Origin: a virus
Length of the DNA: 44,151 nt
Direction: 5' to 3' (one strand)
UHGV virus genome: UHGV-0181040
In this document: one piece after another, positions 1-44,151 of the stretch
How the letters are laid out: each line of letters begins with the position of its first letter
How positions within the stretch are numbered: the first letter of the stretch is position 1
Translations under genes and position numbers: made by a program
The notes under the pieces: model-generated
Seen by the model: only the letters and a program-made list of their open reading frames with translations
What the model was told of the DNA's origin: nothing
The model's database searches: none

Positions 1-1274
1 GCCGGAACGTTTACCGCATTGCCGTCAGAGTAGGTAATGTCGATGCTTGTTGCACCGTTCATTGCTACTTTTGCTGATGCTAAGGTTCTATCTTCTGCAA
101 TACCCGATGTTTGTATGTAGCTGGTAGTATTTGCTGATTTCTCTAACTGCGCACCCCATACATAAATGCCATTTTCTCCAGTACCAGCAAATATCGTGGA
201 CACGCCAGATGTAAGCTGCACCCGGATAATAGAGTTTCTAGTTGCACCCGCCATGAAGACTAATGTTACCCTATACGTATCCTCGGAAACCCTAACGGAA
301 TTTCTTGATACAACATTAACTCCTATGTTCTGTACAAATGCACCGGTCACAGGATTGAATGTTGTGGCGGCCGTGGTGCCTGATGCCACCCTTAGATGAA
401 TGTTTAGTGGGTCGTTAGTGGCTTTTACAAATATTGAATATGAGTATAACTCACCTTGCAGCAACTCTATCGTCCTGTCGTTAGCGTAATGCTCCGAATT
501 TACGGTTGTCGCAGTGACTTCTGCCATAGTTATATCTCCACGAGGAGATACTTCAGCATTATTCTGTACAGATGTTTGATATCCAGTTGCCCATGTTTCC
601 GAATTTACGTACAAATTGCGCGATGCACCTTCCGGAGGCACACGCCCAACGGCAACACCACCAATAAACGTAAGAGGCCATTCATTGGCGGCGGACTGCA
701 CAAGACTGCCGTTGCGGTTGATGTAGTATACCTGTGGTCCCTCGTACATAATGCGGCTATCCAGAGCCGACGCCAGAAGGTTAATCGGCGGATATCCGGC
801 GGGGCCTTCATTGCTCCAGATGCGTGGGAACGTCGTCTCGTAGTTAGCATATATTTTCAGGAAACTACCCAGACAATCGCCATAGCAGCCGAACAAATCA
901 GGAAGATTCTTCGTAAGACAAGTGTCTTCCTGAATTGCCGTGCGTTCTGCGGTGGCGGTGAATGTAATCACCCAATTCTTACCATCATCAGTGCTATCGC
1001 TAATATCCGAGGTAATGAGCACCTGGTGGTCTTCTATACCCAGACCCGTATCGTGCGGCATGATGAACGAAGACGCTCCGCCGTCTATATTGTTCAGGAA
1101 GCTATAGAACGCCTGACGGCCTAACGACGACACAACCAGAGTCACACTAATCGGCACTGGTTCGAAGTACGTGTCGCGGCCCTGGCGCGGAACACCGCCC
1201 TGGACTTCTGTACGCCAGATATTACTCCCACGCGTCTGGGAGTACCCCTTCGACACTATCGGTCGAAGGGACAT
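1..1274 (-). CDS. tail protein, N-terminal 424 codons of a 453-aa ORF that continues across the window junction (C-terminal ...IYVWGAQLE... concanavalin/LamG-like lectin signature); sits in the position of a distal tail or accessory receptor-binding protein just downstream of the tape measure
   Basis: ATG at 1274..1272 (MSLRPIVSKGYSQTRG...). I checked every minus-strand codon down to position 3 and found no stop. The frame joins the 44064..44151 fragment (1274+88 nt = 454 codons). Confidence 0.55.
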   Translation of the reverse strand, partial: MSLRPIVSKGYSQTRGSNIWRTEVQGGVPRQGRDTYFEPVPISVTLVVSSLGRQAFYSFLNNIDGGASSFIMPHDTGLGIEDHQVLITSDISDSTDDGKNWVITFTATAERTAIQEDTCLTKNLPDLFGCYGDCLGSFLKIYANYETTFPRIWSNEGPAGYPPINLLASALDSRIMYEGPQVYYINRNGSLVQSAANEWPLTFIGGVAVGRVPPEGASRNLYVNSETWATGYQTSVQNNAEVSPRGDITMAEVTATTVNSEHYANDRTIELLQGELYSYSIFVKATNDPLNIHLRVASGTTAATTFNPVTGAFVQNIGVNVVSRNSVRVSEDTYRVTLVFMAGATRNSIIRVQLTSGVSTIFAGTGENGIYVWGAQLEKSANTTSYIQTSGIAEDRTLASAKVAMNGATSIDITYSDGNAVNVP

Positions 1275-1298
1275 AGGGAATCTCAAATCGCTCATTAA

Positions 1299-3608
1299 TT
1301 AATACCCCGGCTGACCGCGAGTAGAGCGGCGAGCTTTAGAAATCGGTGAGTTGTTATCCTGTAACTGCGACGCTACTGTTTCACTGATTATAATACGTAA
1401 ACGACCTTCGTCGTCACGTTCTGTTACGGCGGAATCTACGCGCCCCGTAGTGTTATTGACTATGGTGACGTTATCACCGCCGGACTGGCCACCGTTTTGC
1501 CCCATTATTTCTTTCATCTGCTGCGCGGTGCGCACACGCGATGCACCCGCGGGCATGATAACTTCTGGCTTACCACGTTCCGCGATGGTGGAAGCCTGCC
1601 CCGCAGATAACTGGCCACCTTGCTCACGCGCCGAGCGAATCTTGGCGATATTAGCCAGGCCCGCAGCAACGGCGGTAGCCGCGGCAACCGGCGCCAGGAA
1701 TGGGCCGACGACCGGTATCGCCGCAGTAGACTTATATGCTTCGATAGCTGACGTGTATGTTGCGATAGTGGCCTGGGCAATAGCAAACGCTTTATAAGCG
1801 GTGGACGCTTCACCAAATGCCGTTTTAGCATTAGCCGCCATATCACCGAAAGAACTACCTAAAGCCTCGGCTCGCTTCGTGGCGTACTGCTCATTGATGG
1901 CGTTAAGTGCCGCCTGATACTGTTCCTCGTTAATCAGCCCCTGTTCGCGGTATTTATCGGCGACAGCCAGTTTCTGCTGTTCCTGGATATCGAGAAGCTC
2001 GAGTTCAGTAGCGTTCTGGCCCATAATCTGGGCCATGAAGTCATCACCTTTCTGCTGCTTTTCCTGCTGCTCTTTTCTTTTCTTATCCAGTTCTTCCTGT
2101 CTGGCCTGCTCGGCTGTGAGCATAATTTGAGTTTTGGCGTTTTCGTACTGCTGCTGGCTTATCGTTCCGGCGCGGTTGAACTCCTCCAGTTTCGCCAGTT
2201 TCTGTTCTTCCGCCGCCGTGATGCGAGAAATTTCGTCCCCGGTTGTGCGATCGACAGTAGCCAGGAAATCTTCCGCCGCTTTTTTCTGTCGTTCAGCCGC
2301 CATTTCTTCACGTTTGGCTTGTGCCGCTAGGCGTTTCTCGTTCGATTTAGCCTCGCGGTCTGCCTTCTCTTTCTCGGTCTTATCGATGCGGGAGATGTCT
2401 TGCTGCGCTTCCGCGTCCCGGGCGGCGTTATACGCGGCTATCTGTTCTTTGGTGACAGCTTCACGTTTAGCAAACGCCTGCTTATCAAGTTCAGCTTGCG
2501 CCCGGATACGCTCACGGTCGCTTAAGATGGCGATTTGCTGGTTCTTAACGATAGCTTCGTTCTGTTCCTGGAATCTCTGCGTCGTTGAGTTGACGTTACG
2601 ACCGAGATTCTTTTGGGCCTCCGCGGCGGCATTTGCTGACTTCTCTGCGTTTTCCAGTGCCGTAGCATTTTTGTTGGCGTTGTCCGTCAGGCGGATAAGT
2701 TCCGGGTTCAACTGTTTTGTGTTACCTAGCCAGTCGGTAAACACATCGGCGATGCGACGGGCATTCTCGGCAGTTGGCTCTTTGTTAAACGCGCTCTGCG
2801 CCGCTATCATCTCCAGCGCCTGGTCACGGTTAACCCCGAACTTACTGCTAAGCTCCGCTATATTCTGCGCCAGCATGTTGACGCCTACGATGTTACCCTC
2901 GTAAGTGCCGCCAAGTTTTTCTAACGTGTCGCCTACATCCGCACCCTTAGAGACCAATGCATCGTACTGGCTAATAGCGGATGCCGTGGAGGCTTTCCAT
3001 GTCTCCCATGACTCGGCGTCCTCGCGGACAGCTTTAGCTGTTTGCTGCGCGATAAGGTCTGCGTTAGCCTTAGCCAGAGCAAGCTGAGTCTCCGCCGCTT
3101 CTCTGCTGATTTGGGTAAGCTGGATAAGGCCGTCTGTCAGTTCGAGGGAGCCAGATGCCGTTTGCTGGAAAGTATCCTTTAACTGCTTCTGCGCAGCTTC
3201 GAGGTCTTTTGAACTGCCTTCTGCTTCGGTTAGCGATTTGTACAGGACCCCGCCAACAGCCGACGCAAGAGCAATTACAGCCCCAAGCACCGCACCACCA
3301 GGGCCGAAAGCACCTGCAAGCTGCGAACCTTGTTGGCCTATTGCCACGAATGCCGACGTACCGGATTGCAACTGGACTACCATGTCCTGCACCTGGAAGC
3401 CCACCTGCCCGGCGGCGTTACGGAACTTAGCGAAACCGTCGGAGGCCGCTTTAGACGTGGCGGAGTTTACTTTATTAACGTCCGGAGTCAGCTTGTTTAC
3501 TGCGGTATCCGCACGGTCTGCAGACGACGCCATAGCGTCAAGCTGTTTGGCGGCTACGTCAGCACCTTCTGTTTTTACTCTGGCAATTAGGGAAGCCGTA
3601 TCAGCCAT
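1299..3608 (-). CDS. tail tape measure protein (about 766 aa from ATG 3608; the track ORF extends to 3623)
   Basis: Long Ala/Gln/Glu-rich coiled-coil protein with a glycine-rich hydrophobic segment (GAFGPGGAVLGAVIALASAVGGVL). Lies between the chaperone pair and the distal tail genes. RBS GAGGG before ATG 3608. Confidence 0.85.
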   Translation of the reverse strand: MADTASLIARVKTEGADVAAKQLDAMASSADRADTAVNKLTPDVNKVNSATSKAASDGFAKFRNAAGQVGFQVQDMVVQLQSGTSAFVAIGQQGSQLAGAFGPGGAVLGAVIALASAVGGVLYKSLTEAEGSSKDLEAAQKQLKDTFQQTASGSLELTDGLIQLTQISREAAETQLALAKANADLIAQQTAKAVREDAESWETWKASTASAISQYDALVSKGADVGDTLEKLGGTYEGNIVGVNMLAQNIAELSSKFGVNRDQALEMIAAQSAFNKEPTAENARRIADVFTDWLGNTKQLNPELIRLTDNANKNATALENAEKSANAAAEAQKNLGRNVNSTTQRFQEQNEAIVKNQQIAILSDRERIRAQAELDKQAFAKREAVTKEQIAAYNAARDAEAQQDISRIDKTEKEKADREAKSNEKRLAAQAKREEMAAERQKKAAEDFLATVDRTTGDEISRITAAEEQKLAKLEEFNRAGTISQQQYENAKTQIMLTAEQARQEELDKKRKEQQEKQQKGDDFMAQIMGQNATELELLDIQEQQKLAVADKYREQGLINEEQYQAALNAINEQYATKRAEALGSSFGDMAANAKTAFGEASTAYKAFAIAQATIATYTSAIEAYKSTAAIPVVGPFLAPVAAATAVAAGLANIAKIRSAREQGGQLSAGQASTIAERGKPEVIMPAGASRVRTAQQMKEIMGQNGGQSGGDNVTIVNNTTGRVDSAVTERDDEGRLRIIISETVASQLQDNNSPISKARRSTRGQPGY

Positions 3609-3972
3609 CTTCTCTGCCCTCAAATATTCCGTCTAAGCCCATGATAACCTCGGCTTCGAACAAACTTATGCCGTAACCGGCGACATCACGAAACGCTACC
3701 AAATCTTGCCATTTGAGCGCATCGCGCGGGATTATAACGATAGTATCATCTGTTTCGCGCTGTAGGAATTTAATGGCGCGGTATTTCTCGAACACGTCGA
3801 TAAGAGAAACGGGGCATTCAGGCCCCGTTGTTTCTTTTATCTGCGGTTCTTTAATCACGCCCATTGCAATCAAAGCCGCCTGGTGGCCTGCCGCGATGTC
3901 GTCAAATTGCTTACGCTTGTGGCGGTCGACAAAGCACCATTGCGCAAATTCATACAGCGCTTTTACTTTTCC
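3601..3972 (-). CDS. -1 frame extension of the chaperone (GT-like frameshift product, about 258 aa fused)
   Basis: The -1 frame is open from the slippery heptamer GGAAAAG (plus coordinates 3966..3972) through 3601, with no ATG start until far downstream. This is the classic G/GT arrangement upstream of the tape measure. The track ORF 3601..3873 starts on TTG. Confidence 0.45.
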   Translation of the reverse strand, partial: GKVKALYEFAQWCFVDRHKRKQFDDIAAGHQAALIAMGVIKEPQIKETTGPECPVSLIDVFEKYRAIKFLQRETDDTIVIIPRDALKWQDLVAFRDVAGYGISLFEAEVIMGLDGIFEGREDG

Positions 3973-4379
3973 GAGAGTTTCTCCCGGCTATCGGTGTGGT
4001 GCTTAACTACGGCTTCTGCCAACCCACTGTACTGGTCGAACAGGTTGGCCAGTGCCTCTTTGCTGAACGGTTCGTCGAATGACCAACCGGTGACGATTTC
4101 CACAGCAAGCTGCTTGTTCAGGTCCATAACCCGCCAGCCCTTCTCATCGTTGTAGCGTGCCCAGTTATTCAGCGCCTCACACTCTTTATCTAATGGTGCA
4201 AGTTCTTCCGTAAGGCGTCGAATTGCCGTTGTGTAGGCACGGCCTGCGCGAACACCTGCGTCACAATCAGGGCCGATGACCTGCAGCCATTCACCGGAGT
4301 CTTTACCACTCGGCAGAAGGATAGGCATTTTAGTACCGGCAGCGTGACGGTCTGCAAAATAAAAATCAGAAAGTTTCAT
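3963..4379 (-). CDS. tail assembly chaperone (lambda G-like)
   Basis: 138-aa acidic protein immediately upstream of the tape measure in the transcription direction. RBS AAAGGA. Ends ...REKLSEK with slippery GGAAAAG just before its stop. Confidence 0.6.
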   Translation of the reverse strand: MKLSDFYFADRHAAGTKMPILLPSGKDSGEWLQVIGPDCDAGVRAGRAYTTAIRRLTEELAPLDKECEALNNWARYNDEKGWRVMDLNKQLAVEIVTGWSFDEPFSKEALANLFDQYSGLAEAVVKHHTDSREKLSEK

Positions 4380-4486
4380 TCTTTAATCCTTTGGTTAAGA
4401 GGTTACTGGTTAAGGTTGACGCGCCAGACGGGAACCACCCGCTTTTCGTGTGCGACACTAGGCGCAAACTTATTCTAGCACACTAC

Positions 4487-4517
4487 TTGCACACCCCAAT
4501 ATAATAGGGTACTATTC
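4487..4517 (+). promoter_or_regulatory. sigma70-like promoter TTGCAC-17-TACTAT with embedded operator TAATAG-GGTA-CTATTC (regulon copy 1)
   Basis: Matches the leftward early promoter at 25925..25955 at 34 of 37 positions. 26 nt upstream of the ATG at 4544. Confidence 0.6.
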
Positions 4518-4543
4518 ACCTGTAACTTACTGAGGAAATAATT

Positions 4544-4870
4544 ATGCGTAAATTAGTATTAGCTCTGGGGTTTATGTCTTTTGCTACTTTTGGGTCCCCG
4601 TGCGGACAGGTATTTAGCGAATCTGTTCTTATGACTTCTGGTGTGCTTGATAAAGCCGACCCTACTATTGTAAAGGCATTTAAGGACTCTACAGTCCGTG
4701 AATGTGAGGCTGCCGTAGATGTCGGTAAATCAGGCCTACCTCCGCAGGCCGTAACATATACGGTAATACGTTCGGTAGAGAAAAACAGAGATGCATTCTA
4801 TAGCCTGCTGACAGCCACCCGCCTGCAAATGGTGATGACTGGCTGGGCGATAGGCGCGGAAAGTAAATAG
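4544..4870 (+). CDS. small secreted or periplasmic protein of unknown function (cargo gene)
   Basis: N-terminal signal peptide MRKLVLALGFMSFATFGSPCGQ. RBS GAGGAAATAATT. On the opposite strand to the surrounding tail genes. Confidence 0.5.
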   Translation: MRKLVLALGFMSFATFGSPCGQVFSESVLMTSGVLDKADPTIVKAFKDSTVRECEAAVDVGKSGLPPQAVTYTVIRSVEKNRDAFYSLLTATRLQMVMTGWAIGAESK

Positions 4871-4934
4871 TCGCCTTTATTTAAAGGAACGCACTGTGGT
4901 TAAATAGGACAAATCCTAAGCACGAGGAATAAGC

Positions 4935-6065
4935 ATGGCCAGGAAGAAAATAACCGACGAACAGTTGCAGGAAGAATTGAACGCCGGGATGAAGAATATC
5001 GATATCGCCCGTAAATACGGCATCTCCGACCGCGTAATTCGCATCCGTAAAGCGAAGTTGGCTAAGAAAGGTGTGGGCCACGGGCGTGATGTTAGTCATC
5101 TTGTGCCCGACGGCTACAAGATTAAAGGCACGTCGTCACTGGTGGACGAGTTCGGCAACACTAAGCTGCAATGGGTTAAGACCGACACCGATGCCGAACG
5201 TCAGGTAGAGTTGATGAAAGCCGTAATCGAAGGCATGAAGTCAGAGATTACGCCGGTTGCGCCTGTTAAAGCTGCACGCGTCAAACGCGACGATAAACTA
5301 CTCAATCTTTACACGGTATCTGATTTTCATCTCGGTATGCTGGCCTGGGCCGACGAGAGCGGCGACGACTGGGATATGAAGATTGCGGAAGACCTGTTTT
5401 CTCGCTGGTTCGATGCGGCGTTTCAGAAAGCACCAGATGCAGGAACTGGGGTTATTAATCTGCTGGGGGACTTCGCACACTTTGATAGTCTGGATGCCGT
5501 TACACCTGAGTCACGTCATGTGTTGGACGCGGATACTCGCTACCAGAAACTTGTCCGCTACATGATTCGTATGGTCCGCCGTGTTGTTGATATGGCTCTT
5601 GTTAAGCATAAAACTGTTCGCTTGCTTATCGTGCAAGGGAACCACGACGAAAGCGGAATGATTTGGTTAGCTGAGATGTTCAGGACGCTATACGACAATG
5701 AGCCTCGTGTGTTCGTCGATACGTCGCCGGATGTTTACAAGATGGTCCAACACGGCAAAACTACGCTGTTCTTTCACCACGGGCATAAAGCACGATTCGA
5801 TGTTATTGAACCGGTTATGATTGCCAAGTTCCGCAAAGCGTTCGGCGAGAGTGTTTACAGCTACGCTCACGTAGGGCACCTGCACCATCAGAAGATTGTA
5901 GAAAGCCGTAATATGATTGTTGAGCAGCATCGCACTCTCGCGGCGAAAGATGCATATGCCTCTCGCGGAGGGTGGATGTCGGGCCGTAGTGCAAACGTAA
6001 TTACTTATAGCGCCGAATATGGCGAGGTCGCACGTTTAACTATTTCACCGGAGATGCTGGGATGA
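4935..6065 (+). CDS. HTH DNA-binding domain fused to a calcineurin-like metallophosphoesterase (Mre11/SbcD-like or lambda-PPase-like fold)
   Basis: N-terminus IDIARKYGISDRVIRIRKAK is HTH-like. All five metallophosphoesterase motifs are present in order: DFHLG, GDFAHFD, GNHDE, HHGH, GHLHH. Confidence 0.7.
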   Translation: MARKKITDEQLQEELNAGMKNIDIARKYGISDRVIRIRKAKLAKKGVGHGRDVSHLVPDGYKIKGTSSLVDEFGNTKLQWVKTDTDAERQVELMKAVIEGMKSEITPVAPVKAARVKRDDKLLNLYTVSDFHLGMLAWADESGDDWDMKIAEDLFSRWFDAAFQKAPDAGTGVINLLGDFAHFDSLDAVTPESRHVLDADTRYQKLVRYMIRMVRRVVDMALVKHKTVRLLIVQGNHDESGMIWLAEMFRTLYDNEPRVFVDTSPDVYKMVQHGKTTLFFHHGHKARFDVIEPVMIAKFRKAFGESVYSYAHVGHLHHQKIVESRNMIVEQHRTLAAKDAYASRGGWMSGRSANVITYSAEYGEVARLTISPEMLG

Positions 6066-6292
6066 CTTCAAAATATGACCGCACAATGACAAATACCCAC
6101 GGCAGCACTATGACAGTAGACGTTTATGACGTTCTAAGGGCCTTCGACATCCGTGACCCGGCGCTACAGCACGCATTGAAGAAGTTATTGTGCATGGGCC
6201 TTCGCGGCCACAAAGATACCGGAACAGACTTAGCTGAGGCAATAGAAAGTCTGGAGAAGTTACGGGAGTATCGAAGCAACATTGATGAATAA
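6062..6292 (+). CDS. hypothetical protein, translationally coupled to the phosphoesterase gene
   Basis: ATGA start/stop overlap with the upstream gene. 76 aa. Followed by a terminator. Confidence 0.4.
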   Translation: MTSKYDRTMTNTHGSTMTVDVYDVLRAFDIRDPALQHALKKLLCMGLRGHKDTGTDLAEAIESLEKLREYRSNIDE

Positions 6293-6295
6293 GAA

Positions 6296-6321
6296 AAGGC
6301 CCCGAAAGGGGCCTTAGTTTT
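6296..6321. terminator. bidirectional rho-independent terminator AAGGCCCC-GAAA-GGGGCCTT
   Basis: 8-bp GC stem flanked by an A-tract upstream and a T-tract downstream. Lies between the convergent cargo cassette and the major tail gene. Confidence 0.65.
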
Positions 6322-7492
6322 ATGCGTAGGTGATACGCTGGATAACAATAGATGACTGGTACTGGTTGCCGGTAGCCTGGCCTTCGATGGACTGAGTGAT
6401 TGACTCTGGCCCGCCAATCTCTGGCGTAACCGCTGTAAGTTCTGCGCGTTTCAGACTAAAGGACATAGCCCCGTTTACCCCGGCCAGAATAGAGTTAATC
6501 TCTACCTGCTGCTCGTTGATAAACTTCTGAATCATCGCCATGTCGTACAGCTTGCCGGAGATAGAGAACGTGTTAGCCGCGCGGCTACGTTCCACAAACG
6601 CTACGTTAGTGTTGCCAAGTTCGAACTGCGCCGACGCGCTGTTGTCGTTGGTGATGGTCAGGCTGTCGCAGCGCAACGGCGTAGAGCCGTCGAACACGGA
6701 AACGTCAACTGAGGAGAACGGCTCGTCACCAAACGTAACAGAGGAGAAATTAGAACCGGTCGGCGGCGTAGTGAGAATCTCCTGATTGCGACCGATGAAT
6801 GGGAAGCTGCCAGTTACCATCGCGTTAACCGCCTGTTCGATGGTAAAACCAGAAACTTCCACGCCTTTGGTTAACGTGTACGCGTCAGTACCGCCGCACT
6901 GGCCTTTGTACCAGGTAAGGATAGAGAACGTCTTACACGTGTTACCGGTTTCCAGCGTGTCGCCAGTTTTAGCCTTACTAGTTTTTGTCTCGGTGGTCAG
7001 GGTGTGTTGGATGCCTGCACCAGTAACAACGGTAGCCGTTACTGCGGTAACAATAAATGGTTTTGCGTTATCGCCTGTTAAGTCGGTAAACGCAATCAGG
7101 TCGCCTACCCCAACTCCGTCAGTGATAAAACTGCCGGTAGCGCGTGTGAACGTCTTTCCCGCGGGTGCGACGGTAATCGATAGCCCTGACAGAGAAACAC
7201 CGGATTGCCACGTAGAGCCTAAAGCGCCCGCCAGCCAGTCGTCCTGGCTTTTCGAGCTAAGCTCAATTGCGTATTCCCCGCTGACCTGCTTGTTACCGGT
7301 GCGGATGGATGTGGTTTCACGGCTGCCGTCCAGTTCGTTGGAGGTCAGTGTGTCGCGGGTAATGGCGGGAACGCCGCCCGTGTTACGCAACGGCGACCAG
7401 ACCGGGTTAGTCGGTGTTACGCCCGGGGTCACTTCCGCCACATAGAATTGCGCGGTATTCGCGCCCTTAAAAGGAGTTGTAGCCATATTCAC
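6320..7492 (-). CDS. major tail (tube) protein
   Basis: 390-aa Thr/Gly/Ser-rich protein. In transcription order it sits next to the chaperones and tape measure, downstream of a tail-terminator-sized gene. Confidence 0.55.
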   Translation of the reverse strand: MNMATTPFKGANTAQFYVAEVTPGVTPTNPVWSPLRNTGGVPAITRDTLTSNELDGSRETTSIRTGNKQVSGEYAIELSSKSQDDWLAGALGSTWQSGVSLSGLSITVAPAGKTFTRATGSFITDGVGVGDLIAFTDLTGDNAKPFIVTAVTATVVTGAGIQHTLTTETKTSKAKTGDTLETGNTCKTFSILTWYKGQCGGTDAYTLTKGVEVSGFTIEQAVNAMVTGSFPFIGRNQEILTTPPTGSNFSSVTFGDEPFSSVDVSVFDGSTPLRCDSLTITNDNSASAQFELGNTNVAFVERSRAANTFSISGKLYDMAMIQKFINEQQVEINSILAGVNGAMSFSLKRAELTAVTPEIGGPESITQSIEGQATGNQYQSSIVIQRITYA

Positions 7493-7905
7493 AGCCTCTT
7501 GGTGAATGCAATAAAGTTAATTGACAATGGCCGTTTGGCCCATCCGTTTTCTACAATCAGCGGCCCCAGGCTAACCGATTGAACCTCGGCGCAGATGTCG
7601 TTACGTGAAAATGACTTACCTGCCTTAAACGCCGTGTTAAGTAAGTCTGCCATTTTATTGATTGGCGCGCTACCTTTCACCGATGCGTAGTTAATGTCAA
7701 CCTGATAAATACCAGAGCGTTGTTCCGTGAAGAACAAATCCGCCTGCTCGGTATCTGCCAGCAACATGTAACTTGCCAGATACGGCGTATCGGTTGACGT
7801 CGGCGCGTCGATGTTTTCAAGCGCAACCTTGATGCCGTTGGCGGTTCCGAAGGCTACCAGCGGCACATCGAACGCCTTTGTTAAGTCCTCAAAGTAGCCC
7901 ATCAT
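7489..7905 (-). CDS. tail terminator-like protein (called by position only)
   Basis: 138 aa, immediately upstream of the major tail gene, with overlapping stop and start. Confidence 0.35.
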   Translation of the reverse strand: MMGYFEDLTKAFDVPLVAFGTANGIKVALENIDAPTSTDTPYLASYMLLADTEQADLFFTEQRSGIYQVDINYASVKGSAPINKMADLLNTAFKAGKSFSRNDICAEVQSVSLGPLIVENGWAKRPLSINFIAFTKRL

Positions 7906-8297
7906 TTCACCTTGTTGGCTTCTTCGTTAATGAGTTGCTGGAAGCGGGACACGTTAGTCCTGACAACCCCGGCGGGGGCCTGTTGCGACCAGCCATACTC
8001 CAACCGTTGCGCGTACGGCAGATTATTTGTCAGCGTGAACTCGCGCCAGTCTGCGGCTTTCAGCACGAAACTCGTAGCATTTCCGATAGCTATGTTTCCT
8101 GATTTATCCGTAGCGTCTGTAGTTCCGGAGGAAGGAATACCGCCAGACGCCATCCAGTTCATACGAAAGCGACCAGTATCTACCGGACTCGCCTTTATGA
8201 TAGCGGAAAACAGCTTGATAGACACCTGGCGCATCACCTTCTCGGGGTTCTTCTTCGCCTTTTCCACGAACTTAGAGACATCAAGCGCGAAACTCAT
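7902..8297 (-). CDS. neck or tail-completion protein (called by position only)
   Basis: 131 aa in a translationally coupled series of neck genes. Confidence 0.3.
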   Translation of the reverse strand: MSFALDVSKFVEKAKKNPEKVMRQVSIKLFSAIIKASPVDTGRFRMNWMASGGIPSSGTTDATDKSGNIAIGNATSFVLKAADWREFTLTNNLPYAQRLEYGWSQQAPAGVVRTNVSRFQQLINEEANKVK

Positions 8298-8653
8298 TTT
8301 CTCACCTGAATAAAATACGCCACGACATCATCGTTAACCATCTTCATCTCGATGGCTACGACCGACCATTGCTCGCCGCCGAATTGTACCTTGTCTTCCA
8401 TCTTCGGAACGACACTGCAATCCGCTTTGACAATCATGTCGCCAGCCTGAATGGTCGTACCGTTCACCAGTCCTGCGTTAACAGGAACCGGAACGGCCTT
8501 CAACGGTAGCACTTCATCGTCAGACCAGACGTATTCACCGAGGACTTCATCCCACACTTTCGAGCCAGCGCGAACCAGGGATACTGTGCTACCGAATTTG
8601 GTTAGCAGGCGTGTACCAACGACTTGCATACGTTTACTGAAAGCTGTACCCAT
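8294..8653 (-). CDS. head-closure or neck protein (called by position only)
   Basis: Probable ATG at 8653 overlaps the upstream stop; the track ORF extends to 8707 on an alternative start. Confidence 0.3.
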   Translation of the reverse strand: MGTAFSKRMQVVGTRLLTKFGSTVSLVRAGSKVWDEVLGEYVWSDDEVLPLKAVPVPVNAGLVNGTTIQAGDMIVKADCSVVPKMEDKVQFGGEQWSVVAIEMKMVNDDVVAYFIQVRK

Positions 8654-9267
8654 TACGCAGCCTCCAGTCTCGAAATAACCAGTAGCGCGGATGGTGCTGT
8701 GGCCCATGCGGTTACGGTAGCAGCTTGCGGATATACACCGCCGAAGTTGCTTCCGGCACTATCTCGCATAATCTGAACGGCAAACGTCTGGCCTGCGGCC
8801 GGGTTAATAACTACGCGAGACTCAATAGGAATTGTTATGTCGGCGCTGACTAGTTTTGTAGAGGCGGGCGAACCGTATTGAGCACCGTTAAGGAGAATGC
8901 GTGATAAAAGGATTGATGTCCCACTAGCACCAGTGCGCCCGGCCTGTAACTTGATGCGAACGGCATAGTTACCCGCGGCGTTGAACGTAACCAGCCCCGC
9001 AGCATTAATCATTACCGGGTCAGACGCGCTTCCCTGAGCAGAGCCGAAAGTTAACTGCAATGCTGTGTCCGTCGCGGTTGGCGCTTGTATTACGGTAGAC
9101 GCAGCGCGGAGGACTTCAACTTCTTTAACACCCGGAGTGGCGTAGATAGGCGAGTCCGCCATCTGCGTCATTACCTCGCGCAACGCGGCCGGGGTGATAA
9201 GCCCGGTGGTGTTATCGGGAAGATTCGCGCCGATAAGGGTAAACATCTCTGTTTTGGTCTTTGCCAT
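8653..9267 (-). CDS. structural protein of the head-tail joining region
   Basis: 204 aa, Ala/Thr/Gly-rich, within the structural operon. Confidence 0.35.
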   Translation of the reverse strand: MAKTKTEMFTLIGANLPDNTTGLITPAALREVMTQMADSPIYATPGVKEVEVLRAASTVIQAPTATDTALQLTFGSAQGSASDPVMINAAGLVTFNAAGNYAVRIKLQAGRTGASGTSILLSRILLNGAQYGSPASTKLVSADITIPIESRVVINPAAGQTFAVQIMRDSAGSNFGGVYPQAATVTAWATAPSALLVISRLEAA

Positions 9268-9269
9268 TT

Positions 9270-9782
9270 TCAGCCCCGGTACACGTTAAACGAGAAACCA
9301 TTGTTAAGACCGCCGCACAGTAATGGGCGTAAAGCGTCGTCAGCAGCGGTAATCGCGGTTGTAGCCCCACTGCTGCCGTTGTTGAAATATGTCACTGCCA
9401 CCGCACCCTCAACTCGCTCAGTCTGCACGGAACGACCGTCTGAGTTGGCCCGTACCTCAATACCCGCACCATATGTAGCGGCGGCGATTACTTGCGCAAG
9501 AATCACCTGCTTCGGGATGGCATTGTTAGCTACTGGGAAGCCATTCAACGTTACCCCAGTGCGCGGGTACGCCAGAGACTGTTCGGCGGACACACGGCGA
9601 CCGCACATCTGCGGTTCTGCAAGCCCGACATAAGTAGCGCCGTTGCGCAGAGCTACTTCCGCAGTGGTATCGTCTTCTGGCAGCTCAAGGCCATAATTAG
9701 CCGCTAACGCGCGGGCGTCCGCTAGTGAGATGTACGAATCAGCATTCGGGACGATTGCCCCCGTTTCCACGATTAGCGGCAT
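9270..9782 (-). CDS. gp6-like head-tail connector (adaptor) protein
   Basis: The N-terminus MPLIVETGAIVPNADSYISLADARALAANYGL resembles the gp6-like connector family signature. Confidence 0.45.
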   Translation of the reverse strand: MPLIVETGAIVPNADSYISLADARALAANYGLELPEDDTTAEVALRNGATYVGLAEPQMCGRRVSAEQSLAYPRTGVTLNGFPVANNAIPKQVILAQVIAAATYGAGIEVRANSDGRSVQTERVEGAVAVTYFNNGSSGATTAITAADDALRPLLCGGLNNGFSFNVYRG

Positions 9783-9785
9783 GAA

Positions 9786-9965
9786 TTATTCCTCTGATTT
9801 ACGGCGACGACGCTTAGCCCCACCACCGTTGTTGTGCGCTTCTTCGTTGTCTGGTTGGGTCGCAACCAGTTCATCCGCTTCTACCACACCGCGAACAGGC
9901 ATCACCTGGCCGTCGACAATATCGACGTGGGTGTACTTTTCGCGGATTACATAATTATCTGCCAT
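9786..9965 (-). CDS. small basic-tailed protein (59 aa), below the ORF-track size cut-off
   Basis: ATG 9965 follows the RBS AAGGAAAGG. C-terminus GGGAKRRRRKSEE. Stop is 4 nt before the next gene. Confidence 0.3.
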   Translation of the reverse strand: MADNYVIREKYTHVDIVDGQVMPVRGVVEADELVATQPDNEEAHNNGGGAKRRRRKSEE

Positions 9966-10001
9966 GACCTTTCCTTATTACGGCCCCGAAGGGCCGTTGT
10001 A

Positions 10002-10343
10002 TTAAGACACAGTTGCTACGGTGCTACTGGAGATAATATTACCATACACATCGTGAACAACCACTTTATACGTACCGGAGTCGGTAGTAGCGAGTGAAGT
10101 TTTCTCGTATGTGGCGGCATTAGCACCAGAGATAGCGTTGTTATTCTTGTACCACTGGTAGGAGTACGGCGCGAGGCCGCCTGCCACGGCTACGGTAAGG
10201 GTCATTGTGCCCCCGGTAGACCCTGCAGTGGCAGCGTTAAGTGCGGTAGAGAAGGATGCAGGAGAAATAGTCGCCATGTCAATCTTAGCGCCTACGGTGT
10301 CTGCAGAGACGCCGGTGATGCGTCGTTTCAATACGTCGGCCAT
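10002..10343 (-). CDS. Ig-like (I-set/BIG-like) domain protein, probable capsid decoration protein
   Basis: Motif YSYQWYKNNNAISGANAATYEKTSLATTDSGTYKVVVHDVYGN. Own RBS AAGAGGA. Directly downstream of the major capsid gene. Confidence 0.5.
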   Translation of the reverse strand: MADVLKRRITGVSADTVGAKIDMATISPASFSTALNAATAGSTGGTMTLTVAVAGGLAPYSYQWYKNNNAISGANAATYEKTSLATTDSGTYKVVVHDVYGNIISSSTVATVS

Positions 10344-10404
10344 TGAGGAATCCTCTTAGTAAATGAAAAGAGGGACCGAAGTCCCTCTCGATTATAGCTT
10401 AACA

Positions 10405-11454
10405 TTAAGACCCGACACCAGTTACCAGGAAGGCAATCGGTACGTGCTTACGGTCAACAACACGGTTCCAGTTGGAGGCGTTCGCCAGGTCCTGCCAGGA
10501 AGCGGAGCGTGGGGTAGTCTCGGTGCCGTTGCCGGTGATTACTGCGCTGGTGAAGCTGTAGCCCAGTGGGTGCAGCAACCAGGTCTTACGGGTCCACAGG
10601 GTTTCGACGCCACCGCCGTTGCCGCGAGACGCTTCACGCTCATATTCCAGCGGGTTAGACGGGTTGCCTTCGCCATAACCGATAGCACCGTTGCCGAAGA
10701 TGATAGAGATGAACTTACGGCTACCGCCAGTACCGACTACGGTCATGCTGTCGTCAACAATCACACGATAACCCTGGTAGGTGGCGAACAGGGTGTCGTT
10801 GTCAGCGTTCTTGATGAAGTCAATAAGCTGCTGCTTACGGGCCTGCGCGTATACGAAGCTGTGCATAGCGATAGCACCCAGCACTTCACCGCCGTTGCCC
10901 ATCAGCGCATCACCCATAGTCTGAGTAGCGTCGATGAACGCGCCAGCGTCGAAGCCCAGAGTAGCAGACACGTCGATAACCATGTCGTTCTGCTCGTGGT
11001 ACGCATCGGTCGCGGCTACGTTGTCGTTGTACAGGCCGAGCGCGGTAGCAATCAAACGGCGTTGCGCCTGGCGCTGCCAGAAGTTATCCAGACGGGACGC
11101 TACGGATTGCAGCGGATTCTGGCTGGTCAGTTCGACAGTCAGGTCAGCCTGACCGAAACCTTCGTTCAGGTATGCAACGCGCGCCATCATCTCACCGGTC
11201 TGCACGTTACGCGGAGTTGCGATGTCCTGATATACATCGTTCGAGTAGTTCGGCTCGATAGAGGTATCAATCGCTTTCCAGAAAGGAATATTAGCGATGT
11301 TGGACGGGCCGCGGGCAATCTCGGCAGCGTATGGAGTCGGGGTCAGAATACCAGACTGGAAGAACGCGGTTTTTTCTACCGGGTCCTCGGTCATATAAGA
11401 CGCCAGGACCGGGACGTTGCCAGTTACGATATCGCCGATAGTGGTAATTGCCAT
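10405..11454 (-). CDS. major capsid protein
   Basis: 349 aa, follows the scaffold gene. Sequence is MAITTIGDIVTGNVPVLASYMTEDP..., typical in size and position for a major capsid protein. Confidence 0.8.
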   Translation of the reverse strand: MAITTIGDIVTGNVPVLASYMTEDPVEKTAFFQSGILTPTPYAAEIARGPSNIANIPFWKAIDTSIEPNYSNDVYQDIATPRNVQTGEMMARVAYLNEGFGQADLTVELTSQNPLQSVASRLDNFWQRQAQRRLIATALGLYNDNVAATDAYHEQNDMVIDVSATLGFDAGAFIDATQTMGDALMGNGGEVLGAIAMHSFVYAQARKQQLIDFIKNADNDTLFATYQGYRVIVDDSMTVVGTGGSRKFISIIFGNGAIGYGEGNPSNPLEYEREASRGNGGGVETLWTRKTWLLHPLGYSFTSAVITGNGTETTPRSASWQDLANASNWNRVVDRKHVPIAFLVTGVGS

Positions 11455-11456
11455 TA

Positions 11457-12158
11457 TTATTTCCTCAGGGCTTTAAGTTGCCGTTCAAATTCGGCAGGGT
11501 TCGATTTATACAGAGCTAAACGCTCCGCTTCGCTCATGTCTTTAAACGCTGGTGCGGCCCCGCCGCCTTTGCTACCGGAAGCCCCGCCGCCGGAAGCTGC
11601 ATTTGCTTTAATCAAATGCGAAAACGCTTTGTGTTCGCGCAGGTATTTGCGGAACTGTTCCTGGTCAGTTGTGATTACGTTTCCGTCTGCGCCAACAAAC
11701 TTAGTAACCACATCATCACCTTCGAACTCAGTCTTAACGAACGGTGTAAGAATGTCTACTGCTTCCGGGGTAATAAAGTCTCCCGCGAAAGAGCCTAACA
11801 CCGCTTTACGTTCGCTGCCGAGGATGCGCTCTGCCATTCTGGAGATGCGACCATCTTTCTCGGCTAGCACCGGGTCATACTGGCTACGAATCGTCTTTTC
11901 GAACTCGTCCATCTTACCAGCGGCTTTTAACGCCTCCTGGTGCGCGCGCTGCCGTTCTTCTTCGGCCTCTTTTGCTTTACGGGCGGCTTCTTTCTTCTCC
12001 GCCAACAACGCTTCCTGATTAGCCTTAAGCCCGGCCACTTCTTTCTCAATCAGTGCCTGAACTTCTTCGGCTGTGAACATTTTCGGCGCATCACCGCCAC
12101 CGGCCTTATCTTCTGCACCAGCTTTTTCCTGGAACGGATAACGTAAAAAACGATTCAT
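11457..12158 (-). CDS. scaffolding protein
   Basis: Charged coiled-coil EEVQALIEKEVAGLKANQEALLAEKKEAARKAKEAEEERQRAHQEALKAAGK. Immediately upstream of the major capsid gene. Probable ATG at 12158 (MNRFLRY). Confidence 0.6.
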   Translation of the reverse strand: MNRFLRYPFQEKAGAEDKAGGGDAPKMFTAEEVQALIEKEVAGLKANQEALLAEKKEAARKAKEAEEERQRAHQEALKAAGKMDEFEKTIRSQYDPVLAEKDGRISRMAERILGSERKAVLGSFAGDFITPEAVDILTPFVKTEFEGDDVVTKFVGADGNVITTDQEQFRKYLREHKAFSHLIKANAASGGGASGSKGGGAAPAFKDMSEAERLALYKSNPAEFERQLKALRK

Positions 12159-12240
12159 AGTCAGTATGTCCCCTGGACGTTGGAACCCGGGCCACCCGGA
12201 TTTACATGTCAAGAATAAATTATTCCAACATGCAAGGCAA

Positions 12241-12504
12241 CTATTCCAGAATATTCCTCACGTAGTCCTGCAACATGAACACTTTCAGTCTCAGTTGCCG
12301 TACACATTCGGCGTTCTGAACGTCAATAGCTAAATCCTCGTCGGCATCACTACTTGGCGGTGCCAGCTTGCACGGCGGCTGCATCATCGTCGTATCCGGG
12401 GATGGAATTTGCGTTTGCGACGGCGCGGGACTTGAGCTGCACGCGCTCAGGGTCAAAAGTGCACACGCTGCGGCCAGGCGTTTTAATGTACTTAACGACT
12501 TCAC
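12241..12504 (-). CDS. Rz1: Rz1-like o-spanin (outer-membrane lipoprotein), overlapping Rz and extending past its stop
   Basis: GTG start with RBS GAGGT. Lipobox LLTLSAC. Pro-rich mature region SSSPAPSQTQIPSPDTTMMQPPCKLAPP. Confidence 0.6.
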   Translation of the reverse strand: MKSLSTLKRLAAACALLTLSACSSSPAPSQTQIPSPDTTMMQPPCKLAPPSSDADEDLAIDVQNAECVRQLRLKVFMLQDYVRNILE

Positions 12505-12736
12505 GGGTAATTACCTCTGATTTCGTCTTGCCTTCGTTGTCAGCGGCTGCGGCCTTTGATTCATCCTGCTGCTGCCGTTGTGTTTTCTTCGCTAACTCAG
12601 CCTGTGCTTTCTGCTGTTGCTGCGAAACGAGATTCGCCCGGCCTTCGTTCCAGCCGGTACGGTACTGATAAACGCCGTGTGTGTAAGCCAGGATGATGAA
12701 ACATGTTCCTGCTACGACAGTTGCTTTAAGATTCAT
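12350..12736 (-). CDS. Rz: Rz-like i-spanin (N-terminal transmembrane helix followed by a periplasmic coiled coil)
   Basis: MNLKATVVAGTCFIILAYTHGVY transmembrane helix, then a Gln/Ala/Lys coiled coil. RBS AAGGAG. Contains an embedded overlapping lipoprotein ORF. Confidence 0.6.
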   Translation of the reverse strand: MNLKATVVAGTCFIILAYTHGVYQYRTGWNEGRANLVSQQQQKAQAELAKKTQRQQQDESKAAAADNEGKTKSEVITREVVKYIKTPGRSVCTFDPERVQLKSRAVANANSIPGYDDDAAAVQAGTAK

Positions 12737-13055
12737 GTTTCTCCTTTCTCGATAAGTAAAGCCCCGCCTTAAAGCGGGGCGCTAGGCCTTATCATTTAAA
12801 TATAGAAACGGCGTAATCTCAGTAAACCAGTTACTTTTTACACAAGCAATAGACTATGGCCCTTCCGAACGCGTCAGCGTAACTACACTCAGGACTAACG
12901 TCCCGCTCCGTTACCTGCCCGCGCCGCGGTCGCTTGTTCATACTTCACAAGCTCAGGAGGAGCTTAGCATATTTTTAGTGAAAAGTCAACTATTCGAATA
13001 GTTTATTCCGACATTTACAATTAAGTGGAATAACTGGAATACGTAAATAAATAGT

Positions 13056-13086
13056 TTGCAGGCACCAATATAATAGGGTACTATTC
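13056..13086 (+). promoter_or_regulatory. promoter TTGCAG-17-TACTAT with operator TAATAG-GGTA-CTATTC (regulon copy 2)
   Basis: A 36-nt block nearly identical to copy 3 at 15227..15257. 24 nt upstream of the HNH ATG. Confidence 0.6.
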
Positions 13087-13109
13087 AGTTAACTTAAACA
13101 GGGGGTTTT

Positions 13110-13649
13110 ATGCTCACTAAACGTTCAGAAGCAATAGCCGCTGGCGATGATTATTACTTCACGGGAAAACCGTGTAAACGTGGGCATGTCGCGAAAAGGC
13201 ATGTCCGCACCGGGTGCTGTGAGTGCACTAAAGAGATACAAAAATCGTACCGAGAACGCAACGTTGTTTCTTGGGCGGCTAAAAACGCAAAATGGAGGCG
13301 AGAAAATAAAGACCGAATAGCTGAAATTGACGCAGAGTACCGTAAGAAAAACAAAACCGCCAGGAAAGCCCAAAGGCTGAAGTATAAAACGGCAAAAAGA
13401 GCCAGGAGTATAAACATCAGGAATGATGAATTTGACCTATTAGTATTCGAAGAAGCGCAGGAGCTATGTCAACTGCGAGCGGGCGAAACAGGTTTCTTAT
13501 GGCATATCGACCACATGCTGCCGCTGCGTGCTAAAACTGTCTCTGGGCTGCATGTCGCAGAAAACATACAAGTTATCCCTGCGGTTCTTAATCTCTTAAA
13601 AGGTAATAAATTAATTTTCACCGAGAGAGGCTCTTGGTTGGCTTCCTGA
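13110..13649 (+). CDS. HNH homing-type endonuclease
   Basis: Cys-rich N-terminus CKRGHVAKRHVRTGCCECTK and HNH core HIDHMLPLRAKTVSGLHVAENIQVIPAVLNLLKGNK. Free-standing on the opposite strand inside the head gene block. Confidence 0.75.
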   Translation: MLTKRSEAIAAGDDYYFTGKPCKRGHVAKRHVRTGCCECTKEIQKSYRERNVVSWAAKNAKWRRENKDRIAEIDAEYRKKNKTARKAQRLKYKTAKRARSINIRNDEFDLLVFEEAQELCQLRAGETGFLWHIDHMLPLRAKTVSGLHVAENIQVIPAVLNLLKGNKLIFTERGSWLAS

Positions 13650-13653
13650 AATT

Positions 13654-13678
13654 AAGGCCCCATAACGGGGCCTTTTAT
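13654..13678. terminator. bidirectional terminator AAGGCCCC-ATAAC-GGGGCCTT
   Basis: Same stem as the 6296, 15621 and 38544 hairpins, followed by TTTAT. Confidence 0.6.
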
Positions 13679-14139
13679 CATTCAGGCTTCGTAACCTTCG
13701 CCGCTTTGCTTACGGCCTCTACACCATCGGCATCAGTAACTTTAACGAAGTATTCACCAACCGCGTTAACCGTCAGGGACAAGGCCTCTTCTGGAGCGTT
13801 TACCACTTCCTTACCGTCCTTATACCAGGTCAGGGTATATGGCGCTTTGCCCGCCTTAACTTCGACAGTGATGGCCGCGTTGCCGTCTGCCAGTTCAGCG
13901 TCTTTCGGTTGCACAGAGAAATACACATCGCCTGCGTCCGCCAGATACGGAATTTCGTAAAGCATACCCGCCGCAGGCAACGCAATACCGGTCTTGTCTG
14001 CAAACGGCATATCGTCTACTGGTGTACCCAGTACACTTTCGTCTTCAATAAACACCACGTTCTCACCAGAACCGGACACGCGAGCGTACTGGACAACACG
14101 GCGCGATGGCACATCAGTTACTTTAAAAAAGCCCATCAT
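13678..14139 (-). CDS. Ig-like (I-set) domain protein, possible decoration or accessory protein
   Basis: C-terminal motif YTLTWYKDGKEVVNAPEEALSLTVNAVGEYFVKVTDADG. ATGA coupling to the upstream head morphogenesis gene. Confidence 0.45.
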   Translation of the reverse strand: MMGFFKVTDVPSRRVVQYARVSGSGENVVFIEDESVLGTPVDDMPFADKTGIALPAAGMLYEIPYLADAGDVYFSVQPKDAELADGNAAITVEVKAGKAPYTLTWYKDGKEVVNAPEEALSLTVNAVGEYFVKVTDADGVEAVSKAAKVTKPE

Positions 14140-15239
14140 TATTCCCCTTTCAGATAATCAGCAACACGTTTATCGAGTTCCGCCATCTGCTTAAGCGTCA
14201 GCGGATTCCCAAAACCATCTACAGATATTACGCGAAACTCTTCCGGCGATATACCGCTGTTACGGAAAATCTTACCGCGAACAGGGCCAAGCGCCTGGTC
14301 CTGAAACCACGCCGGTTGTTGTTTCAGGAACTCGTAATAGGTGGTGTCCGCGCTTACCTGGGTACCGCCGTTCGCACCCTTAGCCGTGCGTTTTGCACCT
14401 TTATCGAGGAAGTCGAACTCGGAACTTATCACCGGGGCTGTGGTACTTCGACAATTTGGATGCGCTGGCGGCATCGGACCCTTACCGATTTCCCACGTCA
14501 TTCCGTCTCTGGCCCTGCAAATCGTACTGGTGCGGCTGTCCAGCGTTGACACCCACTCGTACTTCTCGATAATGTCGTCGTTCTGGCGATACGTCTCGTT
14601 ACGGGCTTCGTTGGATATGTGGGACAGCGCGGTGCGGATTACTGTAGCTGCATTACGCTCGGAGATGTCCGCCAGCCCACCAGCGCCAACAACATTCTTA
14701 ACAATCTGCCGTGTTGTCTGGCCTTGTACAAAGCCCATCTTAACGCCGGTTACAAGGCGCGATACTTCAGTTTCACCCCAGCCTGACATCAGCTTAGTGA
14801 AGTCAACAGGCTTGTCACTTAGCGACAGCGGCTGAAACTCAGCTGCGGCCCATACCTGTTCGGCGGTGGGTGTAACAAATTCCGCGTTAACGTTGGTGGT
14901 CAGCGTTTTTACGTTCCACTCCGCCTCATACGCCGCCAGTTCCTTGAGGTCTTCTGTCAGCTTTGTTTGCCAGTCACCAGTAAGTCCTGTCAGTGCTTCT
15001 TCGAGGTCGCGTAACAATTTATTCAGTCGCGCTGTGCTACGACCATCGTCACCGAATAACAGCACCTGCTGTTTGATTTCGTCCCGCATTTCCCGAATGA
15101 ATGGTGCGAGGTCTTTCACTTCACCAGATGCGGTGCGTTGCAGCCATATCTGGTGGCTGATTAGGGATGTAAGTAAGCTCATAGGCCCTCCTGTAGTATC
15201 GCCAGTGTAACGCATAAAAATAATATTTGCAGACACCAA
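14139..15239 (-). CDS. head morphogenesis protein (Mu gpF / SPP1 gp7-like)
   Basis: C-terminal TSTICRARDGMTWEIGKGPMPPAHPNCRSTT signature. Directly downstream of the portal gene. Confidence 0.7.
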   Translation of the reverse strand: MVSANIIFMRYTGDTTGGPMSLLTSLISHQIWLQRTASGEVKDLAPFIREMRDEIKQQVLLFGDDGRSTARLNKLLRDLEEALTGLTGDWQTKLTEDLKELAAYEAEWNVKTLTTNVNAEFVTPTAEQVWAAAEFQPLSLSDKPVDFTKLMSGWGETEVSRLVTGVKMGFVQGQTTRQIVKNVVGAGGLADISERNAATVIRTALSHISNEARNETYRQNDDIIEKYEWVSTLDSRTSTICRARDGMTWEIGKGPMPPAHPNCRSTTAPVISSEFDFLDKGAKRTAKGANGGTQVSADTTYYEFLKQQPAWFQDQALGPVRGKIFRNSGISPEEFRVISVDGFGNPLTLKQMAELDKRVADYLKGE

Positions 15240-15257
15240 TATAATAGGGTACTATTC
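15227..15257 (+). promoter_or_regulatory. promoter TTGCAG-17-TACTAT with operator TAATAG-GGTA-CTATTC (regulon copy 3)
   Basis: Near-identical to copy 2. 30 nt upstream of the ATG at 15287, with RBS AGAGGAGGAA. Confidence 0.6.
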
Positions 15258-15286
15258 AGTTAAACGACAAAGAGGAGGAATAAAAC

Positions 15287-15616
15287 ATGATTAATGCTAA
15301 AGAAGAGTTGCTCGCCCATCTGGATGGTAAAGATGTAGTTAAATGCGCCTGGTTTGCGGACTATGATGCGGATGACGCGGATTACGATTTCGTTGAGGGG
15401 AGTAAATGGCTCCTGCGGGAGAATTACTCCCGCGGAGAATGGGAAAGCCTAATGGCTGAACTTGATTTTGAATATCACAACGGTCACGGCATTCAAAACT
15501 TCTTCGGGGTAATTTGGTACGAAGATGGTACATGGTCTTCTCGCGGAGAATACGATGGTTCTGAATGGTGGGAATATAATGTCGTGCCGGATATGCCGGA
15601 AGAACTTAAGCGCTAA
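15287..15616 (+). CDS. small highly acidic Trp/Tyr-rich protein; candidate DNA-mimic-type anti-restriction or anti-defence protein (cargo gene)
   Basis: 109 aa, rich in D/E and W (ADYDADDADYDFVEGSKWLL..., EWWEYNVVPDMPEE). Has its own operator-controlled promoter and terminator. On the opposite strand between the portal and head morphogenesis genes. Confidence 0.45.
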   Translation: MINAKEELLAHLDGKDVVKCAWFADYDADDADYDFVEGSKWLLRENYSRGEWESLMAELDFEYHNGHGIQNFFGVIWYEDGTWSSRGEYDGSEWWEYNVVPDMPEELKR

Positions 15617-15620
15617 AATT

Positions 15621-15645
15621 AAGGCCCCTTTCGGGGCCTTTTCTT
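15621..15645. terminator. bidirectional terminator AAGGCCCC-TTTC-GGGGCCTT
   Basis: GC stem plus TTTTCTT. Lies between the convergent acidic-protein and portal genes. Confidence 0.65.
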
Positions 15646-17137
15646 ATTGCTGCTGTTGGCCTTGCGGAGATTGTTCCTGTCTTGCTGTAGCAGGAATCTC
15701 TCCAGCCACCTGAGCAACAGTACCTAACGGCAGCGGTGCGTCTTCGATAGCGCTCTGAATATCCTCGTCGGTCCAGTCAGTTACGCCCGCCTTACGCAAT
15801 GCTGCGTAGTATGCGGTAGCTGGTAGCAGGCCTGCGTTAATATCCGCCATCCACTGTGCACGGTCCTGAGCGGTCATTGGCTGCAGGAAGAACTCCATAT
15901 TCAGTTTGAACTCGATTTCAGTACCGTCACTAAGCCCTAGCATCGCTGCTACCCAGCGCAGCGCATCGGTATACGCCATACTTACATTACGTGCAATTGT
16001 CGCCATAACGGACGTATCTGCGCCGCGTTGCAGGCGGGCTGATTCAGCGGTGATTTGCTGCGTCGGGGTGATAAGCTGCGCGCCAATCTGGATTGCCTGA
16101 TTCTCTTTATCCAGCATGTTCTGTTTGGCGAGGTTGTTCTCTCCGGCCTGGACAAGAAACGCATTGCCGCCGTAGCCAATGTTATGGCCCGAACGTGAAC
16201 CCATGCGCACGCCGTGTGGGTTGGCTTCGGCCCACTGTTCCATGCTCATATTCTCACCAGGGGCGATGAACAGAGTGGGCTGGCCTACAACGAAGCTGGA
16301 CTCCTCATTGTCCGCGCTGTTGCGGAAATGTCCGATGTTTAGCTCAGCCAACGGCAGCAAAGGTGCATCGTCGATGGTCGCATCGTTGTTGCTCGCCCCA
16401 ATGAACGTGAAGGGAATTTTGCCGCGCAGCTGTTCTCCGAGTTCCGGGAAGATTTCGATTACGTCACCCTGAGCACCACCTTCGGCGTCGAAGCGGTAAA
16501 TGCGCTGGCGGTAGCGCCCGTCAATCAAATCGAGAACGCGGTATTGTTCGCCGAATTTTGTTTCGAACTCCGCGCCCGGTTCTGAGTATTCCCACACCTC
16601 ACGCAGCACGACCGTTGTCACACGGTTAACAGAACCGATGCGTGTCAGTCGCCAGTTGATGATGTTCTCTGCGGTATAGAATGCGATTACCGGGTTTAAT
16701 AACCCCGCGTTCTGCTCTGCCGCCGTTGCCGCGGCTGTCTCTGGGGCGTCCACCAGCAACCCGCCGCGGCCAACCGAGTCAATCTCCATCAGCGTGTCCT
16801 GCGCGTGCTGCCACAACCCGACACCAGAACCGTCGGCATTACGTAACAGGTACTCCAGTTCAGGCGGGATAATTTGCTCGGGGTCTTTACGCATCACTGA
16901 CCCCACCATCCCGGCCAGAGTACGTTTGGTGAAGTTGTAGCAGATAGCGCCGTTCTCATATTCTTCCTGGCGCTGCGCAGCGTAGGTAGGGTCCGGCTCG
17001 TTCTTCCCGACGTTGCGAAGATAGCGGATAAGGTCGCCTTCCAGCGCGTGGCGTACCTTCTGCCATTTATCGAAGTGGTGCAGCCATTCCCGGTGTTTTG
17101 TCTTAACACCCTGATTCTGACCGTTCATAGTTAACAT
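15644..17137 (-). CDS. portal protein
   Basis: 497 aa, immediately downstream of the terminase large subunit; size and position are typical. Confidence 0.75.
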   Translation of the reverse strand: MLTMNGQNQGVKTKHREWLHHFDKWQKVRHALEGDLIRYLRNVGKNEPDPTYAAQRQEEYENGAICYNFTKRTLAGMVGSVMRKDPEQIIPPELEYLLRNADGSGVGLWQHAQDTLMEIDSVGRGGLLVDAPETAAATAAEQNAGLLNPVIAFYTAENIINWRLTRIGSVNRVTTVVLREVWEYSEPGAEFETKFGEQYRVLDLIDGRYRQRIYRFDAEGGAQGDVIEIFPELGEQLRGKIPFTFIGASNNDATIDDAPLLPLAELNIGHFRNSADNEESSFVVGQPTLFIAPGENMSMEQWAEANPHGVRMGSRSGHNIGYGGNAFLVQAGENNLAKQNMLDKENQAIQIGAQLITPTQQITAESARLQRGADTSVMATIARNVSMAYTDALRWVAAMLGLSDGTEIEFKLNMEFFLQPMTAQDRAQWMADINAGLLPATAYYAALRKAGVTDWTDEDIQSAIEDAPLPLGTVAQVAGEIPATARQEQSPQGQQQQ

Positions 17138-17149
17138 TGAATAATCCTC

Positions 17150-18421
17150 TTAAAGTGCGAAAGTCACCGGGACGTTAATAACTGGTTTGCGAATCGGCAT
17201 TTCATACGCGATAGGGTATGTGGTTCCGTCATTCTGGTGGTCCACGCCGCCAGATTTATCCGGTTCGCCGTTCTTGTCGTAGGCTTGCTGCTCCAGGCAT
17301 CGCGCCGTAACTGGGCAAGCCTGTTCATTAATCATGACCATACCAGATTCAAGCGCCTTATTCATCGCAGATACGCGGTCTTTAACCGGTGGGTTTGTCG
17401 ATTTAGCGCGTACTTCGAAACCGGCCTGCTGTAGCTGGGCTATGTCTGAGGTACTGGCGTTGTTGCTTTTACGGTTCTTTCCGCTGGCGTCAGGGTACAT
17501 AACGATATAGTGGCCATTACTTTTCCATCGCTCTGTTATAGCCCGCACTACATCAGGCGTATCGAACATATCAACCAACTCGGCAACAGCGTGCCATACC
17601 TTACCACGTTGCACGTAAACTGTGCTCGCCATGTGGCCTACGTTAAAGTCCTGCCCAATATACAGAGTCTCTCCAGGTTTGATTGTTTCGCGACTGCTGT
17701 TTTTCCTGCGGTCGTAAGCATAGTAGACCGTCCCTGCCGTGAGGTTTACGAACTCGCCGTTAATGTAGGCATCAATCAATTGCCCCGGGTAGGTGTCGCG
17801 CAAAGACTGCACATAATCTTCTGGCAGAAACGGGTTAGACAGGGTGGACGCCTGAATCATCTCGTAGCCTGGATTCTTTTTAACAACCCAGCGGTCGTGT
17901 ACGAAACGGAATCCTTCCGGCGTAGTGAACACGGAAACGGTATTAGCCGGTTTCGGTGTAATAGGTTTATACGTCCGCGGCAACTGACGGTTACGTGCAA
18001 TGACTTTGTTCCACGCGTGCTCGGCGTGTTCCATGTTCAGGGTGTCCAACTCGTCGATTTTTGCACGAAACGATTCGTAGCCAACAATTCGTGCTGGATT
18101 ATCAAGTGTACGCAGGACAAAATCCCCGAATTGCCCTGAAGACGTATAGATTATGTTGTCAGACTTATTATATTTGTACCTGATACCCCAGTCCGTCAGC
18201 TTCTCTTCCATACGAGGCGCAAGAATAAGGCGTACCAGGTCGTAAGTAGGCTCGTACATGGCGATGATAGAATCGCTACCGCCCTCCATGCTGTCCAGTA
18301 GCGCGGAGTTACACATAACCTCTGATTTCCCGGTGCCGAATCCGGCCACGAATGCCGGGAACTTGCAATGCATACCGAGAAATGCGCCTTGTGGTTCCGT
18401 TGCCGTGATATTAACGTTCAC
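17150..18421 (-). CDS. terminase large subunit
   Basis: Walker A VAGFGTGKSE near the N-terminus, 423 aa, followed by the portal gene. Confidence 0.9.
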   Translation of the reverse strand: MNVNITATEPQGAFLGMHCKFPAFVAGFGTGKSEVMCNSALLDSMEGGSDSIIAMYEPTYDLVRLILAPRMEEKLTDWGIRYKYNKSDNIIYTSSGQFGDFVLRTLDNPARIVGYESFRAKIDELDTLNMEHAEHAWNKVIARNRQLPRTYKPITPKPANTVSVFTTPEGFRFVHDRWVVKKNPGYEMIQASTLSNPFLPEDYVQSLRDTYPGQLIDAYINGEFVNLTAGTVYYAYDRRKNSSRETIKPGETLYIGQDFNVGHMASTVYVQRGKVWHAVAELVDMFDTPDVVRAITERWKSNGHYIVMYPDASGKNRKSNNASTSDIAQLQQAGFEVRAKSTNPPVKDRVSAMNKALESGMVMINEQACPVTARCLEQQAYDKNGEPDKSGGVDHQNDGTTYPIAYEMPIRKPVINVPVTFAL

Positions 18422-18920
18422 CAGACACCACCTTAATAGTTACTTCACTGATTGGCTCGTCGCGCACTTCTTCGGCAGCAACAGTTTTATTCAGCCCCAG
18501 CTTCGCGGCAGCAAACGTAGCGGAGATACCGGCAGCCCCTGTCTCGGTGAAGTATGCCTCTTCCAGCGCCTGTGCGGTTTCATAGGCTTCCGCAAACGCG
18601 GGAATCTCACGCAGCCACAGCTTAATAATCGGGATAGTGACGCCGATGTGTAAGGCGAAGCGGGCCAGTGATGGCGGTTTATCCTGAATCAGCGGGCGTT
18701 CGTCACCCTTAGACGTGGGCACAAGTTCCCACGACGTGCGGTCGAAGAACTCGATTAACTCATCGCAATAGTCCGGGTCCCACAACGCTGCGGAATTACG
18801 GGACGATTGATAAAGGCTCTGTTTGCCCCGCGGCCGCCTGCGGCGACGGTTTGCACTAACAGCTTCTTCATGTGCAGCTTGCACCACCTCTGGCGATGGC
18901 TGCTTGAGTTTCAGCTTCAT
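18411..18920 (-). CDS. terminase small subunit
   Basis: HTH-like segment LARFALHIGVTIPIIKLWLREIPAFAEAYE. Overlaps the terminase large subunit start. ATG 18920 follows the RBS AGGGG; the track ORF begins on an upstream GTG. Confidence 0.6.
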   Translation of the reverse strand: MKLKLKQPSPEVVQAAHEEAVSANRRRRRPRGKQSLYQSSRNSAALWDPDYCDELIEFFDRTSWELVPTSKGDERPLIQDKPPSLARFALHIGVTIPIIKLWLREIPAFAEAYETAQALEEAYFTETGAAGISATFAAAKLGLNKTVAAEEVRDEPISEVTIKVVSGER

Positions 18921-19013
18921 AGAATCCCCTTGCATATGCGCCTGACCATCAGAGCGCACCAGACGCGCCCTACGCGTCTAAAGGGATTATATAGGGGGAT
19001 TGGGCGGGATGTA

Positions 19014-19040
19014 CAGAAAAGCCCTCCGTAGAGGGCTTGT
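19014..19040 (-). terminator. rho-independent terminator (minus-strand sense) ending the leftward early transcript before the late operon
   Basis: Stem AAGCCCTC-CGTA-GAGGGCTT with a T-tract on the minus strand. Lies between the last early gene and the terminase small subunit gene. Confidence 0.55.
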
Positions 19041-19097
19041 ATCAGTTGTATAAGCCGTGGCGTGGCGCTCTTTTACCATCGCCGCAGTAGTGGTCGT

Positions 19098-19319
19098 TAG
19101 CTACGGCAATAGCCAAGGCGTTGGGGATGACTAGTAGCCTCATTTTAAGAATGTCAACAGGGCATCGGCAATACCTGATGTTACCAGGCCAAAAAACATA
19201 GGCCACCAGATATATCCCGGCAGATTGGTAAATGTTTCTGGCTTAGTACAGAAAGCCAGTAAAAACGCGAACCAAAACACTATATAACTAATGCTGCTGA
19301 GTAATTCTAAAATGCTCAT
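19098..19319 (-). CDS. small membrane protein (two predicted transmembrane segments, 73 aa), not listed in the ORF track
   Basis: ATG overlaps the upstream stop (ATGA). Sequence MSILELLSSISYIVFWFAFLLAFC...WWPMFFGLVTSGIADALL. Confidence 0.35.
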
Positions 19320-19552
19320 TCCCCACTCTCCTTTTTAACAATGCGTTGCTCTGTTTTAGTGATACCACGGCGCGTGAATAACACCGGGCTTGTCTTAACG
19401 TGCGTCATCAGGCGATTGTTATAAATTACGTGGCGCTCGCAATCAATGTCTCTGCTGTACTTCGCAATCGTCATTTCGTTGATGCCGGTTTGTCGGCATG
19501 TCTCCGCCATCGTGCCAAATTCTTTAATCAGGTTCGGAATGCTGGTAATCAT
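19316..19552 (-). CDS. putative small DNA-binding protein
   Basis: The 78-aa sequence LIKEFGTMAETCRQTGINEMTIAKYSRD has HTH character. Confidence 0.3.
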   Translation of the reverse strand: MITSIPNLIKEFGTMAETCRQTGINEMTIAKYSRDIDCERHVIYNNRLMTHVKTSPVLFTRRGITKTEQRIVKKESGE

Positions 19553-19767
19553 TCTGGGGCAATCTCCACTATGGTTATAATCGCAACCTTCGAATTGGGT
19601 GGCATACGCGAGGCCACATCTGATTCAATCGCTTTAATATCCTCTACTGTCAGTTTTTCGCCCTTTTTAGGTGACGCCGTACGGTTGCCGTAGCCTGTGC
19701 CCGCGACGCTAGTCCAGGCATAACTGATAAAGAAACGTTTCATCATAAGAAATTCCTCGTTGTCCAC
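19549..19767 (-). CDS. hypothetical early protein
   Basis: 72-aa ORF coupled within the leftward gene chain. Confidence 0.3.
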   Translation of the reverse strand: MDNEEFLMMKRFFISYAWTSVAGTGYGNRTASPKKGEKLTVEDIKAIESDVASRMPPNSKVAIITIVEIAPE

Positions 19768-19909
19768 ATCGCATTTGGATATTTGTTATCTCGGTCCTGC
19801 ACTACGGCAATCATGTTACCGCGCTGCACAAGGCAAAAGTGCCGCTGTTGTTCTCCGTTGTAGCGACGCCAGATTGCTTCTTCGATTGCTGCGTTAATGT
19901 CACTGAACA
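19742..19909 (-). CDS. hypothetical small protein (55 aa)
   Basis: An ATG-initiated ORF with a weak G-rich RBS. Below the track size cut-off. Confidence 0.2.
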
Positions 19910-20160
19910 TACCCAATACCCCACATAACTAACACTCCAACCGCTACACCAATCAAAATTGATACTGTTGTGTTAGTCCACGCCCGTTGGCTGCGCAAAG
20001 TTTCGGCGTTCTCCAGAATGTCGCGAACACGCGTTAAGTGTGCAATCTCCAGTTTCGCAGCGGTCAGTTCCTGGGATGCTTTTGAATACTTACCGTTAAT
20101 CTTGTCCAATGCCTTCTTAAGGTCTTTGTTGTTCTTCTTGAGTTGCTCAATCTGTTCCAT
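19900..20160 (-). CDS. coiled-coil protein with a C-terminal transmembrane anchor
   Basis: MEQIEQLKKNNKDLKKALDK coiled coil followed by TTVSILIGVAVGVLVMWGIGYVQ. Confidence 0.35.
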   Translation of the reverse strand: MEQIEQLKKNNKDLKKALDKINGKYSKASQELTAAKLEIAHLTRVRDILENAETLRSQRAWTNTTVSILIGVAVGVLVMWGIGYVQ

Positions 20161-20162
20161 AA

Positions 20163-20354
20163 CTACCCCACTATCTCATCGCCAAGCCACGCCGTTTCTC
20201 GTATATCATCGACCACACAAGCGGCGTGTTCACGGCTAATTGCAAAAATGTAGAAGCTGAACTTCTTCCCGTCGGCGTCGATGTGGTTAACCGAGTAAGG
20301 TTTCCACAGGACGCCGTCAATAACTACCGGCTCAGGCGCTTTCATCGTGAGCAC
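20163..20354 (-). CDS. hypothetical early protein
   Basis: 63-aa ORF within the coupled chain. Confidence 0.3.
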   Translation of the reverse strand: MLTMKAPEPVVIDGVLWKPYSVNHIDADGKKFSFYIFAISREHAACVVDDIRETAWLGDEIVG

Positions 20355-20535
20355 CGTAATCGAACTCAGGAGGAAGGAGTAGCTTCTGCTCTTCTTCCTT
20401 CAATTTCCCGAGCAAGAATTTAAACGCCTCCAGTTGAAACTCACCGTTAATCGACAGTTGCCCGCCTAACGTCTGTTTCTCCGACTCAAGTACCAGGACA
20501 CGGCGCTCAAGTGATGCGATTGTGATTTTAGGCAT
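20332..20535 (-). CDS. hypothetical coiled-coil early protein
   Basis: ATG overlaps the upstream TAA (AATGCCTAA). 67 aa. Confidence 0.3.
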   Translation of the reverse strand: MPKITIASLERRVLVLESEKQTLGGQLSINGEFQLEAFKFLLGKLKEEEQKLLLPPEFDYGAHDESA

Positions 20536-20701
20536 TGGTGTCGCCTTTGTTCAGGTTGAAGCGGTTAATCAGTTCACGGCGGCGTTCCATAAGATTATCT
20601 ACCTGCCGTAAGTGGTGCTCAATGTGGGCGTCAATCCATGCTATTTCAGATTCACCGGTCGCGGATTCGACGCTAAGTTTCTCGTATTCGTTGTTAGTCA
20701 T
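20528..20701 (-). CDS. hypothetical small protein (57 aa)
   Basis: ATGA overlap with the upstream ORF. Below the track cut-off. Confidence 0.25.
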   Translation of the reverse strand: MTNNEYEKLSVESATGESEIAWIDAHIEHHLRQVDNLMERRRELINRFNLNKGDTNA

Positions 20702-20856
20702 TCTTTACGCTCTCCCCACATGCGATTGAGATACTTGTTCTTGTCCGGCCCCGGGAAACTGTTGCGTTTCATCAGTTCCTCACGTGTCGGGAACGGGGTG
20801 TGACTAACTTTACGGCCTACTCGTAATGGCTGGCTTGCTGGGCCTTGTTCACTCAT
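20698..20856 (-). CDS. hypothetical small protein (52 aa)
   Basis: ATGA-coupled on both sides. Confidence 0.25.
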   Translation of the reverse strand: MSEQGPASQPLRVGRKVSHTPFPTREELMKRNSFPGPDKNKYLNRMWGERKE

Positions 20857-21002
20857 TTCTTCTCTCCTGCATATGCTTCTTTCAGTGTCTGCATCGCGGC
20901 GAACCAGAACGCGTCAGCAGGAATATTGCCGCTCAGGTTATTAACCGCAATACGTGCCATCAGTTGTGCGTCATTAAATGCTTCAATATCTGTGATTTTC
21001 AT
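20853..21002 (-). CDS. hypothetical small protein (49 aa)
   Basis: RBS AAAGGGG, 7 nt before the ATG at 21002. Confidence 0.25.
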
Positions 21003-21264
21003 TTTCCAAACACCCCTTTAGTTTTCAGATTATGACGGTAGAACTGCATAACATGCTCATTATGGAAGTTACTTGATGGGTATTCTTTCATGACACCGCC
21101 ATTTCATGTCCAAAGATTAAAGCCGAAACATAACGGTTTACTTGCTTAGTAACTTTGTCGTTATTGCGTTTCTGTGAACGGCGGAACCAGAGGTTCATGC
21201 GGTATGTGCGGCGGTTATGTTTCTCTACAAAGTCCGCTAATTTCATCTTATTTTTCATTTCTGT

Positions 21265-21477
21265 TTACCCCGCGTTAAATGAGCCAAGTACGATGCCGCT
21301 TTCTTTCGGTTTCTTGATTTCTGTAACTTTTACTTCGACGTTGAAGTTATTCATGGTTATTGGGTCATCCTTAGCACGGACCAGGCTCAATGCTTCATCG
21401 GGGGACTTCGCCCACACCACAAAAGAATCGTATTGGTCATAGCCACACCAGGAGGCTTCTACTAAATATAATTTCAT
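21265..21477 (-). CDS. hypothetical early protein
   Basis: 70-aa ORF downstream of the promoter at 21511..21539. RBS GGAGTAGAGAAG. Confidence 0.35.
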   Translation of the reverse strand: MKLYLVEASWCGYDQYDSFVVWAKSPDEALSLVRAKDDPITMNNFNVEVKVTEIKKPKESGIVLGSFNAG

Positions 21478-21510
21478 CTTCTCTACTCCGTTCTCGTTGT
21501 CGATGGAGTA

Positions 21511-21539
21511 AATATAATTGGTGTAAGAGTAATAGTCAA
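21511..21539 (-). promoter_or_regulatory. sigma70-like promoter TTGACT-17-TATATT (minus strand)
   Basis: Same hexamers as the promoter at 32062..32090. The spacer carries CACCAAT and a partial operator half-site TAATAG. Confidence 0.45.
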
Positions 21540-21565
21540 CTAGTCATTGCAGAAAATAGATAAAA

Positions 21566-21597
21566 AAAATCCCGGCTGGGTCAGGGCCGGGATAAAA
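21566..21597 (-). terminator. strong rho-independent terminator (minus-strand sense) after the endolysin gene
   Basis: Plus-strand run of A(8) followed by TCCCGGC-TGGGTCAG-GGCCGGGA, giving a run of U(8) on the minus-strand transcript. Confidence 0.7.
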
Positions 21598-21657
21598 CTG
21601 GAGAGCAGAGGGATGGAACAGGAGGTGATTTAAGTATCGTCGGATTAGTCTTAAGTG

Positions 21658-22164
21658 TCAACCTTTCACCGCGCGCCCGATAGCCTCAGCCTCTTGCCAC
21701 GGTTTACCGTCGAACAGCGCCAGACGACCAGCTACGCGACGGCGCAGGCCCAGAACAGGCTCGAGTTTACCGGTTTTCGGGTTGCGCTGGTTAATGAACT
21801 GACTCATCTTGTGCCGTAAAGTAGGGATGTCACCCTGCCGTAGTGCCTTACCGGTTCCGGTGGTAGCCGCGATAACGCCAGTTCCTGCGTTAAACACCAG
21901 GTCAACAACGGCATCGAACTGAGCCTGGGTCAGAGACGGATGGGCTACTTCATCGACTGCTTTCACCGCCCACTGCATATCGCGGTTCAGTAACAGCAAC
22001 CCCTGGCCCTCAGTAATCTTCTGCCCTTCATACACATCCGGCCCGGTATGGCCCCAGCCTATAGTCCAGTATTTTTCGTTCTTTGTTGCTTTGTATGCAG
22101 TTCCGCGAAACTTTTCCCACGCTTTCTTGAACTGCAATCCATTATCTGAAATATTTCGAGACAC
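21658..22164 (-). CDS. endolysin, GH24 (P22 gp19 / T4 lysozyme-like) family
   Basis: YWTIGWGHTG motif and overall similarity to P22-type lysozymes. GTG start at 22164 after the RBS GGAGGA; the track ORF extends to 22215. Confidence 0.7.
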   Translation of the reverse strand: MSRNISDNGLQFKKAWEKFRGTAYKATKNEKYWTIGWGHTGPDVYEGQKITEGQGLLLLNRDMQWAVKAVDEVAHPSLTQAQFDAVVDLVFNAGTGVIAATTGTGKALRQGDIPTLRHKMSQFINQRNPKTGKLEPVLGLRRRVAGRLALFDGKPWQEAEAIGRAVKG

Positions 22165-22414
22165 GCTTATATCCTCCGTAGGACAGCCACGCCTGACGAA
22201 TCTGGCGCAGCGCAACTAATGTGATTAATGTCTCAGGCAGCGTTGGTGACATGCTGCCCTGTAACAGGTGGATACACCCGGCGGCGCAGACAATAGCTGT
22301 CAGGATATAGAGCACCCGACCAAATAGCCCGTCGTCAACGCTGGGATGATACACATTAAACAGCGATGTGCCTCCGATTGCCAGCATACCGCCGAACCAG
22401 AATAACTCATTCAT
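22142..22414 (-). CDS. second small membrane protein of the lysis cassette (2 transmembrane segments; holin or antiholin-like)
   Basis: ATG 22414 after the RBS GAGGAGG. Sequence MNELFWFGGMLAIGGTSLF...VLYILTAIVCAAGCIHLL. Confidence 0.4.
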   Translation of the reverse strand: MNELFWFGGMLAIGGTSLFNVYHPSVDDGLFGRVLYILTAIVCAAGCIHLLQGSMSPTLPETLITLVALRQIRQAWLSYGGYKRVSKYFR

Positions 22415-22715
22415 CTGGACCTCCTCGACGCGCGATGTATTCTCCGGCGACGATACCGGAGAGACGGGAATAGATAGGCATCCAGAGAACAGCAATAATG
22501 AAGCCCAGGCCTGCGATTTCACGGTCGCCCGTGATGCCAAACCATTGAGCCGCGAGAGGTGCGCCAAATACGGCGCAAGTGAAGCCGGTTGCGATAAAGC
22601 AGAAGCCGTCGATAGGGCCAGAAATAACGGACTTATGTTGTCGTAGCCCGATGACCCCTCCGGCGAGTGCGGCAGCGAGAAGCCACCCTGTCACTGTTTC
22701 AGTAAATTTATCCAA
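22407..22715 (-). CDS. holin (class I-like, three transmembrane segments, charged C-terminus)
   Basis: Three hydrophobic helices and a C-terminal RRGGPDE. Immediately upstream of the other lysis genes. Confidence 0.65.
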   Translation of the reverse strand: MDKFTETVTGWLLAAALAGGVIGLRQHKSVISGPIDGFCFIATGFTCAVFGAPLAAQWFGITGDREIAGLGFIIAVLWMPIYSRLSGIVAGEYIARRGGPDE

Positions 22716-22790
22716 GATGAATCCTCCAGGTGCGTATTAAGTATGCAGTAACTGGAGGATACCACGGGTAGGAATTATCTTAATAACGGT

Positions 22791-23084
22791 TTATTTATGT
22801 CTCCAGATGTATTGTCGCCTCTGCGGTTTCGTCGGAATATCATCGTATCCCAGCGATTTCCAGTAATTAAATAGCCGATTAGCGATTGCAGCACGTTCCT
22901 GTGTTTTAAACTCACCAAGATTAACGGCCTTCCCGTTCTGGAACCCGCAGGCGCGGATGGCTTTACGCCGTTCTTGTATCTCCGGGAACAGCGCGTTACG
23001 GCGACGCTTGTGTATCCGGGTGTTCGCTCTCGGTGACAGCGGCGCAAGGCCGCTTCGTTTCAGGATGTCAGTTGCGAGGCTCAT
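22791..23084 (-). CDS. hypothetical basic protein
   Basis: ATG at 23084 overlaps the upstream stop (ATGA); the track ORF begins upstream. Confidence 0.3.
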   Translation of the reverse strand: MSLATDILKRSGLAPLSPRANTRIHKRRRNALFPEIQERRKAIRACGFQNGKAVNLGEFKTQERAAIANRLFNYWKSLGYDDIPTKPQRRQYIWRHK

Positions 23085-23440
23085 GTCGTCTCCCCACAAC
23101 TGCGGCACACAAAATAATCCTCTCCGGGGTCTAGCACCCAATCATGCTCACCTATTTGGCAACCGGACTGCCCCGTGGCATCTTCAACCCCTTCCACATG
23201 TGTAATTGACCTGCAGTTCGCGCACTCGACGTAATCAGGGAACTGGTCCTTGTACTTCTGTAACTCAGCGTTTACTTCCGCCAGTCTTGACACAAGCCCT
23301 TCTATCTCCATGTCCGTAGTTGTTATGTAGTCCTGGAAATCGTCATCCAGTTCCTTATAGTCTTCATAACCAACCCAGTGCCCTTCATCACACGGGACAA
23401 CAAAACCGCCCTGGAATAAGTATCTCTGTACCATAATCAC
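23081..23440 (-). CDS. zinc-ribbon protein (CxxC...CxxC), unknown function
   Basis: VECANCRS...FVCRSCGETT cysteine pairs. Confidence 0.35.
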   Translation of the reverse strand: MIMVQRYLFQGGFVVPCDEGHWVGYEDYKELDDDFQDYITTTDMEIEGLVSRLAEVNAELQKYKDQFPDYVECANCRSITHVEGVEDATGQSGCQIGEHDWVLDPGEDYFVCRSCGETT

Positions 23441-23640
23441 TTCTCCTGTTTACCAAGTCGCTTAGGTGAGCAGATAGCGCGTACCTCTGAATCGTTGGGC
23501 TTGTCACCCTGAAACAAGAAATGCGCGTTCTCTGCGGCGCGTGCCGCTGACTGGCACGCCTCCATCGAGTAAAACGTTTCTGATGCCGCCAGGTGCATCT
23601 GGCCAGCGGATAACACCCAGATAAAGAGGATGCTTGTCAT
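23437..23640 (-). CDS. small secreted protein (signal peptide, two Cys)
   Basis: MTSILFIWVLSAGQMHLAASE signal-like N-terminus. Confidence 0.35.
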   Translation of the reverse strand: MTSILFIWVLSAGQMHLAASETFYSMEACQSAARAAENAHFLFQGDKPNDSEVRAICSPKRLGKQEK

Positions 23641-24068
23641 TAGAAGTATTCCCCGCACGTTTTACATACTTTCGTACCGAACGGTGCGGAGCCGTCTGTT
23701 ACTACATAATAGAAACTGTAGGGCCATCCCTGAGTATCGTCCTTACGGCAACCGGATTGTTCAGGCTGTACAGGCGTCGGAGTACACCGGCAATTTACCG
23801 ACGCCCCGGGCACATGTTCGCCCACTACATATCGCTGGCCGCCGTCGATGTACCCTCCCTTGCGTATAAGTTTGTACGCCTCCACGTCACCAGTAGCCTG
23901 GGCCAATGCCAGATGCAACTCAGCCACCAGTGCCGAAGCGTCACGTAACTGATTCTTAAGTGACTGCACCTCCTGCGCCAGGTCTTCACACTGGTTGTTA
24001 TTTACCTGCTGCCGTAGCTGGTCAATCAGGTACTCGAATACTTCGTTTTTAGTGTTCATATTCTTCAC
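23640..24068 (-). CDS. coiled-coil plus Cys-rich C-terminal domain protein
   Basis: 142 aa. Coiled coil EDLAQEVQSLKNQLRDASALVAELHLALAQA, then a C-terminal CRCTP...CRKD...CKTCGEYF. Confidence 0.35.
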   Translation of the reverse strand: MKNMNTKNEVFEYLIDQLRQQVNNNQCEDLAQEVQSLKNQLRDASALVAELHLALAQATGDVEAYKLIRKGGYIDGGQRYVVGEHVPGASVNCRCTPTPVQPEQSGCRKDDTQGWPYSFYYVVTDGSAPFGTKVCKTCGEYF

Positions 24069-24177
24069 TCACTCCGTTATAGGCGCCGTTGTAGTCTCCG
24101 TCGCAGATGAACGGGTAGAGCATATCTTCGTACTCGTCCTGCAACTCACCCAAAGTTACTTCGCTATAATCTTTCAT
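24049..24177 (-). CDS. small acidic protein (42 aa), first gene after the promoter at 24207..24237
   Basis: RBS GAGAGGAGAGACAGAAG before the ATG at 24177. Confidence 0.25.
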   Translation of the reverse strand: MKDYSEVTLGELQDEYEDMLYPFICDGDYNGAYNGVSEEYEH

Positions 24178-24206
24178 CTTCTGTCTCTCCTCTCGTTTGT
24201 GTAAAT

Positions 24207-24237
24207 GAATAGTAGCCTATTCTATCTTAGCGTGCAA
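24207..24237 (-). promoter_or_regulatory. promoter TTGCAC-17-TACTAT (minus strand) with a perfect palindromic operator GAATAG-N4-CTATTC (regulon copy 4)
   Basis: On the plus strand: GAATAG 24207..24212 and CTATTC 24217..24222. The minus-strand -35 is at 24237..24232. Confidence 0.55.
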
Positions 24238-24395
24238 GTAAATTTTATTGGTGTTTGTATTGTTGCATCTCCTGCAATAGTCGCTTGGATTGTTGCGTTT
24301 CGTGAAAGTGTCGCTTTTTGACGACACTAATCTAAAGTTGTACGCTGCTGTGTAGCAGCGTAAGTTACAAAGCCAAATAGTAACCTATTGACCTG

Positions 24396-24593
24396 TTACA
24401 CCAGCGATGGCGGCTCCGGTAACGGCATCCAGTGAGTTACGTCATCACTACTGATATTTGAGTTACGCGGCGCCCAACAATCCCAGAAACCGTCGCAGTC
24501 CCGCCACATCACCTCAACGTTACCCCCATCCGAAACCAGCACATATTCAAAATCATCAGGCATCTGCTCACTGCACTTAATCCACTCACTCAT
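24396..24593 (-). CDS. DUF551-like phage protein
   Basis: C-terminal THWMPLPEPP and overall DUF551 pattern (WIKCSEQMPDDFEYVLVSDGG). Confidence 0.5.
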   Translation of the reverse strand: MSEWIKCSEQMPDDFEYVLVSDGGNVEVMWRDCDGFWDCWAPRNSNISSDDVTHWMPLPEPPSLV

Positions 24594-24743
24594 AAATCAC
24601 CCCTTATTCATCACAGCTTGCACACCAGCTTTCCACGCCCGCCACGCGAGACGCGTCTTAACGTTCAGGTACTCTTTCTTAGAACCCTTGTTAACAGGCA
24701 GACCCTCGACTACGGCCCACCGTTCGAATGCTTCTCTCATAAC

Positions 24744-24965
24744 TTAGTCCTCGCTTAATGCCTGAGTCGCTACCCGTATAATAGCCAATAAACACTGTGC
24801 ACAAGGCTCTTGCCTGAATCCGTTTTCTACAGCGTATAAGGCGTGTTGAGCGTCTTGGAACAGCCATTCACCGTATGACGGGGCAGCCCCGCACCACGTT
24901 TCTACTTTATTTGTCGGCAATTTAACCCCGTCCAGATGGTCTACCTTGATTATGTGTTTTCTCAT
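24744..24965 (-). CDS. hypothetical early protein
   Basis: 73-aa ORF, ATGA-coupled. Confidence 0.3.
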   Translation of the reverse strand: MRKHIIKVDHLDGVKLPTNKVETWCGAAPSYGEWLFQDAQHALYAVENGFRQEPCAQCLLAIIRVATQALSED

Positions 24966-25186
24966 AACTCGACCCCATGATGCTTAAGGAAACTGTTTAA
25001 CTTGTACTCCCGGTACTGCGCTACCGCCTTAGCATGAGCCAAATGCCACGACTTCCAGGGGGTGTATTGCACCTTCTCCCAACATTCAACACCAAACTCG
25101 GCGGCGCGCAGACCGCCAACAAGACGGCGTAAGCGAAATTCGTTATACGGACTCATACCAACCCCCATAGCGCGTGCACCACACAA
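24962..25186 (-). CDS. hypothetical early protein
   Basis: 74-aa ORF. Confidence 0.3.
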   Translation of the reverse strand: MCGARAMGVGMSPYNEFRLRRLVGGLRAAEFGVECWEKVQYTPWKSWHLAHAKAVAQYREYKLNSFLKHHGVEL

Positions 25187-25227
25187 ACGACGCTGACAAT
25201 TAAAATAAACAGGTAATTATTCATAAC

Positions 25228-25485
25228 TTAGTCCTTAACCCTTACCCAGAATTCACCAGGCCCCCGACACCACAAAAGATTAGGCGTCTCACAAACCAAC
25301 CCGTAATCACTGCGAGCACGAATCGGATAAACGTCTTTATACAAGAGAATCCCTGTTCGCAGAAAATCAGGGTCGCGCGTTGCGGTGCGCCACATGTTGT
25401 AAAATTGCTCCACCCCGGCACCACGAGCCATCACCCGCACCTTATGCAGTTTTTCGGCAACAGTTTCCAGTTCAGTGACAGTCAT
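25228..25485 (-). CDS. hypothetical early protein
   Basis: ATG at 25485 after the RBS GAGGGAGG; the track ORF starts on an upstream TTG. Confidence 0.3.
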   Translation of the reverse strand: MTVTELETVAEKLHKVRVMARGAGVEQFYNMWRTATRDPDFLRTGILLYKDVYPIRARSDYGLVCETPNLLWCRGPGEFWVRVKD

Positions 25486-25500
25486 TAACGGCAACCTCCC

Positions 25501-25716
25501 TCAGAGTCGTCTGCACGGGCAACCTCCCTCAGAGTCGTCGGCACTAGCATCATTATTCGATGCCGTTCGTATGGATCGCAAACTGTGAAGCATTCTCTCG
25601 GCGGAAGCTGTGATGATTGTTATCCCGTCTAAAATAACAACCTCGTACCTGTTTACCTGGAAATAAACTTTCTCCAGTTTATGGTGCTTCAGTTCTTCAA
25701 ATAATTCTTCCATCAC
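25501..25716 (-). CDS. hypothetical early protein
   Basis: 71-aa ORF whose 3' end spans a 29-bp tandem duplication. Confidence 0.3.
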   Translation of the reverse strand: MMEELFEELKHHKLEKVYFQVNRYEVVILDGITIITASAERMLHSLRSIRTASNNDASADDSEGGCPCRRL

Positions 25717-25892
25717 TTCGCCCCTTTGAATTTAAAATTGTTGCCGATGAGTTTTAAATTGGAAGCATGGCGCACAAGCACCTTACCGGAAAAAACATCC
25801 TGCACACGATAGAACCCGTTAAAAATCTCCATGCTGCGTATAGAATAAATAGAACCGTTGTTGTCTCGTGCGATTTGACCACGTTTAAACAT
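25713..25892 (-). CDS. first gene of the leftward early operon (59 aa)
   Basis: ATG at 25892 after the RBS GAGGAGTGAGGG, about 28 nt downstream of the predicted transcription start. Confidence 0.3.
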   Translation of the reverse strand: MFKRGQIARDNNGSIYSIRSMEIFNGFYRVQDVFSGKVLVRHASNLKLIGNNFKFKGAK

Positions 25893-25924
25893 AACCCTCA
25901 CTCCTCTGTCTCGTTTCAATAAGT

Positions 25925-25955
25925 GAATAGTATCCTATTATGTTGGGGTGTGCAA
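25925..25955 (-). promoter_or_regulatory. leftward early promoter TTGCAC-17-TACTAT with operator GAATAG-TATC-CTATTA (regulon copy 5)
   Basis: The reverse complement matches copy 1 (4487..4517) at 34 of 37 positions. Confidence 0.6.
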
Positions 25956-26344
25956 GAGAATAGTTACGTTGCCGTTGTGATTCTTTCGTTTAATGGGGTA
26001 GCGAAACGAAACGAACGTGGTGCCGAAGGCACCAAGAGTGAGTGAGTGAGCTTGCGAATCAATAACTTATATCATGTGGTAAAATTTAAATAGACGGGGG
26101 CTTTCTTGCGACTTGCTGTTACTTTGAGGAAACTTAGATACTGACGTTGTCGAAGTGACTCTCAGCGCCCGTCCTTTGGGGCCGGGCTTTGGTCACCAGA
26201 GACTTAAGAATAATGTTTCTAAGTAATTCAGAACTAGTGTCCTTCGATACGTTGATTTTACAGCTACATTTTATTTTGTCAATAGGTTGTGTTCGGTTAT
26301 TGTAGGTGTTATAGTTGTTTCACTTGATAAAGAGGGCTTGTAAA

Positions 26345-26524
26345 ATGACACAGAAAGAAGTAGCAGACTTAATCGGAGTTTCTCCTATGACGCTTAATCG
26401 CTGGCTTCGGTCTGGTAAGTTCCCGGAGTGTTGCCGGGTTATTAACGGCTACCGGCAGCCAGGTACTTTTGACCGCGCTACTGTGGAGGCGTGGATTAAG
26501 GAGAACGTGAAAGATGCTAACTAA
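26345..26524 (+). CDS. AlpA/excisionase-like HTH regulator
   Basis: MTQKEVADLIGVSPMTLNRWLRSGKFPE is a typical AlpA-family HTH. Confidence 0.55.
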   Translation: MTQKEVADLIGVSPMTLNRWLRSGKFPECCRVINGYRQPGTFDRATVEAWIKENVKDAN

Positions 26525-26789
26525 ATTCCAGAAACATATATTAATGTGCGCACGCAGACTGACCGAGGCGAACGGCGCTTTTACGGTAGACGGGCTTCGG
26601 AGATACCGGTTAGATAATTACGGTGTAAATCCGATTAAACATGCTTTGGATGTTCTCGAGCAACACGGAGAGGTTCTTAATAAAGGAAAGTTTTATCGGG
26701 CAAAAAGAGCAACTCCGATTACAGAGAAAGCGAGAAGTATTGGAAAAGTGTTGGTCCCTGAGGGTAATATCTCCCGCGACCTGGAATAA
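26514..26789 (+). CDS. hypothetical protein
   Basis: 91-aa ORF between the HTH gene and the primase-helicase gene. Confidence 0.35.
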   Translation: MLTKFQKHILMCARRLTEANGAFTVDGLRRYRLDNYGVNPIKHALDVLEQHGEVLNKGKFYRAKRATPITEKARSIGKVLVPEGNISRDLE

Positions 26790-26847
26790 AAGAAAGCCCC
26801 GACGCGGTGAACGCCGAGGCCAAATTACTTACTGAAGGAATTATAGT

Positions 26848-29109
26848 ATGTCCGATGTAATTTTATCCTACTCGTGGTCTCGTCGCAACGCGCGGGCAGA
26901 GAAAAAGGATATAAACGTCAGAACCACACACACGGCAACGCTGGACGACCTGAAAGAGCTAATTCAGCCGCTCGATGCCGTTCGCGGCTGGATTAACCCT
27001 AAGACCGCGCCTGGCTATATCACCGCCGCGTGCGATTCTACTCACAGCACCGTGAGAGACCCGGAAACAGGAGACTTTAAGCAAGCGCGTAAAGGCTTCT
27101 TCTATCGCTGTGACGCGTCTGTAAGCAAATCGTCGCTGGCGTACCTGGACTTCGACAGTGCAACGCCGGAAGAGTATCAGGAAGCGGTGCGCATGGTTAA
27201 GCGCAGCCGCCAGGCGATGTGCCTCTACACCACGGCATCACATACCGACGAGTCACCGCGCTTTCGTGTCGTCATGCCGCTGGGCCGCCCGGTTGAAGGC
27301 GGCGACATCATCCGTGTTCGTCATGGCTTACTGGAGCACTTCTTCAAAGGCATGGGCGCCGACCGCAGCGGATTCACTCTGTCACAGCCGATGTACCTGC
27401 CACCGGTTGGCTCTACCGTTATCTGGTCGCGCCGCAACGACCTGATTGACCCGGACGAGTTACTGGAAGGCGTCCCGGATTACGAGGTGAGCAGCGCATC
27501 GGATTACCAGATACCGGAAGAACTGCGCACCGCGTTTACCGATGCGTTCGAAGCCCTGGCGTTCGAGTATGGTGGCGTCATGACGCCGCGCGGCCTGAAA
27601 ATGCCAGCTACACCGGAACACGCAGAAAACTATAGCGACCCGACCCCGCGCCCGGACGACTTCCTGCTGTGCTTCCCGCGCGAAGGGTACGAAGCGCCTA
27701 ACGTAACCATGATTCACGACACAGACATCACGGCAACCGAAGGCATGTCGCCGAAGGAGGTGTGGAGGTATGTGTGCGATGCGACCGGGCTGCCGTTCAG
27801 TGAAGTCGCGGAGGCTATTGGCTGGGGTGCACGTGAATCTGTCTCATGCAGCCTCGACGACCTGGAAGACGACGAGGATGACGAGTTACCGCAACCGGTA
27901 AAGGCTGATTTCGTCGTTGAAGGGTACATGCCGTCGGATTGCATATGGGATATCGTCGGGGAATCTGGCACGTACAAATCATTCTATACGCTGGGGATGA
28001 TGTACCTTAGCGCCGCCGGATACCGGTTCGCGGGGGCGGATACTCAGCGTTGTCACCATTTCTATATCGACGGTGAGGGTGGCGCAGCTACCCGCACGCG
28101 TATCGATGCACTCGCAGCTAAATATGGCGCGGAAGGTAAAGATTATGTACATGTTATCGATATGGGCGAAGTCGGCAAACTGAAAAGCCTGATTAAGTTA
28201 ATGCGCGAAATTGCTGGCGACGGGCCTATTGGCATGGTCGCGTTCGACACCCTTAACCAGACGCTGGCTCTGACGATTGATAAGTTCGACGAGAACAGTT
28301 CATCGACGGTGATTGGCATGGGTAAAGTTATCGCCATCCTGAAAGAAGTACGCGATGCGACTAAAGCCGCGGTAGGCGTTGTCCATCATACGCCGAAAGG
28401 CGGAAAGAAAGCCCGAGGTAGCGGCGCTCTGTATGCGGGTGTCGACGTGGAGCTGACAATCGAACGCGCTACCGACCGCCAGATAAACGTATACCACTCG
28501 AAATTTAAGCACGGGCCTCAACAGAAGACAGTTGGCATGGTTCTGGAGTCTGTACAGTTCCGTGAAGCGCCGCCGCCGAAAGAGTACCGTGCTGTTGAGT
28601 TCCTGGGCAGCACCGAGGAATACGGCACAATCGTAAACCTGGACTTGCCGGAACCACACAAAGCGCTTGTGCTGATGCCGTGGGGCTTCGAGCCGTTCAA
28701 GACTGACGAGGAGAAAGAGCGGGAAGAAGGGCTGACAAAGGAAGGTAAAACGGCTGTTAAAGAAAAGGTAGGTCAGTTTGAGAAACTGGATTCCAAAGAG
28801 GCTACGGTTATTTACGCATTAGGTAAATTGCAGGAGCAGGGTGACGACAAGCGAGGGTTTTCTATGTCAACTATCGTCAAAGCCGCGAAAGAAGATAGTT
28901 ATGGCGTACCGATTAACGCAAATAATGATCTTCGAAAGAAACTGGAAGAGATGCACGAGGCCGGGGTTATCGTCTCGGGTCTGGATAACAACAACAGGCC
29001 AATACCTAAGCAATATCGGCTGCCGTGGGGTATAAACGACAACAAGATTCCGAAGACAATATATGAACCGAATGAGATGCTGGTGGTGACAGAGGAGGAT
29101 TTGGAATAG
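26848..29109 (+). CDS. primase-helicase (N-terminal primase/polymerase-like domain plus RecA-like AAA_25/RepA-type helicase)
   Basis: Walker A GESGTYKS, Walker B/arginine-finger region, 753 aa. Acidic linker SLDDLEDDEDDE. Confidence 0.7.
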   Translation: MSDVILSYSWSRRNARAEKKDINVRTTHTATLDDLKELIQPLDAVRGWINPKTAPGYITAACDSTHSTVRDPETGDFKQARKGFFYRCDASVSKSSLAYLDFDSATPEEYQEAVRMVKRSRQAMCLYTTASHTDESPRFRVVMPLGRPVEGGDIIRVRHGLLEHFFKGMGADRSGFTLSQPMYLPPVGSTVIWSRRNDLIDPDELLEGVPDYEVSSASDYQIPEELRTAFTDAFEALAFEYGGVMTPRGLKMPATPEHAENYSDPTPRPDDFLLCFPREGYEAPNVTMIHDTDITATEGMSPKEVWRYVCDATGLPFSEVAEAIGWGARESVSCSLDDLEDDEDDELPQPVKADFVVEGYMPSDCIWDIVGESGTYKSFYTLGMMYLSAAGYRFAGADTQRCHHFYIDGEGGAATRTRIDALAAKYGAEGKDYVHVIDMGEVGKLKSLIKLMREIAGDGPIGMVAFDTLNQTLALTIDKFDENSSSTVIGMGKVIAILKEVRDATKAAVGVVHHTPKGGKKARGSGALYAGVDVELTIERATDRQINVYHSKFKHGPQQKTVGMVLESVQFREAPPPKEYRAVEFLGSTEEYGTIVNLDLPEPHKALVLMPWGFEPFKTDEEKEREEGLTKEGKTAVKEKVGQFEKLDSKEATVIYALGKLQEQGDDKRGFSMSTIVKAAKEDSYGVPINANNDLRKKLEEMHEAGVIVSGLDNNNRPIPKQYRLPWGINDNKIPKTIYEPNEMLVVTEEDLE

Positions 29110-29111
29110 GC

Positions 29112-29138
29112 AAAAAGAAAGGGGCGTTAAGCCCCTTC
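29112..29138. terminator. bidirectional terminator AAAGGGGC-GTTA-AGCCCCTT between convergent genes
   Basis: GC stem flanked by an A-tract and TTCAC. Confidence 0.55.
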
Positions 29139-29342
29139 ACCGAACGCTAGCCACTTGGCGTCTACTTCCAGCACCTCCGCCAGTTTAAACAGCGTCGCCG
29201 GGCGGACATCCTGAGTTACACCGAGTGCCAGTTGGTTAATCGCTCCCTGGGAAACTCCGGCCAGCACAGCCAGACGGCGCTGGGAGATGCCGAGTTCTTT
29301 ACGGCGTTGCTCTACACGGATGCCTAGTTCAGATGGTTGCAT
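29127..29342 (-). CDS. XRE-family (Cro/CI-like) HTH regulator
   Basis: The 71-aa sequence contains LGISQRRLAVLAGVSQGAINQL. Transcribed divergently from the second rightward operon. RBS AAGGAG. Confidence 0.7.
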   Translation of the reverse strand: MQPSELGIRVEQRRKELGISQRRLAVLAGVSQGAINQLALGVTQDVRPATLFKLAEVLEVDAKWLAFGEGA

Positions 29343-29371
29343 GTTAATTACTCCTTAGTCAGTTGATATGT

Positions 29372-29387
29372 GAATAGTACCATATTA
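29372..29387 (-). promoter_or_regulatory. operator GAATAG-TACC-ATATTA overlapping the presumed promoter of the XRE gene (regulon copy 6)
   Basis: About 30 nt upstream of the XRE ATG. A TACTAT -10-like hexamer lies on the minus strand within the site. Confidence 0.5.
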
Positions 29388-29406
29388 ATTATTTTAAGAA
29401 AGCCCA

Positions 29407-29435
29407 TTGACACGTGAATAGTCCGCTATTATAGT
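29407..29435 (+). promoter_or_regulatory. strong rightward promoter TTGACA-17-TATAGT with operator GAATAG-TCCG-CTATTA in the spacer/-10 (regulon copy 7)
   Basis: Consensus -35 and exact 17-bp spacer. 32 nt upstream of the ATG at 29467. Confidence 0.6.
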
Positions 29436-29466
29436 TAGCCCATACCAAACGAGAGGAGAGAAACAA

Positions 29467-29976
29467 ATGCTAGACCAATTCTTAAAATTACTGGAACGTT
29501 TCGTAGTTGCCCATGAACTGATGGCTGCAAATAGTGTGAAACGGCCGGTGCAGCCGACTGAGTGTGTAGGTGAAATGCTTGTAGATGTATCGGTTACGGG
29601 AGAGGTGCTTGAAGTCGACCCAGGTACGGGCGTCGGGAAAGAAATCCCGGTCGAAGGTGAAGACATCGTTGACGCTAAACCCGCGGAAGAAGAGAAGCCG
29701 AAACGCAAGCCGCGTAAACCTAAAGTAGAGGAACCGACGCCAGAACCGGAAGAAGAGAAAGAAGAGGTAGATTACCAGTCTCTTCGTGACCAGATTCAGG
29801 CTATCGACGATGCGATTAACGAAGGTCCTAGCGATGCCGCGTGTGATGATTCCGATGAACTGTTGGAAGAGTTCACCGGTAAGAAGATGAAGATTGCCGC
29901 GATTAAAGACGAAGACCTGGCCGAATATCTGGAACGCCTGACGGCAATCAAGAACAAGTATTTCGAAGAAGAATAA
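29467..29976 (+). CDS. promoter-proximal very acidic protein with a central KPKRKPRKPK patch (candidate DNA mimic or replication accessory)
   Basis: 169 aa with long D/E runs (PEPEEEKEEVDYQSL...DDSDELLEEF). Confidence 0.4.
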   Translation: MLDQFLKLLERFVVAHELMAANSVKRPVQPTECVGEMLVDVSVTGEVLEVDPGTGVGKEIPVEGEDIVDAKPAEEEKPKRKPRKPKVEEPTPEPEEEKEEVDYQSLRDQIQAIDDAINEGPSDAACDDSDELLEEFTGKKMKIAAIKDEDLAEYLERLTAIKNKYFEEE

Positions 29977-29981
29977 CTATC

Positions 29982-30005
29982 CCGCGGCCTTCGGGCCGCT
30001 TTAAC
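29982..30005 (+). terminator. hairpin GCGGCC-TTCG-GGCCGC plus TTTAAC (weak terminator or attenuator)
   Basis: Seen by eye after the acidic gene. Confidence 0.35.
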
Positions 30006-30019
30006 AGAGGGTCGGAAAT

Positions 30020-30250
30020 ATGTGTAAAAACGATGGTGGACAGGCTTTTCCTGTTGCAGGGTCAGACCACAATTACTCTTGGGAAGGCATGACGTTACGT
30101 GATTATTTCGCGGCTAAAGCCCTTCAAGGGTGGCTTGCTAGTTACCCAGCGGACGCAGTACACCCTGTTGCCGCGGGGAACACAGCGCAAGTAGCGCAAA
30201 TGGTGTACATCATGGCTGATGCAATGCTGGAAGCGAGGGGCGCCGAATGA
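30020..30250 (+). CDS. hypothetical protein
   Basis: 76-aa ORF with RBS GAGGGTCGGAAAT. Confidence 0.35.
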   Translation: MCKNDGGQAFPVAGSDHNYSWEGMTLRDYFAAKALQGWLASYPADAVHPVAAGNTAQVAQMVYIMADAMLEARGAE

Positions 30251-30519
30251 TTTACCAACTCTACCGCGCCGTAGACAGGCGGGATAATACGGAGGCGTTG
30301 TGGCTGTTGCGTGCGCCGTCCGGTGCGCACCAGATGGAAGAGATGGCGTACTTAGGCAAAGTACCGCGGCCTAAAGACATAGGCCGTCACGTTTCGCAGA
30401 TTAAGCGCACGACTTTCGCCAAACCTGACTTTTATGTCTTCGAGTCGATGTATAGCTGGGCTATGCATTGCCACCACCAGACACGACATTTAATTGACCA
30501 GTGGGAGAGCAGGGTATGA
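30247..30519 (+). CDS. hypothetical protein
   Basis: 90 aa, ATGA-coupled. Confidence 0.35.
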   Translation: MIYQLYRAVDRRDNTEALWLLRAPSGAHQMEEMAYLGKVPRPKDIGRHVSQIKRTTFAKPDFYVFESMYSWAMHCHHQTRHLIDQWESRV

Positions 30520-31817
30520 TTTTAAAAGAACGCGGCGGCAATAACGATGTGCACGCCTTACTGTCACCGTCGGGGGCTAAAAAGTGGCTAAGCTGCGCGG
30601 CATCGTTGGCCTGTGAAAAAGATATTCCTAACACGTCGGGTAAAGCCGCGGTATTAGGTACAGCCATGCACACCATAGCAGAGATGCACCTTAACCAGTA
30701 CATCAAAGACACTGCGTTGCCGTTAGAGCGTGAGGTCGGTGCTTACGTGCTGGATGAAGGTAAAGGCCAGATTAAGGCGCTAATCAGCCCGATGAAAGGC
30801 GCGGTACTGATTACGGCGGACATGATTGAGCAGGTGCGCAAGTACACCGACTACTGCAAACCGATTATCGATGTAGCGACTTATGCCAAGCTCGAGATGC
30901 GTGTCAATCTTACTGAGGTATTGCATCCTGGATACATCCATAGCCCCGGTGGGAGGCAAGAAGAAATACAAACCTTCGGAACAGCCGACTTAGTGGCGGT
31001 TATAGAAGGCTTTACAGGTGAAAGTGACTCAGCGATGCTCATTATGGGCGACCTGAAAACAGGACGGCATCGTGTCGAAGCGAAAGAAAACAAGCAGCTT
31101 ATGCTTTACGCTCTCGGTGTTTATCGCCGACTCAAGAGACGCTATAACATCACCGTTGTTCGTCTGGTCATATTCCAGCCGTATGCAGGCGGCGCGTCGG
31201 AGTGGGACATCTCAGTTGAAGGACTGGAACTGTTCGCTAAGTTCGCACAGAAACGGGCACTGTTAGCCCTTGATGCATATTTCCGCGGTAAGAAGAACCT
31301 GAAAGCGTCGGACTTCAAACCGTCGGTAGATGGATGTCAGTGGTGCCGGTTCTCTGAACAGTGTGCCGCGCGTACAAAGACGGTTAATTCTGTACTGGCT
31401 GAAGAACTGGAAGACGACTTTGCGCTGGAACTGACGCCGGAGCAACTCGTCGCTGAGTATGAGAAGTTGCCGTTGTTGCGTCAGCACATCGACAAGGTTG
31501 AGAAAGCGATGGCCGCCGCGTTGCATTCCGGTAAGAAAGTTCCTGGGTACAAGTTGGTTGAAGGTAAGATGGGCAACCGTGCGTGGAAAGATGCGAAGGA
31601 GGTAATAGACGCCGCAGAATTTTATGAAATAGACCGGAAAATGCTGTTTAAGGCGTCTCTTGTGTCTCCGAAAGAGGCAGAAGCCGCGTTTAAAAATACC
31701 GATGCGTGGCCTATTCTCGAAAAACTAATTACACGCAAGCCCGGTGCGCCATGTGTCACAACGGCAGACGACAAACGTCCTGAGTGGAATCAGGTAACAG
31801 AGGAGGATTTAGAATGA
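30516..31817 (+). CDS. Cas4/RecB-like PD-(D/E)XK exonuclease (DUF2800-type)
   Basis: Motifs GTADLVAV and GDLKTG, C-terminal cysteine cluster CQWCRFSEQC. Upstream of a DUF2815-like ssDNA-binding gene and the DNA polymerase. Confidence 0.65.
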   Translation: MILKERGGNNDVHALLSPSGAKKWLSCAASLACEKDIPNTSGKAAVLGTAMHTIAEMHLNQYIKDTALPLEREVGAYVLDEGKGQIKALISPMKGAVLITADMIEQVRKYTDYCKPIIDVATYAKLEMRVNLTEVLHPGYIHSPGGRQEEIQTFGTADLVAVIEGFTGESDSAMLIMGDLKTGRHRVEAKENKQLMLYALGVYRRLKRRYNITVVRLVIFQPYAGGASEWDISVEGLELFAKFAQKRALLALDAYFRGKKNLKASDFKPSVDGCQWCRFSEQCAARTKTVNSVLAEELEDDFALELTPEQLVAEYEKLPLLRQHIDKVEKAMAAALHSGKKVPGYKLVEGKMGNRAWKDAKEVIDAAEFYEIDRKMLFKASLVSPKEAEAAFKNTDAWPILEKLITRKPGAPCVTTADDKRPEWNQVTEEDLE

Positions 31818-32065
31818 TTCGTAAAATGTTCAGAGTAATTGGCGGTTTTTTGGCGTGTATTGTTTTCTGGGTTCTTATGCTGCCGCTAACGTTACCAACA
31901 TTTATCTTAATGTGTATTACGGTATGTATAGCACAAACTCGCGACATCGAAGCCATCCTGAGCGATAAATCGTGGAAGACACAGGCGCTTCGATTCATAA
32001 ACAACATGAAATGGCCAAGCAAGTATATTGAGATAGTTGAGAAAATAACTGGCTGGAAGGGTTGA
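31814..32065 (+). CDS. small membrane protein (2 transmembrane segments)
   Basis: The ATG sits inside the upstream C-terminal codons, which double as the RBS GAGGAGGA. Hydrophobic run FLACIVFWVLMLPLTLPTFILMCITV. Confidence 0.4.
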   Translation: MIRKMFRVIGGFLACIVFWVLMLPLTLPTFILMCITVCIAQTRDIEAILSDKSWKTQALRFINNMKWPSKYIEIVEKITGWKG

Positions 32066-32090
32066 CTCCTGAATAGTTAGCTATTATATT
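32062..32090 (+). promoter_or_regulatory. internal promoter TTGACT-17-TATATT with operator GAATAG-TTAG-CTATTA in the spacer (regulon copy 8)
   Basis: The -35 overlaps the stop codon of the upstream gene. 56 nt upstream of the ssDNA-binding protein ATG. Confidence 0.55.
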
Positions 32091-32145
32091 TCTAATCACT
32101 GGCCGGGCAGATCCCGGAGTAAACTGAAAACTGAGGAATCGAGAA

Positions 32146-32772
32146 ATGGGACTGAAATTAAATCTGCGTAAAGTAAACACTGCATGGGTTAACGTATTTG
32201 AACGCGAAAAAGACCGTGAAAACGATGATGGTTCAATTACTAAAGGCCAGTACAGCGCGACTATTATCCTGCCGCCTGACCATGCTCAAATCGACGCGCT
32301 CTACGACACCGTTTACGCTGTAGTTGAAGAAGCGTTGGGCGCAGCCGCTGCTGAGAAGTGGATGAAGTCAAACTACGGCGAAGGTAAGCTCATGGATAAA
32401 TGCGCGATTAAAGACATTGCCGAGCGCGACAATCCGTTTGAAGACTTCCCGGAAGGGTTCTACTTCAAAGCGAAGGCGCAGAAACAACCGCTGATTGTAA
32501 CCTCTAAAAAAGGTGAGACTCAGGTAGAGCAGGACTTCAACGTAGACGGCGAACAGATTGAAGGTGAACAGGTTTACAGCGGTTGCATCGCTAACGTAAG
32601 CGTTGAAATCTGGTTCAGCCAGAAATACAAAGTCCTCGGCGTTAACCTGCTGGCGATTAAATACGTTGGCGAAGGTAAAGCGTTTGGCGGTTCTAAAGTC
32701 GCTGCTAGCGTCAATGATCTGGAAGACGATGAAGACGATGGAGCACCGCGCCGCGAACGTCGCCGCCGTTAA
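32146..32772 (+). CDS. DUF2815-like phage ssDNA-binding protein with an acidic C-terminal tail
   Basis: The N-terminus MGLKLNLRKVNTAWVNVFE matches the DUF2815 pattern. C-terminal NDLEDDEDDGAPRRERRRR. Confidence 0.55.
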   Translation: MGLKLNLRKVNTAWVNVFEREKDRENDDGSITKGQYSATIILPPDHAQIDALYDTVYAVVEEALGAAAAEKWMKSNYGEGKLMDKCAIKDIAERDNPFEDFPEGFYFKAKAQKQPLIVTSKKGETQVEQDFNVDGEQIEGEQVYSGCIANVSVEIWFSQKYKVLGVNLLAIKYVGEGKAFGGSKVAASVNDLEDDEDDGAPRRERRRR

Positions 32773-32791
32773 TATCTGAATCAATTTAACT

Positions 32792-32816
32792 AAGGCCCTT
32801 CATTGGGCCTTTTTTA
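32792..32816 (+). terminator. terminator AAGGCCC-TTCATT-GGGCCTT plus TTTTT
   Basis: Lies downstream of the ssDNA-binding gene. Could be a partial terminator or attenuator, since the polymerase gene follows. Confidence 0.55.
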
Positions 32817-32832
32817 CTAAGGGTCGAAAATA

Positions 32833-35082
32833 ATGAGTTACCTGTTCTTAGACTTTGAAACATTCTCCGAAGCCGATTTAAAGAAAGTCGGTTCCTACGC
32901 TTACGCTGAACATCCAACTACCGAAGTGCTAATCTGTACCTATGCTTTTGATGACGGGCCTGTAGAAGTATGGGATTGCACCGACGGCAGTGACATGCCG
33001 GGCGATTTGCATCGCGCGTTACGCCGCCTGGTTAAGCCCAACAGCCGCATCAAGATGGTGTGGCATAACGGTGGACTTTTCGATAGGCTCATTATGAAGC
33101 ACTGCTGGGGCTTTGATATTCCGGTCAGCAACACCATTGATACGATGATTTGGGCGTTCCGTCACGCGCTGCCGGGTTCACTTGACGCATTGTGTGAAGT
33201 GCTGGGCGTATCGGCGGACAATGCGAAAGATAAACGCGGCAAGGCGCTGATTAAGCGTTTCTCTAAGCCGACACCGAAGAACTACAAAATCCGCCGCTAT
33301 ACCGCCGAAACCCACCCCGACGAATGGGCGCTATTCATCAAGTACGCTGTGAGCGACATCACTGCGATGCGTGAAGTCTTCCATAAGCTGCCGCGTTGGG
33401 GTAACTCCGAGTTTGAAGACCGCGTACTGGAACTTGACCAGTTAATCAACGACCGCGGGTTTAAGGTTGACGTCGCACTGGCGGAGGCCGCAATTGAAGC
33501 TGTAGAGAAACACAAAGCGCAGTTACAGGAAGAAGCCCAACGTAAATACAGCGGCTCGCTTACTGGTAAAGACTTTCTGCCGATTCTGCGTGAACTGGCT
33601 CCTGCGCACCGAATCCACAACGCGCAGAAGTCAACGCTTAATGACCTGCTTGCGGATGATGATTTACCTGACGATGCCCGCACGATTATCGAAATGCGCC
33701 TCGGGGCGGCGTCCACCGCATCAACGAAATATAACCCGCTGCTGCTGGGCCGCTCTTCGGACGACAGACGCCGCGGTTGCATCCAGTATGGCGGGGCCAA
33801 GCGTACGCTACGGTTTGCGGGTAAAGGCTTCCAGCCGCAGAACCTGGCTCGCGGGTACTATCACGACGACCCGAAGAATAAAAAGAAGAAAGTACGTTAT
33901 GACTGGATGTCAGAGAAGGACTGGTGGAGAGTAACACACCCATTGTCCTACGGAATCGACCTGTTGTTTAAAGGCCGTGCGCATCGCCGATTTGACGTAG
34001 CCAAACTAACGGCATCGACGGTGCGTAGCTGCATCATACCTGAAGCAGGGCATAAGTTTGTCGTTGCCGATTACTCTAACGTTGAAGGCCGCGGGTTGGC
34101 ATGGCTTGCGGGGGAAGAAACCGCCCTCGATACGTTCCGTGCCGGGCTGGATATTTACTGTGTAACCGCGGGTAAGATGTTCGGAATGGACCCCGATTAC
34201 ATTCTCGAAAGCCGTAGTGACCTGCGCCAGATTGGCAAAGCATGTGAATTGGGCCTCGGCTATGCTGGCGGCGTTGGCGCTTTCGTTCAGTTTGCTAAGA
34301 ACCTCGGCTTAAACCTGGTTGATATGGCTAAAACAATGGACGGTACTTTCCCGGACCACATATGGGCCGCTACTGCACGGGGCTATGAGTGGGCGCGTAT
34401 TCAGGAGGCAAAGCGGCCGCCACGCCCCGGTGAAAAGGATGACCGACCATCATATATTCTTGATAAGAAAGTTTGGCGCACCTGCGACGCTATCAAGCGT
34501 ATGTGGAGAGAGTCACACCCTGAAACAGTGGCTTTCTGGCGTGATATTGAAGACGCGGCTATGGCGGCTATCAGAAATCCGGGAAAAGAGTTCACCGCGG
34601 GGCCGCGGGGCGTTAAGTTTTCGCGTAACGTGGAAACAGATAACAACGGCAACAAAGTCGCGGGTTGGTGGTTGCGCATGACGCTGCCGTCGGGGCGCGT
34701 TATGTCATACCCGGGCGTCGGGTTAAGCGTGTCGAAAGAGACAGACGAAGATGGAAAGGTGTCTACTAACGTGCGCATCAAGTACCAGGGAGAAAACCAG
34801 TTAACCCGTCAGTGGGGCTTCCAGTACACCTACTCCGGTAAACTGGTGGAAAACTGCACTCAGGCGCTGTGCCGTGATTTGCTGGCTAATGCGCTGCTGA
34901 ACGTCGAAGCAAACGGCTATCCGATTGTGCTTCATGTACACGATGAAATTATCTGCGAAACTCCAGATTTACCGGAATACAATGTTGCAGAACTTGAGCG
35001 GTTGATGTGTGAATTACCGGAATGGGCTGAGGGGTTCCCTCTTGTAGCGGAAGGTGCGGAGATGAAGCGCTATGCTAAGTAA
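32833..35082 (+). CDS. family A DNA polymerase with 3'-5' exonuclease domain (no 5'-3' exonuclease domain)
   Basis: Exo I motif LFLDFETFS. Motif A DYSNVEGRGLAWLAGE. Motif B RQIGKACELGLGYAGG. Motif C HVHDEI. Confidence 0.85.
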   Translation: MSYLFLDFETFSEADLKKVGSYAYAEHPTTEVLICTYAFDDGPVEVWDCTDGSDMPGDLHRALRRLVKPNSRIKMVWHNGGLFDRLIMKHCWGFDIPVSNTIDTMIWAFRHALPGSLDALCEVLGVSADNAKDKRGKALIKRFSKPTPKNYKIRRYTAETHPDEWALFIKYAVSDITAMREVFHKLPRWGNSEFEDRVLELDQLINDRGFKVDVALAEAAIEAVEKHKAQLQEEAQRKYSGSLTGKDFLPILRELAPAHRIHNAQKSTLNDLLADDDLPDDARTIIEMRLGAASTASTKYNPLLLGRSSDDRRRGCIQYGGAKRTLRFAGKGFQPQNLARGYYHDDPKNKKKKVRYDWMSEKDWWRVTHPLSYGIDLLFKGRAHRRFDVAKLTASTVRSCIIPEAGHKFVVADYSNVEGRGLAWLAGEETALDTFRAGLDIYCVTAGKMFGMDPDYILESRSDLRQIGKACELGLGYAGGVGAFVQFAKNLGLNLVDMAKTMDGTFPDHIWAATARGYEWARIQEAKRPPRPGEKDDRPSYILDKKVWRTCDAIKRMWRESHPETVAFWRDIEDAAMAAIRNPGKEFTAGPRGVKFSRNVETDNNGNKVAGWWLRMTLPSGRVMSYPGVGLSVSKETDEDGKVSTNVRIKYQGENQLTRQWGFQYTYSGKLVENCTQALCRDLLANALLNVEANGYPIVLHVHDEIICETPDLPEYNVAELERLMCELPEWAEGFPLVAEGAEMKRYAK

Positions 35083-35203
35083 ACTGATTATCGCATTACT
35101 GGCGGGATTCGCCGCCGGTGTCTACTGTAACGAGGGTCAATACGGCATGATTGTCGCCGTATTGGGTATGTTCATCGCAATTTATCTGTGGGTGCTGGAA
35201 TGA
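35072..35203 (+). CDS. tiny membrane protein (43 aa)
   Basis: ATG lies within the polymerase 3' end. Two hydrophobic segments. Confidence 0.2.
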   Translation: MLSKLIIALLAGFAAGVYCNEGQYGMIVAVLGMFIAIYLWVLE

Positions 35204-35285
35204 AAATTTACTGGTTATACGAAGAAGACTGTAGAATCTGTCCGCGCTGCGGGATTGAGCATACGAAACGGGAGGGGTGTGTACT

Positions 35286-35438
35286 ATGACGATGTTTGTA
35301 TTTTGGTCGACGGTAACCCTGCTCGCACTGTTACTCGGTGCGGGAATAGCTGCTATGTTCTGCTACGGCCTGTTCTTTCAGTTTGTTGGCGTTGCCGTTC
35401 TGGGTGGAGCTTTCCTTACTTGGATTCTGCGCTCATGA
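35286..35438 (+). CDS. tiny membrane protein (50 aa)
   Basis: ATGA overlap with the VRR-NUC start. Sequence MTMFVFWSTVTLLALLLGAGIAAMFCYGLFF. Confidence 0.2.
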   Translation: MTMFVFWSTVTLLALLLGAGIAAMFCYGLFFQFVGVAVLGGAFLTWILRS

Positions 35439-35737
35439 CCCCGGAAGGCAAAATACAGAAATACGCAAAAGAGCGATTCGAGGCCCTGGGGGGCCTCGTT
35501 CGTAAACTTTCCTACGAAAATAGAGTTGGCGCTCCTGACCTGCTGGTAATTCTCCCCGGCGGCGTTATCTGGTTCGTCGAGGTTAAGAAAGACGAAAACA
35601 CGAAGCCGGACCCCCACCAGTTACGAGAGCACGAGCGGATGCGCAAACGCGGTGCGAATGTTTTTGTCGTTGGTTCGTTTAAACAGGTTGACGGCCTAAT
35701 AGCGAACTATTATAGTAGTCATACACCAACAATATAA
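35435..35737 (+). CDS. VRR-NUC domain nuclease
   Basis: PD-(D/E)XK core GAPDLLVILPGGVIWFVEVKK; about 100 aa from ATG 35435. The track ORF 35255..35737 is an in-frame run-on. Confidence 0.7.
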   Translation: MTPEGKIQKYAKERFEALGGLVRKLSYENRVGAPDLLVILPGGVIWFVEVKKDENTKPDPHQLREHERMRKRGANVFVVGSFKQVDGLIANYYSSHTPTI

Positions 35738-35748
35738 GGAATTGAGAA

Positions 35749-35940
35749 ATGAAACACGAATATGACCGCAAACCAGCACGTGACATCGTACCGGGAGATA
35801 TGATTTTCAACGTTAAGACGCGCCGACCTGTTGCCGTTGATACGGTGTTCGTCGAGTCGAACGGTAAACTGGTTATCGAAGATGTAACGGGTAACATTAC
35901 GGCGTTCGGGCGTAAAGAGTTAGTTCTGGTGCTGAAATGA
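35749..35940 (+). CDS. hypothetical protein
   Basis: 63 aa, coupled to the methyltransferase gene (ATGA). Confidence 0.35.
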   Translation: MKHEYDRKPARDIVPGDMIFNVKTRRPVAVDTVFVESNGKLVIEDVTGNITAFGRKELVLVLK

Positions 35941-36860
35941 ACTATTACAACGAATGGGATAAGGGTGCAGCCGCGTGGCTGCGTGAACTAATAAAACAGG
36001 GTCATATACCTTTTGGAGTTGTAGATGAAAGAAGCATTACCGAAGTTAAGCCAGAAGACCTTGACGGGTTCACCCAGTGTCATTTTTTCGCTGGTATCGG
36101 CGGCTGGCCTCTCGCGCTCAGACTTGCGGGAGTTTCGGAAGATACGCCTTGCTGGACGGGAAGCCCGCCTTGCCAACCGTTTAGCGCGGCAGGAAAGCAA
36201 CTTGGGCAGTTCGACCCTAGACACCTCGCGCCCGTATTCCTCGACCTCATCAGCGAGTGCCACCCTCCAGTCCTCTTTGGGGAACAGGTTGCGCCAGCAA
36301 TTGCAAAATCGTGGATGTGCGATTTACAAGCTCACATGGAAGGAGAAGACTACGCCGTCGGGTTTGCCGTACTCCCAGCTTGTAGCGTCGGTGCCCCGCA
36401 TAAAAGAGAGCGACTCTTCTTTGGTGCGTGCCAACTGGCCAACACCGACAGCGAACGATTACAAAGGGAGCGGGGAGACAGTGATTCGCAAGGATGGGAA
36501 GGACAGAACATTCGACAGGCTGGATTATGCTACGGAGCAGGGACTGAAAGCGGCATGGGGGACGCCGACGGTTCAGAATTCGCGCCACGGCAGCTACAGC
36601 GAGGCGGAAACAAAAAGAGACCCGAACAGTCTGCGCAATCAATGCTACCTCGTGGGGGCAATCCGAATCACGGCTTCTGGTCAGATGCTGACTGGCTCGG
36701 CTGCCGGGATGGAAAATTCCGGCCAGTTGAACCCGGCACATTCCCGCTGGCTAATGGGATACCCGCCAGAGTGGGACGATTGCGCGGTTACGGCAATGCC
36801 ATCGTCCCGCAAGTAGCCGCTGAATTTATAAAGGCGTTCATGGGGGCGGTAAATGAGTAA
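35937..36860 (+). CDS. DNA (cytosine-5)-methyltransferase
   Basis: Motif I FAGIGGWPLAL and motif IV GSPPCQPFSAAGK. Confidence 0.7.
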   Translation: MNYYNEWDKGAAAWLRELIKQGHIPFGVVDERSITEVKPEDLDGFTQCHFFAGIGGWPLALRLAGVSEDTPCWTGSPPCQPFSAAGKQLGQFDPRHLAPVFLDLISECHPPVLFGEQVAPAIAKSWMCDLQAHMEGEDYAVGFAVLPACSVGAPHKRERLFFGACQLANTDSERLQRERGDSDSQGWEGQNIRQAGLCYGAGTESGMGDADGSEFAPRQLQRGGNKKRPEQSAQSMLPRGGNPNHGFWSDADWLGCRDGKFRPVEPGTFPLANGIPARVGRLRGYGNAIVPQVAAEFIKAFMGAVNE

Positions 36861-38406
36861 GTTTCAAAGGCGCGAATACCAGAAGCTCATGACTTCGTTC
36901 ATGTTACGGCATCCACGCTGTAATATCTGGTGCGGCATGGGGGGAGGTAAAACCTCCTCTACTATGTGGGTCCTCAACAGACTGTTCCGCAACGGCCAAC
37001 TTAACGATGACGACCGCGTGTTAATACTAGCCCCGCTGCGCGTTGCATCCGGTACGTGGCCCGCAGAACAAGAGAAGTGGCAATTCCCGTGTCTTCGTGT
37101 TGTGGATGCCACCGGTTCAGAGAAGCGCCGCATCGCGGCGCTGGAGTCAGACGCTAATGTGGTGTGCACCAACTACGAAGTTATCGAATGGCTGATTGAC
37201 TACTACGGCAAAGACGACTGGCCTTTTACGGTTATCGTTGCTGATGAGAGCACGAAGCTGAAATCATTCCGCAGCCGTTCTGGCGGAAGCAAGCGGGCAA
37301 AGGCGCTTAGTAAAGTGGCGTTCGGTAAGGTTAAGCGTTTCATTAACCTTACAGGCACACCATCACCAAACGGCCTCAAAGACTTGTGGGGCCAGAACTG
37401 GTTTATCGACGCTGGCGAGCGCCTGGGGTCGTCGTACACGGCATTCACCGACCGCTGGTTTAACTCGGTACAGAAAGGGAAGTCCGCGATGGCGCGTGAG
37501 TACCACGCACGCCCTGGTGCGGATAATGAAATTCACCAGAAGATGAAGGACATTAGTCTCACAATTGACGCCGCTGAGTGGTTCGGATGTGAAGCGCCTG
37601 TTATCGTACCGGTTGAAATCGACCTGCCGAAGAAAGCGCGTCAAGCGTACATAGATATGGAGGAAAAATTATTCGCGGAACTGGAGAGCGGGGAAGTTGA
37701 AGCGGCTAACGCGGCGGCGAAGACGTCAAAGTGTCTGCAGATTGCATCCGGTGCCGTGTATGTGTCGGGGCCGGACGGTGAAGCAACGAAAGACTGGGAG
37801 AAAGTGCACGACACGAAACTGGATGCGCTCGAGTCCATTGTTGAGGAGCTACAGGGGGCGCCGTTACTGGTGGCCTATCAGTTTAAGCACGAACTGGAGC
37901 GCATTCTTAAGCGATTCCCGCAGGCGCAGGCGTTTGCCAAAGGTGCTAAGGGTAATAAGCAGATGGAAGCGTGGAACCGCGGAGAGATACCTATGCTATT
38001 GATACACCCAGCCTCCGCAGGTCACGGGCTGTCGTTACAACACGGCGGGCATCACATGGCCTTTATGAGTCAGGGGTGGAACCTGGAGCACTATTTGCAG
38101 GTTATCGAGCGCATAGGTCCGGTAAGGCAGATGCAGTCTGGATACAAACGGTCGGTATTCATTTATCAAATAATAGCCAGAGATACTCTTGATGAAGTTG
38201 TCGCCGCTCGTACGGACGAGAAAAGGTCTGTACAGGATGAACTACTTAATTATATGAAGAGAAGAAACAAATGGGTGGCAGAGATAAAAGTCGACAGAAG
38301 AAAAATACATCTAGGACAGTTTGATAACTTTGACGAAGCTGTTGCCGCACGTAAAGCTGCGGAGGCTGCTTACGGATTTCATGAAAACCACGGAGAAACC
38401 GCATGA
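36853..38406 (+). CDS. SNF2-family helicase with a C-terminal AP2-like DNA-binding domain
   Basis: ATP-binding GMGGGKT, DExx-like ADES, helicase C-terminal region. Final roughly 60 aa WVAEIKVDRRKIHLGQFDNFDEAVAARKAAEAAYGFH is AP2-like. Confidence 0.65.
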   Translation: MSKFQRREYQKLMTSFMLRHPRCNIWCGMGGGKTSSTMWVLNRLFRNGQLNDDDRVLILAPLRVASGTWPAEQEKWQFPCLRVVDATGSEKRRIAALESDANVVCTNYEVIEWLIDYYGKDDWPFTVIVADESTKLKSFRSRSGGSKRAKALSKVAFGKVKRFINLTGTPSPNGLKDLWGQNWFIDAGERLGSSYTAFTDRWFNSVQKGKSAMAREYHARPGADNEIHQKMKDISLTIDAAEWFGCEAPVIVPVEIDLPKKARQAYIDMEEKLFAELESGEVEAANAAAKTSKCLQIASGAVYVSGPDGEATKDWEKVHDTKLDALESIVEELQGAPLLVAYQFKHELERILKRFPQAQAFAKGAKGNKQMEAWNRGEIPMLLIHPASAGHGLSLQHGGHHMAFMSQGWNLEHYLQVIERIGPVRQMQSGYKRSVFIYQIIARDTLDEVVAARTDEKRSVQDELLNYMKRRNKWVAEIKVDRRKIHLGQFDNFDEAVAARKAAEAAYGFHENHGETA

Positions 38407-38542
38407 ACATCATGGCCCCGATTCCGGCATTGCAAAAACGTATCAAGGAACTTGAAGAGGAGGTTCTACGACTACGACAGCAGAGAGACGCTGCCAATGC
38501 GCAACTGTCGTTTGTACTGGAGAAGTTATCAGAAGAGTAGAG

Positions 38543-38571
38543 AAAAGGCCCCGTTTGGGGCCTTAGTTTTA
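38543..38571. terminator. bidirectional terminator AAAAGGCCCC-GTTT-GGGGCCTT separating the replication operon from the convergent tailspike gene
   Basis: T-tract on both strands. Confidence 0.65.
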
Positions 38572-38575
38572 ACGA

Positions 38576-40630
38576 CTAAATAACTAACAAATTAAATCCT
38601 AAATCAACCTGACCGCCAGTATTATTAAAAGTTGAAACCGTAACAGAATAATCAGAAGATTTAACCACAGTTGCGTATCTCCCTGAACCGCCATCAAACG
38701 TTACCGTCACCACTGAAGAAGCTATGCTCCCGGTGAAATTTATAACATACACGCCGGTTGCGGTTTTTGATATAGAAGCAACGTTTTGCATCGCAGCCCC
38801 GACCCCGGCAGCGTTAACTATTGCTTTAGCGACAGGCTGAGAAGGACCAATTCTTTGGACCTTTTCCATGCCAGAAAATGGAGACGAAAGAGAGTATTTA
38901 TTACCTGAGTCATTAAACACAAGGTGGGAAACTCCAAATGTTGACGGGACGGCGAATTGAACGTTACGGTAAGCAGTGGATGCAGACCCTAAGTTATAGA
39001 ATCCATTGCCGTCCATATTAAGTATTGCTTGCAGACCTGCTGACATGTCAGAAAGATTTGACTGTACCAGTATTCTTGATGCTAACTCTGTACCGGAGTT
39101 ATGGTTAAAGATGCACGAAGATACGTTCATTATCTGATTGAAGTTTCTATTAACATAGAAACTAATATCTTTCCCTGTATTATTGTTTTCAAAGTAGCAA
39201 TTATCAAAATGAGCGGCATTAGCTCCAGCGCCACCAATAAGCGCGAACTGCACACAAGAGTTAAATGTAATTGGGGTGGAGTTTGCGTATGATTTGCCGC
39301 CGTTTGTTTCGAACGCGCACGAGTCGATTTTCCATGCGTGAGCGTGCTGGTTCTCTATGCAAAATTCCGCGTTGTTCTGGAAATCGCATCGGTACAGTCC
39401 GACTGCGTTTGGGCCAGAAAGTTCCCCAAGTCGGCCTTGTATGGCTGTTTTGTTGTAAGTAAATCGACAGTTATCAAACTTAAGGTACAAAGAGTCCGTC
39501 AGCTTGCATCCAATCTCAAAACCATCTATTAGCACATTTCGCATTGCCAAGCGTATGCATTTGTTAAACAGAATCCCAAATCCAGACCAATCAGCCCTGT
39601 TCCCACTTGAATCCACTGATTTTATTGTCAGATTTTCCACCGGGAACGCTGAGAATGTAGATAAAGACCCGTCAAAATAAATCCCGTAATTTGACGACGA
39701 CGTTGCGGTAGATAGAATGCTCACAACAGAAGACTTCTCATCTCCCCCTCGGATATACGCTACCTTTCCACCTTCTCGTTGGTGCATAGGGATGGAAACT
39801 GGGGATTTAAAATTGACGATATTCTCTGGAAATTTAAACCCAAGCGCGTTTTTTCCTGCGTATGCGATGGCCTTATTGAAATGTGGTGATAGATCTATGT
39901 TAGAGTCCGGGTTCCCTGACATCCCGTACATAGCCCCCGTTACCTCCGAAACCCCACGTCTAACCCAGCAACCAAATCCTGAGGGGTTAGTTTCCCCCAC
40001 CCCGGATATATAATCAGCGGAGTTAGCGTCCGACGTATAGGGGACAGATGGTGATATTATAATCCCGCCGTCGTGGTTCGCTGTCGGCATCGTGGCGTCG
40101 TAGTAAAAGTACCCGCCGCCGGTATCTGCCCCCTCATACCAACTATTTAGATATACGTTACCGTCGCCGACGGGTGCTAGCCCGTAAAACATAGACATGG
40201 AATTAACAGTTCCAATAATTGTTCCTCCGTTGGCCGCCGACAGGTCGTCACGTAAATATGGGTCCGTCTGCGGTTTCCAGTCGGCGTTCCCGACAGGGTT
40301 AAATCCAGCAGGCGCCGTAACAGGAAGTGTACCCGCGTATGAGTACCAAGTCTTACTAACAGGGTCATACACCACTTTATCACGGCCATTAGCGGTTAGC
40401 GTACCGCCAGTGGAGAAGTCCCATGCCACGGGTGAAAAGCCAGCATCGCGTAACACCGCCGGGAGCGTCTTCTGTGTCTGCCCTGTAATCTGATTAGTTG
40501 CATAATCGATATCAGCGCCACCAGCAACGCCGCCGGATTTGCCAGTGATAACCTCGGCTTCGAAAATCTGGTGTTTCTTGGCGGTTTGTAAATCCGCCAG
40601 GCTTAAAACGTCACCGCATCCGCTTGACAT
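38576..40630 (-). CDS. tailspike protein (conserved N-terminal phage tailspike/fibre domain plus beta-helix depolymerase-like body)
   Basis: N-terminal YSYAGTLPVTAPAGFNPVGNADWKPQTDPYLRDDL resembles the shared N-domain of K1F endosialidase and T5 L-shaped fibre type. The central region is Asn/Gly/Ser-rich with beta-helix repeats. Confidence 0.6.
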   Translation of the reverse strand: MSSGCGDVLSLADLQTAKKHQIFEAEVITGKSGGVAGGADIDYATNQITGQTQKTLPAVLRDAGFSPVAWDFSTGGTLTANGRDKVVYDPVSKTWYSYAGTLPVTAPAGFNPVGNADWKPQTDPYLRDDLSAANGGTIIGTVNSMSMFYGLAPVGDGNVYLNSWYEGADTGGGYFYYDATMPTANHDGGIIISPSVPYTSDANSADYISGVGETNPSGFGCWVRRGVSEVTGAMYGMSGNPDSNIDLSPHFNKAIAYAGKNALGFKFPENIVNFKSPVSIPMHQREGGKVAYIRGGDEKSSVVSILSTATSSSNYGIYFDGSLSTFSAFPVENLTIKSVDSSGNRADWSGFGILFNKCIRLAMRNVLIDGFEIGCKLTDSLYLKFDNCRFTYNKTAIQGRLGELSGPNAVGLYRCDFQNNAEFCIENQHAHAWKIDSCAFETNGGKSYANSTPITFNSCVQFALIGGAGANAAHFDNCYFENNNTGKDISFYVNRNFNQIMNVSSCIFNHNSGTELASRILVQSNLSDMSAGLQAILNMDGNGFYNLGSASTAYRNVQFAVPSTFGVSHLVFNDSGNKYSLSSPFSGMEKVQRIGPSQPVAKAIVNAAGVGAAMQNVASISKTATGVYVINFTGSIASSVVTVTFDGGSGRYATVVKSSDYSVTVSTFNNTGGQVDLGFNLLVI

Positions 40631-40642
40631 ATAGAGTCCTCT

Positions 40643-43192
40643 TTAACTAAAACCGTTGCTGAATCCGTCGGAGAAACCGCGACCGAAAGGTGCGACGCCG
40701 TCGTATTTATAGAAATCTGCTTCGTAGTTAATCCCGGTAATCTTAACTGTTCTGTCGTCTGCCGGGTCAACTGTAGAAACAAGAATCATCTGAGCATTAT
40801 GCCTTGCTTCGTTACCGAATGAAAACTCAGTTTTTAGTGCACTATTCCCGGTATAAATTGCCTCCTGCGGCGCAGATAACATAACTACTTCCCGGTCGTG
40901 ACTTCCGGGAACAACGGCAACGCTCTGAACTCCGCCGTCTCGCTTCTTAAGAATAAGTGAGTGGTCGTCTCCAGGAGTAAAAGCGACCGGCTGAGAAAGA
41001 GTAAGCGTAAGCCCGTTAACGGCGATTACATAGCCATCTTGAGGAGCCATACGCGAACCTTTTACCACACTTACCGCGCGCCCCGGCATCGCAAAAATCC
41101 CTTCTTCGGTCGCAGTGAATGATACTGTTACCTTCTTCAACAGGTTTTTCTGGTATCGGCGGTATGCGGCCCAATACGCCTGACGATAATTCCTGATACC
41201 CTTAGAGTCGTACGTTTCAGTATTAATCCCGCCTTCGGCTGGGATGCTAATAGTCTCTTTGACGTTAGTATCCGGGTCGATGTATGAAAACTTAAGGCTA
41301 TCATACACCTGTGCATCATTGAACGTGCGTGTCCACTTCTCCGCAGCTGTAGTTTTGCTGCGGTGGGTGAATACCATCTCGGGGCCGATCCGCGGGCGTT
41401 CGAAATCCAGAAGAATATCGGCACCTCTCCGGTATGGAGTGCAGAAAATTGCTTCCGCTATCGTAGTTACTATGTCCTGCATCGTAGTTTTGTAATCATC
41501 AAACGTGTAACAAAACTCCCCCGCGGATGCGTTACCAAAATAACTCTCAATTTCGCTTTGTACCGCCAGCAGTTTATCCATGTTTGCCGTTGTCAGATTC
41601 AACGCGCCGACATCCGGGTCGCGGGCAAGACGAATCAGCGACTGTACCGCTTGCGTGTTTGGCGTTCTTACGGAGTCAAAAACACCGTTACCGAGATATT
41701 TGTACACCATCTCAGTTACTACCATTCGCAATTGTGGCTGTTTAACCTCCGCAGCCCTGGGTGTTTGTTTACGTGCGGAATGCACGGTGGTTCTGTTGCC
41801 GTAGTTAGGTGTGGTATCGCGTATTTGCCCGTACAGGTTTATGTACGAAACCTCGTCCACTACCGTACCTTCGAAAGCAAGGTCCAGGTTTGTCACCCTG
41901 CGCGCCCTTACACGAACGTTAGACGCTGACGGCAGGTCAGCGTAGATTGTCACGCCGGTGTAATCTGACGACCGCCCTGAGATGGTGCCCTGCTTACTAT
42001 ATACAGGCCCGTATGGTGTTCCGGTGGCATCTAGTAACTGGTACTGCAACTCGACGGTGACAGAGGCCCTTAGTTTACTGCCATTGTCTTTATACATGCC
42101 GTTAGCGGCGGCGATATTAGCAACGATGCGCTCTACTGGCAGTCTGCTAAGCGTTGTCCAGTCTGTTAACGACTTATCGTAGGTGTTAGATGGTGAAATC
42201 CATACGTCGGTCCCTTGTGTTAAACGTGTAAACCCAGACGGCAATTTCTGCCATTCTGATAACATCCCTCCGACGGCTACTCTCACCTCAAAGTCATCTA
42301 CGTAGGTAACAGTATAGTTACCGCTTACGTTAGCTACGTCTTTTACCTGAATAACGTTAAAAATAGCTATGTCGCCTACTGATAAAATCTCGGAGAAAGC
42401 GGAGTCGCCGGTTGCATCACGTACAATACCCGTCGCCCCTTGCAACGATATCTCGCCGGTGTCGCTTGGGTTTACTCTTATGCCGTTTTGAGCTTTCAGT
42501 ACCGCACCGTCTACTTCATTAGATGCGATGGTGATATACAACTTTTGGTCGATAGGTTCGCCAACAAGAAGTTGCGGAGAGCTTGTGTTATTGGGTGATG
42601 TGTACGGGGCGTACACCGCTACAGAAGTTCCGGTTATCTCCTGGACTTTGGTGTCGCCGTCGGTGATGTCTTCTGCTTTAACGTCAAGATGCCCGCGCCC
42701 AGCATCATAGTAGCCGTACTCGATGATACGGCCTGCATTATCGAAAACCTTATAAGTGGTCATAAGGTTATTAGGTATCGTTTGCACCCGGCCGCAGATA
42801 TCATAAGTTCGCTCGTATGGTCGGGCCTTGTTATTTCGGTCTGTCAGACTGTTATTCGGCGAGTCCGCTTGCTGGTTAGCGAGATTGTTAGACGCGCCCT
42901 TTGTTGACGGTGTGAGTAATTTAGCCAGCGGTTTAAGGATTATGCTGAACACTTTCATCACACCCTTGATAGCGCCGCCCCCAGCCCCCTCCAGGATGTG
43001 GAAAACGGCATCCTGTTTTAATGCGTCGAAATCTTCTGTTACGTCGTTATCCTCTCCTATCTCTTCGAGGAAAACGCGAAACGGCACACCATCAGGGATA
43101 TGGTTTACGACGAAATTCAGCGGCGAGTCGTTATGCCGTTTTTGTGAGAACGTCCCGTCCTCGTTGCGGGTGTAGTGGATGACTATCGCCAA
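40643..43192 (-). CDS. central tail fibre / host-specificity (J-like) protein
   Basis: 849-aa protein following the K-like gene in lambda-like order. Confidence 0.5.
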   Translation of the reverse strand: MAIVIHYTRNEDGTFSQKRHNDSPLNFVVNHIPDGVPFRVFLEEIGEDNDVTEDFDALKQDAVFHILEGAGGGAIKGVMKVFSIILKPLAKLLTPSTKGASNNLANQQADSPNNSLTDRNNKARPYERTYDICGRVQTIPNNLMTTYKVFDNAGRIIEYGYYDAGRGHLDVKAEDITDGDTKVQEITGTSVAVYAPYTSPNNTSSPQLLVGEPIDQKLYITIASNEVDGAVLKAQNGIRVNPSDTGEISLQGATGIVRDATGDSAFSEILSVGDIAIFNVIQVKDVANVSGNYTVTYVDDFEVRVAVGGMLSEWQKLPSGFTRLTQGTDVWISPSNTYDKSLTDWTTLSRLPVERIVANIAAANGMYKDNGSKLRASVTVELQYQLLDATGTPYGPVYSKQGTISGRSSDYTGVTIYADLPSASNVRVRARRVTNLDLAFEGTVVDEVSYINLYGQIRDTTPNYGNRTTVHSARKQTPRAAEVKQPQLRMVVTEMVYKYLGNGVFDSVRTPNTQAVQSLIRLARDPDVGALNLTTANMDKLLAVQSEIESYFGNASAGEFCYTFDDYKTTMQDIVTTIAEAIFCTPYRRGADILLDFERPRIGPEMVFTHRSKTTAAEKWTRTFNDAQVYDSLKFSYIDPDTNVKETISIPAEGGINTETYDSKGIRNYRQAYWAAYRRYQKNLLKKVTVSFTATEEGIFAMPGRAVSVVKGSRMAPQDGYVIAVNGLTLTLSQPVAFTPGDDHSLILKKRDGGVQSVAVVPGSHDREVVMLSAPQEAIYTGNSALKTEFSFGNEARHNAQMILVSTVDPADDRTVKITGINYEADFYKYDGVAPFGRGFSDGFSNGFS

Positions 43193-43548
43193 AATTCAAT
43201 CTCCTGATATGTGTCGCGCAAATCGTCCAGACGGTCGAGACGAACTTGCCGGGACGCTAACTCGCAGTGGCTTACCATCCCATCATAATACACGCCCGCG
43301 TGCCACACTACACGCCCCCTGTGATAAGTGCCGAGCAACACGGCATCATAATTCTGTGGACTGGTAGCGCGTTCCAGACCTTTCGGGTCAGAGTGCCCTG
43401 CGATAAACGCCGCGTTTATCGCAGTTGGCGATGTCACATCGAAAGCGGGCGTAGATAGGCCAACATCACCGCGCACCCTGCGCACGTGATGCCAACAATT
43501 GTAACGACGGAAGTCATAAGGGAGTCCCGTATAGTCAGTGATACTCAT
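43183..43548 (-). CDS. tail assembly protein K-like (NlpC/P60-type Cys-His fold)
   Basis: NCWHHV cysteine motif and downstream WHAGVY histidine. ATGA coupling at 43548; the track ORF extends to 43701. Confidence 0.5.
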   Translation of the reverse strand: MSITDYTGLPYDFRRYNCWHHVRRVRGDVGLSTPAFDVTSPTAINAAFIAGHSDPKGLERATSPQNYDAVLLGTYHRGRVVWHAGVYYDGMVSHCELASRQVRLDRLDDLRDTYQEIEFWR

Positions 43549-44060
43549 GACAAAAGTACCCCACGCAGCAGCGGAATTTCTTCCGGCGTCATCAGGATTC
43601 CGGTCTGCCGTTGGTTGAGCATAGGCGTCCCGGTTTCCGCGGTGAACACGCCTTTTTCTTGCGTCAAAGTCTGCAACTCGTACACTACAGGGCCGTCGCA
43701 CGGGTACGACAGGTCGGTGCTTACGTAGCGCCGGAATATAAATTTAGGTAACTCCGTATTGCTATACGGGATGCGGTCCATCTCTTCATCGAGAATGTTA
43801 AGAACGTCCGGCAGCGAGAATGATGCTGTCTGGTCCATATCATTATTGTTCGCGGCGTTCTTGGCGTCCATAGGCGTGGCCTCGAACGTAACAGTTTCGC
43901 CAGTTTCAAGAGTAGCGGTAAGGTCAGACGTACCGCGCACAAGCAACCACCGCTTCGAGAGAAGCGGGTGTGTTATTTCAAGAGTAATGTAATCCAGTTC
44001 GCCGTCTGGGTTAGATGCCAGCTTACGGCGATAGGCGGCTTCTACTGATTCCTGGCTCAT
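43545..44060 (-). CDS. minor tail protein (L-position)
   Basis: 171 aa, lying between the 453-aa tail protein and the K-like gene. Confidence 0.4.
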   Translation of the reverse strand: MSQESVEAAYRRKLASNPDGELDYITLEITHPLLSKRWLLVRGTSDLTATLETGETVTFEATPMDAKNAANNNDMDQTASFSLPDVLNILDEEMDRIPYSNTELPKFIFRRYVSTDLSYPCDGPVVYELQTLTQEKGVFTAETGTPMLNQRQTGILMTPEEIPLLRGVLLS

Positions 44061-44063
44061 AAG

Positions 44064-44151
44064 TTAACCGTCCACATTAAAGTCGATACGAGTGATATAT
44101 TTACTGCCCCACGCAGAATCGGCCCACGGGATGGTGGCGTAGCCGTCAACC
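44064..44151 (-). CDS. C-terminal 29 codons of the 453-aa tail protein whose N-terminus is at 1274 (the ORF wraps around the window junction)
   Basis: Reads ...VDGYATIPWADSAWGSKYITRIDFNVDG then TAA at 44066..44064. In frame with 1..1274 across the junction, with no stop. Confidence 0.5.
   Translation of the reverse strand, partial: VDGYATIPWADSAWGSKYITRIDFNVDG

Follow-up and report, generated by a model that had tools for sequence, protein, structure and literature searches.

What does a short palindrome do when it recurs at almost every promoter of a phage that keeps no lysogenic state, and which protein would recognize it? This question is raised by a strictly lytic Kagunavirus of Escherichia coli, in which a 16-bp palindrome, (G/T)AATAG-N4-CTATT(C/A), with the 14-bp core AATAG-N4-CTATT, was found throughout the window analysed here (the whole 44,151-nucleotide stretch of DNA). 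In an initial annotation, eight copies had been interpreted as the operators of one phage repressor acting as a lambda-like global switch.

Copies of the palindrome and their promoters

The window contains eight exact matches to KAATAGNNNNCTATTM, whereas shuffled sequences would give 0.01. Seven of them belong to the eight copies originally listed (starting at 4502, 13071, 15242, 24207, 25925, 29416 and 32071), whereas the remaining listed copy, 29372-29387 (GAATAGTACCATATTA), carries one mismatch. An additional ninth strong copy (TAATAGCGAACTATTA, 35697-35712) lies beyond the range covered by the annotation and was overlooked there. The position weight matrix scan that had been proposed as a check revealed three weaker copies (12980, 21530 and 24375), giving 12 sites above background; below these, scores fall to the background level, the next site (40832, score 12.8) being coding, and shuffles yield 0.73 hits with a score of at least 12. 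On a crude gene map, with approximately 92% coding, 11 of the 12 sites are intergenic. The claim that the palindrome never occurs inside an ORF body holds for the eight listed copies, but not for the one at 35697, which covers part of the final ~13 codons of the ORF 35255-35737.

As proposed, the dyad-symmetric repeat is embedded in core promoters: every strong copy overlaps a σ70-like promoter between –35 and –5, in differing registers. The first five copies carry TTGCA(C/G)-17-TACTAT (class A), and those at 29416 and 32071 carry TTGACA-17-TATAGT and TTGACT-17-TATATT, respectively (class B), all as claimed, with TTGACG-17-TATAGT being additionally found at 35697. At 29372, the TACTAT is preceded by a poor –35 (CTTTCT-17-TACTAT), the alternative there being TTCACG-16-TAAAAT. 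The dyad is centred at approximately –12.5 in class A and –18.5 in class B, an offset of 6 bp, and lies over the –35 at the late promoter, which amounts to three registers in the window; a fourth occurs in Ent1 (TTGCAT-N6-dyad, –10 TATTAT). The class A hexamers (TTGCAC/TACTAT) match the consensus at 7 of 12 positions, versus 10-11 of 12 in class B.

On the plus strand, class A promoters precede three cassettes. The first promoter (4487-4517; –35 TTGCAC at 4487-4492, –10 TACTAT at 4510-4515) contains the dyad TAATAGGGTACTATTC at 4502-4517, whose right half-site includes the –10, and is followed by a cassette (4544-6292; terminator 6296-6315) encoding a 108-aa protein, an SbcD-like exonuclease and a 76-aa protein; its orthologous K1G site is found at 14751. 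The second (13056-13086, TTGCAG-17-TACTAT, dyad 13071-13086) precedes an endonuclease VII-like gene (13110-13649; terminator 13654-13674), and the third (15227-15257, with the same hexamers and spacing, dyad 15242-15257) precedes a 109-aa gene (15287-15616; terminator 15621-15640). The reported identity of these last two promoters at 36 of 37 positions, counting from TTTGCAG, was reproduced, while that between the first and fifth copies fell from the reported 34 of 37 to ~33 of 37 upon recounting. On the minus strand, the class A promoter at 24207-24237 (–10 TACTAT at 24209-24214, –35 TTGCAC at 24232-24237) overlaps the perfect palindrome GAATAGTAGCCTATTC (24207-24222) and precedes a 42-aa ORF (24049-24177), a 142-aa ORF and the holin/endolysin block, down to a terminator near 21570, and that at 25925-25955 (dyad 25925-25940) precedes the leftward small early-type ORFs, from 25892 down to 24396.

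The class B promoters are all on the plus strand. The one at 29407-29435, divergent from a gene for an XRE protein, has its spacer filled by the dyad GAATAGTCCGCTATTA (29416-29431) and precedes a 169-aa protein, small ORFs and a PD-(D/E)XK exonuclease (29467-31817). The second (32062-32090, dyad 32071-32086) lies upstream of DUF2815 and DNA polymerase genes and has orthologous dyads in Ent1 (32155) and Tsm2 (4170), and the third (35688-35716) precedes methyltransferase and helicase genes (35749-38406).

Exact copies are thus found at the leftward early operon, the lysis operon, the three opposite-strand cassettes and three replication-operon promoters, whereas those with one mismatch occupy the promoter of the XRE gene and one or more late structural promoters. 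At the XRE promoter, the dyad (29372-29387; TAATATGGTACTATTC on the minus strand) was kept in nearly all of 38 IMG/VR loci. The late-operon promoter (21511-21545, minus strand, TTGACT-17-TATATT), located directly past the endolysin terminator, carries over its –35 the dyad GACTAGTTGACTATTA (21530-21545, minus strand), which is invariant among 22 unique Kagunavirus sequences and has orthologues in Ent1 (TAATAGTTGACTAGTA) and VSiA (TAATAGTTGCATAATA). The weakest member, a dyad with one mismatch at 12980-12995, lies over the –35 of a possible minus-strand promoter (12961-12995, TTGACT-17-TAAGCT), with an additional half-site adjoining it (CTATTC next to GAATAG); it is kept in K1G and out of register in Ent1, and its promoter might restart leftward transcription past the 13110-13649 cassette. 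Finally, a minus-strand copy at 24375-24390 (CAATAGGTTACTATTT, exact 14-bp core) has no promoter and is flanked by the stop of the DUF551 gene and the hairpin that terminates the early-left operon, where it might act as a roadblock or represent a vestigial promoter.

The layout first proposed, comprising the three plus-strand cassettes, the leftward early and the lysis operons and the promoters of XRE and of replication, was roughly right. On the other hand, the regulon is not strictly global, since no copy occurs upstream of the HTH_17/helicase-primase operon, in its promoter region (25941-26344).

Conservation of the dyad among related phages

A comparison of 39 Kagunavirus sequences showed almost no change in the half-sites, in contrast to the drifting central 4 bp and flanks. 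For each promoter, 20-26 unique orthologous sequences have nearly fixed half-sites, including the half located in the spacer, and four to eight variants of N4, and at the promoter divergent from XRE, the –35 and the dyad are separated by 3 or 4 nt depending on the relative. The proposed check of Jersey-like and related phages showed the motif to be conserved: 41 exact TAATAG-N4-CTATTA copies were found in 13 of 13 Jerseyvirus loci and three dyad copies in Serratia phage Tsm2, with the same dyad at orthologous promoters in both cases. Additionally, the Cornellvirus-like VSiA and SE1 have a related dyad, TAWTA-N6-TAWTA, at orthologous promoters (six copies each versus 0.11 expected). Since half-sites are kept while centre and flanks drift, and since relatives share the dyad, the palindrome is a DNA element under selection of its own, in all likelihood an operator. 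Its conservation is independent of the –35 and –10 hexamers, and its geometry, as the annotation supposed, fits a dimeric HTH protein.

The protein involved could be a host transcription factor or nucleoid protein of Enterobacterales, by which the phage would couple its expression to host physiology. The AATAG-N4-CTATT core is common to phages of E. coli, Salmonella and Serratia despite their differing XRE helices, and the trp operator (ACTAG-N4-CTAGT) has a loosely similar 5-4-5 layout. However, we know of no enterobacterial factor with such a motif, and two dyad copies enclose the gene of a phage protein that looks cognate. In addition, Cornellvirus-like phages have a different dyad in the same host, Salmonella, which is better explained by phage-encoded specificity, and a host binder was considered unlikely.

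Slightly less probable is that no dedicated binder exists, the copies being a promoter module spread by duplication with mobile cassettes and the symmetry arising incidentally from –10-like sequences on the two strands, as happens where divergent promoters overlap. In fact, the two nearly identical promoters head mobile-looking cassettes, one of them endonuclease VII-like, the class A right half-site includes the –10, the reverse strands of the 4502 and 15242 copies are promoter-like (GTTACA-17-TATATT and TTGTCG-18-TATTAT), and the published treatment of the motif is simply that of a promoter (PMC9825357). Nevertheless, the dyad adopts three or four registers relative to –35/–10, remains over the –35 in the late promoter and is conserved in the promoter-less 24375 copy, and the reverse-strand match class occurs at chance frequency (19 found versus 16.6 expected). 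Moreover, the class B dyad fills a spacer, where σ70 needs no specific sequence, and is invariant beside varying spacer bases.

The XRE protein as candidate operator-binding protein

The preferred reading is that of an operator most likely bound by a phage protein, for which the best candidate, as first suggested, is the 71-aa XRE/HTH_3 protein (29127-29342, minus strand). Its gene is monocistronic (terminator 29118-29138), and two dyads 43-45 bp apart, one at its own promoter and another at the strong divergent promoter, flank it. The protein matches Pfam HTH_3 (E 2e-12), and its best solved homologue is phage 434 Cro, also of 71 aa (E 5e-7, residues 6-68). The AF2 model has five helices (pLDDT 84), with 2cro as the top fold hit (TM 0.73/0.79) and the restriction-modification (R-M) controller proteins C.AhdI, C.BclI and C.Esp1396I also among the hits. 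In Sf101, the 434 operators (ACAAGAAAAACTGT and two others) measure 14 bp and follow a 5-4-5 layout; they match the dyad core in this geometry and have A1, A4 and G5 in common with it. In 434 structures, Q28 of Cro contacts A1 of the half-site, and the aligned Gln is invariant in all XRE orthologues. The XRE protein was found in four of four dyad-bearing lineages. HTH_17 (26345-26524), the only other HTH protein found close to the regulatory regions, is missing from VSiA, SE1 and Tsm2, which represent two of these lineages. RNA-seq of one Kagunavirus identified only four early genes (PMC12645636), one of them an HTH-domain gene, which may or may not be that for XRE.

This one-protein, one-site argument is weakened by the recognition helices. 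Kagunavirus and Jerseyvirus XRE proteins are ~50% identical, and although the dyad is the same, four of seven positions differ between SQGAINQ and SQSLITH, the latter being nearer to TQSAISH of Cornellvirus, whose dyad differs; simple covariation of protein and site was therefore not observed in these alignments. Tsm2 also has an XRE gene without an adjoining dyad.

In the proposed mechanism, XRE would bind the 14-bp core as a dimer and, given that the strong dyads lie between –35 and –5, the bound dimer should exclude host RNA polymerase, leading to repression. The simplest model would be a Cro-like governor, in which rising XRE levels would turn down early and middle transcription first, while its own promoter and the late promoters, with weaker sites, would respond last; this graded affinity is suggested by single mismatches. 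It is not obvious why the phage would have this protein repress its lysis and late promoters as well. Nothing indicates the bistability of the lambda-like switch initially envisaged, there being no cI partner and no integrase in a subfamily described as strictly lytic. Taken together, operator, XRE dimer as its likely binder, repression and graded timing were given about an even chance of being correct.

The weak consensus match of the class A promoters makes an activating or dual role still conceivable, and XRE might activate class A while repressing the strong class B, as R-M C proteins or phi29 p4 would. The difference in consensus matches and the 6-bp offset between classes, together with the C proteins among the fold hits, are in agreement with this. 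However, class A promoters retain the critical TTG, the –10 A2/T6 and the 17-bp spacing, by which they can work unaided, and to our knowledge no activating position at –12.5, covering the –10 hexamer, has been described, making a dual regulator as improbable as the absence of any binder. Least probable is binding by HTH_17, an excisionase-like protein, or by an unrecognised small early protein, with XRE regulating only its own locus or something else. HTH_17 is the first gene of the sole operon without a dyad; Kagunavirus and Jerseyvirus, which both have the exact dyad, encode HTH_17 proteins of 70% identity, and Cornellvirus-like phages, which have another dyad, lack the protein. However, Tsm2 has no HTH_17 and yet carries dyads of the Kagunavirus type at three orthologous promoters, Cornellvirus-like phages without it retain a clearly related dyad at theirs, and HTH_17/Xis-like proteins usually bind as monomers to direct repeats, not to palindromes with 10-bp spacing.

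Comparison with known systems

The motif itself is already published as a PHIRE "phage-specific promoter" consensus of Kagunavirus fBC-Eco01 (tgAATAGTa-ccTATTat-T, seven copies), which represents the same element, in a sister phage and within the same copy-number range (PMC9825357). Seven PHIRE promoters were also reported in vB_EcoS-Golestan, whose identity with the dyad is assumed, as the main text gives no sequences (PMC7203180). The fBC-Eco01 study credits the motif to a phage-encoded RNA polymerase and does not mention dyad symmetry, overlap with σ70 hexamers or a link to XRE (PMC9825357); no gene annotated as RNA polymerase was found in K1G, Ent1, VSiA, SE1 or Tsm2.

The closest parallel is phage 434, whose Cro is likewise a single-domain five-helix protein and whose OR/OL operators share the dyad symmetry, the variable centre and the overlap with core promoters, two of them lying between divergent promoters at the regulator gene. 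The half-site is AATAG here and ACAAG in 434, and the recognition helix SQGAINQ here and KQQSIQL in 434. Unlike the 434 Cro/cI system, there is no lysogeny here, and instead of threefold clusters in one immunity region, approximately 12 sites are spread over 31 kb, one per promoter. The P1 C1 operators and the L5/Bxb1 gp71-type stoperators also combine a small repressor with short genome-wide sites, including the structural region, but in these temperate phages the repressor serves to maintain lysogeny (PMC9283540, PMC6550527). Both kinds of sites are asymmetric, in contrast to the symmetric dyad, and stoperators are monomer-bound elements within transcribed regions that block elongation in an orientation-dependent manner (PMC9283540, PMC6550527), whereas the sites described here, except that at 24375, are embedded in the core promoters of a phage that is strictly lytic. 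R-M C proteins, which act on one or two promoters of one operon rather than on a genome-wide set and use two adjacent operators for cooperative activation followed by repression, resemble this system in being small XRE dimers, with dyads over or next to the –35, autoregulation and a time delay.

Dyad copies and their promoters

In the window, the 16-bp dyad (G/T)AATAG-N4-CTATT(C/A), a candidate operator with the 14-bp core AATAG-N4-CTATT, is represented by eight exact matches to KAATAG-N4-CTATTM, against 0.01 expected. The initial annotation had listed eight copies, seven of which are exact, the one at 29372 carrying one mismatch, and the eighth exact match (35697-35712) was absent from that list because it lies beyond the end coordinate considered, 32090. 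A symmetrised position weight matrix scan recovered 12 sites clearly over background, namely the nine strong copies and those at 12980, 21530 and 24375. Eleven of them lie between genes, on a gene map with about 92% coding content, in line with the intergenic placement first proposed; the 35697 copy overlaps the last codons of one ORF. When up to two mismatches were allowed, 16 matches were found versus 4.3 expected, the additional ones in coding sequences looking like background. The identity of copies 2 and 3 (13071 and 15242) at 36 of 37 positions was reproduced, and copies 1 and 5 (4502 and 25925) do match closely, the figure being about 33 of 37 rather than 34.

All nine strong copies overlap hexamer pairs at 17-bp spacing, as judged from sequence only, and the hexamers and 17-bp spacings originally assigned proved correct. 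The dyad takes three registers relative to these hexamers. In class A, TTGCA(C/G)-N9-TAATAGGnTACTATTC, the right half-site contains the -10 hexamer TACTAT, and the dyad extends from about -20 to -5; this class comprises the copies at 4502, 13071 and 15242 on the + strand and those at 24207 and 25925 on the - strand, with the 29372 copy, at the promoter of the XRE gene (29127-29342, - strand), as a degenerate member with a poor -35. In class B, TTGAC(A/T/G)-N3-dyad, found at 29416, 32071 and 35697 (all + strand), the final two dyad bases open the -10 (TATAGT or TATATT), the dyad itself covering about -26 to -11. With the 17-bp spacing in place, the hexamers match the consensus at 10-11 of 12 positions in class B and at 7 of 12 in class A. 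In the third arrangement, a one-mismatch dyad covers the -35 TTGACT of the leftward promoters at 21530 and 12980, the former being the late operon promoter, immediately past the endolysin terminator. Of the 12 dyads, 11 lie within predicted core promoters, and only the 24375 copy, which follows the last early-left gene, ahead of its terminator, and has no recognisable -35, is promoter-less. The GenBank annotation of K1G contains no promoter or operator features.

Other readings of these elements were rejected. A sigma54 reading of TTGCAC found its look-alike, TAGCAC-N5-TTGCAC, in copy 1 only, with nothing at -24 in the other copies, and the TATAAT inside copies 1-3 was discarded as the true -10, being not kept in copies 4 and 5 and having no -35 at 17 bp. 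An RNA-level role of the palindrome was likewise set aside, as classes A and B lie upstream of the predicted start and Rfam was empty for the window.

Some further features were observed around individual copies. At 12966-12995, a half-site adjoining the 12980 dyad (aaACTATTC followed by GAATAGTTGACTTTTC) creates a second, tail-to-tail palindrome, ACTATTCGAATAGT, which is kept in K1G. On the minus strand of copies 1 and 3 (4498-4526 and 15241-15270), the promoter-like matches GTTACA-17-TATATT and TTGTCG-18-TATTAT point toward the leftward tail and head genes, and one dyad might serve two back-to-back promoters; matches of that quality occur at chance frequency (19 found versus 16.6 expected). 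At the 24375-type site, two direct repeats of GGTGTAACAGG(T) precede the promoter-less dyad in loci L014, L020, L023 and L034; these repeats are located at the 3' end of the DUF551 gene region, where the window has one copy (24391-24402).

The window corresponds to the complete, circularly permuted genome of a Kagunavirus (Guernseyvirinae; a K1G-like lytic siphovirus of E. coli), in the reverse of the K1G orientation. Compared in pieces, it is 88-92% identical to K1G and K1H, to Golestan-type phages and to BASEL isolates of Kagunavirus. The genes for structure, lysis and packaging are oriented leftward (about 24200 down to 1300, and 44060 down to 38576) and the replication genes rightward (26345-38406), the leftward structural block being broken up by three small + strand gene cassettes. 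A recurrent bidirectional terminator, AAGGCCC(C)-loop-(G)GGGCCTT (6296-6315, 13654-13674, 15621-15640, 32792-32811 and 38545-38564), ends every + strand cassette as well as two replication operons, and K1G, Salmonella phage Ent1 and VSiA carry the same terminator family. Therefore, each cassette represents a standard module made of a promoter with its dyad, the gene(s) and a terminator. The cassette behind copy 2 (13110-13649) encodes an endonuclease VII-like protein (PHROG 1035, E 5e-30) and, lying between head genes, looks like a mobile or homing-type insertion; its promoter and the one heading the unrelated cassette at 15287 (109 aa) are 36/37 identical, which suggests that the promoter-operator module is copied with, or captured by, the arriving cassettes. 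A 551-aa ORF on the + strand (10363-12018), antisense to the major capsid and scaffold genes, is almost certainly spurious.

Conservation of the dyad and of neighbouring elements

Four lines of evidence indicate that the dyad is more than promoter sequence. A footprint was derived from 39 Kagunavirus sequences (the window, K1G and 37 IMG/VR loci) at six orthologous promoters, with 20-26 unique sequences each, and both half-sites were essentially invariant, including the one lying in the spacer, a region in which sigma70 requires no particular sequence. At the centre, the four bases took 4-8 different values per orthologous promoter, and nearby spacer and flank bases drifted. The register was also variable, since a fourth one was found in Ent1 (TTGCAT-N6-dyad, with the -10 TATTAT made by the right half-site) and, at the XRE-divergent promoter, -35 and dyad are separated by 3 or 4 nt depending on the relative.

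The conservation in Jersey-like phages envisaged in the initial annotation was confirmed, with 41 exact TAATAG-N4-CTATTA copies across 13 of 13 Jerseyvirus loci, at promoters orthologous to those of the window; Ent1, a member of this group, has six copies at one mismatch or fewer versus 0.08 expected. In the Serratia phage Tsm2, the dyad is present at three orthologous promoters. The exact dyad was not found in Cornellvirus-like phages (VSiA, SE1 and IMG/VR relatives), which carry a related TAWTA-N6-TAWTA in six copies per genome versus 0.11 expected, again within promoters, the orthologous late promoter among them. Selected half-sites, a free centre and a sequence shift between lineages constitute the signature of a dimeric DNA-binding protein, and the operator reading is, on these comparisons, well supported. 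The half-site geometry first taken to fit such a protein is consistent with it, combining invariant half-sites and a variable centre in a 14-bp core.

Other non-coding elements were noted in the same genomes. The leader of the DUF2815 gene (32091-32145) contains aatcactggCCGGGcagatCCCGGagtaaactgaaaa and a short hairpin that are nearly base-for-base alike in Kagunavirus, Ent1 and VSiA, with an altered form in Tsm2, whereas the DUF2815 promoter spacer around the dyad diverges among these phages; the leader may represent a conserved RNA element, for instance a site of processing or of translation control. A non-coding stretch of about 400 bp (25941-26344) separates the divergent early-left operon from the operon encoding HTH_17 and the helicase-primase, and no dyad copy was found in it even at two mismatches. 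This stretch contains a leftward promoter close to consensus, TTGACA-16-TAAAAT (26282 to 26255), together with a GC hairpin at 26018-26034 and a GAGT repeat at about 26039-26053; it had no Rfam match and could be an origin or a small RNA. This dyad-less promoter is kept in just 4 of the 39 Kagunavirus sequences and was rejected as a general feature. Downstream of the helicase-primase gene, non-coding repeats occur in VSiA (L003 37000-37300; G-rich GGGGGAG runs) and in Tsm2 (L064 9565-10090; three copies of TTCCGCACA, two of which extend to CTTCCGCACA(A/G)A, together with inverted copies, TGTGCGGAA), and these are candidate origins or iterons.

Candidate binding proteins and proposed mechanism

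By Pfam, two HTH proteins are encoded near the regulatory regions, the 71-aa XRE protein (HTH_3, E 2.3e-12) and the excisionase-like HTH_17 protein (26345-26524). The best solved relative of XRE (phmmer against PDB) is phage 434 Cro, likewise of 71 aa (E 5.4e-7, residues 6-68). Its single-sequence AF2 model (pLDDT 84, five helices) has 434 Cro, 2cro, as the top Foldseek match (TM 0.73/0.79, 40% identity), followed by the 434 repressor, HipB, SinR, P22 C2 and restriction-modification controller proteins. The XRE gene forms a monocistronic unit that has a strong RBS and a terminator of its own, and it is associated with two dyads 43-45 bp apart, one in its own promoter and the other in the spacer of a divergent strong promoter. 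XRE was found in all four dyad-bearing lineages (97%, 51%, 42% and about 42% identity), and the Gln aligned with Q28 of 434 Cro, which contacts A1 of the half-site, is invariant across all orthologues. Indirect support for a putative specific binding of XRE to the dyad comes from the phyletic profile and the gene position; XRE is the best inference for the binder, and about as probable as all its rivals taken together.

The recognition helices are SQGAINQ in Kagunavirus, SQSLITH in Jerseyvirus, SQGMLNH in Tsm2 and TQSAISH in Cornellvirus-like phages. The first three lineages share the same dyad despite these differences, and a simple covariation of helix and half-site was rejected, as the Jerseyvirus helix is nearer to the Cornellvirus one than to that of Kagunavirus. 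Since this covariation is unclean and no dyad was found beside the XRE gene of Tsm2, binding of the dyad by a conserved host factor stays as a formal rival, against which it can be argued that the Cornellvirus-like phages, also on a Salmonella host, carry a different dyad. HTH_17, with an attractive phyletic profile (70% identity in Jerseyvirus), was rejected as the general binder, since the Kagunavirus-type dyad is present in Tsm2 and the related one in the Cornellvirus-like phages, and HTH_17 was not found in VSiA, SE1 or Tsm2 (tblastn; jackhmmer to E 10). Upstream of the Tsm2 XRE gene (L064 6740-6790), in place of the AATAG dyad, a 7-11-7 inverted repeat, TATAGTG-N11-CACTATA, directly follows a TATAGT -10-like hexamer and may be either another operator or a hairpin in the leader.

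If XRE is the binder, its dimers would sit on the dyads and occlude RNA polymerase. Exact-match sites are located at the early-left and lysis operons, at each of the three + strand cassettes and at the three replication promoters, and one-mismatch sites at the promoter of XRE and at the late structural promoter(s). Rising XRE would damp early and middle transcription and the cassettes first, the XRE promoter and the late operon being limited last, and the network would behave as a Cro-like governor, not as a bistable switch. In RNA-seq of the Kagunavirus K1B4, an HTH-domain gene was listed among four early genes (PMC12645636). The proposal of a lambda-like global switch was overstated, considering that there is no cI and no lysogeny module and that the 25941-26344 promoter region is dyad-free. 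The accompanying remark that the phage has no integrase agrees with K1G, Ent1, VSiA, SE1 and Tsm2, in which neither an integrase nor a cI-type partner is annotated, only the Cro-sized XRE being present; two sister-phage papers also reported no lysogeny genes (PMC7203180, PMC9825357).

Significance and relation to known systems

Temporal control is poorly understood in lytic siphoviruses that depend on the host RNA polymerase. Should the dyad prove to be the operator of the Cro-like protein, the coordination of about ten promoters would be accounted for by one small protein and a 14-bp site, operator or XRE mutations would offer a simple handle to engineer or attenuate these phages, and it would have to be asked whether virulent relatives exclude one another through their repressors during co-infection. 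It is conceivable, though we regard it as improbable, that in the strictly lytic Guernseyvirinae nearly all transcription units are under one Cro-like protein and a promoter-embedded, lineage-specific operator (AATAG-N4-CTATT versus TAWTA-N6-TAWTA), acting as a genome-wide timer and defining an 'immunity group' in which the XRE of the first genome silences late-arriving genomes with the same operator. Several hundred Guernseyvirinae isolates have been sequenced, many of them proposed for therapy, and phages of Kagunavirus and Jerseyvirus are widely isolated with therapy or biocontrol in mind. Occlusion of a promoter by an XRE dimer is a textbook mechanism, and the surprise is therefore only in the place of its deployment; the finding is relevant to a large, much-used phage subfamily, its mechanism being conventional.

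The motif itself is already published. In fBC-Eco01, seven PHIRE 'phage promoters' with the consensus tgAATAGTa-ccTATTat-T were ascribed to a phage RNA polymerase (PMC9825357), and seven PHIRE promoters were reported in Golestan (PMC7203180). No RNA polymerase gene is annotated in the five relatives K1G, Ent1, VSiA, SE1 and Tsm2, and sigma70-type hexamers frame the motifs; the ascription is therefore very probably wrong, and the 'phage RNA polymerase promoter' label would be corrected by the Cro-like reading. In the published work found, the dyad symmetry, the operator reading, the XRE link and the lineage-specific variant are not mentioned.

Among known systems, XRE and its putative sites fit the 434 Cro/operator family in predicted fold, in dyad geometry, with the centres of the half-sites about one helical turn apart, and in promoter overlap. 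The phage Sf101 carries the 434 immunity region, and its operators between cI and cro, read directly as ACAAGAAAAACTGT, ACAAGATACATTGT and ACAAGAAAGTTTGT, resemble the dyad core in being 14 bp long with a 5-4-5 layout and share A1, A4 and G5 with it. A lambdoid cI/cro switch combines a cI-type maintenance repressor, encoded divergently, with an integrase/lysogeny module, and because there is neither a cI nor a lysogeny module here, the arrangement is not a lambdoid immunity switch. The P1 C1 operators and the mycobacteriophage stoperators are dispersed over the genome like the window dyads, but they are asymmetric and belong to temperate phages, whereas the window dyads are symmetric (PMC9283540, PMC6550527). 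Additionally, cluster A stoperators lie within transcription units, are oriented with transcription and block elongation, in contrast to the window dyads, 11 of 12 of which are placed in core promoters.

Follow-up and report, generated by a model that had tools for sequence, protein, structure and literature searches.

A three-gene accessory island on the opposite strand between the tail tube and tail-assembly chaperone genes of a Kagunavirus genome

Anatomy and control signals of the island

The window, i.e., the whole 44,151-nucleotide stretch of DNA that was analyzed (UHGV virus genome UHGV-0181040), belongs to a Kagunavirus (Guernseyvirinae) of the E. coli phage type. Between its tail-assembly chaperone and tail tube genes, both on the - strand, lies a unit of three + strand genes, ORF1, ORF2 and ORF3 (Table 1). 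A preliminary description of this DNA had reported an opposite-strand three-gene cassette between tail genes, encoding a secreted protein, an HTH-phosphoesterase and a small protein, and every feature it described was found, the first protein being recognizable by a predicted export signal and the second by a three-helix HTH together with all five metallophosphoesterase motifs. The genes are closely spaced or coupled, as had been proposed: 64 nt separate ORF1 from ORF2, each of which is preceded by a GAGGA ribosome-binding site, and the start of ORF3 overlaps the stop of ORF2 in an ATGA, by which ORF3 would be translationally coupled to ORF2. A hairpin between ORF1 and ORF2 was no better than shuffled sequence (z -0.5), and Rfam and tRNA scans of the window gave no matches. 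All three genes are under strong purifying selection (dN/dS 0.01-0.09; 0.04-0.09 for ORF1 and 0.01-0.08 for ORF3).

Table 1. Features of the island and its flanks (positions in the window; residues for the parts of ORF2)
Feature	Position	Strand	Description
Chaperone gene, Phage_TAC_4 (tail-assembly)	3963-4379	-	domain match
Sigma-70-type promoter, predicted	4487-4515	+	-35 TTGCAC (4487-4492), 17-nt spacer, -10 TACTAT (4510-4515)
Palindrome AATAGGGTACTATT, putative operator	4503-4516	.	14 bp, overlaps -10 element
ORF1	4544-4870	+	108 aa
ORF2	4935-6065	+	376 aa
ORF2 HTH, GerE/LuxR-like	~residues 8-44	+	three-helix, N-terminal
ORF2 linker, beta-hairpin/helix	~residues 61-104
ORF2 binuclear metallophosphoesterase domain	~residues 119-376
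ORF3	6062-6292	+	76 aa
Intrinsic terminator AAGGCCCCGAAAGGGGCCTT, bidirectional	6296-6315	.	terminator scan, both strands
Tail tube gene, Phage_tube_2	6320-7492	-	domain match

Transcription of the island is predicted to start at ~4522, from a promoter that lies within a 19-nt motif, TATAATAGGGTACTATTCA. The window holds 8 copies of this motif (allowing up to 3 mismatches) versus 0.00 expected; the three perfect copies each precede one of three + strand islands of the late region, and in five copies a TTGCA is found at equal distance. The promoter sequence is identical in phages Bas76, K1H, G AB-2017 and NTEC3, and phage Jersey carries TTGCAT-17-TATTAT at the equivalent place. The window contains 9 instances of the palindrome core, AATAG-N4-CTATT, versus 0.01 expected. 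Two of its copies are located in the divergent region adjoining an XRE/DicA-like HTH gene (29127-29342), and it occupies the spacer/-10 region of the TTGACx promoters of the SSB/polymerase block, the 29467 operon and the XRE gene; in phage Jersey, each of four copies is at a promoter-like site, three of which are annotated as promoters. This distribution suggests that the palindrome is an operator bound by a protein, and the operator-controlled promoter of the preliminary description appears plausible, since the small XRE regulator gene and replication genes have this palindrome at their promoters. From these signals we infer that expression of the island would be early and repressor-gated. 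Host RNA polymerase would most likely transcribe it from its own sigma-70 promoter, which would be of the same palindrome-bearing class as the regulator and replication gene promoters, and transcription would end at the hairpin that the island shares with the tube gene.

This hairpin, the terminator of both the island and the convergent tail tube gene, is GC-rich and 8 bp long (-19.6 kcal/mol on the + strand and -15.5 kcal/mol on the - strand; z about -4, being -4.1 on the + strand) and has U-tracts on both strands, the - strand tract being the better one, in line with the bidirectional terminator announced beforehand. The hairpin recurs with 90% identity at 38541-38571, and both sister islands end in similar hairpins. 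With a promoter-type sequence and a hairpin terminator of its own, the unit is indeed self-contained at the sequence level, and it runs antisense to the late operon.

A variable slot and its exchangeable content

We surveyed the slot between the tube and chaperone genes (tube|TAC) in 80 loci from related contigs. Its size ranged from empty (93-184 bp) to 3.1 kb: it was empty in 8 of the 80 contigs, held a single small gene in many and was mosaic in the rest, and in Kagunavirus and Jerseyvirus it is composite. Tblastn detected homologues of ORF1, ORF2 and ORF3 in neither of two complete genomes, Klebsiella phage VLCpiS11a and Salmonella phage FSL SP-031, the slot of the latter holding a remote gene of the ORF1 superfamily that is visible by profile comparison only. 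The cassette is thus present, absent or variable among relatives and not universally conserved, and since the slot is variable and two complete relatives lack ORF2 and ORF3, the island is accessory cargo, not core, as the term moron-like had implied. The three genes are separate modules, each recombining on its own, and not one co-evolving system.

Like the morons of lambdoid phages, the island combines an autonomous promoter, genes and a terminator between two late genes and varies among relatives. Unlike them, it belongs to a virulent phage and runs antisense to the operon, and whereas a moron is expressed from a prophage, the promoter driving this island is probably one of the early/middle class of the phage itself. 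If the three genes had a structural or assembly role in the tail, this would explain where they are located, but apart from this position nothing speaks for it and we give it next to no credence: the unit is on the opposite strand with its own predicted promoter and terminator, the 8 relatives with an empty slot have tube proteins that are 64-70% identical, none of the three proteins matches a tail-related family, and homologues of ORF2 are found outside structural modules in phages T1, JK16 and 'rolling'.

Searches of PADLOC-DB yielded no family at E <=0.01 for ORF1, ORF2 or ORF3, and those of NCBIfam no informative match for any of them. The literature on the BASEL collection and the Guernseyvirinae contains only annotation-level remarks on the island, about Imm-like and Ant genes. 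CRISPRi-ART fitness data of phage PTXU04 were considered as a proxy for essentiality in Kagunavirus and left out, because the gene content of PTXU04 does not fit this genus; its proteins, according to the authors, have little relation to known ones, which also speaks against such a placement. The claim that the gene combination is unlike any recognized module did not stand, as ORF2 is a member of a very large family (phrog_704, T1 ST16), and the accessory island described here, though real, is of a rather ordinary sort. Our explanation as a whole, to which we give slightly better than even chances, is that this island occupies a hypervariable tube/TAC slot and provides exclusion, nuclease and small partner functions.

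ORF1, a two-cysteine protein with a predicted export signal

In the predicted export signal of ORF1, a basic N-terminus precedes a hydrophobic core, and cleavage at a small-residue site would follow G17, so that the signal peptide would span about residues 1-17 and leave a mature protein of ~91 aa. Two cysteines, Cys20 and Cys54, are invariant, and an AF2 model (pLDDT 82) consists of helices only. ORF1 would accordingly be exported by Sec, cut after about residue 17 and matured to a helical periplasmic protein of ~10 kDa, presumably disulfide-bonded. It corresponds to phrog_14165 (E 4e-53), for which no function is annotated, had no match in Pfam, PDB or PADLOC, and is homologous to the two-Cys secreted proteins that Cornellvirus-like relatives carry in this slot (hhalign 97.2%, E 4.5e-11). 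Together they would form a superfamily of two-cysteine helical proteins with predicted export, encoded promoter-proximally in the tube|TAC slot across the Guernseyvirinae.

In most of 18 representative loci, the product of the slot's promoter-proximal gene has a signal peptide, a lipobox or a transmembrane segment. Sibling phages have T4-Imm-like or YebO-like membrane proteins, or lipoproteins, where this genome has ORF1; one such protein is a member of Imm_superinfect (PF14373, E 2e-15), and this family occupies the exact ORF1 position in ~19 of 29 close Kagunavirus contigs and also in Jerseyviruses. The equivalence of ORF1 to Imm is positional only: ORF1 does not match PF14373 in Pfam and has a predicted cleavable signal peptide without a transmembrane helix. 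Nor did it show sequence or fold similarity to the solved structures of T4 Spackle. The membrane proteins and lipoproteins at its position nevertheless suggest superinfection exclusion for ORF1, and a PF14373 protein at the same place in siblings makes an exclusion-type role, one of the functions proposed at the outset, plausible. By this analogy ORF1 probably blocks rival phages, and it may do so by guarding the envelope of the infected cell from secondary infection. Small envelope-targeted proteins are known from other phages in T4 Imm, T5 Llp and T1/phi80 Cor, and ORF1 appears to be of this kind; in T1, cor is found where the tail gene block ends and is encoded on the opposite strand, as ORF1 is among the tail genes here. 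In contrast to Imm, Llp and Cor, to which it has no sequence or structure similarity, ORF1 is predicted to be a soluble exported protein and neither a transmembrane protein nor a lipoprotein.

ORF2 and ORF3: family, fold and possible functions

The five metallophosphoesterase motifs of ORF2 (D-x-H, G-D, G-N-H-D/E, H and G-H-x-H) are intact: across 51 homologues, their residues D130/H132, G178/D179, G235/N236/H237(D238), H282/H284 and G314/H315/H317 show either invariance or conservation of at least 90%. ORF2 has an alpha/beta sandwich fold that matches solved members of the calcineurin-like/Mre11 type, the nearest being PolD DP1, Mre11 and SbcD; it is 12-16% identical to these proteins, and differs from them in having an additional HTH and a domain map without a separate capping domain after the catalytic one. 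Its scores lie below the Pfam gathering thresholds (22.0 bits vs 27 for PF00149 and 19.1 vs 21.5 for PF12850), and it is a divergent metallophosphoesterase whose membership is given by motifs and fold. Sequence comparison, which the preliminary description had proposed alongside structure prediction, assigned ORF2 to the family of T1 ST16, with 45% identity over residues 1-375, HTH included (BLASTP, E 2e-114); the two proteins have the same length, motifs and full-length architecture. The corresponding profile, phrog_704 (E 1e-165; residues 4-375 aligned to positions 2-389 of 390), is labeled 'DNA repair exonuclease' and covers Drexlerviridae, Dhillonvirus and Guernseyvirinae, and we found the family in 2038 phage records and 4580 representative clusters. 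In Drexlerviridae and Dhillonvirus its genes are among ordinary early or lysis-proximal genes, and in T1, JK16 and 'rolling' the gene is on the same strand as its neighbors, near lysis, terminase or replication genes, whereas ORF2 sits in an opposite-strand island within the tail operon. A Foldseek search against viral models returned uncharacterized homologues only, and the literature searched contained no experimental characterization of the T1 ST16/phrog_704 family.

The HTH of ORF2 is GerE/FixJ-like (E 0.01-0.02), and a weak match to a 'late transcriptional activator' PHROG was obtained (E 9e-4). One could picture ORF2 as mainly a transcription regulator or a protein phosphatase, with the HTH binding AATAG-N4-CTATT and gating this promoter class while the phosphoesterase domain senses or modifies a ligand or protein. 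We hold this to be very improbable: a dedicated small XRE/DicA-like repressor gene adjoins two of the operator copies, phages without ORF2 exist, and the invariance of the catalytic motifs in the 51 homologues indicates that catalysis is the selected function.

Motifs, fold and nearest structures all point to the nuclease branch, and because the nearest folds are those of PolD DP1, Mre11 and SbcD, ORF2 is probably an early DNA nuclease. In the mechanism that we propose, its GerE-like HTH would tether an Mre11/SbcD/DP1-like two-metal phosphodiesterase to DNA, and the protein would most likely act as a DNA exo- or endonuclease early in infection. Its favored target may be the host chromosome, with host shut-off and nucleotide salvage as the outcome. 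Sibling islands that encode a HAD_PNKP 3'-phosphatase and a dNMP-kinase-like protein immediately after ORF2 also speak for this proposal. Phages T1 and TLS break down host DNA and recycle the nucleotides, and as of 2024 the responsible gene had not been identified (PMC11447400); T1 has a full-length ORF2 homologue. In mycobacteriophage A10ZJ24, the early metallophosphoesterase Gp48 is a DNase that destroys the host chromosome (PMC12287305), and A1 of T5 is annotated as involved in, or required for, host DNA degradation. Both are early phage proteins of the same superfamily as ORF2, but they have other sizes and domain architectures, with the HTH in neither. Membership of ORF2 in the family of Bxb1 gp47 (Gp48-type) or of T5 A1 was rejected (hhalign 5% and 19%, respectively), and as the similarity is at the level of motifs only, these precedents are analogies and not family-level homologues.

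The same folds could instead serve the phage's own DNA. ORF2 would then process ends during replication or recombination, as a nuclease that opens hairpins or resects ends in the manner of Mre11/SbcD for recombination-dependent replication or concatemer processing, and the island a displaced piece of the replication module and not host-directed cargo. The database label of the family and its closest folds, which include the PolD proofreading subunit, fit this idea, as do the location of the Dhillonvirus homologue just upstream of the terminase genes and that of the Drexlerviridae homologue after helicase, VRR-NUC and methylase genes, an EndoVII-like resolvase encoded by one sister island, and the strong conservation of the family in many lytic siphoviruses. 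However, no Rad50/SbcC-like SMC ATPase partner was found among the window's large early proteins or in the annotated genome of phage Jersey, and the phage already has a PD-(D/E)XK exonuclease together with an Enc34/Gp2.5-like annealing/SSB pair. Complete Guernseyvirinae genomes carry the same replication module without ORF2, which is therefore dispensable for replication, and we consider this alternative unlikely, although it is the foremost one.

Another reading concerns the substrate. In K1H-type sibling islands, a HAD_PNKP 3'-phosphatase (E 7e-20) and a P-loop, dNMP-kinase-like protein are encoded directly downstream of ORF2, in place of ORF3. The Pnkp of Clostridium thermocellum and lambda phosphatase share the fold of ORF2 and have 2',3'-cyclic phosphodiesterase activity. 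ORF2 might thus be an end-healing or nucleotide phosphohydrolase and not a DNA nuclease, either a 2',3'-cyclic phosphodiesterase/phosphatase like the calcineurin-type domain of bacterial Pnkp or a hydrolase of dNTPs, dNDPs or signaling nucleotides, which with the PNKP-type phosphatase and kinase of the siblings would repair RNA cut by anticodon nucleases of the host or counter nucleotide-based immunity. A pair of calcineurin and HAD proteins that forms a two-step dNTP hydrolase in a defense system offers a precedent (PMC12871103). Yet the window's island contains neither the HAD nor the kinase gene of a PNK end-healing/sealing pathway, both of which sibling islands have. Neither Jersey nor the ten proteins that were scanned (replication-region/lysis and other non-structural ones) yielded an RNA or DNA ligase, the sibling kinase matches dNMP kinases (phrog_139) and not the PNK kinase, and there was no PADLOC or anti-defense family match. 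The N-terminal HTH and the DP1/Mre11-like top hits favor a DNA substrate, and we rate a phosphohydrolase as improbable.

ORF3 matches the C-terminal part of phrog_2452 (E 4e-36) as well as other PHROGs, shares with its relatives the motif KY...DVYDVL.AF...PA.QHALKK...G.RGHK and was matched in 774 phage records by tblastn; no Pfam or PDB match was found. In two hits examined outside the Guernseyvirinae, it forms the C-terminal domain of a longer protein. Several identities were rejected. ORF3 is not a deletion remnant of the K1H kinase/phosphatase genes, to which BLASTP found no similarity, and is itself a conserved family. PF11753 (DUF3310) gave no hit for ORF3 or 22 homologues, and T7 gp1.7, which itself matches PF11753 (E 4.5e-23), aligned with an hhalign probability of 0.2%; in one GenBank record, the gene under the match, presumably an ORF3 homologue, is labeled a DUF3310 protein. 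The small gene that follows the Dhillonvirus ORF2 homologue has no similarity to ORF3. In our proposal for the nuclease, ORF3 would be a small partner or accessory in the metabolism of nucleic acids or nucleotides, and translational coupling would keep its synthesis in step with that of ORF2; as ORF3 also occurs apart from ORF2 in other phages, a dedicated partnership of the two is no more than a possibility.

Combining these proposals, ST16-type enzymes may be the long-sought degrader of the host chromosome in T1-like phages, Dhillonvirus and Kagunavirus, and the ORF1 superfamily a new class of periplasmic exclusion proteins, interchangeable with Imm and structurally unprecedented; we put this joint reading forward tentatively, as a possibility with the odds against it. 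If ORF2 is a host-DNA-degrading nuclease, a family present in ~2000 sequenced phages would gain a function, and an old question about T1, still open in 2024, would be answered (PMC11447400). Should ORF1 be an exclusion factor, the few characterized exclusion proteins of lytic phages would be joined by one with a new fold, and this would be relevant to the design of phage cocktails. Kagunavirus and Jerseyvirus phages are frequent candidates for therapy and biocontrol, and for such uses, knowing which genes are dispensable cargo aids genome minimization and engineering. Insertions seem to be naturally tolerated between the tube and chaperone genes, where a promoter and a terminator would already be in place.

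Anatomy of the island

The 1951-bp region 4380-6330 was matched at 80-92% nucleotide identity by 239 phage records, nearly all of them Escherichia Kagunavirus and Salmonella Jersey-like phages, and these matches, together with the tail genes on either side, indicate that the window is a Guernseyvirinae genome of roughly 44 kb. Three + strand ORFs were found exactly where the preliminary description had placed them (ORF1, a helical two-Cys protein with a predicted export signal; ORF2, an HTH-metallophosphoesterase; ORF3, a small protein), with a promoter motif 5' and the bidirectional hairpin AAGGCCCCGAAAGGGGCCTT 3', the same architecture as that of moron-type accessory islands. A GAGGA ribosome-binding site lies 6-7 nt 5' of both ORF1 and ORF2, an ATGA overlap joins ORF2 to ORF3, and the terminator has U-tracts on both strands, the - strand tract, which serves the tube gene, being the stronger. 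The sign of both GC skew and AT skew reverses across the island. Strong purifying selection acts on each of the three ORFs (dN/dS 0.01-0.09 against Kagunavirus/Jerseyvirus orthologues, with dS up to 2). The tailspike-region gene 38576-40630, with which the tail gene block has its other end, is followed by a 31-nt copy of the terminator.

Features of the island, of the window around it and of loci fetched from relatives (L numbers)
Feature	Position	Strand	Details
Tape measure protein	1299-3623	-	
Tail assembly chaperone	3601-3873	-	Phage_TAC_18
Tail assembly chaperone	3963-4379	-	Phage_TAC_4
Predicted island promoter	4487-4515	+	TTGCAC (4487-4492), 17 nt, TACTAT (4510-4515)
ORF1	4544-4870	+	108 aa
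ORF2	4935-6065	+	376 aa
ORF2 three-helix HTH, then flexible linker	residues 8-44		AlphaFold model
ORF2 beta-hairpin + helix	residues 61-104		AlphaFold model
ORF2 catalytic sandwich	residues 119-376		AlphaFold model
ORF3	6062-6292	+	76 aa
Hairpin terminator	6296-6315	both	-19.6 kcal/mol, z -4.1
Tail tube protein	6320-7492	-	Phage_tube_2, E 2.5e-37
Sister island	13056-13682	+	inside late operon
Sister island	15227-15648	+	inside late operon
XRE/DicA-like HTH gene	29127-29342	-	71 aa
Putative operator copies, control region 29342-29467	29373-29386; 29417-29430		first with one mismatch
C5-cytosine DNA methyltransferase	35937-36860		PF00145
Terminator copy	38541-38571		90% identical to 6292-6322
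HNH insertion at island, NTEC3	L004 4184-4654		also L015, L022, L034, L038, L042, L048, L049
Jerseyvirus ORF2 lineages compared	L008 2851-4005; L009 2892-4022		celemicas; Jersey
bas25_0038, VogelGryff	L011 2126-2683		185 aa, C-terminal 50 residues ORF3-like
Sole slot gene, small Cys-rich lipoprotein	L052 3845-4099; L056 1283-1552		lipobox LSGC or LAGC

The slot between tail tube and chaperone genes

The reading of the island as cargo, proposed in the preliminary description, was supported by a synteny comparison, for which we catalogued the tube-to-chaperone content of 80 IMG/VR contigs with a tube homologue (64-99% identity). The slot was empty (93-184 bp) in 8 of the 80 loci, contained a single small gene in many, and was mosaic in Kagunavirus and Jerseyvirus, where ORF2 sits between exchangeable first, third and fourth positions: ORF1, an Imm-like or a YebO-like gene precedes it; ORF3, HNH and ORF3, a 66-aa ORF and ORF3, or a HAD phosphatase and P-loop kinase follow; and nothing, an Ant/Rha anti-repressor or an HNH gene comes last. 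The annotated genomes of K1H, G AB-2017, NTEC3, Jersey, celemicas and VLCpiS11a agreed with the survey. A tblastn search of two complete genomes, VLCpiS11a and FSL SP-031, found no homologue of ORF2 or ORF3 anywhere in them; ORF1 was found in 99 phage records (tblastn), and tube homologues with 60% identity or more in about 495. Such variability and absences mark the slot as an insertion hot spot, the contents of which are dispensable, separable modules. In several relatives an HNH homing endonuclease gene (HNH_3 + AP2) separates ORF2 from ORF3 or follows ORF3, and so the ORF2/ORF3 junction appears to be a homing site. Jerseyvirus has two ORF2 lineages, about 88% and about 55-60% identical to the window ORF2, and the second is also carried by a Kagunavirus-like contig (L034), suggesting that the gene has been exchanged between genera. 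Many deposited genomes already hold near-identical islands, annotated as hypothetical or metallophosphoesterase.

The predicted promoter and its putative operator class

The predicted island promoter is embedded in the 19-mer TATAATAGGGTACTATTCA, which has 8 copies in the window at up to 3 mismatches (0.00 expected); its palindromic core, AATAG-N4-CTATT, has 9 (0.01 expected). Perfect 19-mers occur at 4500, 13069 and 15240, each 5' of a + strand island within the - strand late operon. Both sister islands end in a GC-rich hairpin terminator of their own; the product is a 179-aa EndoVII-like protein (phrog_1035, E 5e-30) in one and a 109-aa protein (phrog_3972) in the other, and phage Jersey has opposite-strand genes (homing endonuclease, amidase) at comparable positions. 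Read on the appropriate strand, the palindrome also occupies the spacer/-10 region of three TTGACx-17-TATAxT promoters of good quality, which precede the 29467 operon, the SSB/DNA-polymerase block (from 32146) and the block that comes next (around 35698), and it lies in TTGCAC-type promoters of two leftward operons of small genes (25926, 24208). Each of its four copies in Jersey falls at a promoter-like site, one being TTGCAT-17-TATTAT 5' of the Jersey ORF1 orthologue, in diverged surrounding sequence. That the half-sites are conserved, and the centre and register are not, fits a protein-binding site, and we infer that the island belongs to a regulator-controlled early/middle promoter class.

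Two palindrome copies flank the divergent region adjoining the XRE/DicA-like gene. This - strand gene faces away from the + strand operon starting at 29467, with two putative operators between them, an arrangement that resembles a cro/cI-type switch and is unusual in a phage considered to be strictly virulent. The product of the XRE gene is the obvious candidate for the operator-binding protein.

On the - strand of 4498-4526, the spacer of the element GTTACA-17-TATATT contains the putative operator. This element has the layout of the TTGACx-N4-AATAG-N4-CTATT-ATAxT replication-gene promoters and is directed toward the chaperone and tape-measure genes and the distal tail genes. As a good - strand terminator closes the tube gene, the element could be a restart promoter with one operator in common with the island promoter; its consensus match is only 9/12, which in a scan was no better than background.

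Possible functions of the three proteins

None of the island proteins matched a catalogued defence or anti-defence module. The ORF1 family is broader than BLAST indicates: single secreted slot proteins of Cornellvirus-like and other relatives belong to it, having in common the signal peptide, both cysteines, a C-x-S/A...G-V/L-S/P segment and a terminal G-W/Y-A-x-G, and profile-profile comparison gave 97.2% probability (E 4.5e-11, 100 columns), a score that comes partly from the signal peptides. In most of 18 representative loci inspected, the promoter-proximal slot gene encodes an envelope protein, be it of the ORF1 superfamily, Imm_superinfect (PF14373, E 2e-15, above the curated cut-off), a YebO-like single-pass protein or a lipoprotein with a canonical lipobox. 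The Imm-like gene of a Jerseyvirus was read as superinfection immunity in a published annotation (PMC9409062), and T1 has its cor exclusion gene, likewise opposite-strand, where the block of tail genes ends. Given this positional equivalence, by which an orphan family is equated with exclusion proteins, the chances that ORF1 acts in superinfection exclusion or envelope protection seem evenly balanced. The small Cys-rich slot lipoproteins of some distant relatives recall T5 Llp and T1 Cor.

ORF2 matched phrog_704 ('DNA repair exonuclease') over its whole length (E 1e-165) and belongs to a known but uncharacterised phage family of the Mre11/calcineurin-like superfamily. Grouped at 50% identity, this family has 4580 representative clusters (1139 with E <1e-30), and its 2038 phage records extend from Guernseyvirinae, Dhillonvirus and Drexlerviridae to Vibrio, Rhodobacter, Campylobacter and N4-like phages. 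T1 ST16 is 45% identical to ORF2 end to end, N-terminus included, the five metallophosphoesterase motifs show little or no variation among 51 diverse homologues, and the AlphaFold model has a pLDDT of 92. Four lines favour a DNA nuclease that would act on the host chromosome or feed nucleotide salvage: the DNA-binding HTH; the PNKP-type HAD 3'-phosphatase and dNMP-kinase-like genes immediately 3' of ORF2 in K1H-type islands, both with homologues in T1; the degradation of host DNA and reuse of its nucleotides by T1 and TLS, the gene responsible being still unidentified in 2024 (PMC11447400); and an early mycobacteriophage metallophosphoesterase shown to degrade host DNA (PMC12287305), along with T5 A1, annotated as acting in the same process. 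Profile comparison detected no family-level homology of ORF2 with the mycobacteriophage enzyme or T5 A1, and these two precedents are analogies only. A gene for a C5-cytosine DNA methyltransferase is also present in the window; should ORF2 attack host DNA, methylation specific to the phage could, as pure speculation, distinguish self from host.

ORF3 (motif KY...DVYDVL.AF...PA.QHALKK...G.RGHK....DL.EAI) occurs in 774 phage records; in hits examined outside Guernseyvirinae, such as those in Seuratvirus VogelGryff and Acinetobacter phages, a longer protein carries it as its C-terminal domain. No relatives were found in Pfam or PDB. The VogelGryff protein bas25_0038 is encoded inside a 7-deazaguanine DNA-modification cluster, between genes for a YhhQ-like transporter and QueD, which hints that the domain may deal with nucleotides or DNA. 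Translational coupling to ORF2 and the nucleotide enzymes that take its place in sibling islands loosely connect ORF3 with nucleic-acid or nucleotide metabolism. A suspected relationship to DUF3310/T7 gp1.7 was unsupported by profile tests, and comparison with the K1H kinase and phosphatase genes rejected ORF3 as their remnant.

The slot offers a natural engineering site, and its contents yield two testable hypotheses, that ORF2/ST16 may be the host-DNA nuclease and that the ORF1 superfamily may be a new type of exclusion factor.

What the first reader, a model, noticed from the sequence alone, without database searches (positions are those of the whole stretch)
12241..22715. Split lysis system: holin, second membrane protein and endolysin in the early-left operon; Rz/Rz1 spanins 10 kb away among head genes
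Holin (22407..22715), a two-TM protein (22142..22414) and a GH24 endolysin (21658..22164) are contiguous and followed by a strong terminator. No spanin follows them. Instead, a textbook overlapped Rz/Rz1 pair (TM plus coiled coil, and a lipobox LSAC Pro-rich lipoprotein starting on GTG inside Rz) sits between the Ig-like protein and scaffold genes. It is preceded by a hairpin with a U-rich tail (12761..12780). The placement implies different timing or dosage control for spanins than for holin and endolysin. It also places lysis genes upstream of the terminase in an operon otherwise early in character.
Basis: partly seen in the sequence, partly recalled or inferred. Interest (0 to 1): 0.55.

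Follow-up and report, generated by a model that had tools for sequence, protein, structure and literature searches.

The report
Split phage lysis genes, already catalogued
This phage keeps its outer-membrane-breaking genes (spanins) among its head genes, about 9 kb from its holin and endolysin genes; the layout is real but is the normal, already annotated arrangement for this whole phage group.

Summary
The window is a complete genome of a Kagunavirus-like siphophage (subfamily Guernseyvirinae). It has two holin-like genes (22715..22407, 22414..22142), a GH24 endolysin (22164..21658) and a strong terminator (21593..21562). No spanin follows them. An overlapped Rz/Rz1 pair (12736..12350, 12504..12241) lies between the Hoc-like and scaffold genes.

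The pair belongs to the "Jersey" overlapped spanin family of Kongari et al. 2018, which lists K1G, K1H and K1ind1-3. It has the same 155-bp overlap and the same Cys45 and Cys67. The GenBank record of phage Shashou annotates all five genes the same way.

The split is conserved in all 50 related loci examined. Rz homologues occur in 662 phage records. The one Dhillonvirus genome inspected has the same layout. Across relatives the Rz1 frame, its start codon, its ribosome-binding site and its lipobox cysteine are all kept.

The reading that the split implies different timing is unproven. One coarse RNA-seq study of a relative puts the lysozyme and the head genes in the same "middle" class. The 12761..12780 hairpin is conserved with compensatory changes. 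Its "U-tail" is the 3' arm of a lower stem, so it is probably not a plain terminator. It belongs to a conserved, structured 330-bp non-coding leader that nobody has described.

The parts
22407..22715 (-). Holin-like membrane protein, 102 aa, TTG start, three hydrophobic segments. Its homologue in phage Shashou is annotated 'holin/antiholin class I'.
   Evidence: phrog_2359 holin, E 6.4e-29; hydropathy; SD GGAGG seven nt upstream; Shashou annotation.
22142..22414 (-). Second holin-like membrane protein, 90 aa, two TM segments. It overlaps the end of the first gene by 8 nt and the start of the endolysin gene by 23 nt. Its Shashou homologue is annotated 'antiholin/holin class II'.
   Evidence: phrog_2508 holin, E 5e-33; hydropathy; Shashou annotation. 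An upstream lipobox-like extension of this frame is not conserved.
21658..22164 (-). Soluble GH24 (T4-lysozyme-type) endolysin, 168 aa, GTG start, with no signal or SAR segment.
   Evidence: PF00959, E 1.8e-24; phrog_7 and phrog_33703; PDB 8hp8 'Endolysin mtEC340M', E 4.8e-70; hydropathy.
21633..21661 (-). Promoter-like site P1, TTGACA-17-GATACT, overlapping the endolysin stop codon. About 55 nt of CU-rich sequence follow it, up to the terminator.
   Evidence: Scan, 10 of 12 matches. Hexamers and spacing are kept while the spacer sequence differs in Jersey-like loci.
21562..21593 (-). Intrinsic terminator that closes the holin-endolysin transcription unit: 8-bp stem, 9-nt loop, T7-T8 run.
   Evidence: Sequence. 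Conserved in 20 distinct versions, with a compensatory stem change GGC/GCC to GGT/ACC in Jersey-like loci. A terminator is annotated after the endolysin gene in Shashou.
21511..21539 (-). Promoter-like site P2, TTGACT-17-TATATT. It would restart transcription into the small genes, the terminase genes and the head genes.
   Evidence: Scan, 10 of 12 matches. Hexamers and spacing are conserved while the spacer diverges.
13654..13674 (.). GC-rich hairpin directly after the Hoc-like gene stop, shared with the convergent HNH gene. A terminator is annotated directly after the Ig-like (Hoc-like) gene in Shashou.
12737..13043 (-). Conserved non-coding leader upstream of Rz. It holds TTATTCC repeats, a 16-bp palindrome, weak promoter-like sites, a 96-nt three-tier hairpin (12937..12842) and the hairpin next to the ribosome-binding site.
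   Evidence: Alignment of seven Kagunavirus- and Jersey-like loci; repeats; individual folds; pair counts. The 36-aa ORF annotated here in relatives does not behave like a gene.
12751..12793 (-). Upper stem 12780..12761; lower stem GATAAG (12793..12788) paired with CTTATC (12756..12751). It ends 4 nt before the Rz ribosome-binding site.
   Evidence: Scan. Fold of -22.3 kcal/mol, z = -2.8. Both tiers are kept in Jersey-like loci with different sequence. 99% of cells are paired and two pairs change on both sides.
12350..12736 (-). i-spanin (Rz-like), 128 aa. It has an N-terminal TM helix, a long helix with two poly-Q runs, and one periplasmic Cys.
   Evidence: phrog_2536, E 2.6e-56; hydropathy; AF2 single-sequence helix over residues 3-63; Jersey i-spanin family description.
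12241..12504 (-). o-spanin (Rz1-like) lipoprotein, 87 aa. GTG start in the +1 frame inside Rz, lipobox LSAC with Cys22, Pro-rich, Cys45 and Cys67, 155-bp overlap with Rz.
   Evidence: phrog_1267, E 8.3e-21, covering residues 9-86. Frame, start codon (GTG or ATG), SD and lipobox Cys are conserved in about 50 loci. Codon-position diversity in the Rz1-only part is 0.095 / 0.039 / 0.278. Matches the Jersey o-spanin description.

Best explanation
This is an ordinary three-step lysis system for a Gram-negative host, encoded at two places in a Kagunavirus-type genome.

**Mechanism (inferred).**
1. The two small membrane proteins act as holin plus antiholin or co-holin. They accumulate in the inner membrane and, when triggered, release the soluble GH24 endolysin.
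2. The endolysin degrades the peptidoglycan.
3. The Rz/Rz1 complex, an inner-membrane protein joined to an outer-membrane lipoprotein, spans the periplasm. Once the wall is gone it is free to disrupt or fuse the outer membrane.

**Why the split is tolerated (inferred).** The spanin genes are fixed residents of the head-morphogenesis module: terminase, portal, Mu-F-like protein, Hoc-like protein, Rz/Rz1, scaffold, capsid. They are inherited with that module and are probably transcribed with the scaffold and capsid genes. Spanins are held inactive by intact peptidoglycan until the endolysin acts. They only need to be present before the holin fires, so they do not have to be co-transcribed with holin and endolysin.

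**Shown here:** the gene identities, the overlapped architecture, selection on the Rz1 frame, conservation of the split, and the terminators between the two loci.

**Not shown:** the lysis mechanism itself, which gene of the pair is the holin, and the transcription pattern.
For: - **Family matches.** All five proteins match lysis families.
- **Published spanin family.** Rz/Rz1 matches the Jersey overlapped family, which includes K1G, K1H and K1ind1-3. The 155-bp overlap, the poly-Q runs and Cys45 and Cys67 are all the same (sequences).
- **Rz1 is under selection.** The frame is open in all roughly 50 relatives. The start codon is GTG or ATG at the same position, behind GAGG or GGAGG. The lipobox changes between LSAC, LASC, LSGC, LNGC and ITGC but always keeps the Cys. 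The Rz1-only region varies mainly at third codon positions of the Rz1 frame, 0.095 / 0.039 / 0.278.
- **Conserved synteny.** The order Hoc-like, variable gap, Rz, Rz1, scaffold, capsid holds in all 50 loci. Holins and endolysin lie 8-9.7 kb upstream wherever the locus reaches that far.
- **Breadth.** Rz homologues occur in 662 phage records.
- **Dhillonvirus.** Phage Bas84 has the same split, with spanins between the head-morphogenesis and scaffold genes and holins plus endolysin before the terminase.
- **Published gene lists.** Papers on Golestan and SeF1 list the same separated genes.
- **Precedent.** T4 is a known case of unlinked lysis genes.
Against: - No member of the Jersey spanin family has been tested by complementation in any paper I found. 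The spanin function rests on architecture and family membership.
- Pfam and NCBIfam have no model that recognises the holins or the spanins.
- The single-sequence structure model of Rz is confident only for residues 1-60, so a coiled coil is not demonstrated.
- Co-transcription of the spanins with scaffold and capsid is inferred. A conserved structured leader upstream of Rz could impose regulation of its own.
Confidence: 0.85

Rival explanations
1. The split is a regulatory device. Holin and endolysin would be made from an early or middle leftward operon that stops at the 21593..21562 terminator. The spanins would be made at a different time or level from their own promoter and structured leader.
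For: - Conserved terminators lie between the two loci.
- No conserved promoter lies directly upstream of the first holin gene, so the holins probably share a transcript with the upstream small genes.
- The strongest leftward promoter-like site is at 26282..26255.
- A conserved 330-bp non-coding region with repeats and structured RNA precedes Rz.
Against: - Temporal RNA-seq of Kagunavirus K1B4 places the lysozyme in the same 'middle' class as NinH, the Mu-F-like protein and the capsid. That experiment is coarse.
- Spanin timing is not rate-limiting in the standard lysis model (my own knowledge).
- The promoter-like site 12826..12799 is not conserved in Jersey-like relatives.
- The upstream small genes have no known function, so 'early' is an assumption.
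Confidence: 0.2
2. The hairpin at 12780..12761 is a Rho-independent terminator. It would insulate or attenuate transcription entering the spanin genes from the upstream head genes.
For: - The stem has 8 bp, 7 of them G-C, and is followed by TTTACTTATC. The terminator scan flags it.
- It folds at -22.3 kcal/mol with z = -2.8.
Against: - The 'tail' pairs with GATAAG upstream and forms a lower stem.
- Jersey-like relatives keep both stem tiers with different sequence but have TTAGCGTATAAAG after the stem, which is no U-tract.
- The Shashou record annotates terminators nearby but none at this position.
- A terminator just before the scaffold and capsid genes, which need high expression, would require a strong promoter downstream of it. 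None was found.
Confidence: 0.2
3. The Rz1 frame is an untranslated chance ORF, or the pair has another envelope function such as superinfection exclusion rather than spanin function.
For: - I found no direct experiment on this spanin family.
- Several GenBank relatives annotate only a 48-aa product without a signal peptide.
Against: - Third-position-dominated variation in the Rz1-only region.
- Conserved start codon and ribosome-binding site, and a lipobox Cys kept through sequence turnover. This includes a 'separated-architecture' relative with an unrelated signal peptide.
- The phrog_1267 match covers the signal-peptide region.
- The 48-aa annotations are the start-codon errors that Kongari et al. 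describe as common.
Confidence: 0.05

Closest known systems
'Jersey' family of overlapped two-component spanins (Kongari et al. 2018, PMC6139136). Members include Jersey, SETP3, SE2, K1G, K1H, K1ind1-3, HK578 and EP23.
   Same: i-spanin with an N-terminal TMD and two poly-Q runs. o-spanin in the +1 frame with a 155-bp overlap. Cys at positions 45 and 67 of the o-spanin (compared).
   Different: Nothing of substance. This is a new sequence variant, 88-96% identical in Rz protein to the closest metagenomic and isolate relatives.
Escherichia phage Shashou (MK931440, Kagunavirus), annotated by the Center for Phage Technology
   Same: Same five genes in the same two places. A 3-TMD 'holin/antiholin class I' gene of 309 nt, a 2-TMD 'antiholin/holin class II' gene, an endolysin followed by a terminator, then a 387-nt i-spanin and a 264-nt o-spanin 'with N-terminal lipobox' between the Ig-like and scaffolding genes.
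   Different: Rz protein is about 89% identical. Shashou has no HNH gene in the gap between the Hoc-like gene and Rz. Its announcement paper does not comment on the split.
Phage lambda S-R-Rz/Rz1 lysis cassette
   Same: The same three functional classes and, by inference, the same three-step mechanism. The lysis genes lie upstream of the terminase genes.
   Different: In lambda all four genes are contiguous in one late transcript and Rz1 is fully embedded in Rz. Here the spanins are about 9 kb away among head genes and Rz1 is overlapped rather than embedded. There are also two holin-like genes instead of lambda's dual-start S gene (the lambda dual start is from my own knowledge).
Phage T4 dispersed lysis genes (t, e, pseT.3/pseT.2)
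   Same: [quoted passage not shown]
   Different: In T4 the holin and endolysin genes are also unlinked from each other and the spanin genes are of the 'separated' type. Here holin and endolysin stay together.
Dhillonvirus (HK578-like) phages, for example JohannBuxtorf_Bas84
   Same: The same split: holin-holin-endolysin before the terminase, and the i-spanin/o-spanin pair between the head-morphogenesis and scaffold genes. An opposite-strand gene follows the spanin pair, before the scaffold gene.
   Different: The spanins are only distantly related, with 29-38% of Rz aligned in tblastn. The i-spanin overlaps the end of the head-morphogenesis gene, so there is no Hoc-like gene and no non-coding leader upstream.

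Membership tests
Two-component spanin, i-spanin subunit (Rz-like) | Small protein with a single N-terminal transmembrane domain and a largely helical periplasmic domain | tested here: met
   Hydrophobic segment at residues 5-23. The AF2 single-sequence model gives a helix over residues 3-63 with pLDDT 74-90. phrog_2536 matches at E 2.6e-56 over the full length. A coiled coil as such was not tested.
Two-component spanin, o-spanin subunit (Rz1-like) | Outer-membrane lipoprotein signal: a short signal peptide ending in a lipobox with an invariant Cys, and no Asp at position +2 | tested here: met
   The sequence is MKSLSTLKRLAAACALLTLSA-C22-S. The Cys is kept in all relatives while the lipobox sequence varies. 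The +2 residue is Ser.
Two-component spanin, o-spanin subunit (Rz1-like) | Short, proline-rich periplasmic domain with Cys residues available for intermolecular disulfides | tested here: met
   The mature 66 aa contain 10 Pro (my count from the sequence), plus Cys45 and Cys67 as described for the Jersey family.
Overlapped spanin gene architecture (Jersey family) | The o-spanin gene starts inside the i-spanin gene in the +1 frame and extends beyond its stop; the overlap in phage Jersey is 155 bp | tested here: met
   Rz1 starts at 12504 and Rz stops at 12350, giving a 155-bp overlap. Most Kagunavirus-type relatives show the same.
Two-component spanin (function) | Required for outer-membrane disruption; complements lambda Rz/Rz1 mutants | not testable with these tools
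   This needs a complementation assay. I found no such test for any Jersey-family member in the papers searched.
Holin | [quoted passage not shown] | tested here: inconclusive
   Size, TM segments, position and PHROG holin families are all met for both genes. Which one is the holin and which the antiholin is unknown. The Shashou record itself hedges with 'holin/antiholin'. In Jerseyvirus S10 the gene that overlaps the lysin gene reduced viability when expressed.
GH24 phage lysozyme (PF00959) | Match to the family profile above the curated threshold | tested here: met
   86.9 bits against a cut-off of 22.3. Aligns end to end with the solved endolysin 8hp8 at E 4.8e-70. The catalytic residues were not checked individually.
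Contiguous lambda-type lysis cassette | Holin, endolysin and spanin genes adjacent in one transcription unit | tested here: not met
   The spanins lie 8.9 kb downstream of the endolysin stop, with at least two terminator hairpins in between.
Intrinsic (Rho-independent) terminator, for the 12761..12780 hairpin | GC-rich stem-loop followed directly by a single-stranded U-tract | tested here: inconclusive
   The stem is present. The tail TTTACTTATC has 6 T in 10 positions but pairs with GATAAG upstream. Jersey-like homologues keep the structure and lack a U-tract.

The most novel reading that the evidence does not exclude
The spanin genes may be the leading genes of a separately controlled capsid operon. 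They sit behind a conserved 330-bp non-coding region. That region contains likely protein-binding repeats (TTATTCC twice plus an inverted copy, and a 16-bp palindrome). It also contains a 96-nt three-tier RNA hairpin and a second hairpin that abuts the Rz ribosome-binding site. No Rfam family matches any of it. It could be an undescribed cis-regulatory or RNA-processing element, for example an RNase III site, that sets spanin, scaffold and capsid dosage.

Separately, the conserved block after the endolysin (promoter-like site, 55-nt CU-rich leader, terminator, second promoter-like site) could encode a phage small RNA of about 64 nt.
Probability: 0.25. Interest if true: 0.4.

Novelty: already known. 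Interest (0 to 1): 0.15.

Why it matters
**As a discovery it matters little.** The spanin pair belongs to a published family. The five-gene annotation exists in GenBank. The split layout is shared by hundreds of Guernseyvirinae genomes and by the one Dhillonvirus genome inspected.

**Practical value: annotation.** Some GenBank relatives (EM1, fEg-Eco06) truncate the o-spanin to a 48-aa product with no signal peptide. PHROG family phrog_5672 matches only residues 41-87 of the o-spanin, so it too lacks the signal-peptide region. The comparative evidence here fixes the start at the GTG (or ATG) codon 39 codons upstream of the annotated ATG.

**Biological value.**
- The lineage is a natural case in which spanin genes have stayed inside a head-assembly module across a deep divergence. 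That fits the view that spanins need no co-regulation with holin and endolysin.
- Two conserved non-coding blocks flank the lysis loci. They would be worth mapping by transcriptomics in a well-studied host.

Tried and rejected
1. **Lipoprotein-like extension of the 90-aa holin frame.** The frame can be extended upstream to a GTG at 22522, giving MKSQAWASLLLFSGC. The genome-wide lipobox scan picked this up. Relatives have stop codons or lose the hydrophobic core, so it is a chance ORF.
2. **Small RNA after the endolysin.** I tested the CU-rich leader as an sRNA seed with an RNAduplex scan of both strands. No phage target scored better than shuffled seeds: -29.5 kcal/mol against -29 to -34.
3. 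**Known RNA genes.** Rfam at gathering threshold on the whole window found nothing. At E <= 1 on 12200..13700 it gave one chance snoRNA hit. No tRNA or tmRNA was found.
4. **Repeated phage promoter or operator motif.** The conserved sequences upstream of Rz are single-copy in the genome.
5. **The 36-aa ORF annotated upstream of Rz in Shashou and fEg-Eco06** (window 12941..12831). It is frameshifted or missing in many relatives and shows no third-position excess. I treat the region as non-coding.
6. **A lambda pR'/tR'-type Q antitermination module** as a reading of the promoter-leader-terminator block. The -10-like sequence after the promoter is not conserved in Jersey-like loci. No Q-like protein was recognisable among the upstream ORFs, which all match PHROGs of unknown function. 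A second conserved promoter follows the terminator.
7. **Pfam and NCBIfam for the holins and spanins.** No useful hits.
8. **K1B4 RNA-seq supplements.** None of the listed supplementary tables is a per-gene temporal-class table, and none was opened.
9. **BASEL collection paper.** It has no discussion of lysis genes.

Full report
**What the window is.** The 44,151-bp window is a complete or near-complete siphophage genome of the genus Kagunavirus (subfamily Guernseyvirinae). The lysis and head region, 12000..23000, matches Escherichia phages NTEC3, EM1, SCS92 and fEg-Eco06 at about 89-90% nucleotide identity over 80% of its length. It matches 492 phage records in total, mostly Salmonella and Escherichia phages. 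Genes run leftward on the minus strand from a divergent control region near 26,300. They pass through small ORFs, the lysis genes, more small ORFs, then terminase, portal, head and tail genes. The replication genes run rightward from 26,848.

**Check of the observation.**
- The 102-aa ORF at 22715..22407 starts on TTG, 7 nt after a GGAGG. It matches phrog_2359 'holin' (E 6e-29) and has three hydrophobic segments.
- The 90-aa ORF at 22414..22142 matches phrog_2508 'holin' (E 5e-33) and has one strong and one weaker TM segment.
- The 168-aa product of 22164..21658 starts on GTG and matches Pfam PF00959 at 86.9 bits against a cut-off of 22.3. It aligns end to end with the solved endolysin 8hp8 (E 4.8e-70). 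It has no N-terminal hydrophobic segment, so it is a soluble, holin-dependent endolysin.
- The 'strong terminator' is real: ATCCCGGC, a 9-nt loop, GCCGGGAT, then a T-run, at 21593..21562. The consensus scan missed it only because it allows loops of 3-8 nt.
- Nothing resembling a spanin follows. The next ORF is a 70-aa protein of unknown function.
- Rz at 12736..12350 matches phrog_2536 'Rz-like spanin' over its full length (E 2.6e-56).
- Rz1 at 12504..12241 matches phrog_1267 (E 8e-21, residues 9-86) and phrog_5672 (E 4e-30, residues 41-87).
- Rz1 starts on GTG in the +1 frame, 9 nt after a GAGG. It overlaps Rz by 155 bp and runs 109 nt past the Rz stop.

**The Rz1 frame is a real gene.** I collected 48 related loci from viral metagenome contigs and added annotated isolates.
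- In all of them the frame is open.
- The initiation codon at the same aligned position is GTG or ATG.
- It is preceded by GAGG or GGAGG.
- The lipobox changes between LSAC, LASC, LSGC and LNGC, and is ITGC in one relative of the 'separated' architecture. It always keeps the cysteine.
- In the 109-nt part of Rz1 beyond Rz, nucleotide diversity by codon position in the Rz1 frame is 0.095 / 0.039 / 0.278. That is the signature of purifying selection on a translated frame.
- In the overlap the pattern flattens in the mature part of Rz1 (0.117 / 0.171 / 0.178), as expected for two constrained frames.
- A genome-wide scan for lipoprotein signal sequences found Rz1 and one other candidate, an upstream extension of the 90-aa holin frame. 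That extension is not conserved in relatives and I reject it.

**It is already known.**
- Kongari et al. 2018 (PMC6139136) define a 'Jersey' family as one of the overlapped two-component spanin families, with 27 members. These include Jersey, SETP3 and SE2, and the Kagunavirus type phages K1G, K1H and K1ind1-3.
- They report a 155-bp overlap in phage Jersey, two poly-Q stretches in the i-spanin, and invariant Cys45 and Cys67 in the o-spanin. The window's proteins show exactly these features: QQQQ and QQQ runs in Rz, and Cys22, Cys45 and Cys67 in Rz1.
- The GenBank record of Kagunavirus Shashou was annotated by the Center for Phage Technology. It carries a 387-nt 'i-spanin' ('similarity to phage K1g overlapping inner membrane spanin') and a 264-nt 'o-spanin' ('contains N-terminal lipobox') between the Ig-like and scaffolding genes.
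- Elsewhere in that record are a 'holin/antiholin class I' gene (three TMDs), an 'antiholin/holin class II' gene (two TMDs), an 'endolysin glycoside hydrolase' and a terminator.
- Papers on Kagunavirus Golestan (holins ORF66 and ORF67, endolysin ORF68, spanins ORF7 and ORF8) and Jerseyvirus SeF1 (spanins gp9 and gp10, holins and endolysin gp63-65) list the same separated genes without comment.
- Other records (EM1, fEg-Eco06) truncate the o-spanin to 48 aa starting at Met40. Kongari et al. describe this kind of start-codon error as common.

**The split is a lineage trait.**
- In all 50 related loci the order Hoc-like gene, variable gap, Rz, Rz1, scaffold, capsid is kept.
- Wherever the locus reaches far enough, the two holin genes and the endolysin lie 8-9.7 kb upstream, before the terminase.
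- A tblastn search with Rz finds 662 phage records, 504 of them covering at least 80% of the protein.
- The distantly related spanins of Dhillonvirus phage Bas84 also lie between the head-morphogenesis and scaffold genes. Its holin-holin-endolysin cluster lies before the terminase.
- The arrangement therefore predates the divergence of these groups and travels with the head module.
- Unlinked lysis genes have a classical precedent in T4.

**How it most likely works.** I infer the standard three-step pathway from the families involved.
1. One or both small membrane proteins form the holin, and possibly an antiholin.
2. Triggering releases the cytoplasmic GH24 endolysin.
3. Once the wall is degraded, the Rz-Rz1 complex disrupts the outer membrane.

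From established knowledge of lambda lysis, spanin complexes accumulate during late gene expression and are restrained by intact peptidoglycan. They only have to be present before the holin fires. That explains why linkage to holin and endolysin is dispensable. Which of the two membrane proteins is the holin is unresolved. In Jerseyvirus S10 the gene that overlaps the lysin gene reduced viability when expressed.

**Timing and the 'early operon'.**
- In its favour, the holin-endolysin block ends at a conserved terminator. No conserved promoter lies immediately upstream of the first holin gene, so these genes probably share a transcript with the preceding small ORFs.
- Also in its favour, a second hairpin follows the Hoc-like gene, so the spanins are in another transcription unit.
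- Against it, the small ORFs on both sides match only PHROGs of unknown function.
- The only temporal RNA-seq I found for a Kagunavirus (K1B4) puts the lysozyme in the same 'middle' class as NinH, the Mu-F-like protein and the capsid. It does not mention spanins, and its time resolution is coarse.
- Lysis genes upstream of the terminase are also the normal lambdoid late-operon order (my own knowledge).

**The hairpin before Rz.**
- The 8-bp GC-rich stem at 12780..12761 is real and folds with z = -2.8.
- Its 'U-rich tail' CTTATC pairs with GATAAG at 12793..12788.
- Jersey-like relatives keep both tiers with different sequence (TATACG/CGTATA, and GCCCGGC or GCCCGAC in the upper stem). After the stem they have TTAGCGTATAAAG, which is not a U-tract.
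- On the upper stem 99% of cells are paired, against 37-56% when the partner columns are slid. Two pairs change on both sides.
- A plain intrinsic terminator is therefore unlikely. An RNA structural element 4 nt upstream of the Rz ribosome-binding site is more likely.

**The conserved leader upstream of Rz.**
- The hairpin is the last part of a 330-bp non-coding region. This region is conserved across Kagunavirus- and Jersey-like loci whatever is inserted upstream of it.
- It contains TTATTCC repeats with an inverted copy, a 16-bp palindrome and weak promoter-like sites.
- It also contains a 96-nt three-tier hairpin at 12937..12842. Every variant folds into this structure on its own.
- On that hairpin 93% of cells are paired, against at most 43% when slid. 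Four pairs change on both sides. The structure was derived from the window sequence, which inflates this comparison.
- The 36-aa ORF annotated there in two relatives does not behave like a gene.
- Rfam has no match. Its function is unknown. I list a processing or stability element, or a regulated-promoter leader, as the most novel reading.

**The block after the endolysin.** The terminator sits between two promoter-like sites, TTGACA-17-GATACT and TTGACT-17-TATATT. Their hexamers and spacing are conserved while the spacers diverge. The first site, the 55-nt CU-rich leader and the terminator could specify an RNA of about 64 nt. I found no phage target for it.

**Verdict.** The system is a known member of a known family, in the arrangement normal for its lineage. 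The interpretive claims about timing are untested. Interest is low. The only unexplored material is the pair of conserved non-coding blocks next to the two lysis loci.

Noticed in passing
window 12737..13043 (- strand): A 330-bp non-coding region upstream of Rz, conserved across Kagunavirus- and Jersey-like phages. It holds two TTATTCC repeats plus an inverted GGAATAA, the 16-bp palindrome AACTATTCGAATAGTT, a 96-nt three-tier hairpin (12937..12842) with compensatory changes, and the hairpin next to the Rz ribosome-binding site. There is no Rfam match and its function is unknown.
   Followed up: partly
window 21505..21662 (- strand): A conserved block after the endolysin stop: promoter-like TTGACA-17-GATACT, a 55-nt CU-rich leader, a strong terminator, then promoter-like TTGACT-17-TATATT. 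It could encode a small RNA of about 64 nt. No phage target scored better than shuffled controls.
   Followed up: partly
window 12831..12941 (- strand); L051 1296..1406: A 36-aa 'hypothetical protein' is annotated upstream of the i-spanin in Shashou and fEg-Eco06. It is intact in the window but frameshifted or absent in many relatives, and it shows no third-codon-position excess. It is probably not a gene and overlaps the structured hairpin.
   Followed up: yes
L001 2745..2891; L002 1842..1988; PHROG phrog_5672: The o-spanin is annotated as a 48-aa product starting at Met40, without its signal peptide, in the EM1 and fEg-Eco06 records. phrog_5672 (47 positions) matches only residues 41-87 of the window's o-spanin. 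The correct start is the GTG or ATG 39 codons upstream.
   Followed up: yes
window 13110..13649 (+ strand), hairpin 13654..13674: An HNH / endonuclease VII-like gene (phrog_1035, E 5e-30) sits on the opposite strand in the variable slot between the Hoc-like gene and the spanin leader. EM1 carries a Dam methylase there, and other relatives have nothing. The slot varies from about 320 to 1120 bp among 50 loci, so it is an insertion hot spot.
   Followed up: partly
window 15287..15616 (+ strand), terminator 15621..15640: A 109-aa ORF on the opposite strand (phrog_3972, unknown function) has its own AAGGCCCC...GGGGCCTT terminator. It is inserted between the portal and Mu-F-like head-morphogenesis genes. 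EM1 has only a 70-bp gap there. It looks like a moron-type insertion.
   Followed up: no
related loci L003-L049 (table): There is mosaicism among otherwise close relatives. The large terminase is either about 99% or about 55% identical to the window's. The endolysin is either 93-99% or about 74% identical. The scaffold and capsid genes are replaced in a subset (66% identity or no hit). In fEg-Eco06 the Mu-F-like gene carries an intein.
   Followed up: no
window 19900..20160 and 19140..19319 (- strand): Two small membrane proteins lie between the lysis cassette and the terminase. One is 86 aa with a long charged stretch, probably helical, and a C-terminal TM segment; it has no PHROG hit. The other is 59 aa with two TM segments and was not searched against any family library. 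Their function is unknown.
   Followed up: no
window 22142..22567 (- strand): The 90-aa holin frame is open for 51 codons upstream. From a GTG at 22522 it would encode a lipoprotein-like signal, MKSQAWASLLLFSGC. This is not conserved in relatives and is a chance ORF.
   Followed up: yes

Follow-up and report, generated by a model that had tools for sequence, protein, structure and literature searches.

What role does a divergent promoter region built around a small repressor-like gene play in a strictly lytic phage? The question arises at positions 29343–29466 of UHGV-0181040, a viral genome of 44,151 nucleotides (the whole of this stretch is hereafter called the window) that comes from a Kagunavirus (Guernseyvirinae), a virulent siphovirus infecting E. 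coli. The 124-bp region separates an XRE gene on the minus strand from a rightward operon on the plus strand. The first-pass annotation had described an XRE gene, a strong promoter and two operators here, and each of these elements was found in place at the same coordinates. We consider it probable, though well short of certain, that a solitary, autoregulated global repressor of the 434 Cro type has its home locus here, in a virulent phage.

The XRE gene (29127–29342, minus strand) is an ORF for a 71-residue protein, the proposed operator-binding repressor, and a ribosome-binding site, AAGGAG (29351–29356, minus strand), lies 8 nt 5′ of its ATG. It is convergent with the helicase-primase gene, which ends at 29109, and a GC-rich hairpin found by a terminator scan (29118–29138) lies between that end and the end of the XRE gene at 29127. 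Because the T-run of this hairpin is on the minus strand only, we assign it as the terminator of the XRE gene. On the opposite side, the first gene of the rightward operon (29467–29976, plus strand) encodes a 169-residue homologue of the MB78 '13.88 kDa late protein'. This replication-module protein has no Pfam match, falls into PHROG 3127, a family of unknown function, and is not a CI-type repressor.

The rightward promoter, P_R (29407–29435, plus strand), joins TTGACA (29407–29412) to TATAGT (29430–29435) across 17 nt, scores 11/12, and is predicted to start transcription of the replication operon at ~29442. No other 11/12 match in the window has a 17-nt spacer; two further 11/12 matches have 16-nt spacers. 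The P_R spacer is filled by O_R (29417–29430; AATAGTCCGCTATT), a perfect copy of the palindrome AATAG-N4-CTATT whose final T is base 1 of the -10. O_L (29373–29386; AATAGTACCATATT) has one mismatch to the same palindrome and covers the -10 of the proposed XRE promoter. The palindrome centers of O_L and O_R are 44 bp apart, as had been noted, and the region contains a 25-nt direct repeat (29363–29387 and 29407–29431; 80% identical) with the same spacing of 44. A PWM scan detected no third operator above background within 29343–29466, and the anatomy described earlier, one operator per promoter in a divergent promoter region, is borne out.

On the minus strand, the hexamer TACTAT (29379–29374) lies inside O_L and follows a TG at 29382–29381, so the proposed XRE promoter (29374–29382, minus strand) reads as an extended -10, TGgTACTAT, with no usable -35 and a predicted start at ~29367. 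The TG is created by the single mismatch of O_L, a change from G to T. Jerseyvirus has the same TACTAT with a good -35 (TTGCAC-17-TACTAT). An alternative or additional XRE promoter, TTCACG-16-TAAAAT (29391–29418, minus strand; 9/12), emerged from the promoter scan and would put O_R at ~-39.5 and O_L at ~+4.5, with a predicted start at 29384. Its TAAAAT is invariant in Kagunaviruses, and its -35 falls in a linker of variable length. The position of O_L over the -10 of the regulator's own predicted promoter suggests autoregulation, in line with the original proposal.

The XRE protein matches Pfam HTH_3 (PF01381; E = 2.3e-12; score 47.2 bits, cutoff 23) and consists of a single domain, with no C-terminal oligomerization, peptidase or cleavage domain. 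Its best sequence match in the PDB is 434 Cro, likewise a 71-residue protein (phmmer E = 5.4e-7, residues 6–68, 38–41% identity), and an AF2 model with five helices and a pLDDT of 82.7 gave 2cro (434 Cro) as the top Foldseek match (TM 0.77/0.82, 39% identity). The XRE protein is thus like 434 Cro a single HTH_3 domain of ~70 residues, with a five-helix fold that superposes on it and with operators that overlap core elements of its own predicted promoter region. The idea of a Cro-like temporal switch fits a Cro-sized protein whose nearest solved relative by both sequence and fold is 434 Cro. XRE orthologues occur in 563 phage records. Klebsiella phage klb_E was discarded as an additional lineage because only its XRE protein is shared and the phage itself is unrelated.

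434 Cro is known to recognize inverted repeats of 14 bp. As at the 434 O_R, the operators of the window are 14-bp inverted repeats with unconserved central bases, found in a divergent promoter region, where they overlap core elements and include the control region of the regulator itself. The half-site is AATAG in the phage versus ACAA in 434, and the XRE gene is divergent from P_R, whereas 434 cro is the first gene of P_R. The phage, which is obligately lytic, also differs from 434 in having no opposing CI gene, two operators instead of three in this region, and approximately nine further operators elsewhere in the genome. Two C proteins, C.AhdI and C.BclI, which are small XRE-fold dimers, are also among the top structural matches of the XRE protein. 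The C proteins of restriction-modification systems are autoregulated timing devices with paired palindromic boxes in their own promoter. They control their own operon only, activating and then repressing from adjacent boxes, whereas the phage sites are 44–45 bp apart on two promoters and belong to a genome-wide regulon.

The region had also been read as the P_RM/P_R architecture of temperate phages, but it is not an immunity region of that kind. There is no divergent CI-type repressor with a C-terminal S24 or oligomerization domain, the divergent gene being PHROG 3127; there are two operators and not the three in tandem that give cooperative, bistable control; the operator is not local; and no integration or partition genes and no prophage were found. 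In the annotated relatives K1G, Schulenburg and horsemountain we detected no second XRE or CI gene, and neither these genomes nor the variable ORFs of the window contain integrase or Par genes, in agreement with the absence of integrase and partition genes remarked on at the outset. The region occurs in 0 of 5,426 complete E. coli genomes, and a scan of GTDB species-level genomes returned no enterobacterial prophage copy. This has a practical side. Few phages are isolated, and put forward for therapy and biocontrol of Salmonella and E. coli, as often as the Guernseyvirinae (Jerseyvirus, Kagunavirus and relatives), whose small 'repressor/Cro' gene is annotated inconsistently and can be read as a lysogeny warning sign.

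The two operators are not a private local pair but members of a genome-wide set of ~11 sites at promoters. Within the window, AATAG-N4-CTATT is present in 9 exact copies (0.01 expected) and in 12 copies with at most one mismatch (0.88 expected), and none of 100 shuffles matched either count. In three Kagunavirus genomes it ranks first among over-represented palindromes. In a PWM scan, ~11 sites score at least 15.7, and the next background scores are 12.6 and 11.6. The 9-mer GTGAATAGT was considered as the repeated unit and rejected, because 13 matches with at most one mismatch versus 8.6 expected are not significant alone; the real unit is the palindrome.

The ~11 good sites cover the inferred promoters of nearly all transcription units, with the exception of the operator-free HTH_17/helicase-primase operon. 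Each overlaps a core promoter element, either over the -10, in the spacer beside the -10, or over the -35, and in all three geometries a protein on the site would stand in the way of RNA polymerase. Besides O_R, the operator fills the spacer of TTGACT-17-TATATT (32072–32085; promoter of SSB-like and DNA polymerase genes) and of TTGACG-17-TATAGT (35698–35711; promoter of VRR-NUC/methylase/helicase genes), both with a conservation footprint. It lies over the -10 of two leftward class I promoters, TTGCAC-17-TACTAT (25926–25939), serving the genes from 25919 leftward, and TTGCAC (24237–24232)-17-TACTAT (24208–24221), upstream of the lysis cluster. Operators with one mismatch overlap the -35 of two minus-strand promoters: TTGACT-17-TATATT (21531–21544), which precedes small genes and then the terminase, and TTGACT-17-TAAGCT (12981–12994), upstream of the spanin/capsid operon. 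The former is highly conserved in Kagunaviruses and is also present in Jerseyvirus.

Bidirectional cassettes make up the remaining good sites. The operator at 15243–15256 accompanies the class I promoter TTGCAG-17-TACTAT of variable ORF 15287–15616 (plus strand), and its opposite strand faces the head-morphogenesis genes. At 13072–13085, a class I promoter serves variable ORF 13110–13649 (plus strand, endonuclease VII-like), and the opposite strand faces the spanin/scaffold/capsid genes. At 4503–4516, the plus strand has TTGCAC-17-TACTAT for variable ORF 4544–4870, and the minus strand has GTTACA-17-TATATT facing the tail chaperone/tape-measure operon. One exact palindrome (24376–24389), located just after ORF 24396–24593, is doubtful: it has no -35, a lower PWM score and a less conserved left arm. 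Separately, we considered and dropped a small RNA in the interval from the strong leftward promoter at 26282 to the terminator at 26034, as it had no Rfam or tRNA match and a fold no better than shuffles.

Comparison of ~30 Kagunaviruses revealed that the operator arms are invariant, and that the central 4 bp and the linker to the -35 vary, the linker also in length. At O_R, the arms TGAATAG and CTATTAT are invariant and the central bases and -35 linker vary, whereas O_L is invariant, center included, in 33 Kagunavirus sequences. Both hexamers of P_R are conserved in ~30 Kagunaviruses. The P_R spacer measures 17 or 18 nt because the 5–6 nt between the arm CTATT and the -35 vary in length, and the spacing of O_R and O_L is 44 or 45 bp among relatives.

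These patterns bear on whether the palindrome has a dedicated ligand at all, or came about incidentally, from a duplicated promoter cassette with back-to-back -10s (TACTAT / TATAnT) that was copied around the genome. The class I cassettes have ~36 nt in common beyond the palindrome (TTGCAs-N6-AYAT-AATAGGRTACTATTCA), sit before variable 'moron' genes, and contain sites with one arm built into a -10. However, at 29417, 32072 and 35698, the left arm occupies -25 to -21, where sigma70 reads nothing, and the arms are invariant there while the center drifts. The genes flanking 32072 and 35698 are co-oriented; with no gene on the opposite strand, an opposite-strand -10 is not needed, and both arms are still kept. 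The sites at 12981 and 21531 have the palindrome over a -35 instead, and the palindromes of other lineages differ by symmetric double changes, which promoter function does not require. We therefore judge a by-product origin very improbable.

Three palindrome classes were found. The AATAG/CTATT class accompanies the XRE helices VSQGAINQL, VSQSLITHL, FSQGRVSHI and VSQGMLNHL (12, 8, 10 and 4 sites). In Pantoea phage AH01, the helix is MTQGGIGHI and the class is AATAC/GTATT, with 10 sites versus 1.03 expected and 0 in the window; the AH01 intergenic region between XRE and P_R contains two copies of its own class in the same architecture as the window. In Cornellvirus, the helix is VTQSAISHL and the class is TATTA-N6-TAATA, with 9 sites versus 1.06 expected and 2 versus 1.18 in the window. 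From one class to another, both arms change symmetrically, which is what a dimer would lead one to expect. In all ten genomes examined from this virulent subfamily, the gene is conserved along with its operators, and the class goes with the XRE allele, a correspondence that covers few lineages, not fully independent of one another. This argues against a remnant of lysogeny, which had been suggested and which we regard as unlikely. Some observations count against the repressor reading. Jerseyvirus has a recognition helix, SQSLITH, that looks nearer to TQSAISH of Cornellvirus than to SQGAINQ of Kagunavirus, yet its operator is the Kagunavirus one; the Jerseyvirus operators beside the XRE gene are both imperfect, with one mismatch at O_R and two at O_L. 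In VLCpiS11a, the XRE gene is present and no palindrome was detected.

From these sequence patterns, we infer that the XRE protein is the ligand of the palindromes. We know of no enterobacterial regulator with an AATAG-N4-CTATT consensus. Another candidate is the HTH_17 ('AlpA-like') early protein (26315–26524), which the first-pass annotation had named as a possible true ligand; the palindrome might be bound by it, by another phage protein or by a host factor, leaving the XRE protein to regulate something else. The HTH_17 gene is the first of the sole operator-free operon, a natural place for an early regulator, and its product is 66–71% conserved between Kagunavirus and Jerseyvirus, both of which have the palindrome. 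A Kagunavirus RNA-seq paper places an HTH gene among four early genes (PMC12645636). AlpA and Q-type antiterminators are known to bind DNA elements between the -35 and -10 of sigma70 promoters (PMC9371919), the position of the palindrome at P_R. HTH_17 was initially favored, as the gene and the AATAG motif are both missing from Cornellvirus, and was rejected since phiEap-2, AH01 and Tsm2 lack the gene and keep palindromes.

The distribution of the gene weighs against HTH_17. No homologue was found in seven genomes (phiEap-2, AH01, Tsm2, SP031, GRNsp27, TS33 and VLCpiS11a) from six Guernseyvirinae lineages (phiEap-2, AH01, Tsm2, Cornellviruses, TS33 and VLCpiS11a), most of which keep XRE-linked palindromes at promoters. 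Persistence of the palindrome without HTH_17 favors the XRE protein as ligand: phiEap-2 has 10 AATAG-type sites versus 0.91 expected, AH01 has its 10 AATAC-type sites, and the palindrome class changes yet remains paired with the XRE gene. The element is also of another kind. The AlpA of P. aeruginosa, a larger protein, binds as a monomer to a 6-bp asymmetric element (PMC9371919), and elements of the AlpA/Q type are short, asymmetric and recognized by a monomer, which afterwards loads onto RNA polymerase. The phage palindrome, in contrast, is a symmetric 14–16 bp element that changes symmetrically and that is also found over -10 and -35 hexamers. The HTH_17 protein comprises only 69 residues with an HTH_17 domain and no segment that would bind the RNA exit channel, and the regulator and the element do not co-occur (phiEap-2, AH01, Tsm2, SP031, GRNsp27 and TS33). 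On balance, a ligand other than the XRE protein is unlikely.

With the XRE protein as ligand, we infer a dimeric state, repression on binding and the positions of transcription starts, which together outline a circuit. An XRE dimer would bind the 14-bp palindromes AATAG-N4-CTATT. At O_R, it would occupy -25 to -12 of the near-consensus P_R, blocking RNA polymerase and turning down the replication operon. At O_L, presumably a weaker site owing to its mismatch, it would cover the extended -10 of its own promoter and exert negative autoregulation. At approximately ten further sigma70 promoters, belonging to nearly every transcription unit, the operator overlaps the -10, spacer or -35, and the XRE protein may act as a genome-wide brake or timer on transcription during lytic growth and not as a repressor that maintains lysogeny. 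The proposed role resembles that of lambda and P22 Cro, small repressors of lytic growth that lower strong early sigma70 promoters and their own expression, although the fold of lambda Cro is different. In lambdoid phages, the late genes evade Cro through Q antitermination, whereas the late-operon promoters of this phage carry the operator. Operators over the promoters of late (structural) operons are awkward for a simple early-shutoff switch, and some sites may be activated or regulated differently.

Accordingly, the XRE protein might bind the palindromes as a dual regulator, repressing promoters with a consensus -35 and its own, and activating or being needed at those with a poor -35 (4503, 13072 and 15243, facing structural operons); bound at O_R, it might in addition activate its own upstream promoter, in the manner of CI at P_RM. 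The opposite-strand promoters that face the late operons do have weak -35 hexamers (GTTACA, AAGTTA and CGTTTA), operators before late operons are hard to square with repression alone, and if TTCACG-16-TAAAAT is the XRE promoter, the center of O_R at ~-39.5 is a class II activator position. Yet the operator centers lie at -18.5 or -12.5 from the predicted starts, where only MerR-type activators work, and these need spacers of 19–20 nt, whereas the spacers here are 17–18 nt. Variation of 1 bp in the O_R–O_L distance and in the -35 linker among close relatives speaks against a precise activating contact, and better promoters, with an operator over the -35, are also available to the late operons (12981 and 21531). 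Dual regulation thus appears rather unlikely, and repression remains the preferred reading. RNA-seq of Kagunavirus K1B4, at low resolution and coarse time points, gives no clear support for or against the circuit (PMC12645636). Our search of the literature found no description of transcription timing in Guernseyvirinae and nothing usable on promoters of MB78 and Jersey-like phages.

If the repressor circuit is correct, control of nearly all promoters comes down to one 71-residue protein and a 14-bp operator, and a Cro-type switch can act globally in virulent phages on its own, with no CI. The circuit would also provide an engineering handle for these small genomes, for instance as inducible or orthogonal promoter–repressor pairs drawn from the three specificity classes.

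A single repressor able to shut nearly all promoters could also keep the genome quiet as an episome. The circuit might then serve lysogeny-like silencing, either of an unintegrated genome (a carrier state or pseudolysogeny) or of related phages through superinfection immunity. Operators on nearly all transcription units and the diversification of operator classes, which resembles the immunity groups of temperate phages, are compatible with this function. So is CP088689.1, a Kagunavirus genome of 44,086 bp deposited as a circular 'plasmid' from the E. coli blood isolate C16EC0033, although this single record, the one plasmid-like entry found in support of the pseudolysogeny proposed earlier, may reflect culture contamination. 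The XRE protein is Cro-sized, with no oligomerization or cleavage domain; a CI partner, integrase and partition genes are missing; the surveys of E. coli and GTDB genomes yielded no prophage; and the group is described as virulent. A silencing function for the circuit is, on this evidence, highly unlikely. More broadly, and as a conjecture that we hold with little confidence, obligately lytic Guernseyvirinae would run almost all of their transcription through one Cro-sized repressor with at least three 'immunity-like' operator classes, which could silence an incoming or resident genome and give rise to superinfection immunity or to an integrase-free carrier state of which the Kagunavirus deposited as a plasmid of a clinical E. 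coli isolate would be an example. If the repressor circuit holds, the XRE protein supplied in trans should confer class-specific resistance.

The 7 kb around the locus are ~90% identical in nucleotide sequence to Escherichia phages K1G, K1H, K1ind, and many others, and several hundred Salmonella Jersey-like phages give weaker matches. Based on the matches to K1G and its relatives, we assign the window to Kagunavirus, subfamily Guernseyvirinae, small siphoviruses described as virulent. XRE, a 71-amino acid protein, is encoded by a lone leftward gene (29127–29342, − strand). On one side lie the genes for a 69-amino acid HTH_17 protein (26315–26524, + strand), followed by a small ORF, and a 753-amino acid helicase-primase (26848–29109, + strand). 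On the other, a long rightward replication module begins at 29467 and encodes a PD-(D/E)XK exonuclease, an SSB-like protein, DNA polymerase I, a VRR-NUC protein, a methylase, and an SNF2 helicase. In most Guernseyvirinae lineages (Cornellvirus FSL SP-031, phiEap-2, and the further loci L069–L073, compared with window 26315–29342), XRE heads the helicase-primase operon, whereas in Kagunavirus and Jerseyvirus this operon is inverted with the HTH_17 gene at its head, and the XRE gene stands alone, convergent with it. The window carries a rare HTH_17 allele, with nine records at 95–99% identity and most Kagunaviruses at only 66–72%.

All elements listed by the first-pass annotation at 29343–29466 are present. 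The rightward promoter facing the XRE gene, P_R, consists of TTGACA (29407–29412), 17 nt, and TATAGT (29430–29435), and in a promoter scan is the sole 11/12 match to consensus with an optimal 17-nt spacer in the window. A 25-nt direct repeat (29363–29387 and 29407–29431, 80% identity, spacing 44) keeps as its common core the inverted repeat AATAG-N4-CTATT, generating two putative operators. O_R (29417–29430, AATAGTCCGCTATT) is a perfect copy that takes up positions −25 to −12 of P_R, its final T being base 1 of the −10. O_L (29373–29386, AATAGTACCATATT) has one mismatch, reads AATATGGTACTATT on the opposite strand, and contains the −10-like hexamer noted earlier upstream of the XRE gene (TACTAT, 29379–29374). 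No usable −35 lies seventeen bases 5′ of this hexamer in the window. The single G-to-T change that sets O_L apart from the consensus makes a TG at −15/−14 and with it an extended −10, TGgTACTAT, an element able to function without a −35. O_L is invariant in 33 Kagunavirus sequences, and the extended −10 created by its mismatch would explain this invariance, centre included. A second candidate XRE promoter, TTCACG-16-TAAAAT (29418–29391, − strand), matches 9/12 positions in the promoter scan; if used, it would place O_R near −39.5 and O_L near +4.5. The Jerseyvirus XRE promoter is conventional, TTGCAC-17-TACTAT. Transcription is predicted to start at ~29442 rightward and ~29367 leftward. The helicase-primase and XRE genes are separated by a hairpin (29118–29138) that has a T-run on the − strand alone and is predicted to end the XRE transcript; because the + strand lacks a T-run, rightward helicase-primase transcription may cross the XRE gene in antisense and go on into P_R.

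The 9-mer probably used in the first-pass annotation has 13 matches in the window versus 8.6 expected and is not unusual alone. The palindrome AATAG-N4-CTATT occurs in the window in nine exact copies (0.01 expected) and in 12 copies with at most one mismatch (0.88 expected), counts that no shuffle attained. It is the commonest 5 + 5 palindrome in the window, K1G, and Schulenburg, where the runners-up are GC-rich terminator stems. The operator pair exists at the locus but is not local: by orienting all sites and combining promoter and PWM scans, we defined ~11 good sites across the genome, with PWM scores of 15.7–24.6; below these, scores drop to 12.6, at 24376, an exact but doubtful copy, and to 11.6. 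Mapped onto ORFs, the sites stand in front of nearly all inferred transcription units, in three promoter geometries. Class I operators lie over the −10 of TTGCAs-17-TACTAT promoters (4503, 13072, and 15243 on the + strand, 24208 and 25926 on the − strand, and O_L). Class II operators occupy the spacer, beside the −10, in promoters whose −35 is near consensus (29417; 32072, SSB/polymerase; 35698, VRR-NUC/methylase/helicase), and class III operators cover the −35 of TTGACT promoters (12981 and 21531, − strand). Three + strand ORFs (4544–4870; 13110–13649, endonuclease VII-like; 15287–15616) are oriented against the structural genes and have no nucleotide homologues in the other Kagunaviruses fetched. 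Immediately upstream of each lies a conserved ~36-nt class I cassette, TTGCAs-N6-AYAT-AATAGGRTACTATTCA (4503, 13072, 15243), apparently a promoter module that can be reused for accessory ('moron') genes.

Among the inferred transcription units, the HTH_17/helicase-primase operon stands apart: its promoter region (26255–26303), a divergent promoter pair with a common −35, contains no operator in the PWM scan of the window. The leftward promoter is a strong TTGACA-16-TAAAAT (26282–26255, − strand, 11/12) sharing its −35 (TTGTCAA, 26276–26282) with the rightward HTH_17 promoter. A − strand terminator (26034–26018) lies ~220 nt downstream with no ORF of at least 40 amino acids in between, and the leftward transcript of region 26010–26303 may be short and either non-coding or limited to a micro-ORF.

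We fetched 51 XRE-relative loci from IMG/VR and aligned each orthologous site from ~30 Kagunaviruses. The arms TGAATAG and CTATTAT show at least 90% conservation at O_R, 32072, and 35698, and the central bases vary. The left arm of these sites falls at −25 to −21, positions that sigma70 does not read. The most variable stretch of the region is the short linker joining the −35 to the operator, which also differs in length, so that the P_R spacer is 17 or 18 nt and the O_L to O_R distance 44 or 45 bp. The genes flanking 32072 and 35698 are co-directional, and an opposite-strand −10 is therefore not needed. Taken together, these features point to a symmetric DNA-binding protein rather than promoter function alone.

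XRE matches Pfam HTH_3, and of all solved structures the closest to it in sequence is phage 434 Cro, likewise a 71-amino acid protein (E = 5.4e-7). A single-sequence AlphaFold model (pLDDT 82.7) has five helices and again matches 434 Cro best (TM 0.77/0.82, 39% identity), with HipB, SinR, R-M controller proteins, and P22 c2 ranked lower. Gln28 of 434 repressor makes contact with the first base of the operator, and every orthologue aligned has a glutamine at the corresponding position. Since it lacks a C-terminal domain, XRE is classified as a Cro-type, not a CI-type, protein; database records already name the gene 'transcriptional repressor' or 'Cro'.

XRE is the putative ligand of the palindrome because the palindrome class tracks the XRE allele and because of the known binding mode of its family. 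The alternative ligand named in the first-pass annotation, the HTH_17 protein at 26345, seemed favoured early, when Jerseyvirus was seen to retain both its gene (70% identity) and the palindrome (8 sites versus 1.3 expected), and Cornellvirus SP031 to lack both the gene and an excess of AATAG palindromes (1 versus 1.0). Wider sampling reversed this. phiEap-2 has no HTH_17 gene yet carries 10 AATAG-type sites (0.91 expected), including at its P_R and SSB promoters. HTH_17 is limited to Kagunavirus and Jerseyvirus (443 records), whereas XRE spans the whole subfamily. A 69-amino acid protein and a symmetric 14-bp site also do not match the AlpA model of a spacer-bound HTH factor, in which the larger P. 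aeruginosa AlpA acts as a monomer on an asymmetric element of 6 bp (PMC9371919).

Searching for XRE homologues in their genomic context located the gene throughout the subfamily; in every further lineage sampled (phiEap-2, SP031, GRNsp27, VLCpiS11a, TS33, Tsm2, and AH01), it heads the helicase-primase operon while still facing the replication operon. Cornellvirus, with XRE helix VTQSAISHL, has nine copies of TATTA-N6-TAATA (1.06 expected), as is likewise seen in four further contigs, versus two in the window (1.18 expected). Pantoea phage AH01, with helix MTQGGIGHI, has 10 copies of AATAC-N4-GTATT (1.03 expected), which is absent from the window. The palindrome classes differ symmetrically, with both arms changed at position ±3 or ±6. 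Two own-class copies occupy the AH01 XRE/P_R intergenic region, one adjoining the P_R −10 and the other over the −10 of the XRE promoter, by sequence the same architecture as in the window with another specificity. The tracking has weak points: it draws on few, not fully independent lineages, the Jerseyvirus recognition helix is closer to Cornellvirus than to Kagunavirus, and no palindrome was found in VLCpiS11a.

With XRE as ligand, host RNA polymerase would serve all sigma70 promoters early in infection, and the extended −10 promoter of the XRE gene would supply XRE. As the protein builds up, dimers would fill the perfect operators, occluding P_R and other strong promoters; at higher levels, the imperfect O_L would also be filled, limiting XRE synthesis. 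The net outcome would be an autoregulated brake on phage transcription, for which we infer XRE binding and dimerization, the sign of its effect, and the start sites. Conceivably, some weak −35 promoters before late operons respond differently to XRE. The nearest known system is 434 Cro, which likewise has 14-bp operators. Unlike 434 Cro, XRE has no CI partner, two local operators, a different half-site, a regulon spanning most of a virulent phage genome, and an operator specificity diversified within the subfamily. We found no description of this operator or regulon in the searchable literature.

The reported lack of integrase and partition genes was borne out: neither three annotated relatives nor the window-unique ORFs contain an integrase, an excisionase-integrase pair, partition genes, or a CI-type repressor. 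Complete E. coli genomes, 5,426 in all, gave no match to the locus region, and a species-level scan, with one genome for each bacterial species, yielded no enterobacterial copy, its only match being a Jersey-type fragment in a Bacteroidota assembly. This 19-kb contig of Taishania pollutisoli (NZ_JACVEL010000022.1), with a Jerseyvirus-type XRE 51% identical to that of the window, is probably phage contamination of the assembly. One PLSDB record, the 44,086-bp circular non-mobilizable 'plasmid pC16EC0033-2' (CP088689.1) from a South Korean E. coli blood isolate, is a Kagunavirus genome (locus 1177–9537) with 90% identity to window 27862–33000; it is compatible with either a carrier state or contamination.

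A second palindrome, GAATAA-N-TTATTC, absent from the window, occurs in 3–4 copies clustered near the genes for spanin and scaffold in Cornellvirus, GRNsp27, and phiEap-2 (FSL SP-031 25328–25717 and 26513–26663; phiEap-2 11501–12683) and may be the site of another regulator. Just past the helicase-primase gene of SP031 (13750–14039), a tandem GTGAATAGTTATGCAGAAAAAGTGAATAGTTATTC containing the Kagunavirus-type half-site GTGAATAGT is followed by G-rich repeats (GGGGAGA), together forming a possible replication origin.
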